DNA of 64,000 nt from Narcine bancroftii (taxonomy: Eukaryota), in the NCBI RefSeq assembly GCF_036971445.1, contig NC_091473.1, forward strand, positions 205,094,377 through 205,158,376. Direction: 5' to 3'. The stretch's first letter is position 1. Each line of letters begins with the position of its first letter. The translations under genes were made by a program, and so were the position numbers. Below are positions 1 to 64,000 of this stretch, piece by piece. The notes beneath the pieces were generated by a model. The model worked only from the letters and a program-made list of their open reading frames with translations, was not told where the DNA came from and did no database searches.

Positions 1-539
1 CCATATATCCAAAAGTTGCATTTCTTGCATCGATTTAATTATAAATTTGGTTACTTTGTTCTTTCTGTTAATTTTTTTCCCAGTTTTATCCATGTTTGAA
101 TCCAAATTAAGGTTGAAATCCCCTCCTATTAGTATGTTCCCTTGCCTGTCTGCTATCTTCAAAAAAATATCTTGCATAAATTTTTGATCTTCTTCGTTAG
201 GAGAATATACATTGAGTAAATTCCAAAACTCCGAATATATCTGACGTTTTATTATTACATATCTCCCTGCTGGATCTATTATTTCCTCTTCTATTTTAAT
301 TGGTACATTTTTACTGATTAATATAGGTACTCCTCTAGCTTTTGAATTATATGACGCTGCTGTTACATGTCCTACCCAATCTCTCTTTAATTTCTTGTGC
401 TCCATTTCAGTTAAATGTGTCTCTTGCACGAATGCTATATCAATTTTTTCTTTTTTCAGTAAATTTAGCAGTTTCTTCCTTTTGATTTGGTTATGTATTC
501 CGTTAATATTTAAAGTCATATAGTTCAACGTAGCCATTT
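1..539 (-). CDS. L1 ORF2 protein, apurinic/apyrimidinic endonuclease domain (N-terminal part; continues beyond position 1)
   Basis: Reverse complement of 519-539 is ATGGCTACGTTGAACTATATG (MATLNYM). Reverse complement of 1-60 encodes NKVTKFIIKSMQEMQLLDIW. QETHL and GGDFN motifs are typical of L1 EN. Confidence 0.8.
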
Positions 540-982
540 CATACTTTGTTTATCTTTCCTTTCCGTTTCCTCATCATCACCTTTCCTTCTTATCCATTTC
601 TGCTTTCTTGTTTTAAACACTTTATAAGACAACATTTCTAAAACATCAAACATTCCCCTTATTCTCCTATATAAAATTTCTTTAACCCCACTATCCCCTC
701 CCCTTCCTGAGTTGCCCTTTATCCCTTGTCGGGCAACCACATCTCCCCTCTCCATTTGGATTTGCGAATTAACTCGCAAGCGTCAATTGATTTCGCAGTG
801 ACCGTAACTCCTCCCCACCCAGCCCCCACAGAAAAGATTTCAATTTACATATATAACAGAGGTCACTCTTTTAATTCCCTCCTTACTTCCTCTGTTCCCT
901 TTCATTCTCTTATGAATTCATATCTATACTCTATATATTTTCCTTTAAATACGGATATACTCATGTGCACACATATATACAT

Positions 983-1015
<33 letters not shown>

Positions 1016-1060
1016 CCCATATACACACATACATATAGATCGTGGTCATTTTTACTCTCG

Positions 1061-1597
1061 TTAAATGTCTTCATCTCTCTGTCTGTTTTGTAGTTGTTCT
1101 GCAAATTTTCGTGCTTCCTTCGGATCCGAGAATAGTCTGTTTTGCTGCCCTGGAATAACTATTTTAAGTACCGCTGGGTGCTTTAGCATAAATTTATATC
1201 CTTTTTTCCATAAGATCGCTTTTGCTGTATTAAACTCCTTTCTCTTCTTCAGGAGTTCAAAACTTATGTCTGGATAGAAAAAATTTTTTTGATCTTTGTA
1301 TTCCAGTGGCTTTTTGTCTTCCCTTATTTTCTTCATTGCTTTCTCCAATATATTTTTTCTTGTTGTATATCTTTGGAATTTTACTAAAATGGATCTTGGT
1401 TTTTGTTGTGGTTGTGGTTTAGGGGCTAATGTTCTGTGTTCCCTTTCTATTTCCATTTCTTCCTGTAATTCTGGTCTTCCTAGGACCCTGGTGATCCAAT
1501 CTTTTATAAATTCTCTCATATTCTTGCCTTCTTCATCTTCCTTAAGGCCCACTATCTTTATATTATTTCTTCTATTATAATTTTCCATTATATCCAT
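1061..1597 (-). CDS. L1 ORF1 protein (RRM plus C-terminal domain), N-terminal coiled-coil disrupted
   Basis: 178-aa ORF ...NIKIVGLKEDEEGKN...FYPDISFELLKKRKEF...ARKFAEQLQ matches the L1 ORF1p pattern (NLRIIGVPE / FYPxLS). A second degenerate copy of the same protein lies at 56965-57818. Confidence 0.75.
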   Translation of the reverse strand: MDIMENYNRRNNIKIVGLKEDEEGKNMREFIKDWITRVLGRPELQEEMEIEREHRTLAPKPQPQQKPRSILVKFQRYTTRKNILEKAMKKIREDKKPLEYKDQKNFFYPDISFELLKKRKEFNTAKAILWKKGYKFMLKHPAVLKIVIPGQQNRLFSDPKEARKFAEQLQNRQRDEDI

Positions 1598-2082
1598 CTT
1601 CTGAGCTAACAGCTCTTGTGTCTCTTTAACTTTTTTATTAGATTCTTCTAATTTCTCTTTTGTCCTCTACTTCCATTTCTACGGCTGTTTCTCATTCTTC
1701 CACCTTATCCACTCTTTTTCCTATATCTGACATGACCATCTCTAATCTATTCATTTTTTCTTCTGTACTTTTAATTCTTCTTTTTATTTCACTAAATTCT
1801 TGTGATTGCCATTCTTTTACTGATTCCATATATTCTTTAAAAAGTATATATCCATTGTCTTGCCTTTCCCTTCTTCTTCCATTTCTCTGTGTTCTTCTTC
1901 TTCTTCTTCCTCTGGGTTGGTCATCTGTTGTTTCCTTGTTTTCTTTTTACTCTCTTCTTTCTTGTTCTCGTTGTTTTCTATGTTCTCTTCTTGTTGTTGT
2001 GTTGTAGCTGTCATTCTCAGCTGTGGAGATCGACTCCTCAGCAGGTCCCCCCTCCCGTCAGTGTTTTTTTGTCATACGCGTC

Positions 2083-2140
2083 GCGCATGCGCGACTCCTC
2101 TCGCATGCGCGACTCCTCTCGCATGCGCGGTTGCGCACTT
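2083..2140. repeat. 18-bp tandem repeat (cgcatgcgcgactcctct, ~2.5 copies) inside the presumed L1 5'UTR
   Basis: Direct reading of the sequence. Confidence 0.6.
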
Positions 2141-2469
2141 TTACTTGGCTCCGCGAGCCATTTTTGTAGTCCCAAGCTCGGGACTTCGACTGACCTTAGG
2201 GAACGGGCTTCTCTCTTCGCGGCGGGCCTCCTCGGACAGGTAAGGCCTTCACCTTCTTCTTCCAACGTTTTTTCTTCTTCTCTTCTTCCCGTTGCTTTCA
2301 ACTTTTCTTTCTTCGCTGCCATTTTCTTCCCACCTTTACTTTCACTTTATTTTAATTTTTATGTTTGTGCCTTTGCGTTTTATGTGTTTTTTTTAAACTT
2401 TTCCGGAGAGGGCTGGAGTTCGCCGACCGGCCACTACTCCATCACGTGACTCCTCTCACACTCTGTCCA

Positions 2470-3010
2470 CCTTAACGCAGATATGCCAACTATTCATACT
2501 GGCAACAAATGCAGGCAGGAATGCACACCGTTCCCCTGAACACAGGTACGCAAACTGTTCACACCCACCTCAAACGCAGGCAGGGGTGCACTCCATCCAC
2601 CTGAACACAGGAATCCACTGTTCAAACCCACCTCAAATGTGGGCAGGGACACACTCCATCCACCTGAACGCAGATATGCAAACTGTTCATTCCAGCAACA
2701 AACGCGGGCAGGAACGCACACCGTTTATCTGAACATTGGTACTCAAACTGTTCACACCTGCCTCAAATGTGGGCAGGGACAAACTCCATCCACCTGAACG
2801 CAGATACGCAAACTGTTCATACCCCCACAAACACAGGCAGGGATGCACTCCGTCCACCTGAACACAGATACGCAAACTGTTCATACCGGCAACAAACGTG
2901 GACAGGTATGCACACTGTCCAGCTGAATGCAGCAACACAAACTGTTCACAGTCACCACAAAGGCAGGCATGGACGCAAACGGCCACCTCAAGGAATGAAC
3001 TCAAACAGTC
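2470..3010. repeat. Minisatellite, ~65-bp unit, ~8.5 copies (ctgaacacag[ga]tacgcaaactgttca...ccatccac)
   Basis: Unit boundaries recur at ctgaac... every 62-66 bp. Confidence 0.85.
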
Positions 3011-3282
3011 CACCTGAATACAAACCTTTCCCTCCGACACTCATATTTTCCACTGGGGAAGGGATAAGTCGGGAGAGAATTAAATCGCGCTCTCTCTCTC
3101 GCCGTCTCTCTCACTTGCCATCCCTCACACTTGCTCTACCTCGGTATCCTGATGCCCCTCTTCATGTGACTCTCTCCCCCTCCCTGTGTTTCTGCCTTTT
3201 GCTCCACCTGCCTCTTTACCTCGCAATGTCTCTCTCATTCTCTTCTTCCCTGTGGCTCTATTCCTCTCTCTCCCTCCCTATC

Positions 3283-3285
<3 letters not shown>

Positions 3286-3353
<68 letters not shown>
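3286..3353. repeat. (GT)n microsatellite, ~33 units, followed by a CT-rich tract
   Basis: Direct reading. Confidence 0.95.
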
Positions 3354-3354
<1 letters not shown>

Positions 3355-4039
3355 GCTCTCTCTCCTCCCCCCCCAATCTGCCTCTCATTCTCTTTCTCTC
3401 TCCCTCTCCCTCTTTCTCCCCGTCTCTCCGCATTGGCGTTTGTACCTCGTACGCTGCTGGATAATCGCAGTGCTGGGTTTAGACTTGGTGAGGCCTTAAA
3501 CTACGTAAAGCTGAGAGGCCCCCCTTGTTAAAAAAAATTATGCCAGAAGATCTCACAACCCTTGAAAAAAAAATTAAAATTTAAAAATAAAATAATTTAA
3601 AAAAAAATAAAAAAAAATAATATATATATATATATAATTAATTACAAAATTTTGAAAATTTTAAAAGCCTCCCCAAAAATTCTGAATTAATTTTGAGGCC
3701 CCTGTGTTTTGCTTTATTTATGCCTTGTAGAGAACCCCTCTCTGCAACTGGACCCCGAACTTGTTGATTGAAATACCAACTGCCTGTCTGCGTTGGTGGC
3801 AAGACCTCAAGGCCCATGACACCGAGCACTGGCACGTCACAAGACCGCATGCTTAGCCGTCTGCTGTTCACTCTGCTAACTCGCAGCTGGACTGCCAGGT
3901 TTGGCTCCAACAGAATCATCAGGTCTGTGGCTGGCACAACACTCGCTGGCCTCATTGGCGGGAGACCGATGGGCTTGAGCTGCGGTGCAAGAGCAACAAC
4001 TTGAGCCTCAGCGTGGACGACACATAAAGGAGATGATTC

Positions 4040-4460
4040 AGGAGCATGAAGGACCCACTCCCCACTCCATCGCGGAGAAAGCAGGGAGCACCACGTTCCT
4101 TCGCGTCCTTTTAAAGGACGACTCATCCTGCACCTCCTCATTAGCCAGGAAGGCAAGGCTACTGGTCACTTTGCTAGCAGCCCAACAGACAGTGTCCTGG
4201 CCGGCTGCATCATAGTGTGGTATGGTGGCTGCAAAGCATCAGATTGGAGGTCAGTACACAGGATGATTCAAACTGCTGAGAAGACCACTGGGGTCTCCCG
4301 TCCCTCCATCGACGATATCTACAAGGAGCGGGGCTTAAAGGGGGCACTGAGGACCCTTATCATCTTTAAGGAAGGGGTACAAGGGCATCAAAACCAGGAC
4401 TGCCCGGCTGTGAAACAGCTTCTTCCCGCAGTGGCAAGACGGTTGAACAATCCTAGCAAG
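4040..4460 (+). mobile_element. 3'-terminal fragment of an abundant fish retroelement ORF (jockey/CR1-superfamily-like 'family J'), frameshifted
   Basis: Encodes ...SWPAAS / IVWYGGCKASDWRSVHRMIQTAEKTTGVSRPSIDDIYKERGLKGA... then in another frame ...KTRTARL-NSFFPQ. This matches the remembered C-terminus ...ITVWYGNCSAQDRKALQRVV.TAQ.ITG..LPSI.DIY..RC..KA..IIKDP.HPGH.LF.LLPSGRRYRS....T.RLKNSFFPQAIRLLN. Confidence 0.5.
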
Positions 4461-4576
4461 CTGCAAATTAATTTTTTAATATATTTATGCAGTTTGTCCG
4501 CAGGGTGTCCATCTTTACCTCGGGCGAGACTTGCTGAGTTACTCTTGCATTACTGTGTTTTTAACTCGGGTGTTCT

Positions 4577-5080
4577 GTGTGTGTGCACTCTGCTCCAGAG
4601 GATCGTTGTTTTGTCGAGTTGTATATGTATATGCACTGGGTGGGTCACGTCTCCAGAATGGAAGACCATCGCCTTCCCAAGATCGTGTTATATGGCGAGC
4701 TCTCCATTGGCCACCGTGACAGAGGTGCACCAAAGAAAAGGTACAAGGACTGCCTAAAGAAATCTCTTGGTGCCTGCCACATTGACCACCGCCAGTGGGC
4801 TGATATCGCCTCAAACCGTGCATCTTGGCGTCTCACAGTTTGGCGGGCAGCAACCTCCTTTGAAAAAGACCGCAGAGCCCACCTCTGACAAAAGGCAAAG
4901 GAGGAAAAACCCAACACCCAACCCCAACCAACCAATTTTCCCCTGCAACCGCTGCAACCGTGTCTGCCTGTCCCGCATCGGACTTGTCAGCCACAAACGA
5001 GCCTGCAGCTGACATGGACATTTACCCCCTCCATAAATCTTCGTCCGCGAAGCCAAGCCAAAGAAGAATATGTATATCAC
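4577..5080 (+). mobile_element. LINE-A family, 5'-truncated 3'-terminal fragment (~500 bp)
   Basis: ORFs ...WVGHVSRMEDHRLPKIVLYGELSIGHRDRGAPKKRYKDCLKKSLGACHIDHRQWADIASNRASWRLTV... and ...RRKNPTPNPNQPIFPCNRCNRVCLSRIGLVSHKRACS. Ends CCATAAATCTTCGTCCGCGAAGCCAAGCCAAAGAAGAA, as in the other copies. Confidence 0.85.
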
Positions 5081-5089
5081 ACAACAATA

Positions 5090-6000
5090 AACTTGAACTC
5101 TCTAGCCCCATCTCTTTCCATCTCCCTGTCTCACTCCTGTCTCTTTCTCCCTAGTCTCTCTCTCTCCCGTTTCTCTTTCCTCCTGTCTCTCTCTCTATCC
5201 CCATCAGTCTCCCCCTCCCTGTTACTTTTCTCTCTCTATCCATCTCCTCTGTCTCTCTCCCTCTATGTCTCTCTCTTTATCTCTTTCCCTGCCTGTCTCT
5301 ATCTTTCTCTGCTCTGTCCGTGTGACTTTCTCTCCCCATCTTGCTCTCCGTCTCTTTTGTCCCTTTCTGTCCCTCTCCCTCTTTGCCTGTCTCACACTCT
5401 CTCTCCCCACCTGTCTCTCTCTTTCTCCATCGCCCTCCCCCTGTCTCCCTCTGAATCTCAACTGTCTCCCTCAGAATCTCTCCCCCTCCATCTCCCCAAC
5501 TCTCTCCCATCCTCTCTGTTTGTCTCTCGCTCCCATCTCTCTCCCCCATAACTCTCTTTCTGCCCTCTCTCTCTCCTGGTCTCTGTCCTTGTCCGTCTCC
5601 CCCTCCGACTGTCTCTCTTTCTCTTCCCGTCTCTTTATCTCTTCCCTTGCCTATCCTACTCTGCCCAACTCTCTCCACATGACTCGCTCCATCTCCACCT
5701 GTCACACACCTGTCTATCTCCTTCTCGCGCTTTCCCTGTCTCTCAACATCTCTTTTGTCTCATTTCCTCCAAAACTCTGTTTCCCTCGATCTCTCTTGCT
5801 CTGACTCTCCCTCACTCACTCTCTCCTACCCTCTGCATATGTATCTCTCCCACTCTCTCCCTCCATTTTTCACTCCTGTCTCACATTCTCTCTGTATCTC
5901 TATCTTTATCTCTTTCCCTAACGTCTCGTTGTCTCTCCCTCCCTCTCTCCTTCTGTCTCTCTCTCCTTCTCCTTCCATCTCCCTCTGTTGCCATAATGAA
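5090..6000. repeat. CT-rich (pyrimidine on the plus strand) low-complexity or simple-repeat block, ~0.9 kb
   Basis: ctctctccctgtctc-type composition throughout. The long ORFs here are low-complexity translations. Confidence 0.85.
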
Positions 6001-6111
6001 CCAATCACCACCAGGTCGTGGCACCATCACTCTGTGGAGGCTGGGTGTAGACGGAGGGGGTTTGGGGGGGGGGGGTGAGGTGGGGGTGTAGTCGAACGCT
6101 GCGCGTCTTAC

Positions 6112-6224
6112 TTGGCCAAGGCCAACAACTCCCGCTCCTTCACCTCCTGCTTCAGCTCCGCCAGGTGGAATTTTGCTTCCTCCGACTCGGCGCAAAAGTC
6201 CGACCTCCACTGGTCCGGAATCGA
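6112..6224 (-). CDS. TEP1: TEP1-like exon (...SIPDQWRSDFCAESEEAKFHLAELKQEVKERELLALAK)
   Basis: Acceptor ...ctgttgggacag|ATCGATTCC and donor GCCAA|gtaagac on the minus strand. Peptide matches the remembered human TEP1 segment [28 protein letters not shown]. Confidence 0.7.
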
Positions 6225-6289
6225 TCTGTCCCAACAGGTGGCAAGGAAAAATGGCCTCAGCAATTCTTTGTGCAGGACTATGATTCAAG

Positions 6290-6790
6290 AAGCAATTCCT
6301 GTTCCCATATCTACTCCTAATGGATCACCACTCCTTCCCATCCACTCCCACTCTCCACATTCCCAACGGCCCCTACCTCTTCCCATTCACTCCCACTGTC
6401 CACATTCCCAATGATCCCCACCCCTTCCCATTCACTCCCAGTGTCCACATTCCCAATGGATTCTCACCTCTTCCCATTCACTCCCACTGTCGACATTCCC
6501 AATGATCCCCACCCATTCCCATTCACTCCCACTGTCCACATTCCAATGGGTCCATCCCCTTCACTCCCTCTGTCCACATTCTCAATGGCCCCCCACCTCT
6601 TCCCATTCACTCCCAGTCCATATTCCCAATGGATTCTCATCTCTTCCCATTTACTCCTACTGTCAACATTCCCAATGATCCCCACCCCTCCCTATTCACT
6701 CCCACTGTCCACATTCCCAATGATCCCCACCCCTTCCCATTCACTCTCACTGTCCACATTCTCAATGGCCCCAGAGATACCCATCACTGG
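6290..6790. repeat. Satellite family S1, ~57-60-bp unit (cttcccattcactcccactgtccacattcccaatgatccccacccc), ~8 copies
   Basis: Direct tandem periodicity. The same unit recurs at 32790-33460. Confidence 0.85.
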
Positions 6791-6807
6791 GCTGAGCTCT
6801 GTCCCAC

Positions 6808-6929
6808 CTCAGCACAGCTGGGTCCCTTGTGTAGACGAAGCAGGACTGCCTGGGGTTGTCCGCGTTCTGCCTCAGGAACTGTTTCAATTCCAACTCCGTG
6901 ACCGAGCGGCCCTTGGGGTAGTCCTTGAC
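6808..6929 (-). CDS. TEP1: TEP1-like exon (VKDYPKGRSVTELELKQFLRQNADNPRQSCFVYTRDPAVL)
   Basis: Acceptor ccctctag|GTCAAGGAC and donor CTGAG|gtgggac. Matches human [23 protein letters not shown]. Confidence 0.7.
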
Positions 6930-7129
6930 CTAGAGGGATGGGTGGGAAGAACAGAGAGACAGTGGGTGGCTCTTACCCCACCACTCTTAGGGATCTTGGA
7001 CCCCACCTCAGTGGGAGAAGGAAGCATAATCACTCCCCATCCCCATCTCAAACAGATTAGCCCCTTATTCTAAGACAGTGACATCACCCCTTAATCTAAG
7101 ACAGTGACATCCCCCCCTCCAGTCATAAT

Positions 7130-7830
7130 GATGCCCGACCATTCAGGAGCAAGAGAGAACATAGAACTGCAGAGTACAGGCTTACAACATTGTGCTGATG
7201 TTTATTAACGGTCTGTAAAAATCTCACTCTTCCCTCCCTCACACCCATAATCCACATGCCTGTTCATGAGTCTTCTGAATGCCCTTATTAGACCAGTCAC
7301 CACCATTACCACCCACCCCCCCCCCCCACCCCCGGCAATGCATTCCTGGCACCCACCACCCTCTGCATTAAAAAAGGACTTACCTCTTACGTATCCTCTA
7401 AACTTCCATTCCTCACCTTAAGCAGATGTCCTCTGATATTTGCTATTGTCAACCTAGGGAAAAAAGGTGCTGGATGCCCCACCTGATCTAAGTCCCTTGT
7501 AATCTTATACAACCCTAAGTTGCCTTTTATCCTTCATTGGTCCAAAAAGAAAAGTCCCATCTCCAGCAACATTACCTCACTTCCCCCCGACTCATGAGGG
7601 CCAACACACCACACGCCTTCTTCGCCACCCCATCAACTTTGAGAGATCTATGGACCTTGACCCAAAGATCTCACGCCTTCTTCGCCACCCCATCAACCTT
7701 GAGAGATCTATGGACCTTGACCCAAAGATCTCACGCCTTCTTCGCCACCCCATCAACCTTGAGAGATCTATGGACCATGACTCAAAGATCTTGTGGTTCC
7801 TCCACGCTGTTAAAATCCCACCATTAACCA
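7130..7830 (-). mobile_element. CR1/L2-like LINE fragment (RT C-terminal and 3' region) with an internal 60-bp triplication at 7590-7800
   Basis: Homologous to the CR1 copies at 40440-40930, 41200-41560 and 52000-52590. The 60-bp unit cacgccttcttcgccaccccatcaac[ct]ttgagagatctatggaccttgacccaaagatct occurs three times. Confidence 0.6.
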
Positions 7831-8049
7831 TGACTTGATCTTCCAAAATGCATCACTTCACACTTATCCATCTGCCATTTCTCCCCTCAACTCTGCAACC
7901 TTTGTGTCAACTGCAAACTTACTGACCTACACCTCCGCTTTATAAAAAGGTGTCCCTAGATAGGTGGAACAGACGTATCTGTTGCCAGTCACGACTTCCA
8001 AACGTCAGATGATCTGAGATGACCGCAGGATCCAGGGCTACTGGGGAAA

Positions 8050-8880
8050 TGGGTCAAGGAGTGACAGATGGAGTCTTACTGGGACATGGGCAAGGTGTCG
8101 CACCTTGAGTGGCAGGACTTGTGCAGTAAATGGGGAGGCCCAGAGAGTGGTGTGGTTCTGGGGAGTGGAGGAGGGGGGAAGGTGGAGGGGACAACAGGTG
8201 CATCGTTTTCCGACAGTGGGGACATTGGGTGATGAAGGAGGCGTTTGTCCTGCCTGCCTTCACCGGTCGGGGGCACGGAGTCCAGGAGCTGGGATGTTTC
8301 ATCACGGCTGAACAAGAGGAGGGTGAGATCGCAGTGTACACAGTTCCAGTCTCCTGGCTGTAAGAAGGACGTTACTGAGCCAGGGGCGGATGGACATTCC
8401 TGGGGGGGAGGGGGGAATGGTTCAGGTTATTTTTAAATTTAGATTTAGATTTAAATGTAGGCATACAACACCATAAGAGTCCATTTTGGCCCACGAGTCT
8501 GTGTCACCCAATTTACACCCAATTAACCTACACCTCCGGTACATTTCTAATGGTAGGAGGAAACTGGAGCCCCCGGGGAAAACTCACACAGACATGGGGA
8601 GAACGTACAAACTCCTTCCAGACAGAGCAGGATTCAAAGCCCGGTCCTGACCGCTGGCACTGTAAGGGCGTTGTGCTGACCGCCACACCAACCGTGCTGC
8701 CCTACGAGAAGATGGAGAGGCTGGGACATTTCTCCATAGAATGACAGGCTGAGGTGGGGGGATCCTCAGAGAGGTTTATAAAATCAGGTCTAAAACCTGA
8801 TGGCAGTGGATTAAGGTGAAAGAAGGGAGATGCAATGGAACCTGAGGGGGTCAACTTATTCAGACAGAAGGTGGTGGTGG
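8050..8880. mobile_element. Old CR1/L2-like 3' fragment (degenerate)
   Basis: 8730-8830 encodes ...GDPQRGL-NQV-NLMAVD-GERREMQWNL.G.QLIQTEGGG, resembling the CR1 3' motif RGDLIEVYKIM.G.D. The block 8076-8400 is homologous to 10200-10560. Confidence 0.4.
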
Positions 8881-9100
8881 GAGGGTGGGATGAGCTGCTG
8901 GAAGAAGGGGTAGAGGGGCTGAGGGAGAAATAACCCTGGTGCAAAGACATGTGGATGGGGACATGGGGAGGGAAGGTTTGGAGAGGGAGGCAAGATGAAC
9001 ATAGTGAAACGTGACCAGCTCAGGGAGAGAACTTGGGAAAGGTAAGGATGAAGAGCCTGGACTGGACATTCCCCCCCCCACCCAGCAGCAGCGCCCTCAC

Positions 9101-9221
9101 CCACTGGAAGTGTGGCAGATCCGGCAGCGAGTAGTCGACCGGGATGTGTCCGTAGCGTTCTCCCAGGAGAAGCAGGAAGAGTTGGCAGCGGGAGACCTCA
9201 GACAGGCAGAGCTCCAGCTGC
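9101..9221 (-). CDS. TEP1: TEP1-like exon ([40 protein letters not shown])
   Basis: Acceptor tactctgcag|GCAGCTGGAG and donor CAGTGG|gtgaggg. Matches human [40 protein letters not shown]. Confidence 0.75.
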
Positions 9222-9239
9222 CTGCAGAGTAGGGGTGGG

Positions 9240-9730
9240 GGGCAAAGAGAGAGAAAAAAATGTTAGCCCTGGTGGAAGTGAGAGGGAGGAAGGGAATGGG
9301 GAAAGGGGAGGGGAGAACAGGGAAAGAGAGGTGGGGAGGAGAGAAGGAGAGGGGGGAGAGTCAGGAAAGAATGAGGGGAGGGGAGAGGGATGAGAGGATG
9401 GGGAGGGGAAGGGGAGAGCAAAGACAGGATGAGGAGAAATGGAGACAGGGGGAGAGGGGGGAAGGAGGGGAGAGAGGAGAGCAAGGACAGAAAGAGGGGA
9501 AGGGGAGAATGAGGGGGAGAGGAAGGAGAGAGGGAAGATGAGCAATGACAGAATGAGGGAAAGGGGAGGAGAGGGGAGAAGGGGTGATGGGGAAAGGGAA
9601 AGGAGAATGAGGGAAAGGGGAAAGGGAGGGGGAGAAGAAAAGGAATGAGGAGAGGATGAGAGCGAGGACAATGAGTGGGAAGGGGAGAGCAAGGAGAGAA
9701 TGAGGGGAAGGGGAGAGGGAGGGGAATCAG
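9240..9730. repeat. Purine-rich (GGGAGA/GGGGAG-type) simple repeat on the plus strand
   Basis: Direct reading. Overlapping ORFs are low-complexity translations. Confidence 0.85.
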
Positions 9731-9949
9731 AGGTGAGGGGTGACAGTGGAGGTTGAGGGGAGACAGAGGGAAAAGCCCTGGAACTCCCAAGCAGAGGGTC
9801 AGGGCAAGGTCATGTCCCCCCAGGAAGGAGAGTCGGTGCGTGGTCGTTACTGCTCTAAAGGTGACTGAAGTTAGTTGTAACCGCCCCATCGGGAGGGAGT
9901 TGGGGAAAATTCAGAACCTGGGGGTAGGCCGTAGATTGAAGACACCCAC

Positions 9950-10126
9950 CTGTTCCCGCGGGACTCCTCCTCGGTGATGCCCCAGCGCAGGTCAATCTCG
10001 CGCAGGTGGATGGCGTGCCGAGCAGCCCGAGCCCGCAGCTCCGGGAAGACAGAGCCAACCAGCAGGTCCCGCTCACTCTGCATGTCCCGGAACGTGGACG
10101 AGACAAAGACCCGGACTGTCCACCAC
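9950..10126 (-). CDS. TEP1: TEP1-like exon ([59 protein letters not shown])
   Basis: Acceptor ctgccaacag|GTGGTGGAC and donor GGGAACAG|gtgggtgtc. Matches human [58 protein letters not shown]. Confidence 0.8.
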
Positions 10127-10199
10127 CTGTTGGCAGAGTGAGGGGCGGACAGTCAGGGACAAGGAGAGGATGGTCCGATGAGAGAGCGTGGGTCGGAGC

Positions 10200-10900
10200 G
10201 CATGATGCAACGGAGGATTGGGTCGGAGGCATGGAGAGGGAATGTCTGACGGGGCCAGCACAGGATAGAGCGAAGGACAAGCACAGCCCAGTACAGGACG
10301 GAGTATGGGCCAGCGCAAAATGCAGCCACAGGGTGGAGCACAGACCAGCCCAGGTGGGTCGGACGGATCCAGGAAAGTGGGGCAAGGGGAGATGAGGCAG
10401 TGAAGGAGGGGTTCGTCACGCCTGCCTTCACCGGTCATGGCCACTGAGTCCAGGTGCTGGGACATCCCATCTCCACTGGAAAAAAGGTGGGTGAGACCGT
10501 GCTCAGAGTACTGCGTGCAGCTCAGGTCTCCCGGCTCCAAGAACGATGGAGGTGGGGTGGGGAGAATGCAGGCAAAGATTTGTCAGAACATCCCCAGGGA
10601 CTGTAGGGGACTCGGGTGACAAGTAGAGGCTGTGGTGTTTCTCCGTAGACCTGAAAGAGGTTTATAAAATCAGGAGGGGCGTGGATAAGGACAACAGTCA
10701 CAGTCTTTTCCCTCACTGGGGTTCCAGGAGTCAAAAGCCAGAGGCCACGGGTTTAAGGTAGAAGAGGTGAGAATAAGGGTGTGTGGGACGAGCTGCCAGA
10801 GGAAGGGTTAAGGTTTAGAGGATACTGGACAGGAGGAGAGGGGCAACAAAGGCTGAGGTGGATGTTGGGCCAGAGGGCTTTTTCCGCGGAGTTCATTTTG
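10200..10900. mobile_element. Old CR1/L2-like 3' fragments (two pieces)
   Basis: 10640-10900 encodes LKEVYKIMRGVDKDNSHSLFPHWGSRSQKPEATGLR...GRAARGR, resembling the CR1 3' motif EVYKIM.G.D.....LFP...S.TRGH..K.. 10200-10560 is homologous to 8076-8400. Confidence 0.45.
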
Positions 10901-11059
10901 GGGAGTACCTGAGCGTGGGGGAATGAATAATGTCGCCCAGGCCGGAGGCCTCTCTGTCCCCGGGAATATGGCTACCATCCTTGGGTTTGGGGAGGTGGAA
11001 GATGTCGTCCATCCTGTTCACGTGGTTGAGCAGACGGCTGGATCCACGCTCACACAGGA

Positions 11060-11930
11060 ACCTTCATGGAGCAGACACCAGCTCAGACAGGACCAACTCC
11101 CCTTCCGCATACCTCCTCCAGAGACACAGCATGAAGCTCCCTCCAGACCATCCCGAAACACTCATCAGGGAGACAGAGTGAAGCTCTCTCCGTACCTGCC
11201 TGTTACCCACTCCCAGGGACAGACACACAGTGTAGCACCCTCCACACCTGCCCCAGAGACACAGAGTGAAGCTCCCTCAGTACCTTTCTGTCACACATTC
11301 TTCAGGGGCAGATACAGAATGAAGCACCCATTGCAACATCCCATCACACACTCCCCCAGGGACATGGAATGAAGTTTCTTTTGCACCGTCCCATCACCAA
11401 CTCCCAGGGACAGTCAGAGTGAAGCTCCTTCCACACAGTCCCATCACACACTCCTAGGGACAGACACAGAGTGAAGCTCCTTCCACACCATCCTATCATA
11501 CACTCCCGGGGACAGACACAGAGTGAAGCTCCCTCTGCACTGTCCCATTAAACATTCCCGGGGACAGACTCAGTGTGAAGCTCCTTCCGCACCATCCCAT
11601 CACACACTCCTGGGGACAGACAGAGATTGAAGCTCATTCCACACCGTTCTATCACACATTCCCGGGGACAGACACAGTGTGAAGCTCCCTCCGCACTGTC
11701 TCGTCACACACTCCTGGGGACAGACACAGAGTGAAGCTCGTTCCACACACTTTCATCACACATTCCCGGAGACAGACTCAGTGTGAAGCTCCCTCCACAT
11801 CGTCCCATCACACACTCCAGGGGCCAGACACAGAGTGAAGCTCCTTCCACACCATCCGATCACACACTCCCGGGGACAGACAGAGAGTGAAGCTCCTTCC
11901 ACATCAAACATTCCTGGGGATGGTGTAATG
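11060..11930. repeat. Satellite family S2, ~59-bp unit (ccatcacacactcccggggacagacacagagtgaagctccttccacac), ~15 copies
   Basis: Direct tandem periodicity. The same satellite resumes at 15360-15660. Confidence 0.9.
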
Positions 11931-11974
11931 TAGATAAATATTGGGAGAATTTGGTAAAATTAGAGTAGGTTACA

Positions 11975-13945
11975 TATCTTCTTCTTTGGCTTGGCTTCGC
12001 GGACGAAGATTTATGGAGGGGTAATGTCCACGTCAGCTGCAGGCTCGTTTGTGGCTGACAAGTCCGATGCGGGACAGGCAGACACGGTTGCAGCGGTTGC
12101 AGGGGAAAATTGGTTGGTTGGGGTTGGGTGTTGGGTTTTTCCTCCTTTGTCTTTTGTCAGTGAGGTGGGCTCTGCGGTCTTCTTCAAAGGAGGTTGCTGC
12201 CCGCCGAACTGTGAGGCGCCAAGATGCACGGTTTGAGGCGATATCAGCCCACTGGCAGTGGTCAATGTGGCAGGCACCAAGAGATTTCTTTAGGCAGTCC
12301 TTGTACCTCTTCTTTGGTGCACCTCTGTCTCGGTGGCCAGTGGAGAGCTCGCCATATAACATGATCTTAGGAAGGCGATGGTCCTCCATTCTGGAGACGT
12401 GACCTACCCAGAGCAGTTGGATCTTCAGCAGCGTAGATTTGATGCTGTCAGCCTCTGCCATCTCGAGTACTTCGATGTTGGAGATGAAGTCGCTCCAATG
12501 AATGTTGAGGATGGAGCGGAGACGACGCTGGTGGAAGCGTTCTAGGAGCTGTAGGTGATGCCGGTAGAGGACCCATGATTCGGAGCCGAACAGGAGTGTG
12601 GGTATGACAACGGCTCTGTATACGCTAATCTTTGTGAGGTTTTTCAGTTGGTTGTTTTTCCAGACTCTTTTGTGTAGTCTTCCAAAGGCGCTATTTGCCT
12701 TGGTGAGTCTGTTGTCTATCTCGTTGTCGATCCTTGTATCCGATGAAATGGTGCAGCCGAGATAGGTAAACTGGTTGACCGTTTTGAGTTTTGTGTTCCC
12801 GATGGAGATGTGGGGGGGCTGGCTGATGGAGGACCTCAGTTTTCTTCAGGCTGACTTCCAGGCCAAACATTTTGGCAGTTTCCGCAAAACAGGACGTCAA
12901 GCGCTGAAGAGCTGGCTCTGAATGGGCAACTAAAGCGGCATCGTCTGCAAAGAGTAGTTCACGGACAAGTTGCTCTTGTGTCTTGGTGTGAGCTTGCAGG
13001 TGCCTCAGATTGAAGAGACTGCCATCCGTGCGGTACCGGATGTAAACTGCGTCTTCATTGTTGGTCTTTCATGGCTTGTTTCAGCATCAAGCTGAAGAAG
13101 ATTGAAAAGAGGGTTGGTGCGAGAACGCAGCCTTGCTTCACGCCATTGTTAATGGAGAAGGGTTCAGAGAACTCATTGCTGTATCTGACCCGATCTTGTT
13201 GGTTTTCGTGCAGTTGGATAACCATGTTGAGGAACTTTGGGGGGGCATACGAGGCACTCTAGTATTTGCCAAAGCCCTTTCCTGCTCACGGCGTCGAAGG
13301 CTTTGGTGAGGTCAACAAAGGTGATGTAGAGTCCTTTGTTTTGTTCTCTGCACTTTTCTTGGAGCTGTCTGAGGGCAAAGACCATGTCAGTATTTCCTCT
13401 GTTTGCGCGAAAGCCGCACTGTGATTCTGGGAGAACATTCTCGGCGAGACTAGGTATTATTCTATTTAGGAGAATCCTAGCGAAGATTTTGCCTGCAATG
13501 GAGAGCAGCGTGATATCCCCGTAGTTTGAGCAGTCTGATTTCTCGCCTTTGTTTTTGTACAGGGTGATGATGATGGCATCATGAAGGTCCTGAGGCAGCT
13601 TTCCTTGGTCCCAGCAGAGCTTGAAAAACTCATGCAGTTTGGTATGCAGAGTTTTGCCGCCAGGCTTCCAGACCTCTGGGGGGATTCCATCCATACCTGC
13701 TGCTTTGCCACTTTTCAGTTGTTCAGTTGCCTTATATGTCTCTTCCCGGGTGAGGACCTCATCCAGCTCTAGCCTTAGGGGCTGTTGAGGGAGCTGGAGC
13801 AGGGTGGATTCTTGGACTGAGCGGTTGGCACTGAAAAGAGATTGGAAGTGTTCTGACCATCGGTTGAGGATGTAGGAGGACTTTGCCGTCTGAGCTGCGC
13901 AGCGGGCTTTGGACTTGGGGTAGCCTCCAAGAACTCTACTGGTCC
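11975..13945 (-). mobile_element. LINE-A family insertion, direct (3') segment: RT domain and C-terminal CCHC-like region, with 3' end at ~11975
   Basis: Minus ORFs ...KSGKAAGMDGIPPEVWKPGGKTLHTKLHEFFKLCWDQGKLPQDLHDAIIITLYKNKGEKSDCSNYGDITLLSIAGKIFARILLNRI... (RT) and ...MEDHRLPKIMLYGELSTGHRDRGAPKKRYKDCLKKSL...CNRCNRVCLSRIGLVSHKRACS. The reverse complement of ~11975-12010 gives the family 3' terminus ...CGCGAAGCCAAGCCAAAGAAGAAGAT. Confidence 0.85.
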
Positions 13946-13974
13946 CAGAAAGAGGTTTAATGTTGGAAACTTGC

Positions 13975-14392
13975 AGTCAGACGAAGTGAGAGGAAACTTC
14001 CAGGCAAACCTCAAAGCAAAGCTCGAGGATGCAATCCGCCTCACGGACTCGTCCCCTGAAACCCTCTGGGATCAGCTGAAGACTGCCATACTGCAATCCA
14101 CTGAAGAGGTACTGGGCTTCTCCTCCAGGAAAAACAAGGACTGCTTCGATGAAAACAACCAGGAAATCCAGGAGCTGCTGGCAAAGAAGCGAGCTGCCCA
14201 CCAGGCTCACCTTGCAAAGCCGTCCTGGCCAGAGAAGAAACGAGCCTTCCGTCGCGCATGCAGCCATCTTCAGCGCAAACTCCGGGAGATCCAAAATGAG
14301 TGGTGGACTAGCCTCGCCAAACGAACCCAGCTCAGTGCGGACATTGGCGACTTCAGGGGTTTTTACGAGGCTCTAAAGGCTGTGTACGTCCC
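13975..14392 (+). mobile_element. LINE-A family insertion, inverted 5' segment (twin-priming product) encoding the region just upstream of the RT
   Basis: Plus ORF MQSDEVRGNFQANLKAKLEDAIRL...LAKPSWPEKKRAFRRACSHLQRKLREIQNEWWTSLAKRTQLSADIGDFRGFYEALKAVY. In the colinear copy at 34565-36730 this segment is immediately followed by ...GPSSPSPKPAAQLRRQ. Here that continuation lies on the opposite strand at ~13920. Confidence 0.8.
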
Positions 14393-15359
14393 CTCACCCG
14401 AAGTCCAACGTTACAAATATACACACTTTAAAACCGATCTTATTTGAAATACTTAAGAATTCATATTCAGTGAACTTTACAGAAACTATGGAGAATACTA
14501 TACACATTCCACAAGGAGGTGTTAATTGAAATGACGTTATAAAATGAATAGGCTATTGTCTTGGACTGGAGACACTTTGGCTATTTGCAAGGTTCTACAA
14601 AGTGTTCACAGAAAGGTCCCTCCTGGGTTCTTGTTTACCTAAAACAACAGATGGGAGCAAAAGACTAACTTCTATTGTTTGCTGGAGAAGGTGGGGGTTT
14701 GGTGGCAAGTGAGAGAACGAAGGACATGTGGCTAGCAGTTTGATGAAGAGACTGAACAGTCACAGCTGAAGCAAGCAAGAAGCCTGTTGGAATTGAAACA
14801 GAAAGCTCCAGAGCAGCAGATGGCTGGAAGTACTATCTGTCTGATTCTCTTAGAATAAGTGGAACAGAAAGGAACTCTGTGATAGCCTGAAAGAAAAAGG
14901 TTATCATCTGGAGAACCCTGATGGGGAAAGTTTCATCAACAAGACATTGAGGTGACTAATGGTGGTACCTCAGTTGTGGAAATCCTGGAACAACAAATCT
15001 CTCTATGCAAATCTCCAAAGAACCTTCCTGAGCGGTAAACATTTATCTTTCGAGCACCAAAGCCTGGTCAACTTTATACATGTTAAATACTGTGCATGGT
15101 CTAAGAATTACCTGCAACCAGTGAACTTGGAAGAATGAGAAGTGAGATTGAACTATGAACCAAAGAACTTTTTGTAAATTTACACACACATCATACATGT
15201 GCACTGAGAATTAGAAGGGGTTAGTTAAGTTAATAGAGATAAGTAATGTTTGATTCTGTTTTCATGTTTAAAGATAATTAAAAACAACTTTTGTTTAAGT
15301 AACCATTTGTCGTGGTGAATATCTATTGCTGCTGGGTTTTGGGGTCCTTTGGGCTTGTA

Positions 15360-15660
15360 ACAATGGAGACAGAGTGAAGCTCCTTCCACACCGTCCCATC
15401 ACACATTCTTGGGGATGGACACAGAATGAAGCTGCTTCCACACTGTCCATTCACACACTTCCAGGGACAGACACACAGTGAAGTTCCCTCCGCTCTGTCC
15501 CCTCACACACTCCCGGGGACAGACACAGAGTGAAGCTCCTTCCATGCTGTCCCATCACACATTCCCGGTGACAGACATAGAGTGAAGCTCCCTCCGCACC
15601 CTGCCCTCACAAACTCTTGGGGACAGACACAGAGGTAAATTCTCTCCACACCATCCCTTT
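15360..15660. repeat. Satellite family S2 (~59-bp unit), continuation on the far side of the LINE-A insertion
   Basis: Same unit as 11060-11930. Confidence 0.85.
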
Positions 15661-16199
15661 ACACAGTTTCCCAGTTTTTCCTCTCACCTCAAGATCTGGT
15701 CACTGAATCCGTACAGAAAGATATCATTTTTGCAGTCGGTGAATGCTGATATAAGGCTGTGGGATCAGAGATTAATTTTACTGTGTGCTTGCAGGAGCAA
15801 AAAAAATTGCAATCGATAACATGTTGAGGACAGACTTGGTGTGGAGCCCCCTTGTACCCCGCTGAGCCTGTGTCCTGACTGAAGGTACTATGAACTGGTG
15901 TTCAATTTCACAGTTCCTAAACCGAGGTACTGGCTTTGCGAGGAGTTCTGCTGGCAAACCTGGGCATCGGACTGACGATCCAACACTGTGCACAGTGAGA
16001 GAGATTGGTTCATTATCTTACTGGTGAGGATTCTTCATTAGTGCGAAAACAGTAGGAAAGAAACTGTCCTCAAATCTGGTCGGGGCGTTATCTCACCCAT
16101 GTGAATCTGCTTCTTAATGAGAGTGGGGTAAAGAGAGTGTGGCTGTAATGGAACAGGTCACTGACTGCATCCCCAGCTCCCACATGTTGTTTCTCAGTT

Positions 16200-16470
16200 A
16201 CCCCTCTGCCCCAGCACCCCGTGTCACTGACTGTACCCCAACTGACAATCCCCCCCCACTCTCTCAGTGCCCCATCACTGACTGTACCCCCACTGACATT
16301 ACTCCCTCTCTCAGTGACCCCTCTCCTGCAGCCCTTCATGTCACTGACTGTAACCCTACTTTCATTACCCTCTCCCTCAGTGACCCCTCTCCCCCAGTGC
16401 CCCGTGTCACTGACATTACCCCAAATGCCCCAGTGACCCCCTCTCCCCCAGTGCCCCACATTTTGATTCA
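16200..16470. repeat. Tandem repeat, ~57-bp unit (cccctctcccccagtgccccgtgtcactgactgtaccccaactgacattaccc), ~4.5 copies
   Basis: Direct reading. The 265-aa ORF across it is a repeat translation. Confidence 0.8.
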
Positions 16471-17579
16471 CTATAACACCCCATCCCACAGTCTGACTGC
16501 ACCCCACCATGCACTGCTATTTAATACTGCACATCTCTGTACTGAAGGTTGTAACAGGGAACAGAGCTTTTCACTGTCTTCAAAGGCAAGAAACCAATTC
16601 AGTTCTGGACCTGGCTTGATCTCACAGCAGCAGTTTCTGGGAACCTGGGAGAGGTGGGGGGTGTGGGGAAGAGGGGGAACAGGGGACATTATCAGTCTGC
16701 ATTGGATGGAGAGAGGGGTCAGGAGGATTCTGTCAGATGTCTACCCTCTGGGGGGGGATGGATACAGCAAGGGAGGGTGTCTGTGGGAGGGTGGGACTCC
16801 GGCAGGGAGGGAAGGGGCCCTGAGAAAGGGAGGGATACACGGAGGAAGGGGTCCACAGCGAGGGCTGGAGGAGAGATCTACAGGGATGGAGAAAGGGATC
16901 GGTTATCCGGACGATTATCAAGTAGGTCGGACGTGAAACCACTCCGAACACTGGATAGTCCACGTGCTTGCTCCAGCAGGGTCACCTGACCAGGCAGGTC
17001 GAAAGTCATCTCCCCACGTCAATCAAGGTGAGCATGCCCACAAGCAAGGGCACAACTTACGACTGGCTCTCTTGCCTCATTCGGGAATACCTGAGCTGGA
17101 CTCTCCAGCCTGCTGCAGTATCAAGCCCATCATGTAGATCACCCACCTCTCTTTATCCCCAGGGACAGATCCAGGTTGAAAGGTGGAGGTGACACTGGAA
17201 AGCGTCAGTTCAGGGAAGGGGGGGGAGGGTCTATTGTGAATACCTAGAAAGGACTGTGGTGCCTTATACTTTGACCTCAGTGCAATTAGACACTGTAGTT
17301 AAGAGGGATATGGTGCCTGCTGGTTAGAGAAGAATGGCGATGACTGTTTTACCATGGGGAACTGCGATTTGCAGCGACCTGTGCCTTTAACCATGGGAAC
17401 TGCGAGTTATAACAGCTGTAGTGATGCTTGATTGTTTAGCTCTGTCCGCTACATACGAACTGTGTGAAAAATCCTTGTTTTGTGTGTGTGAGAGTCATCC
17501 CTGTTGCCACCTATTCACCCCATGTAAATAAAAATCCTTTTTTGTGGTTAAACTGTATTCAGTCTCATCAAATCTTGGA

Positions 17580-18100
17580 CCCTCCAAGCAAGTTCTCCAC
17601 ATCACAGCATCCACAGGGAGGGAGGGTGGGAGGTTCCACAGGGAGGAAGGGATGGGAGGTTTCACGGGTAGGGGGGGGTATTCCATGGAGGGGGGGGTTC
17701 CTCAGGAGTGGAGGGCTGTGTGTGGAGCGAAGGAGTGAGGGGTCTGTGGGGAGGGAGGTCTGCATCGATCGAGAGAAGGAGGGGTCTGCAGGGAGGGAGG
17801 GTCCACAGGGAGCGAGGGGTCCACAGGGAGGGATGGAGGCTGTGGTCCGCAGGGGTGAAGGATTCTGCACAGAGCATGGGAGGGAGGGGTCCACCGGGAG
17901 GGATGGAGGCTGTGGTCTGCAGGGGTGAAGGTGTGCACGGAGCATGGGAGTGAGGGGTCTGCAGGGAGAGAGGGAGAAGCCCGCATGGACAGAGGGATCT
18001 GCAGGGAAGGAGAGAGGGGTCCACAGGGAGGGGGAGAGGGAGGAGTCAGCAGGGTGTGATGGAGGGAGAGGCCCATAGGGAGGGAGGGTGGGTCCGCTGG
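17580..18100. repeat. G-rich tandem and low-complexity repeats (gggagggaggggtccacagggag...) of ~60-90 bp periodicity
   Basis: Direct reading. Confidence 0.75.
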
Positions 18101-18115
18101 ATCCTCTAGGCCTAC

Positions 18116-18237
18116 CTTGCCCTCTGAATGGAGAGATCAACCTGAAGGAAGAGCAGGTTATGGTTGACGTGGTAACGGTAGACTGGTATGATATCGCAGA
18201 TGGGAAACCCCGAGCCCAGAAGTAGCACCGTGTCAAT
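18116..18237 (-). CDS. TEP1: TEP1-like exon (IDTVLLLGSGFPICDIIPVYRYHVNHNLLFLQVDLSIQRA)
   Basis: Acceptor cattgcag|ATTGACACG and donor GGGCAAG|gtaggcc. Weaker match to human VDRVILLGQSMDDGMINVAKQLYWQRVNSKCLFVGILLRRVQ. Confidence 0.6.
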
Positions 18238-18399
18238 CTGCAATGCGAGGTGCAGGGGTCAGCGCTGAAGGAGGGGGGCTCGGAGGGTGTGGGTTGAAAT
18301 ATCCCCGCTCTCCATGCCTCCCTGGGCATCTTTCTCTCCCCCACCCCCTCCCCAGCAGGGCGTGAGCCCCACCACCCAACAGCACCCACCAGAAATCCC

Positions 18400-19000
18400 A
18401 ATATGGGATGTGAGCTGACCCATTCCCTTCTCCTTTCCCCACCCCCAACCCACTCCCTCATTCCACCCTGTCCATCCCACCCCGTCCCCACTCGCTTCGT
18501 CTCCACTCCCTTCTTCCCCACTCACCCTGTCCCCACTCCCTTCTTCCCCACTCACCCTGTCCCCACTCCCTTCTACACCCATCCCGTCCCCACTCCCTTC
18601 TCCCCCCCACCCCGCCCCCATGTCCTTCTCCTCCACTCACCCTGTCCCCACTTCCTTCTCCACCCACACTCCCTTCCCAATCCTGTCCCCACTCCCTTCT
18701 CCCCCACTCACCCCGTCCCTACTCCCACCCCATTCCCATTCCCTTCTCCACCCCCACCTCGTCCCCCCTCCCTTTCCCCCCCACAGCCTGTCCCCACTCC
18801 CTTCTCCACCCCCACCCCGTCCTCACTCCCTTCTCCCCTACTCACCCTGGCCCCACTCCCTTCTCTCGCCCCCACTCTGTCCCTACTCCCTTCTACCCCC
18901 ACCCCATCCCCACCCTCACCCCATCCCTTCTCCTCTCTTCCCTACCCCACCCCAACTCCCCCCACCCCACGGTCTCCCATTCCATTGGCAGCACAGGTCA
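18400..19000. repeat. C-rich minisatellite, ~32-bp unit (tccccactcccttcttccccactcaccctg)
   Basis: Direct reading. It lies between two TEP1 exons. Confidence 0.8.
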
Positions 19001-19005
19001 CCCAC

Positions 19006-19089
19006 CTGCTCATGGTCCCGAATGCAGTCCAAGAAAAAGGAGGCAAATCCACTGATTTTATACGATTCATCCCCCACGGCTTCAAGGTT
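19006..19089 (-). CDS. TEP1: TEP1-like exon (NLEAVGDESYKISGFASFFLDCIRDHEQ)
   Basis: Acceptor ctaccag|AACCTTGAA and donor GAGCAG|gtgggtgacc. 84 nt, phase 0. Confidence 0.6.
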
Positions 19090-19453
19090 CTGGTAGGGGA
19101 GACCAGGGAGGTGTGAATTACCCATGGGATGGGGAGGGTAGATTTAGCTTTGAGATTGAGAAAGAGAGCGAGAGAGAGAGAGATACTCAGTGAGAGAGAG
19201 ATGAAGACAGGGAGAGAGCCAGAGCCAGAGAGAGAATGCATGCTCTGAATGGATGGAACCCTGCTTCTCTGCAGACCCCCTCCTGCTCTGGGGCAGTGAT
19301 GCCAACCCATGCCTGAAGGAGGAAAACTTTTTCCCCCCCACCGTGGTATCCCACAAAGAAACACCCCCCCATCCCCTCCTAACCCACATCTCCCACGCCT
19401 CTCCACAGAGCGGGCTCCCCCTCCACACACGCCCCCCCCCTTCCCCCACTGAC

Positions 19454-19606
19454 CTTGGCCTCTTGCAGGATCCTGTCCAGGCCAGTCAGGAGGGAACCGC
19501 GGGGGAGGTCCAATCCCCGGTAAGAGTGCTGGGAGCAGAGTACCAGGCGGGACGTCTCACTCAGCCGTGCAGTCATCAGCCCCAGGAGGGCGGCAACCTC
19601 CAGGAC
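19454..19606 (-). CDS. TEP1: TEP1-like exon (VLEVAALLGLMTARLSETSRLVLCSQHSYRGLDLPRGSLLTGLDRILQEAK)
   Basis: Acceptor cttggcag|GTCCTGGAG and donor GCCAAG|gtcagtggggg. 153 nt, phase 0. Confidence 0.6.
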
Positions 19607-20089
19607 CTGCCAAGAGCGCACACACAAATTCAGGGAAAGCCTTGTCTCCGTTGCAAGAGTGAGCAGACGATGTTGGACTTCAGGGGGACGTAGGTAACAA
19701 TAGTGGAGCCATCTCAGTTTGCCTCCTGTCTAGGTCAGTTCACAGATGATGCCATCACCTTGACCCTCTACTCTGTTCTGACTCACCCATGGAACCATAT
19801 AACATTACAGCACAGGAGCAGGCCCACTGGGACTTCCAGTCTGTACTAAACTATTATTCTGCCGAGCTTCACCCTTTTCCCACTTATAAAACCACCTTAA
19901 GAAATCCCTGACTAACCACAGACCACGATGGCATAGCCACTCCCACCACTCTGGATGTGAAGAAGCTCCCTCTAATGTTCCCCTTAAAATTTACCCCTTT
20001 CACCCTTAATTCATGGCATCTGGTTTGTATCTTACACACCCCCCCCCCACAAACCTCGGTGGAAAAAAGCTGATTGACATGTAATCTAT

Positions 20090-21065
20090 CTATACCAGTG
20101 GTTTTCAAACATTTGCTTTCCACTCACATACCACCTTAAGTAAACCCTCTGTGATCTGGGAAGGGGGGGGGGGGGGCTATTGTGAATACTTAGACTACAC
20201 GAGCCGGTGTCTTTAAAAAGCAGCCTCTGTCCTCAAAGACCCCCATCCCCCAGGCCCTCTTCACTCTGCTACCATTGGGGAAAAGGAACAGGAGCCTGAA
20301 GACGAGGACTCAGCGGCACAGGGACAGCTTCTTCCCCACTGCCATCAGATTCCTGAATAACCAATGAACCAAAGCCATTCCCTTACTCTTCATACACTGT
20401 TTTTTTTTTGCAATCATGTCATGAGACGGTTATAATGAATGTTTACACTACAATGCTGCTACAAAACACTGAATTTCGTGATTGGCTTGTGACAATAGAT
20501 CCTGATCCTGATGTGAGGGGAAAGAAAACAATGGTTTTAATCGTACCTAATTGACCTGTTCACTGGTGCTCAACCTTTTTCTTTCCACTCACATCCCACT
20601 TTAAGTAATTGCTCTTCCATCGGTGCTCTGTGATCAGTAAGGGATTGCTTAAGGTGGTCTGTGAGTGGGGAAGGGAAGGTTGAGAATTGCTGTTCCAGAC
20701 CCAATTATTACTGAAATATTTTGCTTGAGAAAAATTGTCTTTGGCCCATTTCCTTTGGAGTTATGAAACCATGCACATAACGACACCATCTTAAGCAATC
20801 CCTATGCCATTGGTGCTCTGTAATTAGTAAGGGATTGCTGAAGGTGGTACGTGGGTGGAAAAAGTTTGAAAACCACTGTTTGAATCGTCCCTCATTGACA
20901 CATGTGCATGGTTTCAAAACTCCAAAGGAAATGGGTCAATGACAAATTTTCTCAAGCAAAATATTTCAGTAACAATTGGGTCGAAAGCAGTGGTTTTCAA
21001 CCTTCCCTTCCCACTCAGAGACCAACTTAAGCAATCCCTTACTAATCATAGAGCACCAATGATGG
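20090..21065. repeat. Foldback / nested inverted-repeat structure. A small palindromic unit (~110 bp, ccactcaca..cttaagtaa..ttacttaag..tgtgagtgg) occurs four times. A ~100-bp segment (20690-20790) recurs as an inverted copy at 20905-21005 (~88% identity).
   Basis: The reverse complement of 20905-21005 (atgtgcatggtttcaaaactccaaaggaaatggg...cagtggttttcaacc) aligns to 20690-20790 (ggttgagaattgctgttccagaccc...ggagttatgaaaccatgcacat). Confidence 0.8.
20200..20350 (+). mobile_element. 'Family J' retroelement 3'-end fragment embedded in the foldback region
   Basis: Encodes KTPIPQALFTLLPLGKRNRSLKTRTQRHRDSFFPTAIRFLNNQ*, matching the LPSGRRYRS...T.RLKNSFFPQAIRLLN terminus. Confidence 0.55.
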
Positions 21066-21462
21066 CTGAGGGTCCCTCAGGGTTTTGTTCGCCTCATAGC
21101 TTGTAGCCCAGGCTGCTGTTCAGTGACATCAGGACAGCATTCAACAGGACTTGGTGGATAAGCTGTCCTCACTGGGACTCAACACCCCTGTCTGTGGGCC
21201 TGCTCACTCAACCAAACCTTATGAGGCAGGTATACCAATCCAGACAACCTTCTTGTAAATCTTCTCTCTACAGCAGCAACATCCTTCCTGCAGTGAGGTG
21301 ACCAGAATTGAACACAGTATTCCTCGTGGTTTCTGACCAAGCTGTAACATTACTTCACGGCTCTTGGGCTGTGAGGAGGGAGGGAAGAAGAGGAAGGGGG
21401 AGGGAGTGGTGGGAGGAGGCAAGACGAGGGAGGGGAGAGAGGGAGGGAAGACACCACCTCAC

Positions 21463-21682
21463 CGTTGGTGCCCCAGCCTGGGGCACTGTATCAGGGCTCG
21501 GGGCCCCACGGGGGAGGAGATCTCGTGCTCCGAGGCAGGGTTGCTTCATCGAAGGTTCGACAGCACACAGGACGACGGTGCGCCCGGGGAGGGGTGGCAG
21601 GTTGTGTGTGGCCGAGATCTCAAGGGCCTTCTCCAGGGCTTGACTGTATTGGTCCAGCAGGTCCTGGTCATAGTGGACGTTC
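21463..21682 (-). CDS. TEP1: TEP1-like exon (NVHYDQDLLDQYSQALEKALEISATHNLPPLPGRTVVLCAVEPSMKQPCLGARDLLPRGAPSPDTVPQAGAPT)
   Basis: Acceptor aaccccag|GAACGTCCAC and donor CCAACG|gtgaggtgg. Matches human QWKYDGEMLNRYRQALETAVNLSVKHSLPLLPGRTVLVYLTD. It lies at the C-terminal end of the long low-complexity minus ORF 21355-22371. Confidence 0.7.
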
Positions 21683-21699
21683 CTGGGGTTGAGGGGAGA

Positions 21700-22300
21700 G
21701 ACAGGGGAAAAGAGGGAAGAGCGATGGGAGTGGGGAGTGAGAGGGAGGGGAGGCGGAGACAGAGGGGAGAGAGGGAGGGAGGAGAGGGGAAGAAGACGGA
21801 GAGGGAGGGAGGGGAGGAGAGAGGGCAGATGTGGAGAGAAGTGAGAGGGAGAGAAATGGAGGGGAGGTGGGAGGAGGGAGGGGAGAGAGAGGGAGGAGTG
21901 TTGAGAGATGGTGGGGAAGAAAGAAGGGGGGAGAGTGGGAGGAGGAGAGGGAGCAGAGCAAGGGGCAGCAGAAAGAGGGAGGGGTAGGAGAAAGACAGGG
22001 AGGGGGATAGAGGGAGCATGAGGATGAGGGGAGGGAGCAGGAGTGGAAAGGAGGGAGCAGGAGCAGAAGAGGGAAAGACAGGAGAGAGAGAGACAGGAGA
22101 GAGAGGGAGGAAGGAGAGTGGAGAGTGAGTGAGGGGGAAGGGGGTGACCGAGAAAGGTGAGAGGCAGGCAGGCGAAAGAGAGGAAGGAGAGTGTGGGGTG
22201 GTTGGAGGAATGAAAAGGGACAGAAGGGGGAGGTGAGTGGGGAGAAATAAAGAGGGGGAGGGGAGAGGAAGTGGGAAATAGTGGGAAGGGTGAGATGTTT
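21700..22300. repeat. Purine-rich (GGGAGA-type) simple repeat
   Basis: Direct reading. Confidence 0.85.
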
Positions 22301-22779
22301 ATTGTACAAGATACAGACACATTGAGAATCTTACTGCCACCACAGGGATGAATGTGATGCACCAACAGCAATGGTACAACTACAGTGGAGAAAGGGAATG
22401 AGAAAGGGGGGGTTTCAAGAGAGGGCTACAAATGAGAAGGAATGATAAGGAGGAACGAGAGAAGACTCCATTCTGTTCCCCCATTGTTCTGTGAGACCCC
22501 AGCTGGTCCTGTGGGCTTCCTTCCACACTCTCTCCAGTACCTTCTCACCCAACCCCAATCTGGGATGCATTTGGTGACTCGAACTCTTTTCCCCTCCATC
22601 ACCAAACCCAGGCTGGGGGGGGGGGGTCGGGACATGGGGTGGCAACTTCTCCAAACACTGGCTAACCAGCCCGCACTTGTAGCCATGCATGTAGAAGCTG
22701 GTCACCAGATCACAGGGAGGGTGGGGTTGTGCCGAGATGGGGTGAGGGAGACTCTCCCGGGCCGGGGTAGTGGGGGGGG

Positions 22780-23110
22780 GGGGGGGAAGGTCAGACAGAA
22801 TCCCAGGGAGGCATCAGAAGGGGTCACAGGGAGAGGTCAGAGGGGTCAAGGGGAGAGAGGGCAGAAGACACTTCCCAGGACTTCCCCTGGGTCAGGGAGA
22901 GATGGGACTGGTTCCCCGGGTGAGAGAGGATGGAGTAAACTCTCTGGGACGTCCTCTGGCCCAGGGAGAGGTCAGATGGGGTCACGGGGAGATGTCGGAC
23001 ATGGTCCTGGGATGGGTTGGATGTGGTCACAGGGAGAAATTGGATGGGGTCCCAAGGAGAGGGTGGACAGGGTCACAGGGAGAAGGAGGAGGACACTCCT
23101 TGGGACATCT
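22780..23110. repeat. ~24-bp tandem repeat (ggggtcacagggagaggtcaga-like)
   Basis: Direct reading. Confidence 0.75.
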
Positions 23111-24599
23111 CCCAAGTCAAAGGGTATGTCTGATATGGGGAGATGGGATGAGAGCTGGGCTCATTGCCCTGCGTTCCGGGATCCAAGAATGGCAAGGGAA
23201 GGAAGGTCCTGACAATAGATCACGAGGCGTTGCCAGTCAGTCTCCACCCACAAGGCGACTCCTTCTCTCTGCCATTGTTCAAGGAGGTGCTTCCCTTCCC
23301 CATCTCAGATCTACTCTCCCCCTCCCCGATTCCCCACCTTAGGCTACCAAGTGTAATGGAGAGGCAGCATCCACCATTGGGCGGTGCTGCTGCGCTTCTA
23401 TTCGCAGGACACACTACCTGCCAATCAAGGTCAGAAACTCACCCTAAGCCATCAAGGTGACCCTCAGGATTGGCCCAGGTGAATCACCTCAGGTCATCCC
23501 TGCTGAGCCCCTGCACTTGGCCTTGAGCCATTGGACAGCCACCAATGGGGCCCATACTAGCCATATGATTGGCCCCTCAGCTTTGCCCCCCAGAACCATG
23601 TGCTCCTTGTTCTGTCTCTTGGACTTCTCGTGGATCGTGAGTATCACCTTTCATACTGGATTGGGGTGAGTCCCGAGGCTAAGTAGCAAGAGCCGTGCCC
23701 ATACTGACCAAGGGGTGGGGGCACGCACAATTGCCTAGAGCATGTGTGTTGAATGTGTATATTTTTCCTCCTGTGTACTGTGTGTGTGTAAAGATTTACT
23801 TGACAAATCAACCCCACTGTTTCCTCTTTTATCCTCGAAATAAAAGTTGGTTTTGTACCATCCACCTCGGTCTGGTTCTTAACCTGTGGGACCAACACAA
23901 ACCCGAACAACACCAAGGCAACTGTACAACACTTTGTCCTCAACCTTCGCACCCACCCCTCACCTCTGGTTTTTTTGAGGTGAGAGGGGAACAACCACTG
24001 TCCCGGAGCGAATGCATTTGGTTGCAAGCCGCAGAGTCAGCTAGGGACGGAGCTCAACAGTTGGTTCTGAGTTTCTCCTTCCCCCCTCATCCTGAACACT
24101 GGGGAGCCAGGCCAATGGACCCATCGGGTCTGCTCCGATATTCGAATCCTGTTTTTCCCTCCAGCTTCGTTCTCACTGTAACTTTTAACGCCCCCTTCCA
24201 AATCAAGAACCCGTCATTTCTGCTTCGAGTCTTCCCGAGGACTAGCCGTCTGTGGCGACAAATTTCAACCTCCACTCCCCCCCACCTTTGGTTGAGGCAA
24301 CTCCCCTTCATCTCTGCTGTAAAGCAATGTCTTTCATTCTGAATGCGTCCTCTGCTCCGAGACTCACCTGCCACTGGAAACGCCCTCTCCACGGCCACTC
24401 TGTCAGGAAGTTTCGATGAGTCCACCCTCCCTTGCCCTCCCGAACACCAGTTAGCACCGGACCAGACAGGTTAACAGCTCCTCTTAGTGACAACCCTCTC
24501 CTCCCTCAGGATCACTCTTCTGAACCTCCTCCACAGCCTCTCCCAACATATAGGGCACAAAACCTCTCAAAATATCAACAGCAAGGCTTGACAGAGGTA

Positions 24600-25020
24600 G
24601 GGAGTTTCTCCTTGAAGTGATGGAGGACGAGGAGAGACTTAACAGAGGTGCATTATATTACAAAGGGTTTAGATCCAGTGGACAGCTAGCACCTTGTTCC
24701 CGGGGGAACCAGGGCACATAGCAGAGGACGTCTGTTTAAGGTGAGTGGAGTAAGGTTTTGGGGAGGTGCTTTTTTTTTGACTAATGGGTGCCTTCAGCAC
24801 ATTGCCGAGGATTGGCGGTGGAGGGTGGGACAATGGGAACAGTCAAAAAGGCTCAGACAGTTCTGCTCGCCTCGTGACAGGAATGATGTAGATGCTCTGG
24901 AGAGGAGGCAGAGAGAAATTTACCAGGATATCGTCTGGATTGGAGAGCACGTCTTATGGAGCAAGGTTAGACGAGCTGGGCCTTTTTTCCTGGGAGGAGT
25001 GATGGATAAGAGGTGAATTG
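24600..25020 (+). mobile_element. CR1/L2-like fragments (3' tail piece followed by an RT C-terminal piece)
   Basis: 24870-25020 encodes RNDVDALERRQREIYQDIVWIGEHVLWSKVRRAGPFFLGGVMDKR, close to the CR1 motif RKDVDALERVQRRFTRMLPGLE.LSYEERL.RLGLFSLE.RRLRGD. Confidence 0.55.
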
Positions 25021-25189
25021 AGTTGGGGGGGGTGGGTTGGGAAGTAGAATGTGAGGGCAGAGAATAGGTTGATGGAATATGTAATGAGTGTGTAAGGGAG
25101 GAGAGGCAGTGGAGGGAGCATAAAGGTAGTCCATTGGAGGGTTTGAAATGTGCTTATTTCAATCGGATTGAGGGAGATGGACCAGTGCA

Positions 25190-28140
25190 TGGAATTACAA
25201 TGTTGTGGCTGTTACTGAGACCTGGCTGACACAAGGACAGGATTGGCTGATTTAAGTACTGGGGTTGAGATCGGGTGGGATGTTAGAGGGGTTGGGGAGG
25301 TAGCATTACTAATCAGGCATAGTATCACAACTGCAGAAAGGAGGACGTCATGCAGGGATCATATAGGAGTCAGTGTGGGTGGAAGTCAGAAACAAGAAGG
25401 CAGTGTCCTCTAGGCCTCCAAATGGCACTCAGGACACTGAGGAGCAGGTAAGTAGGAAGATTATGGAATTGTGCTGAAATAACCAGGGAGGCTTCTGCTT
25501 CCCAAATATTGCCTGACACCTCCTTACTGCCAGAAGGCTAAACGAGGCAGAATTTTTCACGTGTCCAAGGATTCCTGATACAGTATGTGGCCCAGCCGAC
25601 GAGGAGAGGCCACACTGGATCCAGTACTGGGTAATGAACCTGGTCAGGTGACAGACCTCTCGGTGGGGGAGCATTTTGGTGACAGTGACCACAACTCCCT
25701 GATCTTTAGCACAACAATGGCCAAGGACAGGAGTGGACAAAATGGTGAAAGTGTTTAATAGGGTTAATTACTTGGGATCAGATGCTCTTGATGAAAAGAA
25801 GTAATGTGGAGGATGTTTAGGGACCACTTGTGTGGGGTATTAGATAGGTATGTTCCTCTGAGACAGGGAAAAGACAGTAGGATAAGGGAACCATGGTTAA
25901 CTAAAGAGGTGAGTCAAGTTTAGAGGAAGAAGGAAACATACATAAGGTTCAGGAATCAAAAGACAGGAAGGGCTCATGAGAATTATGTGGCAGCCAGGAA
26001 AGAAATTTACTCAGGAGAGCTAGGAGGCACGAGACCACCTGGGCAAGAAGGATGAAGATGCAAAGAACAGAAGGATAGTGAGAGTAAAGGTAGGACCACT
26101 TCAGGATAAAGGAGGCAACATGTGCCTCGAGACAGATGAGTAGAGAGGGTCCTAAATAAATCCTTTGCTTCAATAGTCACCAGACAAAAGGACCTTTGCA
26201 CATTTGAGGTTAGTATAGAATAAATATGTGCTGGAGCATGTGGAGAGTAAGAAAGAGGAAGTGCTGGATGTTCAAAAAAATTATGACTGAGAAGTCTTCG
26301 GGACTAGATGAAATCCACCCTAGGTTACTACAGAAAGTAAGGCAAGGGATTGCTGGGGCTTTGGCATCCTCCCTGATCAGAGAATGGCAAATGTGGTCCC
26401 TTTCTTTAAAAAAAAGGTCACCAGGAGAATCCTGGGACTTATGGACCAGTGAATCTCAAGTCGGTGATTGTCAGAAAATTCTTAGGGAAAGGATTTACAA
26501 GCATTTAGAGAAGTAGAGTCTTCTCAGGGATAGTGGCTTTGTGAGGGGTAGGTCATGCCCCACGAGCTTATTGAGATTTTGAGGAAGTCATAAATCGATG
26601 AAGGTTGGGCAGAAGGTCTGGTGTTTCTGGTTTTTGGTAAGGCATTTGACAAAGTTCTCCCGTGGTGGACTCATTCAGAAGGGCATGGGATCCATGGGAC
26701 CTCCTTGGCTGCGTGGATTTAGAATTGGCTTGCCTGAAGAAAGCGGGGGCGAGGTAGTAGATGGAACATATTCTGCCTGGAGATCAGTGGCCAGTGGAGG
26801 TCCGTGAGGATCTGTTCTGGGACCCCTGCTCTCGGTGACCTGGATGAAGAAGTAGAAGGTTGGAGGTGCTATGTAGAAGACCGCTGTGGGTTCCAGGCAG
26901 CATGGTTAGTGTAGCAGTTAGTGCAACCCTGTTACAGTGCCGGCGACTGGGGTACAAATCCCGCGCAGTCTGTAAAGAGCTTGTACATTCTCCCCAGGTC
27001 TATGCACTTCCTCCGGGCGGTTAGCACAACACCTTCACGGCGCCAGCGATCGGGGTGGGGGAGTTTCAAATCCAGCACTGTCTGCAAAGAGTTTATTCGT
27101 TCTCCCAGTGTCTGCATGGGTTTTCCCCAGGGCTCCGGTTTCTTCCTACCGTTCAAAACGTACCTGGAGCGTAGGTTAACAGGGTGTACATTGGGTAGCA
27201 CGGGCTCGTTGGGTCAAAATGGCCTGTAACCGCGCTGTGTGTCTAAATTAAATTATATGGGGATTGCAGGTCAATTGGGAGTGATTAGGTGGCGCGAGCT
27301 CGAGGGCCGGAAGATCCTGTTACTGTGCTGAATTTTTAAAAAATTACGATGAGATGGAGAGAGGATGCAGAGTTGAGCAGAAAAATGGCCGAAGGAGTTC
27401 AATCCCAAGGTGTTGCATTTTGGAGAGTTAAGTCTAAAGGCAGAGTATATGATCAATGGCAGAATTCTTCACAGTATGGGAGAATAAAGGGACCCTGGGG
27501 TCCGCATCCATAGATCTCTCAGACTGTCATGCAGGTTGATAGGCTAGTTAAGAAGGGTGAGGGTATGCTGGCCTTCATTCGTCAGGGGTCTGAGCTCGAG
27601 TCGCGAGGAAATGTCGCAGCTCTGTAACACTTGGAATATTGTGTTCGGTTCTGGTCGCTTCATTACAGGAAGCACGTGGGGCCTATGGAGAGGGTGCAGA
27701 GGAGATTTACAAGGCTGTTGCCTGGATTGGAGAAAGTGTCTTGTGAAGCAAGGTTAGCAAAACTGGGGCGTTTCTCTTTGGAGAGAAGACGGGTGAGAGG
27801 AGACTGAAAAGACGTCTACAAGATTACGAGAGGCGTAGATAGATTCGTTTTCCAGGGTGAGAGTAGCAAACGCCAGAGGATATCTATACAAGGTGAGGGG
27901 AGGGAAGTGTCAGGAGATGCTGGGGAAAAGTTTTCCCACACAGAGAATGGTGGGTGCCTTGCCAGGGTGGGGGGTACAATCGGGACATTCAAAAGACTCT
28001 TTGATAGGCACACGGATGCAAGACTATGGGAGGGAAGGGTTAGATTGTGGAGTAGGCTTATGAGGGTCGGCACAACATTGTGGTCAGGGGGGACGTGCCA
28101 CATGTCGGAATTTTCTTTGTTCCAGAGACACATGAAATCA
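25190..28140 (+). mobile_element. CR1/L2-like LINE, 5'-truncated (~3 kb): EN C-terminus, linker, RT and 3' region, interrupted by a SINE
   Basis: 26230-26880 encodes ...KSSGLDEIHPRLLQKV...SLKKRSPGESWDL... and DFSKAFDKV...GLIQKG (RT N-terminus). 27250-28130 encodes ...AEKWPKEFNPKVLHFG...KKGEGMLAFI.QG.E..SR.....LYKTLVRPHLEYCVRFWS.HYRK.V...ERVQRRFTRLLPGLE.VS.EARL.KLG.FSLERRRVRGD..DVYKI.RGVD. Confidence 0.8.
26900..27245 (+). mobile_element. tRNA-derived SINE, two partial copies in tandem, inserted in the CR1 RT near the FADD region
   Basis: ggcagcatggttagtgtagcagttagtgcaaccctgttacagtgccggcgactggggtacaaatcccgcgcagtctgtaaagag...ccagggctccggtttcttcctaccgttcaaaacgtacctgg...ggtcaaaatggcctgt. Same family as 46679-46925. 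Confidence 0.7.
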
Positions 28141-28539
28141 CGATAGGGATTAATAAGGCAGAAGCACAGGTTGTTTCCACTGGCAGGTGAGACTTGGAGA
28201 GAGACTCAAGATTCAGGGGAGATTTAGGTCGGCACCACATCGCTAGAATACTCTCTGTTCCAACACTCCTCCTCGAGGGTCAGACTGCATCCTTCCAGGA
28301 ACGTGGGAACAGGGAAAGGGAGGTATAAATTGACCAAAAGACGTGGCCTCCACACCCATATGTGGCAACAACTGATAATTCACTCCCTCTCGATCAGAGG
28401 GAACTCTTCCTCCTCTCCGTGCTTTTATTCCGAGGCTGTGCCCTCTGGCCCTGGACTCACCTGCCTCCCCTGCATTACGGGACACAGAGCCTCCCGAATC
28501 TGGCACCCACCCACCCCCCCCTCCCCCGTAAAGTCTCAC

Positions 28540-28720
28540 CTGAGTTCCTGCAGGCGCTTCAGCTGCTTGGCCACCTGACGGGAAAGGATGGGTATGGGAT
28601 CTGGATGCGTGGCCTGACTCCCCGGCCTGGAGCCCCGGAACCTTGAGCGACCCCTACCCTGAATGCGTAGGGAGGACAGGGCTTTGAGCATCAGCTTCCG
28701 TCTCGAAGGCAGTGGGTTGT
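28540..28720 (-). CDS. TEP1: TEP1-like exon (DNPLPSRRKLMLKALSSLRIQGRGRSRFRGSRPGSQATHPDPIPILSRQVAKQLKRLQELR)
   Basis: Acceptor tccctccccag|ACAACCCACTG and donor ACTCAG|gtgagac. RGRSRFRGS / ILSRQ..KQLKR match human RPRRRFLCHLSRQQL...EQLKREK. Confidence 0.65.
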
Positions 28721-29807
28721 CTGGGGAGGGAGAGAGGGGTAGGGAGGGGTGGGAAGGTGGAGAGAAGGGGGTGGCAAGAGGGAAGGGAGAAGTAATTGAA
28801 TTATTTCCTCCCAAATTCACCAACCCTTTGACCCCTGACCCCGAATCCCAGGAGAAGGAGCAACCCCTCCCCCACACCCGATCCCAATAACGGAACATAC
28901 CCCCCTCCCTCCCTGAGGCCCCTCCCCATCACCCACCCACTCGCCAACCTCTGCTTTTAACAAGGAAGAGTCAGATCTAGCCCCCCCCCCCACCGACTCC
29001 ACCTCTCCCATCCAACCCCCTACCTTCCCTTCCCCCAACTTGTTCCTCCATCCTCTTCTCCCACCTCCCCACATAAGGAGTATGCCAGGCCTGCTCCCCA
29101 TTCAATGCCTGTGGCACAGGACCCAGCTCCACTTCCCCTCTTGCAGTCCCCTCTACCCCAGATTCCCCCATTATTTAAGAATGTATCTCACTTCTGTCTT
29201 TACTCCAATCAATGAGGCAGTCTTTCTGGGAGAAGCAGTTCCTCCTTTTCACCATCTGAAAACTACATTTCCCCCGAATCAAGGCTCTGTCCCCATCTCC
29301 TAGTCTCAGTTGCCAATGGAAACAACCTCCATGCTTCCTGAATTAACCACCCCTTTCATAGTTTTCAATGCTTCTCTCAGAATGCTCCCCCATGCTTTGA
29401 GGTTCCAGCAATGACAGTCGCAAGGCGAGTCATTCTCTCCTCAGCGGCTGTTATTCTCCTCATCTCCGGAATCTCCCTGAGGAACCTCCTCTGTGACCCG
29501 TCCAAGGCCAGTCAATCCTTTCCCGCTCCCTTCTCCTCCCCTCCCTACTTCCTCTATCCCATCCTCTTCTGCCTCATCCTCCTTCACCTCCCTCCCATTT
29601 CCCCTGCCAAAACCAGTATTGTCTCGCTCTCCACCCCTCCCTGTCTCCCTCACTCCCTCTCTCCTCACCCTCCCTGCCACCCTCCCAGGGACTTCCACAC
29701 CCCCTACTCCCCCATTTCCCGATCCAGGACGCTGCATTCCCTCTCCCAGTCCCATCCTGGAGACCCAGTGCCATCACTCTCCCCCATCCCCACTCCCACC
29801 AACTCAC

Positions 29808-29898
29808 CCTTGTGCTCCAGTGCTTCCCGCAGCTTGGAGACCACACGGAGGGCCGTCAGGAATCGGAAAGGGAACTGGCGGCTGTGGACAATGCACCT
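29808..29898 (-). CDS. TEP1: TEP1-like exon (RCIVHSRQFPFRFLTALRVVSKLREALEHK)
   Basis: Acceptor cccccag|AGGTGCATT and donor CACAAGG|gtgagtt. Matches human SVIHSRQFPFRFLNAHDAIDALEAQLRNQ. Confidence 0.8.
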
Positions 29899-29899
29899 C

Positions 29900-30480
29900 T
29901 GGGGGAAGAGATGGTGAGGAGGGTTATCAGGAGAGAACAACTGGGGTGGGGGGAGAGGGTGGACAGAGGGAGATGGGTGAGGAAGGGGTTGGAGATGGAG
30001 GGGGCAGATGAGTGGGGTGAGACAAGGGGGAAAGAGAGGGGGATCAGAGGGGGGGTCAAGGGAGGGGTGGTAATGGAAAGGGGGGGTCAAGGGAAGTTGG
30101 GAAAATGAGTCAAAGGTGGTGGTTGGGAGGGTTGAGAGAGGGAGGATTGAGGGATGGCAAGTGAGGGAGGTGAGATGGATGGGGAGGGAGAGGGATCGAG
30201 GGGAGGAATGGATTGGGGAAGGAGGGGAACTATGGAGGGGGACGATGAAGGAAAGATGAAAGACAGGGTGTGAGGCAGTGGGGAAACAATGTGGTGGGGG
30301 TAGGGGGGTCGAGGGACAGGGGCATCGGGAGATAGGGAGGGAAAGTAGGAGGGAGATAGTGAGAGGGAGAGGTGGGATAGGAAAGGGGGAGAGGGTGAGG
30401 AGGAGGGAGAGATAGTGAGGGGGAAGGGGGAGGGAGGCCAATATCTCCACAGACAGTCCACACCTCCTTGCCTGGCCCCG
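29900..30480. repeat. Purine-rich (GGGAGG/GGGGAG) simple repeat
   Basis: Direct reading. Overlapping ORFs are low-complexity. Confidence 0.85.
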
Positions 30481-30726
30481 TTCCATGTTGCCAAAACAAG
30501 CCATGCATCCTCAGCAATCCCTAGTCCCTGCTTCCAACACCCCTCTCTATCCCCTCCCTCCTCAGGCTCCGCTCCATAGCCAGAGCCCTGCCCCTACCTC
30601 TGAAACTCCTCCCCCTGTACAACCCAGCCCCCACCCCTTCATTTCCGAAGGCTTGCCTCTTCCAGCCCACCCATGGCCCTATGGACAGAGGATCCCTTCC
30701 CCACCCCCAACCCGGCAAGAACTTAC

Positions 30727-30836
30727 TTCGTCGGAGAATTGGGCGAGGAGCTTCCGGTGGTGGCGGGCGCTCAGCCCCCGACTGATCATGTTGCGCAGGT
30801 TGCGAAGGGCAGCCATGAAGGGCAGCTTCTGGTTAT
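30727..30836 (-). CDS. TEP1: TEP1-like exon (DNQKLPFMAALRNLRNMISRGLSARHHRKLLAQFSDE)
   Basis: Acceptor cctacag|ATAACCAG and donor GACGAA|gtaagt. Matches human ENGKLPFMAMLRNLCNLLRVGISSRHHELILQRLQHAK. Confidence 0.8.
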
Positions 30837-30899
30837 CTGTAGGAGAGGGGTGAGGGGTGGGTGGTGCGGTAAGTCACGTCAATTAACCTGTTCTGGTCA

Positions 30900-31450
30900 A
30901 AGAAAACATTCGCAATCAGGCAAGGGAGGGTCCCAGGAAGATAGGAGAATAGATGGGAGAGTCCCAAGGAAAGGGGACAATCCCGGGGAGATGGAACAAT
31001 CCTGGGGAGTGGGGAGAGTCCTGGGGAGATAGGAGAGGAGATGGGAGGGTCCCAGAGAGATGGGAGGGTCCCAGGAGTGGAAGGTTCCTGGGGAGATGGG
31101 AAGGTCAAAATGAGTGGAAGGTTGTCAGGGAGTGATAGGTTTCGGGGAGGAGGAGGAGATGGGACAGTCCTGGGGAGATGGGAGGGTCCTGGGGAGATGA
31201 GAAGGTCACGATGAGTGGGAGGGTGTTAGGGAGTGATAGGTTTTGGGGAGGAAAGGGAGATTGGAGGGTCCCGAGGAGATGGGAGGGTCCCAGGGAAAAG
31301 GGACAGTTCCTGGGAGATGGGAGGGTCCCAGTGAGTTGACAGTTTCTGGGGAGGTCAGGATGAATGGGAGGGTGTCAGGGAGTGGTGGGTTCCGGGGAGA
31401 TGGGTGGGTTGCATGGAGATGGGGGGGGCGGGGGTCACAGGGAGATGCTA
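30900..31450. repeat. ~21-bp tandem repeat (gggagggtcccaggggagatg-like)
   Basis: Direct reading. Confidence 0.75.
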
Positions 31451-31479
31451 AGGACCCTTGGAGATGGTGGGGTCCTGCA

Positions 31480-31640
31480 AAGAGATGGGGGTTTTAAGGT
31501 GGGAAGGGGTGAGATTTTAAGGGGACCTGCAAGGGGCACCTTCTACACACAGAGGGTGATGGGTTTGTGGGACGAGCTGCCAGAGGAAGTGGTAGAGGTG
31601 GGGATGGGGTGGAATTACAAAAGTTCAGACATATGAATGG
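31480..31640 (+). mobile_element. CR1/L2-like 3'-end fragment
   Basis: Encodes GTFYTQRVMGLWDELPEEVVEVGM (the CR1 FFTQRVV..WN.LP..VVEA motif). Confidence 0.6.
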
Positions 31641-32023
31641 GACACAGAAGGGGAAGGTTTAGAGGGAAATGGGGCAGCTGCAGGGACACAGGGGAAAAAA
31701 TCAAGGGTCAGATTCACTGACGATGAACACACTTCAGGGCAGGTTGTGATCCTTGGCCTGGTTTGCCTCATCCATTGCCACTGACTAATTGACTGGAAAG
31801 AGGTCTCCAATGGTTGGGGCTTTTATTTTGGATCTGCTGTACAACAGGGCAGAAAGAGCCAGAATTGCCTCTCACTGACAGCAGAGCAGAGAGGGAGAGA
31901 ATAGCCTCCTGCTGTCTCGAGAGCCGGCTAGAGAGGGGCAGGACAAGCTCCTGTGTTCCCTGAGGGGAAGCCAGAGAGGGGCTGACCATTTACCCACCCC
32001 CCCCCTGCCACCACAGAGCCTCA

Positions 32024-32181
32024 CCGATGAGCCGTTCCCAGCAACGGGCGCTGTTCCCATGAAGGCAAAGTTCCCTCTCCCAGGTGTCCGGCACTGGAAG
32101 CTTCATTCTGGTCCCTGCTCTTTGTGAGTCCCAGGGCCCTGGCAACCGGGCTTTGGCAAAGGACTGCAGGTCACAGGGGTA
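32024..32181 (-). CDS. TEP1: TEP1-like exon (YPCDLQSFAKARLPGPWDSQRAGTRMKLPVPDTWERELCLHGNSARCWERLIG)
   Basis: Acceptor ccccaacag|GTACCCCTG and donor CTCATCG|gtgaggctc. Matches human YPSNLQLFSRSRLPGPWDSSRAGKRMKLSRPETWERELSLRGNKASVWEELIE. Confidence 0.8.
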
Positions 32182-32789
32182 CCTGTTGGGGTGGGGAGGG
32201 GGAAGGGAGGGGTGGGAGAGGAGAAGGTGGTGAAAGAGGGGGAAAAGAGAGGGGGAATGGGGAAGAGGGGGGGTGAAGAGAGGGAGAAGACAGGCAAGTG
32301 AGAGGAGAGGAGGGAGGGGGTGAGGGGGAAGGGAGGCAGGGAGATATTTGGGGAGATAGCAGGGAGGGCAGTGATGGAGAAGAAAGTGGAAGAAGAGGGG
32401 GAGAAGAGAGGGAGGAGGGGGAAGGGCATGTGGTTTCAGTGGGCAACAGGCAAGGTGGGTCAGGGACAGTGGGGGAGAGAGAGTGCGGGGAGGAGGGGGT
32501 GAGGGAGGAAAAAGTGAATGAGGGGAAGAGGGAACAGAAGGGAGGAGATGGCGATGAAGATGGAGAGAGAGGAAAAAAAGAGAGTGAATTGACAGCCTCA
32601 GGCAGACGGAAGTGCCCCCAGACACCTTTGACCCACTCTCACCTTCGACCCAGCAGGCACATGATGTGATTGGCTGGTTCCCTTAGGTGCAGCCACTGGA
32701 CCAGCTTCTTCAGAGTGAAGGGGTCTGCTGGCTTCATCTTTTCTCCCCTATCCGGGTTCAATCTACCCCCCTGCAAGCAAAGGAACACC

Positions 32790-33460
32790 AGGATCACTCA
32801 CCCAGTCAAGAGGTGCGCCTTCCCATTTACCCCAACTATCCACATTTCCAATGGACCCCAACCCTTCCCATTCATTCCACTGTCCACATTCCCAATGCAT
32901 CCCCAGCCCTTCCCATTCACTCCCACTGTCCACATTATCAATGGATCCCCAGTCCCCCACTATCCACATTCCCAATGATCCCCACCCCTTTCCCACTGTC
33001 CACATTCCCAATGGATCCCCCACCCCTTCCCATTCACTCCCACTGTCCACATTCTAAATGGATCCCACCCCTTCCCATTCACTCCCATTGTCGACATTCC
33101 CAATGATCCCCACCTCTACCTATTTAGTCCTACTGTCCACATTCCAAATGGATCCCCACCACTCCCACTGCCCACATTCCCAATGGATTACCACCCCTTC
33201 CCATTCACTCTCATTGTCCACATTCCAAATGGATCCCACCCCTTCCCATTCACTCCCACTGCCCATATTCCCAATGGTCCCCACCCCTTCCCATTCACTC
33301 CCACTGTCCATATTCCCAATGGTCCCCACCCCTTCCCATTCTCTCCCACTGTCCACATTCCCAATGGATCCCACCCCTTTCCATTCACTTCCACTGTCCA
33401 CATTCCCAATGGTCCCCACCCCTTCCCATTCTCTCCCACTGTCCACATTCCCGATGGCTA
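32790..33460. repeat. Satellite family S1 (~57-60-bp unit), second array, ~11 copies
   Basis: Same unit as 6290-6790 (ttcccattcactcccactgtccacattcccaatggatccccacccc). Confidence 0.85.
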
Positions 33461-33539
33461 ACTGGCTAAGCGAGGAATCCTCTTTGTCATGCCAAAACTA
33501 TACTATCCACAGTGTATACATGTGAACAGATATTGAATG

Positions 33540-33900
33540 TAAACAAACTGTTCAGGACAGAGAAAACAATAAGAAAATCAATGAAGTACAAGAGTCCTTA
33601 AATGAGTTTGTCGATGAGGAGTCTGATGGTAGACGGGTAGCATCTGTTCCTGAACCTGGTTGGTGCGAGTCTTGGGGCACCTCTACCTCATTCCTGATGG
33701 CAACAGCGAGAAAAGAGCTGCACCTAAGGGTGGTGTGGATCCCCCATGATCATGGATTATATGGGAAGGTAAAGATCTCTATCCGATGAAACATCGGTTA
33801 TACCCAGAGGAAGGGCTCAGGCCCAAAACATCGGTAATATATCTTTACCTCCTATGGTCCCTGCGAGACCTGCTGAGTTCCTCCAGCATTTCTGTATTTT
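33540..33900. repeat. Unclassified interspersed repeat whose motif I recall from cartilaginous-fish genomes (...gacctgctgagttcctccagcatttctgtattttgac)
   Basis: Recognition is from memory only. Confidence 0.35.
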
Positions 33901-34079
33901 GACTGCAACCAAGGCGTCTGCAGACTTTTGGGTTTCACAACATCCCAGTCAATCTCCTCTGTACCCTCTCCGCCGAGGAGCAGATAAGCAGGCAGGTTTT
34001 GGAATGATGCGGGAAATACGAGGTTGCTGTCATGGAAGACTTCAATGATTGGCACTTCCTGACTGTGAGGGATTGACGG

Positions 34080-34565
34080 GACTGAATTTGTCGGCTGTGT
34101 TCAAGAAAGATTCAAGAGTGTGTGAGCCAGCCGACAGGAGGAGAATGAACCTGGTCAGGTGGCAGACCTCTCGCTGGGTGAGAGTGACCTCAACTCCCTA
34201 GGCTTTAGCACAGCTATGGATAAGGATAAAAGCAGGCAAAATGGGAAAGTTTTTAATTGAGGAAGGGCTAATTAGAATGGGGTGAATGAGAGTAAATTGG
34301 AAACAGATGTTCAAAGGTGAAAGTTTAGGGACCACCTGTTGGGTTCAGGTTAGGTTTGTCCCAATGGAATAGGGAAAAGAGGGACCTGTGGTTGACGAAA
34401 CAGGTGAGGCAGCCAGTCAAGAGGTTGAAGGAAGCAGACACTAGATGTAGGAAGCAGGAAACCGGAAGTGTTCATGAGAAGTACGTTAGTCAGGAATCTT
34501 ACAGGCTTAGGAGAGCTCGAAGTGGGAATGAGAAAGCCTTGGCATGTAAAATAAAGAGAACCCCA
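34080..34565 (+). mobile_element. CR1/L2-like fragment (EN C-terminus and linker), truncated by the LINE-A insertion
   Basis: Homologous to 25500-26230 of the CR1 copy (…NEPGQV.DLS.GE..L…RDHL). Confidence 0.55.
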
Positions 34566-36730
34566 AGGTGTTCTACGCAAAGCCGTCCTGGCCAGAGAAG
34601 AAATGAGCCTTCCGTCGCGCATGCAGCCATCTTCAGCGCAAACTCCGGGAGATCCAAAATGAGTGGTTGACTAGCCTCGCCAAACGAACCCAGCTCAGCG
34701 CGGACATTGGCGACTTCAGGGGTTTTTACGAGGCTCTAAAGGCTGTGTACGGCCCTTCATCCCCAAGTCCAAAGCCCGCTGCGCAGCTCAGACGGCAAAA
34801 TCCTCCTCAGTGACAAGATCTCCATCCTCAACCGATGGTCAGAACACTTCCAATCTCTTTTCAGTGCCAACCGCTCAGTCCAAGAATCCACCCTGCTCCA
34901 GCTCCCTCAACTGCCCTTAAGGCTAGAGTTGGATGAGGTCCTCACCCGGGAAGAGACATATAAGGCAATTGAACAACTGAAAAGTGGCAAAGCAGCAGGT
35001 ATGGATGGAATCCCCCCAGAGGTCTGGAAGCCTGGCGGCAAAACTCTGCATGCCGAACTGCAAGCTCTGCTGGGACCAAGGAAAGCTGCCTCAGGACCTT
35101 CGTGATGCCATCATCATCACCCTGTACAAAAACAAAGGCGAGAAATCAGACTGCTCCAACTACAGGGGAATCACGATGCTCTTTATTGCAGGCAAAATCT
35201 TCGCTAGGATTCTCCTAAATAGAATAATACCTAGAGTCGCCGAAAATGTTCTCCCAGAATCACAGTGCGGCTTTCGCGCAAACAGAGGAACTACTGACAT
35301 GATCTTTGCCCTCAGACAGCTCCAAGAAAAGTGCAGAGAATAAAACAAAGGACTCTACATCACCTTTGTTGACCTCACCAAAGCCTTCAACACCGTGAGC
35401 AGGAAAGGGCTTTGGCAAATACTAGAGCACCTCGGATGCCCCCCCAAAGTTCCTCAACATGGTTATCCAACTGCACGAAAACCAACAAGATCGGGTCAGA
35501 TACAGCAATGAGTTCTCTGAACCCTTCTCCATTAACAATGGCATGAAGCAAGGCTGCGTTCTCGCACCAACCCTCTTTTCAATCTTCGTCAGCATGATGC
35601 TGAAACAAGCCATGAAAGACCTCAACAATGAAGATGCAGTTTACATCCGGTACCGCACGGATGGCAGTCTCTTCAATCTGAGGCACCTGCAAGCTCACAC
35701 CAAGACACAAGAGCAACTTGTCCGTGAACTACTCTTTGCAGACAATGCCGCTTTAGTTGCCCATTCAGAGCCAGCTCTTCAGCGCTTGACGTCCTGTTTT
35801 GCGGAAACTGCCAAGATGTTTGGCCTGGAAGTCAGCCTGAAGAAAACTGAGGTCCTCCATCAGCCAGCTCCCCACCATGACTACCAGCCCCCCCACATCT
35901 CCATCGGGAACACAAAACTCAAAACGGTAAAACAGTTTACCTATCTCGGCTGCACCATTTCATCGGATACAAGGATCGACAACGAGATAGACAACAGACT
36001 CACCAAGGCAAATAGCGCTTTTGGAAGACTACACAAAAGAGTCTGGGAAAACAACCAACTGAAAAACCTTACAAAGATTAGCGTATACAGAGCCGTTGTC
36101 ATACCCACACTCCTGTTCGGCTCCGAATCATGGGTCCTCTACCGGCATCACCTACGGCTCCTAGAACGCTTCCACCAGCGTTGTCTCCGCTCCATCCTCA
36201 ACATTGATTGGAGCGACTTCATCTCCAACATCGAAGTACTCGAGATGGCAGAGGCTGACAGCATCAAATCCACGCTGCTGAAGATCCAACTGCTCCGGGT
36301 AGGTCACGTCTCCAGAATGGAGGACCATCGCCTTCCTAAGATCATGTTATATGGCGAGCTCTCCACTGGCCACCGAGACAGAGGTGCACCAAAGAAGAGG
36401 TACAAGGACTGCCTAAAGAAATCTCTTGGTGCCTGCCACATTGACCACTGCCAGTGGGCTGATATCGCCTCAAACCGTGCATCTTGGCGCCTCACAGTTC
36501 GGCGGGCAGCCTTTGAAGAAGACCGCAGAGCCCATCTCACTGATAAAGGACAAAGGAGGAAAAACCCAACACCCAACCCCAACCAACCAATTTTCCCTTG
36601 CAACCGCTGCAACCGTGTCTGCCTTTCCCGCATCGGACTTGTCAGCCACAAACGAGCCTGCAGCTCACGTAGTCATTACCCCTCCATAAATCTTCTTCCG
36701 CGAAGCCTAGCCAAAGAAGAAGACAGGCAC
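34565..36730 (+). mobile_element. LINE-A family copy, 5'-truncated, colinear, ~2.2 kb
   Basis: ...AKPSWPEKK.AFRRACSHLQRKLREIQNEW...KAVYGPSSPSPKPAAQLRRQ...RT...CCHC region. 3' end ...CCATAAATCTTCTTCCGCGAAGCCTAGCCAAAGAAGAAGAC. Confidence 0.85.
35459..36660 (+). CDS. LINE-A reverse transcriptase plus C-terminal Cys/His motif (445-aa ORF; probably decayed at its N-terminus)
   Basis: ...LLFADNAALVAHSE... (F/YxDD box), ...HVSRMEDHRLPKIMLYGELSTGHRDRGAPKKRYKDCLKK..., CNRCNRVCLSRIGLVSHKRAC. Confidence 0.8.
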
Positions 36731-37037
36731 ATGGACAGAAAAAAAATAGAGGGTTACGAGGAGGGAGGTTTTTTAAAAAAGGATTGCATGGGTTAGTACA
36801 ACACTGAAGGCTGAAGGGCCTGTAATGTGCTGTGTGTTCAAAGCAACTACATCCCCCTGTAAAGAGGTGCCCAGATTTGAACACAACACTCCAAGTAGAG
36901 CCTAAACAGAGTTTTCTATCCAGAACTCCATTCCAGAGTCCCAATCCAGATTCTCAATCCAGATCACTAAGGGGATCAGAGCCATGTCAGGTAGCCTGAT
37001 GTTCAGAGGAGGCAGACCATGCCCCAGCCCTACTCAC

Positions 37038-37187
37038 CGAGCTCCGTCTCTTTTGGGCTTTGCAGCGCTGTCTCCTGGAGTTGTACTTGGCCAGCTGATA
37101 CTCGTCGAAGGTGCGGAAAGAGTCAGTCAGGCCCTGCCGCAGGCAGGAGGGGAAGGGACCGAAGGTCTTAGGGGAGTTCGCCAGGCT
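37038..37187 (-). CDS. TEP1: TEP1-like exon (SLANSPKTFGPFPSCLRQGLTDSFRTFDEYQLAKYNSRRQRCKAQKRRSS)
   Basis: Acceptor cccctggcag|AGCCTGGCG and donor GAGCTCG|gtgagtagg. Matches human SLAEGDKNKLVPLPACLRTAMTDKFAQFDEYQLAKYNPRKHRAK. Confidence 0.85.
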
Positions 37188-37900
37188 CTGCCAGGGGAGA
37201 AGAGCAGATGAGGATGGTCCAGTGGGACACAGGCACACACAGAGTGACCACGTTCACTTCGGGTGGTGATGGGATTGGCAGAATAAGGGCAAGAGCACCA
37301 CGGGGAGGGGAGTCATGGGGCGGGGGAAGACAGGGGAGGGGAGGATGGGGAAAGAGGGGGAGGGGGGAGGGGGAGAGAGGGGGGGGAGGGGGAGGGGGAG
37401 GAAAGGGAGGGGAAAAGAAGGGGAGGGGAAAAGAAGGGAAGAAGGGGAGAGAGGGGAGGGGCAGAGTTGGGGAGCAGGCCCAGTCCTGCTCCTACATCTT
37501 CACGCTCAGTATCAAGCCTTCCCCTCTTCTTTGGGCCCAGCCCCATCATGTCCCCTTGACCTCAGGCCAGTTCCCGTCCTGCCCACTCAGGCCAAGCATC
37601 CATTTCATTTCCCCATCCCGTCATCTTGGACCCAGCCCCAATCTGCACCCCCCCCCTTGGGCCCACCCCAACCTGTGCCACCCAGCCCCTGGCCCCACCT
37701 ACCTTACCCTCGGACCCAGGCCCCATCCCACTTCTCAGGTCCTGGTCCTGTTCTGCACCCTTTAAGCCCAGCCTGTCTGCGTGGCCCCCCACCCCTTCCC
37801 CGTCAGATCCAGTCCTTATTCCTGCCCCCTTAACCATTGGCCCCCACCCCCTCCTTGGTCTCAGACCCAACAGCCATCCCACCTCCTCACCCTTGGCCTG
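37160..37900. repeat. Segmental tandem duplication, copy 1 (~750 bp, includes a purine-rich GGGGAG tract)
   Basis: Aligns to 38860-39620 at high identity (e.g. gggagcaggcccagtcct[ga]t[ct]cctacatcttc[ag]cgctcagtatc...). Confidence 0.8.
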
Positions 37901-38099
37901 AGCTGGCCCCTCTCCCAGTCCCTATCCCACCCTCTCACCCTGGGGACAAGCCCCTGTCCCGTCCCCCCTTGGTCTCAGTCCCTATCCCACCCCCTTACCT
38001 TGGGTCTAGCCCCTGGCCTCTCTCCCCTCCCCCCCGCTGGGTCTCAGACCCAGCCACAATCCCGCCCACAGAACACCCACCCTGCCCCCTCGGGCCTAC

Positions 38100-38261
38100 C
38101 TGGAAGAGCCTGGGCACTTGGAGCCAGTCAGAGGGCAGGCGCACGGCCCGAGCGAAGTATCGGCGCAGGTGGGGCCTCACGGAGGGGAGCAGGGCGCCCA
38201 CCGCTAACAGAAAGTTGGCCACGGACCGAATGTTCAGCTCGTGCCTGGCATACAGAGCGAC
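38100..38261 (-). CDS. TEP1: TEP1-like exon, TROVE domain (VALYARHELNIRSVANFLLAVGALLPSVRPHLRRYFARAVRLPSDWLQVPRLFQ)
   Basis: Acceptor cctcacag|GTCGCTCTG and donor CTCTTCCAG|gtaggcc. Matches human ASLYARQQLNVRNVANNILAIAAFLPACRPHLRRYFCAIVQLPSDWIQVAELYQ. Confidence 0.85.
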
Positions 38262-38859
38262 CTGTGAGGTGGGGGATGTGGGTGGAAATAGCAATGGTCA
38301 GGGGTCACCAACCAGCAAGGAACCTCCTCCCCCTTGGCCCACTCCCCACCAAGGCACTCCTGGGGATTTGGGGAAGAGCAGATGAGGTCCAAGAAATATT
38401 GAACCCCACTATGACAGGATTTCTCTTGTCATCACCTACCACCCCACCAGCCTCTGCATCCAATTCATTATCCTCTGTAATATCCGCCAATGACATGATC
38501 CCACCACTAAACACATCTTCCCCTCCCCTCTCCTCTTTCCACAGGGACTGGTCTCTCCATGACCCCCTCATCCACTCATTCCCTTTCCGCTGATCGTCCC
38601 CTTCCGTATCCACCGAGACCACAGGAGATGCTCCACCTATGCCCACATCTCCTGCTTCACCGCCATTGGGCCCCCACTCAGCCCATCCAAGAGAAGCAAT
38701 GCGCCAATCGTGAATCTGCAGAGGTCCTCCGCTGCTTCGGTGGCCTCTACTACGTCAGAGAGACTGGACGCAGACTGGGGCTTCGATTTGGTGAGCACTG
38801 TTGCTCTGTCCTCTACAATAGCGAGGTCCCTCCCGGGGGGCCAAACAATTCTGCACCCT

Positions 38860-39620
38860 ACTTCCATGCACTGGTTAGGGGAGTTCACCAGGCTCTGCCA
38901 GGGGAGGAGCAGATGAGGATGGTCCAGTGGGACACAGGCACACACAGAGTGACCATGTTCACTTCGGGTGGTGATGGGATTGGCAGGGGTGGGGCAGAAT
39001 AAGGGTAAGAGCACCATGGGGAGGGGAGTCATGGGGTGGGGGAAGCAGGGGAGGGGGAGAGAGGGGGAGGGGGAGAGAGCGGGGAAGGAAGGGGAGGGGA
39101 AAAGAAGGGAAGAAGAGAGGGGAGGGAAAAGGGGAGAGAGGGGAGGGGCAGTGTTGGGGAGCAGGCCCAGTCCTATTCCTACATCTTCGCGCTCAGTATC
39201 TAGTCTTCTCCTCTTCTTTGGGCCCAGCCCGTCATCCCCCCTCAACCTCAGGCCAGTTCCCGTCCTGCCCGCTCAGGCCCAGCATCCATTTCATTTCCCC
39301 ATCCCGTCATCTTGGACCCAGCCCCAATCTGGACACCCCCCCCCTTGGGCCCACCCCAACCTGTGCCACCCAGCCCCTGGCCCCACCTACCTTACCCTCG
39401 GACCCAGGCCCCATCCCACTTCTCAGGTCCTGGTCCTGTTCTGCACCCTTTAAGCCCAGCCCGTCTGCATGCCCCCCCACCCCCTCCCCGTCTCAGATCC
39501 AGTCCTTATTCCTGCCCTCTTAACCTTTGGCCCCCACCCCCTCCTTGGTCTCAGACCCAGCAGCCATCCCGCCTCCTCACCCTTGGCCTGAGCTGGCCCC
39601 TGTCCCAGTCCCTATCCCAA
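38860..39620. repeat. Segmental tandem duplication, copy 2
   Basis: See 37160-37900. Confidence 0.8.
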
Positions 39621-39639
39621 CCCCTCACCCTTGATACAT

Positions 39640-40250
39640 GCACCCTCCAACCAGATGGAATTAACATCAACTACTCTGGTTTCCATTAGACTCTGCATCA
39701 CCATCCCTACATCAGGGTGTTTTTCATCGACTCCAGCTTTCAACACCATCATCCCCTCGGCATTGGTCAGCAAGCCTCAAAACCTGGGCCTCCTAGATTT
39801 CGTGCTTAGCCCACTGCTCTACTCTGTGTACATCCATGACTGTGGGGGGAGGCTCAATGCAAATCCATCTACAAAATGGCCGAATCGCAGGTGACAATGA
39901 GGACGCATACAGGACTGCAATAGATCAGCCAGTTGAGTGGTGTCAAACGTCAGGCCAACTAAGGAGCTGATTGTGGACCGGAGGCAGGGGAAGCCAGGAG
40001 AGCAAGAGCCAGCCCTCGTCGAGGGGGTCAGCACAGTGCAACCTCACCTTCCAAGACATCAAGACCTATCCTGGGGGAATCACCTTGATGCAAATCACGA
40101 AGGCTCGCCTTGTTCGGAGGTTGAGGCGATTTGGCCTAGCACCAAAGACTCTTGCAGATTTCTGCGGGAGGACCGTGGAGAGCATTCTGTGTGGTGGGTC
40201 GCCATCGTCCTGTCCCACCATCAGCCACACTGAGGGTGGGCCCGCCCCTG
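39640..40250 (+). mobile_element. 'Family J' (jockey-like) retroelement RT fragment, with frameshifts and stops
   Basis: ...FNTIIPSALVSKPQNLGLLDFVLSPLLYSVYIHDCGG... then ...KELIVDRRQGKPGEQEPALVEGVSTVQ... then ...KARLVRRLRRFGLAPKTLADFCGRTVESILCGG. This matches the remembered GVPQGCVLSPLLF.LYT.DC ... KTKELIVDFR ... QRLYFLRRL.RFG...L..FY...IESIL pattern. Confidence 0.55.
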
Positions 40251-40439
40251 GGTGTCCTCCCCCCCCCAACCCCCGTCCAGCTTCCCTCGGGCCTCCTCCC
40301 CGACTGTCTCCCAAACCTACAACACAACAATTTGACCCTACCTTCCCTCGCGTCTTTCAAACCTGCGTCTGTCTACGAGTCTTTTAAATGTAGCCATTGT
40401 ACCACCCTCCGCACTGCATTCCAGGCACCCATCACTCTC

Positions 40440-40930
40440 TAAATTAAAAAAAACTTATCTCGGACATCGTCCCTGAACTTTCCTCCACTTACCTTGTCCT
40501 CTGGTATTTGCTATTGTAGTCCCGAGAAAAAGGTACTGGCTGTCCACCCTATCTAAGCTCCTTGTAATCATATGCACTTCTATGGTCATCTCTCATCCGT
40601 CTCTCAAATGAGCAACCTTGCTTCATGAGATACACTTTCCAATCCAGGCAAAATCCTGGTCAATCTGCTCTGCACCCTCTCCGCAGCATCCACACCTTTC
40701 CTGTAAAGCGTTGACCAGAACCGAACACAATACTCCAAGTGAAGTCTAACCAGAGTTTTTAGACAGCTGCAACATTACCCCATGGCTCCTGAACACATTC
40801 CCTGACCAATGATGGCAGCACACCTTCTTTACCACCCCATCAACCTGCACGGCAACCTTGAGCGATTGATGGACCTGGACCCCAAAATCTCAGTTCCTCG
40901 GTACGATTAAGAATCCTGCCATTGACCACG
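40440..40930 (-). mobile_element. CR1/L2-like fragment
   Basis: Homologous to 52000-52590 and 7130-7830 (ccagaaccgaacacaatactccaa, the reverse complement of the LEYCxQFWS region). Confidence 0.55.
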
Positions 40931-41199
40931 TATTCTGCCTTCAAGTTCGACTTTCCAAGGTGCGTCATTTCACACGTCTCCGGGTAAACCTCCTTCTCCC
41001 ACCCGACTCTGTATCCTGTCTGTCTTCCGTTCTAACCCGCGACCCCTCCAATCCCAGTGTCACCTGAAAAATGACTAACTCAACCCCTTCTCCCACCCCC
41101 ACTGCTGCTTCTTCGTCCAGGTCACTCTTCATAGAGCAATACACCACACTGCAGGCCCTTCGGCCCTCAATGTTGTGCCAACCCATATATTCCTTCCAA

Positions 41200-41560
41200 A
41201 AGAAAAGGTACTAACCCCTCCCTACCCCAGAACCCTCTATTTTTCTTCTGTTCATGTGTACGTCTAAGAGTCTTGGAAATTCCCCCAGTGTTTCAGCCTC
41301 CAACACCATCCCCGGCGAGGCATTCCAGGCACCCACAACTCTCTGTGTTTAAAAAAACTCTCCCCTAAACTTCACCTTATACACATCCTCTGGTGTTTGC
41401 TACTCCCACCCGAGGAAATGGGTGCTGGCTATGCCTCTCAGAATCTTGTAGACTTCTATTAAGTCTCCTCTCATCCTTCTGTGATCCAAAGAGAGAAGTC
41501 CCAGCTCTGCTAGCCTTGCCTCATAAGATTTACCAGGCAGCATCCTGGTAAATCTTCATC
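41200..41560 (-). mobile_element. CR1/L2-like fragment
   Basis: Homologous to 7340-7560 (ggcattccaggcacccac.actct...aaaaaa...). Confidence 0.5.
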
Positions 41561-41714
41561 CAAACTCTGCTCTGAACTACTTATCCAACCCCCCAATCAT
41601 CGAGGAAGGGTTGAGGGGGGTGGGGGTGCTAGCAAATGGCCAGAACTGCTCCTGGACCCCACACTGACAGTTTCTCTCTCACTCTTTCTTGTGCACGGCA
41701 AGGCTCTCTCACAC

Positions 41715-41849
41715 CTTTAAGAGGAACTCAGGATCATCCTCCGCCACCTCTCGGCACAGGTTCAGCAGCAGCTGGCGGGTCGGGTCACTGGGGTTGGTGA
41801 AATTAGGACCCTGCAGCAAAGAGGAACAGACAGCTTCGAGCAGGGACTC
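41715..41849 (-). CDS. TEP1: TEP1-like exon (ESLLEAVCSSLLQGPNFTNPSDPTRQLLLNLCREVAEDDPEFLLK)
   Basis: Acceptor ccccttccag|GAGTCCCTG and donor TTAAAG|gtgtgag. Matches human MALLSLLCSTLVSEVNMNNTSDPTLAAIFEICRELALLEPEFILK. Confidence 0.85.
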
Positions 41850-42589
41850 CTGGAAGGGGTGGGGAGAGAGAAAATTGGGGTTAAAAGGATAGCGTCGCCG
41901 TACCCAGCAGCAGACACCCGTGGATGCTGTGGTCCAGTGTCGAGAAACCCCTGCCCCACTTCTCACCTCTGCAACCCTCATCATTGAGGGAGGGAGGTGG
42001 GAAGTTGGCATTTCGGGTCGGGACCCTTCTTAAGAGCCCCAGGAGGAGCAGGGAGGGGTCCCGGATTGCAGACAGAAACTGTACCCCTCTGAGGGAGGGG
42101 GGATGGTCTGTGACATCCTGGAGGACCCTCCCCCACCAATCCCATGCTGGCCAAGCCAACCCCATTTGCCTGCATTCCGGCCCCTGGACCTCTCCTATCC
42201 ACGTACCCTCCAAAAGTTTAATTCCAGCCCCCACCCCTTCCTCCAGCAGCTTGTCCCATGCACCCACCATCTCTGTGTGAAGGTGATCCCCTCTCACCTT
42301 AATCCCATGTACTCTGGTTTCAGATTCCCCGAGTCTGGGGGAGGGGAGGGGGGGGAAACTGTGACTGCCCGCCTTATCCACGTCCTTCCTGATTTTAGAA
42401 ACCTCTCTCAGGTCTGCCTCAACCTTTGACACTCGAGGAAGAAATGCCACGAGAGTGCAGAAAAGAATGATTGATGGGCTGGGTAAGGGAAGGGGTTTGA
42501 ATTGAAATGTCAACTGTTCTGATCCCTCCCACAGATGCTGCTTGAACTGGTGAGTTCCACTGGCAGAGTGGTTCACTGGTGGTGGTGGT

Positions 42590-42850
42590 GGGTGGGTGGG
42601 GGGTGTGTGTGTGTGGATATACGAGTCTGTGAGTATGACAGTGTGTGTGAGTGCATGTTTGTGTGTGAGTGCGTGTGTGTGCACGCACCCGCGCATTTGT
42701 ATCTGTACATTTGGGACTTTGTCCATATACGAGTCGATACATGAGTCTGTGTGTGTGAGTGTGAACCTGTGTCTGTGAGAGGGTGTGTCTATGTGTGTCT
42801 TTGCACATGTGCGCGTGTGCGAGGGCACGTGTGCAAGTTTGTAAGTGTGC
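42590..42850. repeat. Imperfect (GT)n / GTGTGTG-rich microsatellite block
   Basis: Direct reading. Confidence 0.7.
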
Positions 42851-43138
42851 CTGCATGTTGGTGAAGTCTGCAACAGGTGGGTTTCCCCCACCCCCCAGGG
42901 TTTCTGGTTCCCAAGAATGCCCCAGAGACCCCATGCAGGTTGGGGAATGAAATTGCCCCACCCACCCTCTTCTCAGTGCAGTGTGGGATGGGGTAGAGAC
43001 AGAATGTGGGGAGGGGGCAGGGAAGAGTGGAATGAGTCAGCAAGAGCAACATGGGGGTTCAGAGGTCGACAAGCCTGCTGTTCGAGGCCTTCCACTGCAC
43101 GAGCCCTCCAATGCGTTCTGGGCCTGGGGAAGCCTCAC

Positions 43139-43294
43139 CTTCTTCTTTCGCAGGCAGGCAGCCTGGTCAGCGGAAGGCTCTGGAACGTCATGCAGCTCTG
43201 GAGGACCTGACTCTCCGGTAGCCTCTGCCAGGTCCTCATACTCTTGTGCAGACAGGTCGCAGATGGGCATGTGTGCATCCGGCTCAACGGGATC
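43139..43294 (-). CDS. TEP1: TEP1-like exon, acidic region (DPVEPDAHMPICDLSAQEYEDLAEATGESGPPELHDVPEPSADQAACLRKKK)
   Basis: Acceptor ttctacctgag|GATCCCGTT and donor AAGAAGAAG|gtgaggc. Resembles human EEEEVEDLAVKLTSGDSESHPEPTDHVLQEKK. Confidence 0.65.
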
Positions 43295-44691
43295 CTCAGG
43301 TAGAAGGGGAGAATGAGCATGTCCGCACATCAATCCTCAACAAGTCTACTCCTGCTGGGAGACATTCCCAAACTCTGCCCGCCTTCCAGCATGGAATTCA
43401 GTAACCCACTCCCAGCAGTGGCGGATTAACTCCTACCCAGACCCCAAGGCTGAGCTTCAGCAAGGCTCCCCCTGACCTTGCCCACCCCCCACCGTCACAC
43501 CCTTCATTGAATAAAGTGATGTTGTTACGTTAAAATATCGCTGTACTATGTGTAATGCACGACATGTATAACATCATAAAGTTATACAAATCAATTACAG
43601 CCCTTTCATTCATTTTCTTTACATTTGTACTTAAACAACCTCCGTGTTTTTTGGATTACAGAAATATCGATAACAGCACGTAAATCAGCAGATCTAATTC
43701 AATGTGACAGATGACTAAGTTTCTCATGGTTCCTTGTTGAGCACAAATAGGTTTTGATCCCTTTCAGTGTTGAAAATGAACACACACCTGAATAGTTAGT
43801 GATCGTTAAGGAAAGATCAATTCGAAACCAAATGTATGGATTTGGATACACCTCGTACAGTCGATCTCTTGCCAGAGATCGATACATCGTAGTGACCCAC
43901 AAGTATTTCCCACTGGTGGACTGAAACACTGAAGAAATTGTACAATGCCCCAACCCAGAACCCTCCCTCAGCCTACCGCACACCAGAGCTCCTGTCGCCC
44001 CGCCTCTGAACCCTCCCCTCAGCCTATCTTAACTGAGGGGCACAATTTGCGTCTAATGAATTCAGTTTTTAAATAAAACATTTTACTCACATCTCTCCAA
44101 TTTAATTTGAACATAAATAAAGTATCGTTTGCACCTGGGCTTCACGGCGATTCATGCATGCGCAGCGTGCAAACCCCAATCCACGCTGAAGGGCTGAACG
44201 TGCCCAATCAGCAGGGAGCTTATACCGTTAACACCCAATCGACTGGAGACACACAAGGAGACGGCAGATGTCTAAAGCCAAACACAATGCGCAAGAGGAA
44301 CTCAGCAGGAGAAAAAGAACAGTCGATGTTTCGAGCCGGGGCTCCAATCGATGACAAGTCCAAGAAAACCATTTGTCACCAATCAGTGATTGCTCGAACC
44401 CATTTGTTATCGGGCTCCCCTCCCTTCCAGGCCCCTAGCCTTGAGCCTACTCACCTAATGGTTAATCCGCCACTAACACCCATGAATGTTATTCTAAATA
44501 TAAACCCCCCCACCCCCGAACCCAGATAGACCCATCAGTAACCAATCCCTGGGTTACTGATATTGAATAAAAATCCCCAACTCCTCGAACCACTGGATTT
44601 GATCCCAGCTTTTAACCCACTCCCATGGATCTGTTGTTCTATACATTTGTCCCCAATACCTCACCCGACCCCCCCCCCCACCACCCATTAC

Positions 44692-45021
44692 CTGTCGCTG
44701 TGGGACATCCCAGTTTTCTGGGGGCCCCAGGTAGGGTCTGGGTTCCTCCGCTGCCACTGATCTTCGATCCGACTTGGCCCCCAGGGTCTGGAAGCTGGAG
44801 GGGCAGAGGGCGGAGGGCAGCTTTGGGGTGAGGGTGCGGCTGAAGCAGAGGGGAAGTGGGGTTAGGGAGCGGGAGAGGGTCTGGTGGATGCCGGTCCCCA
44901 GAAACCTGTTGCTCAGCAGGTGAGGGGCGGCGAGCTTGGGATGCCGGAGAGATAGGGTCCTGGAGAGCAGTCGGTTGTCCAGGTCGGGGAACCTGCAGAG
45001 AGGCCTCCTCTTGGTCTTCAT
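44692..45021 (-). CDS. TEP1: TEP1-like first coding exon (MKTKRRPLCRFPDLDNRLLSRTLSLRHPKL...PENWDVPQRQ, 110 codons)
   Basis: ATG at 45019-45021 (minus). Donor CGACAG|gtaatgggtgg. The FPDLDNRLLSRTL-type repeats resemble the human N-terminal HPDILSLENRCLATL repeats. The preceding cccacag|GGATG suggests an upstream non-coding exon. Confidence 0.55.
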
Positions 45022-45429
45022 CCCTGTGGGAGAGGTTAGGTGAGGAGGGGAAAAGAGAGCTGGATGAAAGAGGATCTGTCTCCACTTCCCCAGCACACCA
45101 CCACTCCCCCAACCCCAATTGCCCAGCAACCCCTGGTGTAGGGAAGACCCTTTTAAATTTAAAAAGGACAGAGGTGAGTTCTGGAAACATTGCTTCAGCG
45201 CCCTCAACCAACCTTGCTGGCAAGGCCTGGAACCACTGCCGCCTTTGTCTGATGCACCCCTCCTCATCCCGAATACGCCGTTGCTCATACTGTTCCCCCA
45301 CCTAAACACTATGACCATCCTCCCGGATACTGTCAGCCCCTCCTGGACACAGGGAACACCCACTCCCCCGCACACTGGGGACACACTAGACATTGGGAAA
45401 CCATCTCAGACATTCTACCTCCCCTCCTG

Positions 45430-46370
45430 AACATGGGGAACCCCTCCCAGACACTGTAAAACCCCAGTGCCCTCTGTACTTATCCTGGCCCCTAGACTCT
45501 CTTTATCTCTGTAACTACCTCCGGTCCCTACACCCCTCCCCATCACCCCTCTCATTCCCTAAACCACCCCACCCCGTCTCTGCAACTTCCTCCAGTTCCC
45601 TGCTACACTACCTATCTCTGTAGCCCCCTCCGGTCCCCACACCCATCCCTAACACTGTAGTCCCCTCCGGTCCCCACACCCCTCCTAACACTGTAGTCCC
45701 ATCCGGTCCACACACCCCTCCCCAAAACTGTAGTCCCCTCTGGTCCGCACAATACTTCCCATCTCTGTAGCCCCCTCCAGTTCCAACACCCCTCCCTATT
45801 GCTATGGCCCCCTCCAGTTCCCTAACACTGTGGTTCCCTCTGGTTCCAACACCCCTCCCTATCTCTGTAGCCCCCTCTGGTCCCCACACCCCTCCCTAAC
45901 ACCGTAGTTCCCTCTGGTTCCCATACTCCTCCCCATCTCTGTAGCTCCCTCCGGTTCCCACACCCCTCCCTATCTCTGTAGTCCCATCGGGACCCCACAC
46001 CTCTCCCTGACACTGTAGTCCCATCGGGACCCCACACCTCTCCCTGACACTGTAGTCCCCTCCGGTCCCCATACCCCATCCTTATCTCTTTATCCCCCTC
46101 CCTATCTCTGTAACCCCTTCCGTCCCTCACAGCCCACTCGATCTCTGTAAACCCCTCCCGTCCCCCACACCCCTCCCTATTTCTGTAGCCCCTTTCGGTC
46201 CCCACACCCCACTCTATACCTCTCAACCCCTTCGGTTCCCCACACCCCAATTGATCTCTGTAAACCCCTCCCATCCCCCACACCCCTTCCTATCTCTGTA
46301 GCTCCCTCCGGTCCCCACACTCCACTCTATCTGTAAACCCCTACGGTTCCCCTGATCCCTGAAACTGCTT
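45430..46370. repeat. Satellite, ~46-50-bp unit (ctgtagtcccctccggtccccacacccctcccta), ~19 copies
   Basis: Direct reading. Confidence 0.85.
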
Positions 46371-46678
46371 CCAGCCAATCTCGGGGAGGTGGTGTCAATG
46401 GCCGGAGGATCAGGTTTTGAACCCTGACCTCTGCTGCTGTGGGAAGGCAGCGTGGACTACTGTACTGTGCCGGATGGGGGCTTCATGGGGCTCACGTGAA
46501 ATATGTGAATGTGCCGGACCTGTGTCCAGCAGTGGTGAGGCCACAACACGAGTATTGCCTGAAACTCTCTCACACCTCTCTCCATTGATCCCTCACTTCC
46601 CTTCACCACCATCTCACTCTCTCTCTCTGACTCCCACTGTTACACCTCTCTTCCCCCTCCTCTCCTCCCTCAACCGTG

Positions 46679-46925
46679 GGCAGCATGGTTAGCATAGAGG
46701 TTGGCGCAATGCTGTTACAGCACCAGCAATCGGGACTGGGACTTAAATCCTGCGCTGTCTATACATTCTTCCTGAGTCTGCGTGGGTTTTCCCTGGGGGC
46801 TCCGGTTTCCTCCCACCATTTGAAACGTACCAGGGGGTGTAAGTCAATGGGATGTAAATTGGGTGGGACGGGCTCATGGCCCGAAATGGCCTGTTAACGT
46901 GCTGCATGTCTAAATTTAAAAAAAT
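46679..46925 (+). mobile_element. tRNA-derived SINE (full-length-looking, A-rich tail)
   Basis: gggcagcatggttagcatagaggttggcgcaatgctgttacagcaccagcaatcgggactgggacttaaatcc...gtgggttttccctgggggctccggtttcctcccaccatttgaaacgtacc...ggcccgaaatggcctgtt...aaatttaaaaaaattaaatt. Same family as 26900-27245. Confidence 0.75.
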
Positions 46926-46929
46926 TAAA

Positions 46930-49070
46930 TTCCTCTCCCCTTCACATGCTCCTCCGCTCCTCATTCTGTTCTCCCCCTCCTCTACCATTTGTCCTTCCTC
47001 CTGCCTCACCTCCCTGTCCATCCACTCTTTCCTCTCCAAATCCCTTCCCCACTCCCTCTTCCTCCTGCCTCCCTACCCCTCTCCTCCCTATCCTTACTCT
47101 CCCCTTTTCACCCGTCTCTTAACCCATCATCCCCACTCCCCTTCCCACTGCTCCTCCCTCTCCCCCACCCTCCCTAACTATCAACTCAATACCTCCTCTC
47201 CTCCGCACTATCCACTCCTTCCTTTCCCCTCTCTTCTCCTCCACCTTCTCCCCTACCACCTCGCCACTCTTCACTCCTATCCTCTGCTCTACCTTTTACC
47301 TCTGCCACTCTCCCCTTCATCTCTCCCATCCTCTCCTGACCCCTGCCTTGCCACCTACTCTCTTCAATCCACTCTAGCTGCCATCTCTCCCCAATCCATC
47401 CCTCTCTCCATCCTCCTCCCGTTCCATCCCTCTTCTCTAATCCCCACTCTTCTTCATCCCCCTCTCAGTTCCCCTCCCTCTATTTTCTCTCTCTCCACCC
47501 TACCATCCCTGCTCCCTACCACCTTCCCCCCTCACTCCTCCTAACCCTTTCCGCTTCCCTCCCCAATTGCTCCCCTCTCCTATTCCCCCACACCCTCTAC
47601 TCCAGTTTCCCCACCTCCTTTCCTTTGCCCAAACCCCTTCCTTCCTTCCCCACCCTCCCTTCCCTGCTCTCTCGTTCCCCACCACCTTCCTTCCTTCCCT
47701 GCCCCTGTTCCTCCCCATCTCTTCTTCCTTGCACCTCATCCCCTCTTCCTTCCCCACCTCCTCTTCCTTCCTTCCCCACCCTCCCTTCCCTGCTCTCTCT
47801 TTCCCCACCCTCCCTTCCCTGCTCTCTCTTTCCCCACCCCTTCCTTCCCTGCCCCTGTTCCTCACCATCTCTTCTTCCTTGCACCTCATCCCCTTACTTC
47901 CCCACCTCCTCTTCCTTCCCCCATCCCCACTTCCTTCCTTCCGCCACCCACTTCCTTCCTTCCGCCACCCACTTCCTTCCTTGCCCCTCTTCCTTCCTTG
48001 CCCCTCTTCCTTCCTTGCCCCTCTTCCTTCCTTGCCCCTCTTCCTTCCCTGCCCCTCTTCCTTCCCCGCCCCTCTTCCTTCCCCGCCCCTCTTCCTTCCC
48101 CGCCCCTCTTCCTTCCCCGCCCCTCTTCCTTCCCCGCCCCTCTTCCTTCCCCGCCCCTCTTCCTTCCCCACCCCTCTTCCTTCCCCCACCCACTCTTCCT
48201 TCCCCCACCCCTCTTCCTTCCCCCACCCACTCTTACTTCCCCCACCCACTCTTCCTTCTCCCCACCTTCTTTCTTCCTTCCACCCACCTATCCTTCTCCC
48301 CACCCACCCCTGTTCCTTCCCCACCCCACTTCCTTCTCACCACCCTCTACTCTTCCTTCCCCAACCCCTCCTCTTCCTTCCCCCACCCTTTTCCCACCCC
48401 CTGTTCCTTCCACCCATCCCGTTCCTTCCTCCCGCCCTTCCCCCCCACCCCATCCTCTTCTTTCCCCCCACCCCCTCCAGTTTCTTCCCCCACCCCCTCC
48501 TCTTCCTTCCCCAACCCCTCCCTTTCCCCACCCATTCTTCTTCCTTTACCCACCCACTGTTCCTTCCCTCCACCCCATTCCTTCCTCCCACCCTTCCCCC
48601 ACCCCATCCTCTTCTTTTCCCCATCCCCTCCAGTTTCTTCCCCCACCCCCTTCCTTTCCCACCGCTTCTTCTTTCTTCCCCCCCACCCCATTCTTTCCTC
48701 CCACCCTTCCCCCACCCCCTTCCTTTCCCACCACTTCTTCTTTCTTCCCCCCACCCCTGTTCCTTCCTCACACCCCCTCCAGTTCCTTCCCCCACCCATT
48801 TCCTTCCTTTCCCACCCCCTCCTTCCCCCACTCCACTTCCTTCCCCACCCCTTCTTTTCTTCCCCCACCCCTGTTCCTTCCTCACACCCCCTCCTTTACC
48901 CCCACCCCCTCCAGTTCCTTTCCCCACCCCCCTTCTTGCTCCCACCCCCCTTCTTGCTCCCACCCCCCTTCTTGCTCCCACCCCCCTTCTTGCTCCCACC
49001 CCCCTTCTTGCTCCCACCCCCCTTCTTGCTCCCACCCCCCTTCTTGCTCCCACCCCCCTTCCTTCCCCCC
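46930..49070. repeat. Pyrimidine-rich (CCTTCC-type) low-complexity block, ~2.1 kb, including an 18-bp x 9 tandem repeat (ccccttcttgctcccacc) at 48925-49060
   Basis: Direct reading. The 520-530-aa ORFs here are Pro/Ser/Leu low-complexity translations. Confidence 0.85.
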
Positions 49071-49074
49071 CACC

Positions 49075-49400
49075 TCGTTCGCAGTTTCCACGGACGCGAA
49101 GGTTCCTCGGCCCTGCGGACGTCACATGACCTTGCGCGCGTTGGTGCGGGTGATTGGCTGGAGCGGAAGCGAATGAAAGGGCGTGAACGGCCTCGCGCTG
49201 CGGTAGCGAACGGATGATCCGAGCAGCAATGGCGGAACGCGGAGGAGCTGAGCATCCCTCAGCTGGGCCACTACCACCCCCCCCCCCCCCCCCCCCGTGG
49301 ACGCTGCGAGACACACTGAGTCCCGTCCACCCAACTAATGGGGTTAACTTTATGACATCCCTCTGGACATGCGGAGTTCTCCTCGGTACGTTTCTCTGGT
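49075..49400. promoter_or_regulatory. CpG-rich island with a CCAAT box (minus orientation, 49165-49169), a CRE/E-box-like gacgtcacatgac, candidate divergent first exons on both strands
   Basis: The segment is very CpG-dense relative to its surroundings. Plus strand has ATGGCGGAACGCGGAGG followed by the donor CTCCTCG|gtacgtttc at ~49386. Minus strand has the donor cgaacgag|gtggggggg at ~49075. Confidence 0.45.
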
Positions 49401-49739
49401 AGATCTGATGATTTGCACTGGACGACATTTCTCCGCAGGCCTAAGATTTCTTTCCCCTCCTTTTTATTTCTATAAAATATATTTTATCCATTTTATGTAT
49501 TGTTTCCTTGAGGGGTTGGTTGGGGCGCGAGGGGCTTTTCGGGGATGGGTCAAAATCATCAATTTGTTTTTTTTAATCGTAATAACTATAGTTACTGCAT
49601 GTGTGGAATTGTAATTATAAATAATATTTTTAAAATGGAGACCTACTGAGTTCCACCAACATTTCTGTATTTTTGGCCTGGAACTGTGGCGTCATGAGGG
49701 TTGGTGTCACCCGAAACGGTAACTTATAGACCCCCTCTC

Positions 49740-50300
49740 AGCCCCCATGGATCCCCTCCCGTACCAGACCATTGAGAATCTTTCCCTCCCCCCGCCACCC
49801 CCCCCCCCCGACCTCCTCCCGTACCAGATCAGACAGAATCTCCCCTTCCCCCATGGACCTCCCATAGCAGACCATACAGAATCCCTCCTTCTGTACCAGA
49901 ATCTTCGCCCCCCCCCTCACCCCCATTGGACCTCCTCCCATACCAGACCATACAGAATCTCCCCTCCATGGACCTCCTCTGTAACACCATACAGAATCCG
50001 CTCCCCCATGAACCTCCAACCGTAACAGACCATACAGAATTCCACCCCCCCCCCCGTGAAACTCCTCCTGTAACAGACCATCCAGCATTCCCCCCTCCAT
50101 GGATATCCTCCTGAAAGACCAGACAGGATACCCCCTCCGATGGATCCCCTCCCGTACCAGACCATACAGAATCCCCCCTCCACGGACCTCTTCCCATACC
50201 AGACAGTACAGAATCCCACCCCACCCCCTGCAGACCTTCTCCAGTACCACACCATACAGAATTCCCCCCAATGGACTGCCTCCCGTACCACATTCGGAAA
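49740..50300. repeat. Tandem repeat, ~45-60-bp unit (ggacctcctcccgtaccagaccatacagaatcccccctccat), ~10 copies
   Basis: Direct reading. Confidence 0.8.
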
Positions 50301-51639
50301 GTTTAGTAAAGTTTTTTTTGTACTATTTTACTAATAAATCGTAATTCCCATATATCGTTTAATTATATGAACTAGATGGTATAAATACTAACAATAAAAT
50401 TGTTTTGTAAAATCCTTTTACATTGAATTACAACATTATTAGTTACAACGTTATTCGTAACTGATCAGAAGTCTTTTTAAATTTTTTTCCTTCTTATCTT
50501 TAATTACTACTTAATTCTCAAAAAAAAGTTTTGATACAGGTTCCAAAATACTAATTACCACAATATTGTAGCTAAAACACTGGAAAATTTGACAAAAGCA
50601 GTGACCATAAAAACACCAGCAGCAACGAAAAAAACAACACTTGCTTGTTTTTCCGTGCAAATTAAATCACGTGATTCAAAGCTTCATTGGGTAATAATGA
50701 CAGCTCTGATTGGAGTGCATTAGAAGGTTCAAAAGGTAAATTAGCAGTGGTAGATATATTGATCCATGTAAGCTGGGCTTACAAAAAATGTTTGTTGTCA
50801 TAACTAACTATAGGGATATTTTTATAAATTTTTTTTTATAAATTCCTGCTGAAACTGCACAAAAATTTAATAGACAGGTAAATACCCTCTGATGGTGTCA
50901 CCTGATGCGGTCCACACAACCCAAGTAACGCCAGTGAGGGTTGTGGCAGGAGCACTGGCCAACAGGCAAGAGGCCATGGGTGGACATGGATAGGGAAGAG
51001 GGGAGCTCTGTGAATGCAGAGCTGGAAGAAAGGAGTTGGAAGGATAGGGAAAGTGAGATAAGGGGGAAACACAAAAGCGATTATTATCCTCCTGCCCACA
51101 TATTTACAAACTACCCTGAACCCTAACCTTAGATTTGACACTAGATCTACCAGATTGTGAGCAAGTTGGTATGTGGGTTTGTCCTCAGTTTGAACAGTCT
51201 GAAGCCCACCACTCCGCTCCCACGCCGATAGCCCGCCACCAGCCCCCAATGATTGATAGCAGTGATTACTTAAGGTGGTATGTACATGGAAAGAAGTTTG
51301 AAATCCACGTCTTTCACTCAATACTTGCAGTGGATTTCCCCAAACTCTTTTATAAATTGTATGCATATGTTTTATCAAATTGTGCGTGTATTTTCCCATG
51401 CTCTTTTATATATTCTGTGTATGCTTTATTAAATTGTGCATGTTTTTTTCCATGCTCTTTCATATTGTGTGCGTATATGCTTTATTCCCATGTTCTTCTA
51501 TTAATTGTGTGTTAATAAAAGTAATGTTTAATAGCAAACCCTTTGTTCAGACTCGTCTCTCAGGGACCTGACACTTTCTCAACTGAACAATGACCAGAGT
51601 GGGGACCAACAGCATCACTGTCAGCGTTACTCACCATGT

Positions 51640-54600
51640 CACCCTAATTTCAACCTGGTATATTATATAACCATATAACCATTTACGGAGCAAAGGTCGT
51701 GTCGGCCTTTGGAGTCCGCACCGGTACAAGAACAACTCCACTAGCTCAAACCTCCCGCTCATCGCCAATAACCCGCCAACCTCCTCACCTCCATGTACAC
51801 ATCCAACCTTCTCTTGAATGACCGAAGGGACCCCGACGCAACTATCTCATTTGGTAGTTCATTCCATTCTGCCACCTCTCACTGAGTGAAAAAGCCACCT
51901 CTAATATTTCTCCTAAAGTGTTGCCCCCTTACCCTTAACTCATGGCCTCTTGTTCCAACCGCCCCTGCCCTCAGGGGAAAAAGTCTGTTTATGTCTAATC
52001 TATCCCTTTCATAATTTTAAATACCTCTATCAAGTCCCCTCTCAATCATCTGCGTTCCAATGAATAAAGTCCCAATCTCCTTAATCTCTCCCTGTAATCC
52101 AGATGCTGTAAGCCAGACAACATCCTTGTAAACCTTATCTGCACCCTATCCACCTTATCTATATTCTTTCTATAATTTGGAGACCAGAATTGAGCACAGT
52201 ACTCCAAACCTGGCCTCACCAATGCCTTAAACAGCTGCAGCATCACCTCCCAGTTCCTATACTCTATACTATGATTTATGAAGGCCAGCATACCATATGC
52301 CTTCTTAATCACCCTGTCTACATGGGAATCTACCTGCAGTGAACTCTGTACCATAACCCCCAGGTCCCTTTGCTCCTCTGTGTGCCTCAATGCCCTCCCC
52401 TTAACTGTATTTTTACTGAAATGCAACACCTCACACTTGTCTACATTGAATTCCATCTGCCATCATTCAGCCCACTCTTCCAAACAAACCAAATCCTTCT
52501 GTAATCCAAGAAAATCTACCTCACTATCCACCACTCCCCCTATTTTCATATCATCTGCATATTTGGTTACCTAGTTAACCACACCCTCCTCTAAATCATT
52601 AATCTTCTTCTTTGGCTTGGCTTCGCAGACGAAGATTTATTGAGGGGTATGTCCACATCTGCTGCAGGCTCGTTGGTGACTGACAAGTCCGATGCAGGAC
52701 AGGCAGGCACGGTTGCAGCGGTTGCAAGGGAAAATTGGTTGGTTGGGGTTGGGTGTTGGATTTTTCCTCCTTTGTCTTTTGTCAGTGAGGTGGGCTCTGA
52801 GGTCTTCTTCAAAGGAGGTTGCTGCCCGCCGAACTGTGAGGTGCCAAGATGCATGGTTGGAGGCAATATCAGCCCACTGGCGGTGGTCAATGTGGCAGGC
52901 ACCAAGAGATTTCTTTAAGCAGTCCTTGTACCTCTTCTTTGGTGCACCTCTGTCTCGGTGGCCAGTGGAGAGCTCGCCATATAACACGATCTCGGGAAGG
53001 CGATGGTCCTCCATTCTGGAGACGTGACCCACCCAGCGCAGTTGGGTCTTCAGCAGCGTGGATTCGATGCTTGCGGATTCTGCCAGCTCGAGTACTTCGA
53101 TGTTGGTGATGAAGTCATTCCAATGAATGTTGAGGATGGAGCGGAGACAGCGCTGAATTAATATAAATCATTAATATAAATGATAAACAACAAGGGACCC
53201 AGCACCGATCCCTGAGGCACCCTGCTTGTCACAGGCTTCCAACCTGACATACAGTTGTCCACCATGACTCTGTGTCTATCTCCCAGCCACCTCTGAATCC
53301 ATGTTACGATCTCTCTACTAATTCCTAGTGACTGAACCTTCCTTATTAACCTTCCATGCGGAACATTATCAAAAGCCTTACTAAAATCCAAATAGATCAC
53401 ATCCACTACTCTACCTTCATCCACTTTTTTTGTTACTTCCTCAAAAAACTCAACAAGGTTCGTCAAACATGACTTTCCTTTAACAAACCCATGCTGGGTG
53501 CCCCTAATCAATCCCTGCCTATCCAGATATGCGTATATACTATCTTGAAGAATACCCTCCATAACCTTCCCCACCACCGAAGTCAAAACTTATTGGCCGA
53601 GAATTACTTGGCCTTCACCTACTGCCTTTTTTGAACAATTTAACAATATTTGCAATCCTCCAATCCTGTGGTACCACCCCCTCCTCCAGTGATCTTTGAA
53701 AAATCACTGTCAGAGCCTCTGCTATTTGTTCCCTGACTTCCCTTAAAGTCCTGGGGAAAATCCCATCAGGACCAGGAGACATATCCACCTTAATTGACCC
53801 GAGAAGCTACAAAACTCTCACTTTACTAATCCATATCCTTTCCATAACTAAGCCCTTTGCCTCTCTTATCTCATATAGCCCAATGCCCCTTTCCCTCGTG
53901 AATACGGACGAAAAAAAACATTCAATATTTCTCCTATCTCATACGGTTCCTGACATAGTTCACTGGTCCCATCATCCAGTGCCCCTATTCTATCCTTAAC
54001 CCTTCTTTTGATGTTCACATATCTGTAAAAACCCTTAGGATTCACCTTCGCCTTATTAGCTATGGACTCCTCATACCTTCTTTTTGCCTTTCTAATTTCC
54101 CTCTTAAGGTTCTTCCTGCAATTTAAGTAACGACCATACAATCCCTTGTTTTTTTTTATATTTGGTATAGGCCTCCCTCTTGTCCCGAACTAACTTCTTA
54201 ATTTCACCAGAAAACCACGGCTCCCTCAAACCTTTAGTCTTCCCCTTTGGCCTGACTGGAACATAAAGATCCTGTACTCTCAAAATCTCACCCCTAAATG
54301 CCCCCCAAATTTCCTTTACATCCTTTCTGGCAAAAAGATCAGCCCACACAACTCTCTGCAAATTCCTTCTAATTTCTCCAAATCTGGCCTTCCCCCACTC
54401 GAAGACCTTCAACCTCAGACCCGACCTATCCCTTTCCATCATTAAGCTAAAGCTAATGGACCCATGATCACTGGATCCAAAGTTCTCTCCAACGCTTACC
54501 TCCGTCACCTGCCCCATTGCATTCCCAAACGACAGATCTAAAACTGCTCCCTCTCTAGTTGGCGTCTCAACATATTGTTGCAAAACGCAATCTTGAACAC

Positions 54601-54650
54601 AATGCATAAATACTAAGCCATTCTGCCCTTTTACTGACTGCATTTCCTAA
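51640..54650 (-). mobile_element. CR1/L2-like LINE (EN C-terminus, linker, RT, 3' region), with a nested LINE-A fragment
   Basis: Minus ORFs MQSVKGQNGLV...SDHGSISFSL... (EN), ...[25 protein letters not shown]...[42 protein letters not shown] (RT), MEFNVDKCEVLHFSKN...LVRPGLEYCAQFWSPNYRKNIDKVDRVQIRFTRMLSGLQHLDYRERLRRLGLYSLERR, then a 3' region with ...FFTQ-EV.EWNELPNEIV.... Confidence 0.85.
52601..53150 (-). mobile_element. LINE-A 3' fragment nested inside the CR1 RT (replaces ~150 bp around the FADD box)
   Basis: ...MEDHRLPEIVLYGELSTGHRDRGAPKKRYKDCLKKSL...CNRCNRACLSCIGLVSHQRACS. Reverse complement of 52601-52645 gives ...CTTCGTCTGCGAAGCCAAGCCAAAGAAGAAGAT. Confidence 0.85.
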
Positions 54651-54659
54651 TCTATGTTT

Positions 54660-57600
54660 GCGTTTTACAAACAAGGTTCAATCAATAATGCAAACAAATC
54701 TGGTGAGTTGATCGAGTTACCTTAAAAGATTCTGAAATAAAACCATTCGTCAATACTCTAGCTACCAGTTTACTTTCTAGAGCCCCAATCCAACCAATAA
54801 AAGAAGGACCAAACTTCTCCAAAACTTTGAACAAAAAAATCCATTAAACTCTATCAAATGCTTTTTCTGCATCTAACGATATCACCATTGGATGATCTAA
54901 AGATTTTCGGAATCTATTAATCAAACTAATCACTCACAAAATATTATCTGAAGCATATCTATTCTTTATAAAACCTCTTTGATCAATATGTATAAACTTT
55001 GGTAAAAATTTAGCCAATCCATTCGCTAATGCTTTAGGTATTATTTTATAATCTACATTTAACAACGAAATTGGTCTATGTGAAGATGCCTTCAAAGGAT
55101 CTCTATCTTTTTTTTAAGGGATTACTGTAATTAAAGCACTAGAACAAGACTCAGGTAAATCATAATATTCTCCAACTTGATGTAATATATCCCCAAACAC
55201 TGTAGATAAATCATCATTAAAAAATTTATAAAATTCAACCGAAAATCCATCATCACCAGGCGATTTACCATTTGGCATTTCCAGCATAGCCATTTAAATT
55301 TCCGAATCAGTAAACGGTTCTTCTAACTCCTGTATATCTCCATCCTCTAATATCGGTAAATTCAACTGTGATTTAAAAAATCAGTCGATCCAGTTTCCTG
55401 TTTTCCTTCAGATGTATATAACTTTTTTATAAAATGAATAAAATTCATCATTAATCTCATGAGGTTTATAAGTAATAAAAGAATTCCGTCTAACAGCATT
55501 AATAGTCCTTGATATCTGTTCTTTCTTTAATTGCCACGCCAGTACCTTATGTTCTTTCTCTCCCCATTTGTAATGCCATTGTTTAGTCCTATTAATCACA
55601 CATTCAAATTAATAAGATTGTAGGGTTTTATATTTCAATTTCAACCGAGATAATTCTAGTTTCTAATCTTCTGTAGCATCTTTCTGAAATTCCTTTTCTA
55701 ACTCATCGATCTGTTTCTCTAATTCAAGACTCTGATTTAATCGATTCTTTTTTTATTTTAGAAGTATAACTAATTATTTGTCTTCTCAAATAGGCTTTCA
55801 TAGCATCCCATAATACAAACTTACTTTGAACAGATTTAGAATTTTCTTTAAAAAAAATTTAATTTGTTTTTTTCAAAAAATCAATAAATTCCGTATTTTT
55901 AACAACATTGTATTAAATCTCCAACGATAAGCTATTTGAATTTTCTCAGAAGTTTCAAATGTAAAATATAACAGAGAATGATCTGAAATCACCCTAGTTT
56001 TATATTCCGCTTGTTGTATATTCCCTTGTAAATGTGCTGATACTAAAAAGAAATCAATCCTTGAAAACGATTCATGTCTAGATGAATAAAAGGAAAAATC
56101 TTTCTCTGTCAGATTAAGACGTCTCCAAATATCTACTAAATTAAGATCTTTCATCAATGCTTGGATCTGGATTTCCATCTTGGATTTTTTAACTTTCTTT
56201 GGAGATTTATCTAATAAAGGTTCCAAAACACAATTAAAATCACCACCAACTAAAATATTATCTTTAGCCTGTCCCAAACATAAAAATGCATCTGAAATAA
56301 ATACTTCATCATGTGCATTTGAAGCATAAATATTAAGTAAAATCCAAAATCCACTAAAAATCTTACAATTCAGTTTAAGAATACATCCTGCCTTTTCCTC
56401 CATTGATTGTAATTCAAAAGATAATGTTTTATGTAACAAAATTGCTACACCTTGAGCTCTAGAATTAAATGAAGAAAATTATACATGCCCAACCCAATCA
56501 ATTTTTAATTTCACTTTCCTTCACATTCAAATGTGTTTCTTGTAAAAAGGCAATATCACTTTTCATTTTCTTAATATACGCCAAGAGTCGCTTATGTTGA
56601 ATCGGACTATTTAATCCTCGAACATTAAAAGTAGCAAACCTCAACATTGACATATCTACTATTATTGCTAAATGCCAATAATATCTTTATATAAGAACTC
56701 AAATCAACGTATATAGGCCCTCCAATAAAAAAAAATCACAAATTAAAAACTAAGAAAAAAGTAAAAAAAAACAATAACCCTCCCCAAAAAAAAACTACCA
56801 AAAGGTAGTTATCCCCTAAACAAAAATTGGGTGTGGATCACCAACCAGTGGCTGATGACTAGTAGAGAACTTAATGCAAATCTCCCCCTCCCCAGCCAAA
56901 CAATCAGTAACTTCCAAGTATCATAATAACAAAAGAAAAAAATAAAATAAGAAAATTCTTCTTTTCATCCAAAAGACTCCAGTCTCAAAGTTCCCATTTT
57001 GGAAGAAGGTGGACTCTTTCCATTCCCATTTTTCCTATTTCTGCCATTTCTTCTGTTTCCAGAACTACAATTTTTTTCTTTAGGAGATAATGGTGAGCTT
57101 CGTCTTTGTCTTCTTATATCCGGCAATGAGTCAGCAAAAATCATTGCTTCACAATCAGTTTCAAAAAACCGAAATTGATAGTCTCCATAAACTGGATTAA
57201 ATTGACATCGACGTTGAATGACATCTTGACTCAGATCAGGATAAAAAAAAGACTCTACTATTCTGAACCAATAATGGGGTTTGTCGTCTCGCATTTTGTA
57301 CTGCAAGTCGAAGTATTGCTTCTCTATCCAAATAACTCAGACATCGAATTATTACCGGTCTCGGGGGTTGACCAGCTGAGGGTATTCTTCTAAAAGCTCT
57401 TTGGGCTCTTTCCAGTGCCAATCCCCTGGAGAAACATTCTTGCCCTAATATTTTGTGGAATCCAGACTTTAAAGAAATGAAGAGGGTCTTGTCCTTCTAT
57501 ACCTTCTGGCAAACCAACAATTTTCACATTATTCCTTCTGCTTTGATTTTCCAAATAATCTATTTTTCTTTCTAGCTCCTTCTCATGATCTCCTAATTCT

Positions 57601-58240
57601 ATGACTGATTTTTCCACCTTCAACACTTTTTCTGTGTTAGAAGTCACTTGTTGTTTACAGTCCAAAAAAGCAGTCTGAATTTTTTTAAATTCTTCAAAAG
57701 ATGCATCCACACGTGCCTTAACCATATTTAATTCTGTACTTATACCAGCATTCATTTGAACCATCTCATTCATTAGAGATTCAACATAGGTTGAATAACT
57801 GCATTTAATTGCATACATTGTGAATCCGTAAATCTAGGGAGTCGCCGCTGGTCTCCCTCCCCTCCCACCCCCCCCCACCCCATCTTGTTGTCTTCTCATC
57901 CATTCGCAAACAAAAACGACTTCTTCAGATTGTAATGCTGCCTGATGCATTTCCTTTTTAGCCTCCACAGGCGGTCCTTGGGATTTAGGCAATGAAGAAA
58001 CTGAGCCTGGGGCTGCTTCAAGTCGTCTAGGCCCCAAATCTTCAGCACTTCGAAAATGTATTTTCTTTTCAACTTGAGATTTAGTCTTTTTACCATTAGT
58101 GGCCATAATAATTCCTTAATACTTTAAACTAAAATTTAAAAAATTTAAAATTGGAAACAAAGGGTTAAAAACAGGTATTTAAAAGTCCAGCCAGAGAGGT
58201 CGAGATTGCACGTCGAGACTCTACGCCATCTTACCACGCC
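54660..58240 (-). mobile_element. L1-clade non-LTR retrotransposon copy B (5'UTR, ORF1, ORF2 EN and RT), degenerate, 3' part missing
   Basis: RT ...PISLLNVDYKII...LDAEKAFDRV at 54660-55400. EN ...GGDFNCVLEPLLDKS...LVDIWR at 55873-56439. ORF1 ...RRNNVKIVGLPEGIEGQ... at 57390-57818 and ...FYPDLSQDV... at 56965-57306. Confidence 0.8.
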
Positions 58241-58452
58241 CCATCTCCAGCTTTAACCTAATGAAAGTTGACAATTCCCCAAAATGTTACCCTCTCCCTC
58301 GTATGTTCTCGCTCTGCTTACTCATTTACACAGCCTGTGTTTATTAAACCTCCTCACGGTTTCTCTCTCTCTCTCTCTGTTACGTCGGACGTGGGATCGC
58401 GCTCTTATATGGTGGAACATTTGTAAAATATCCTTGCTCCGAAATGAGTCTT

Positions 58453-58885
58453 TGCATAATTTTCCTACTGAACTGTTGACTGATTCTATGCACCGTTCTG
58501 CCTGGTGAGACAGATTGGCCAGCACTTATCCAACGAGATTCGTTCCGACCCGATGCAGTCCCATAATCTGTTTTGTTCCAGGGACGATTGGGAACGATTC
58601 AATGATTCAGGAACCCGCGGAATTGTCAGTCAATGAAGAGCAGATCGTATCACTGAGCTGCAGTTACTCGATGGTTGCTAACGCATATGTTTGGTACATT
58701 CAACGATCTGGAGAATCTCCCAAATATTTGCTTGAAATCTACACGTCAGGAGACGTGGTTCCGCTCCTGATTGTCCGCAGAGAATATCGGATTCATTGGA
58801 GAAAAAGAGTCAGACATTCCACCTCAACATCACTAAAAGTCTTGTGAAGGATTCCGCGTGTGTCTCTGCGCCGTGAGACACGCAC
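58453..58885 (+). pseudogene. TCR alpha/delta-type V gene segment V1 (leader part 1 at 58453-58513, intron, V exon at 58582-58878, RSS remnant) - pseudogene
   Basis: Leader ATGAGTCTTTGCATAATTTTCCTACTGAACTGTTGA... has an in-frame TGA, and donor CTG|gtgagac. V exon ...EPAELSVNEEQIVSLSCSYSMVANAYVWYIQRSGESPKYLLEIYTSGD... is then frameshifted relative to its paralog V2. Heptamer-like CACGCAC is present, but the nonamer and half the spacer are deleted relative to V2. Confidence 0.8.

Positions 58886-64000: not shown

Follow-up and report, generated by a model that had tools for sequence, protein, structure and literature searches.

TEP1 (telomerase protein component 1, or vault protein p240) is an RNA-binding, NAD-cleaving minor component of vault particles. 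Its C-terminal two thirds carry a NACHT NTPase and then WD40 repeats. Both Ro60 (TROVE2) and the bacterial protein Rsr, proteins of about 500-540 aa without DUF4062, NACHT or WD40, bind Y RNAs and not vault RNA. The bacterial DUF4062/NIR NADase effectors Swarozyc, Avs2-NIR, Vulcan and Vesta, which are prokaryotic antiphage proteins lacking TROVE, share with TEP1 the TIR-like NADase fold family and the catalytic Glu. Mammalian TEP1 has been reported to bind vault RNA and telomerase RNA, to reside in vaults and to hydrolyse NAD+, with R908, R954 and R976 as active-site arginines and E1008 as the catalytic glutamate of the human protein (bioRxiv 10.64898/2026.05.01.722283, 10.64898/2026.09.04.749371).

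Within the window (the whole 64,000-nucleotide stretch of DNA analysed), the minus strand between 6112 and 45021 very probably carries, judging from homology, the 5' portion of a TEP1 gene that is intact and intron-rich, with 20 coding exons and 978 codons (Table 1). The source would be a cartilaginous fish, an electric ray (Narcine or a relative) being the likeliest candidate. TEP1 is a well-described and widely conserved vertebrate gene. Conceptual splicing of the 20 exons yields 2936 nt (978 codons) without a stop codon, and the frame opens with the ATG at 45021 and stays uninterrupted as far as the phase-2 donor at 6112, which is open. All 19 internal introns have GT-AG borders, the terminal donor reads GTAAGA, and the exon phases form an unbroken chain. 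About 7.5% of the interval is TEP1 coding sequence.

A tblastn search with 120 TEP1/TROVE homologs gave 17 colinear minus-strand match clusters, from 6117 to 44976. The exon matches are colinear for each reference protein, similarity to the homologs drops abruptly at the exon borders, and a second TEP1 locus is absent within the window. These references were tiled fragments; the longest among the listed protein-search matches measures 876 aa, and a full-length TEP1 sequence was not among them. Two intronic tblastn matches, one exon-17-like (23432-23304) and one exon-6/7-like (40417-40194), were rejected as chance since neither has DNA-level similarity to the real exons. An earlier sequence-only reading had recognised the gene from human TEP1 peptides, and its peptides, its splice reasoning and its coordinates for both ends all proved correct: the 19 peptide patterns lie on the minus strand between 6195 and 41735 and follow the claimed order; AG acceptors and GT donors flank each exon, in consistent phases; and the ends fall exactly at the ATG (45021-45019) and at the last donor, CAA/GTAAGA, after 6112. 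Its count of 17 exon segments matches the tblastn clusters, all of which are AG/GT-bounded, but the model has 20 exons, with exons 10, 13 and 15 lying beyond the clusters. Exon 10 enters in phase 1 and leaves in phase 2, as its neighbours demand, and exon 13 aligns with the homologs in register but weakly. An acceptor stands ahead of exon 1, and therefore a non-coding 5' exon probably lies further upstream. No clear CpG island marking a promoter was seen near the 5' end (CpG o/e 0.2-0.5 at 44.5-48 kb).

Table 1. Coding exons of the TEP1 model and principal repeats in its introns (window coordinates; a stroke marks a splice border)
Feature	Position	Strand	Length	Details
TEP1 coding exon 1	44692-45021	-	330 nt	ATG 45021-45019; acceptor CCCACAG/GG before exon; matches shark N-termini only
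TEP1 exon 2	43139-43294	-	156 nt	phase 0/0; tblastn
TEP1 exon 3	41715-41849	-	135 nt	TROVE start, ...DPEFLLK; tblastn and peptide
TEP1 exon 4	38100-38261	-	162 nt	VALYARHELNIR...LPSDW; tblastn and peptide
TEP1 exon 5	37038-37187	-	150 nt	FDEYQLAKYN; tblastn and peptide
TEP1 exon 6	32643-32770	-	128 nt	phase 2 at end; tblastn
TEP1 exon 7	32025-32182	-	158 nt	RLPGPWDS...TWEREL; tblastn and peptide
TEP1 exon 8	30727-30836	-	110 nt	KLPFMAALRNL; tblastn and peptide
TEP1 exon 9	29808-29898	-	91 nt	HSRQFPFRFL; tblastn and peptide
TEP1 exon 10	28540-28720	-	181 nt	no tblastn cluster; local profile HMM match
TEP1 exon 11	21463-21682	-	220 nt	TROVE end, LPPLPGRTV; tblastn and peptide
TEP1 exon 12	19454-19606	-	153 nt	DUF5920/vWA-like; tblastn
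TEP1 exon 13	19006-19089	-	84 nt	inferred; top splice score in gap, phase 0/0; no tblastn cluster
TEP1 exon 14	18116-18237	-	122 nt	
TEP1 exon 15	15688-15756	-	69 nt	NDIFLYGFSDQILR; outside tblastn clusters
TEP1 exon 16	10909-11061	-	153 nt	weakest acceptor, ...CCATGAAG/G
TEP1 exon 17	9950-10126	-	177 nt	DUF4062/NIR NADase domain start; R908 equivalent and most of R954 codon
TEP1 exon 18	9101-9221	-	121 nt	QLELCLSEV...LPDLPHFQW; R976 equivalent
TEP1 exon 19	6808-6929	-	122 nt	YPKGRSVTELEL; catalytic Glu equivalent to human E1008
TEP1 exon 20	6112-6225	-	114 nt	PDQWRSDF..ESEEA; phase-2 end at donor CAA/GTAAGA
45-bp satellite array, intron 19	6315-6773			one family with 32818-33457
45-bp satellite array, intron 5	32818-33457			one family with 6315-6773
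52-bp satellite array, intron 15	11315-11903			another array of this family at 15369-15665
30-bp C-rich satellite, intron 13	18485-18913			
Duplication copy A	37168-37941			intron 4, exon-5 acceptor and initial 20 nt of that exon
Duplication copy B	38875-39631			within intron 3
Young RTE-type LINE, intron 5	34577-36723	+		445-aa ORF with C-terminal part of RVT_1
RTE-type LINE second copy, intron 15	11977-13920	-		94.8% over 1981 bp to intron-5 copy
L1-like LINE remnant, intron 20	1-1666	-		endonuclease domain in 1-549, Exo_endo_phos 41 bits

The domain content of the spliced product agrees with the assignment to TEP1. Pfam identifies TROVE, DUF5920 (vWA-like) and DUF4062 in this order, which is also that of human TEP1, whose NADase domain is represented by the crystal structure PDB 11gz. 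TROVE (PF05731) scores 385.9 bits (E = 4e-115), the profile being covered as two stretches; DUF5920 (PF19334; 61.6 bits) lies directly behind it at residues 605-778, and DUF4062 (PF13271; 58.6 bits) follows. In phmmer, residues 802-970 matched 11gz_A, 'Telomerase protein component 1', in a nearly gap-free alignment (E = 3.4e-61), and the equivalents of human R908, R954, R976 and E1008 are all kept, at model positions 814, 860, 882 and 914. In addition, one TROVE exon appears by eye to be about 60% identical to what we take to be the human TEP1 sequence. On the basis of homology and the literature, the ray protein would be expected to bind RNA, to act as an NADase and to reside in vaults, and the gene to be transcribed and spliced at the modelled junctions. 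The encoded part opens with a poorly conserved N-terminal region, and TROVE and the vWA-like domain form the module with which mammalian TEP1 binds vault RNA and telomerase RNA. A whole-window Rfam scan at gathering thresholds returned no RNA genes, neither vault RNA nor RNase P RNA or similar.

The TROVE and vWA-like RNA-binding module is also common to Ro60 and Rsr, and weak PDB matches to two bacterial TROVE structures were obtained, as another TROVE-domain gene of the Ro60/TROVE2 type would produce. However, a DUF4062 domain stands behind the vWA-like domain and it is this segment that matches human TEP1; the top named matches are all TEP1, and the product has already reached 978 aa at a donor that is still open. 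At the level of domain and structure matches, a Ro60/TROVE2 gene is effectively refuted by Pfam and PDB. As to the bacterial NADase effectors, the ray domain differs from them in sitting in a split eukaryotic gene. Mammalian TEP1 carries four 30-aa N-terminal TEP1_N repeats, whereas none is detectable in the ray model (PF05386, no Pfam match at E <= 0.1). Among the references, precomputed domains include PF05386 only for P0093, and because it is likewise lacking from the shark, frog and teleost TEP1 matches in the list, TEP1_N seems not to define the family outside mammals.

The gene had been called partial, with its NACHT and WD40 parts beyond the window start, and this description holds. No NACHT match was found by tblastn in 1-6111, although one reference (P0015) spans NACHT, and a WD40 exon was likewise not found there. 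Because the phase-2 donor at 6112 is open and NACHT matches are absent from 1-6111, TEP1 extends past the window start, and the analysis supports a downstream location of the NACHT ATPase and WD40 part.

The top named matches among those listed are 'telomerase protein component 1' of sharks, frogs, tuatara and teleosts. Closest among them are chondrichthyan TEP1 and TEP1-like proteins (Mustelus, Heptranchias, Scyliorhinus, Cetorhinus, Pristiophorus, Hemiscyllium and Callorhinchus), which are also the only relatives listed that match ray exons 1-2. With blastp, shark TEP1 aligned to the spliced product with E = 0, continuously across many exon junctions; Mustelus TEP1-like gave one match over model residues 57-658 (15 gap positions) and Cetorhinus TEP1 one over 687-977 (3 gap positions), and single continuous matches to annotated TEP1 extend over 617, 825 and 294 aa. 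Together with the TROVE and human-domain matches, these results far exceed chance and bear out the TEP1 identity first read from peptides. Single chondrichthyan proteins are 49-66% identical to the ray model. The ray-shark identity of 58-62% falls inside the 54-74% range seen between shark orders; the ray protein is thus no closer to sharks than one shark order is to another, which fits a batoid lineage that is absent from the match list.

These comparisons also bear on whether the locus might instead be a lineage-specific 'TEP1-like' paralog, rather than stand in one-to-one orthology to human TEP1. Several chondrichthyan entries are indeed named 'telomerase protein component 1-like', and identity to any one shark protein reaches just about 50-66%. 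Shark orders, however, diverge equally over the same region, each reference finds one colinear exon set with no second locus in the window, and the nearby TCR-alpha-like V segments may loosely match the arrangement of human 14q11.2, which carries TEP1 as well as TRA/TRD. We consider a paralog very unlikely. The putative orthology to TEP1 draws on best-hit similarity, domain architecture and loose synteny rather than on phylogeny.

The introns are rich in repeats. Satellite families of 45, 52, 30, 60 and 101 bp, plus others, agree with the at least four families previously noticed, and the segmental duplication noticed alongside them is real: it is intragenic, about 0.78 kb long, and its two copies are 89.5% identical over 789 bp. 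The claim of four intronic LINE families stood in part, as the introns yielded an RTE-like family along with an L1-like endonuclease, but two further LINE remnants were detected only in the upstream flank. The intronic RTE-type element shares 84-91% identity with proteins of Narcine bancroftii, which points to an electric ray, and a piece flanking its intron-15 copy (14214-14399) has the opposite orientation. Proteins of this species are already in the database, and its genome, the likely source, has been annotated by NCBI. The L1-like remnant is accompanied by an ORF1-like upstream frame (1064-1666), recognised by eye only. Nine intronic ORF fragments that by eye resemble CR1/L2- or Rex1-type LINE tails had no Pfam matches; the same was true of the ORFs at 2767-3531, 16139-16936, 22442-23212, 23695-24342 and 50836-51399, which resemble low-information frames in repeats.

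Introns full of satellites and young LINEs, and a duplication that copies the exon-5 acceptor, could be seen in an unprocessed TEP1 pseudogene that was inactivated recently, or in a truncated TEP1 duplicate, either of which would merely look intact in its visible part. No more than the 5' third of the gene can be seen here, and exon 14 is about 12-14 residues short of its equivalent in the homologs. Against this, there are no stops or frameshifts across the 2936 nt and 20 exons, the splice sites are all canonical, the catalytic and active-site residues are kept, similarity ends sharply at the exon borders, and ray-shark identity is not below that between shark orders. An inactivated or truncated copy is therefore extremely unlikely, and an intact TEP1 gene remains by far the better description.

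TCR-alpha-like V gene segments form a cluster 13-19 kb upstream of TEP1; they are tandemly duplicated, of TCR-alpha/delta type and oriented head-to-head with TEP1. At least one of these combines a leader and a V exon with a 23-RSS. A protein search with a V segment as query returned no matches, and the V class is thus putative; no other gene was identified next to TEP1 in the window. Human TEP1 and TRA/TRD are both located on 14q11.2. If the cluster is a true TRA/TRD locus, TEP1 could form its V-side edge in the ray and the linkage could date from the jawed-vertebrate ancestor, a suggestion that we make tentatively and at somewhat less than even confidence.

Altogether, the model cleanly maps the exons that encode the RNA-binding and NADase portions of TEP1 in a batoid. 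Retention of the NADase catalytic residues in the ray protein may further imply, at the same tentative level but separately from the linkage, that NAD+ hydrolysis in vaults is ancestral to gnathostomes. The residues required for the recently reported NADase activity of human TEP1 are conserved in this cartilaginous fish, which supports NAD cleavage as an ancient core trait of the vault protein and not one peculiar to mammals.

Every peptide that the sequence-only reading had assigned to TEP1 (telomerase protein component 1) was recovered by a six-frame search, always from the minus strand and following the proposed 5'-to-3' order, from DPEFLLK (41715-41735) to PDQWRSDF (6195-6218). The stop-free frames around these peptides consist of short conserved segments set in long low-complexity sequence. 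A rough concatenation of the peptide segments matched the Pfam profiles TROVE (311.7 bits) and DUF4062 (63.3 bits), and a search of a large protein database with the concatenated segments retrieved 2051 relatives, the top named ones being 'telomerase protein component 1' of sharks, frogs, tuatara and teleosts. The best 120 of these relatives, compared with the window by tblastn, gave 17 minus-strand match clusters from 6117 to 44976, colinear in each reference protein.

Splice sites were read cluster by cluster, and additional searches supplied three further exons (Table). The 17 clusters equal in number the seventeen ORF segments reported earlier, and the total rises to 20. The exon at 28720-28540 has phase 1 at its start and phase 2 at its end, precisely what its neighbours require, and the inferred exon at 19089-19006 is in register with homologs in a multiple alignment (...FFLDCIRDHEQ/IDTVLLL versus ...LMDMLRDRLQIDNLIIL and similar). 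The resulting model has 20 exons and 2936 nt, with all introns GT-AG; the phases, claimed to be consistent where consecutive exons were found, chain throughout with no exception. Its stop-free translation of 978 residues runs from an ATG at 45021 to an open phase-2 donor (CAA/GTAAGA) after 6112, exactly reproducing both proposed ends, and coding sequence occupies 7.5% of the 38.9-kb span. Near model residues ~694-700 (exon 14, 18237-18116), every homolog in the multiple alignment has about 12-14 residues that the ray protein lacks. They belong to a vWA-like domain loop flanked by LLLGSGF and PICDIIPVYRYHV; either a deletion specific to the lineage or a small micro-exon absent from the model may account for the difference.

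The model carries, in order, the Pfam domains TROVE (385.9 bits, E = 4e-115), DUF5920 (vWA-like, 61.6 bits) and DUF4062 (58.6 bits). The TEP1 identity is correct and was well observed; the object is an ordinary vertebrate gene, already known. The DUF4062 domain and the match to human TEP1 rule out the TROVE protein Ro60. In blastp, the model gave one continuous alignment spanning many junctions with each of three proteins: shark fragments from Mustelus (model 57-658; 617 columns, of which 15 are gap positions) and Cetorhinus (687-977, with 3 gap positions), and a protein of a catfish (165-941). Per-exon identity peaks with chondrichthyans (58-62%), which alone match exons 1-2. Sharks of different orders share only 54-74% identity in the same TEP1 region, so the values seen here fit an elasmobranch lineage absent from the match list and not a divergent paralog; a TEP1 paralog seems unlikely, nothing pointing to one. 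The mammalian TEP1_N repeat was not detected in the model by Pfam, and the non-mammalian TEP1 matches likewise lack it in their precomputed domains. In 1-6111 there is no match to any homolog segment that spans NACHT, though P0015, a reference protein that includes NACHT, reaches 366 residues beyond the last aligned exon; the gene therefore most probably continues past the start of the window, as had been proposed.

Table. Coordinates of features in the window
Feature	Position	Strand	Remarks
Exon	28720-28540	minus	small profile HMM from homolog segments between FPFRF and LPGRT motifs
Exon	15756-15688	minus	NDIFLYGFSDQILR; sensitive regional tblastn
Exon, inferred	19089-19006	minus	top-scoring AG...GT open segment in 19454-18237 gap; phase 0 at both ends
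45-bp satellite	introns 19 and 5		arrays
52-bp satellite	intron 15		two arrays
30-bp C-rich satellite	intron 13
Further intronic arrays			60-, 61-68-, 66-, 70- and 101-bp periods
37/38-bp satellite	45611-46352		~20 copies, just upstream of TEP1 start codon
CT-rich array	47641-49061		1.4 kb, 17-bp period; includes perfect 18-bp x 7.7 repeat at 48923-49061
Pyrimidine tracts (examples)	21683-22260; 32183-32410; 9222-9520
RTE-type LINE	34577-36723	plus
RTE-type LINE	11977-13920	minus	with 14214-14399 (plus)
RTE-type LINE	4632-5074	plus
RTE-type LINE	52602-53155	minus
L1-like endonuclease	1-549		intron 20
L1-like element	1-1666
CR1/L2-like RT	53161-53589	minus	RVT_1 73 bits; flanking frames 54107-54646, 52049-52462
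L1-like element, upstream flank	EN 55876-56478	minus	ORF1-like frame 57393-57833 by eye only
Va	58581-58875	plus	pseudogene because of frameshifting 1-bp indels and absent nonamer
Vb	about 60059-60193	plus	second V type
Vc	V exon 62642-62930	plus	hydrophobic leader, ~75-nt intron, V-set 57 bits, end ...DSAVYLCAV
Vd	63850-64000	plus	second V type; cut by window end

Several intronic satellite families, of which at least four had been noticed, were borne out by Tandem Repeats Finder and a repeat finder. The segmental duplication is real as well (37168-37941 versus 38875-39631, 89.5% across 789 bp). Through it, intron 3 has gained a copy of intron 4 together with the acceptor and opening 20 nt of exon 5, and this copied acceptor with its 20 nt (38875-38894) might be used as a cryptic splice acceptor. 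Pyrimidines on the coding strand make up 81-91% of the 300 nt preceding the acceptor at five of the 20 exons (5, 7, 9, 11 and 18), and before exon 11 the tract extends for ~575 nt; at least 80% pyrimidine occurs in only 3.9% of 300-nt windows across the gene. These unusually long tracts account for the long S/P/L-rich open frames running into exons, and are among the most interesting by-products outside the TEP1 finding; they may have arisen by expansion of CT-rich microsatellites or may play a part in splicing. Upstream of the gene, the 37/38-bp satellite and the CT-rich array explain the extreme GC and AT skew at 46-50 kb. Around the TEP1 5' end no CpG island was apparent.

Four LINE families had been proposed in the introns. 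Those verified are an RTE-like family, present in introns 5, 15 and 20, as well as the endonuclease of an L1-like element in intron 20. Other intronic fragments judged LINE-derived by eye had no Pfam match, so the proposed count of four is borne out only in part. The RTE-type family is young: its copies are 92-98% identical to one another, have an ORF with an RVT_1 match and end at a common 3' end, as expected of 5'-truncated insertions; the oppositely oriented piece adjoining the intron-15 copy forms a twin-priming-like 5' inversion. Their best protein matches (84-91%) are all from the electric ray Narcine bancroftii and the next (~60-72%) from shrimps, sea slugs, corals, lancelets and suboscine birds, a patchy host spread that is typical of horizontally transferred RTE elements. 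Taken together, these matches and the TEP1 identities would place the DNA probably in Narcine or a related batoid. The upstream flank (52-58 kb) holds two LINE remnants. AT-rich blocks at 52049-57833 (minus strand) and 1-2000 (33-35% GC versus 50-59% elsewhere) coincide with LINE remnants.

Also among the most interesting by-products is a TCR-alpha-like cluster of immunoglobulin-superfamily V segments upstream of TEP1 (58378-64000, plus strand), within a ~4.06 kb tandem duplication (58378-58893 versus 62439-62956 at 80%; 59484-60178 versus 63283-63996 at 77%) and transcribed away from TEP1. The segment Vc looks complete, and its 3' flank (CACGCTG, a 23-nt spacer and ACAAAAAAC) is a 23-RSS. Among natural PDB sequences, Vc is matched best by TCR alpha chains (TRAV20 and others, E about 3e-15); as a query in a protein database search it gave no match. 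Segments of the second V type, Vb and Vd, end in AVYLCAVR and AVYI. Human 14q11.2 carries both TEP1 and TRA/TRD.

The best PDB-sequence match of the model is 11gz_A, 'Telomerase protein component 1' (E = 3.4e-61, residues 802-970, a single one-residue gap). Two 2026 preprints identify DUF4062, renamed NIR, as a TIR-like NADase and report that residues 895-1113 of human TEP1 hydrolyse NAD+ inside vault particles, with E1008 catalytic and R908, R954 and R976 lining the active site (bioRxiv 10.64898/2026.05.01.722283, 10.64898/2026.09.04.749371). All four are conserved in the ungapped part of the 11gz_A alignment, as R814 (exon 17), R860 (exons 17/18), R882 (exon 18) and E914 (exon 19). With these catalytic residues kept, the frame intact across 20 exons and the splice sites canonical, a pseudogene is unlikely. 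In the established view, TEP1 is not needed for telomerase; it is needed for the association of vault RNA with vaults, and shares the vault with PARP4 (bioRxiv 10.64898/2026.05.01.722283, 10.64898/2026.09.04.749371). By homology, the portion of the gene inside the window most likely codes for the TROVE/vWA module, predicted to bind RNA, together with a predicted active NADase domain of the vault protein.
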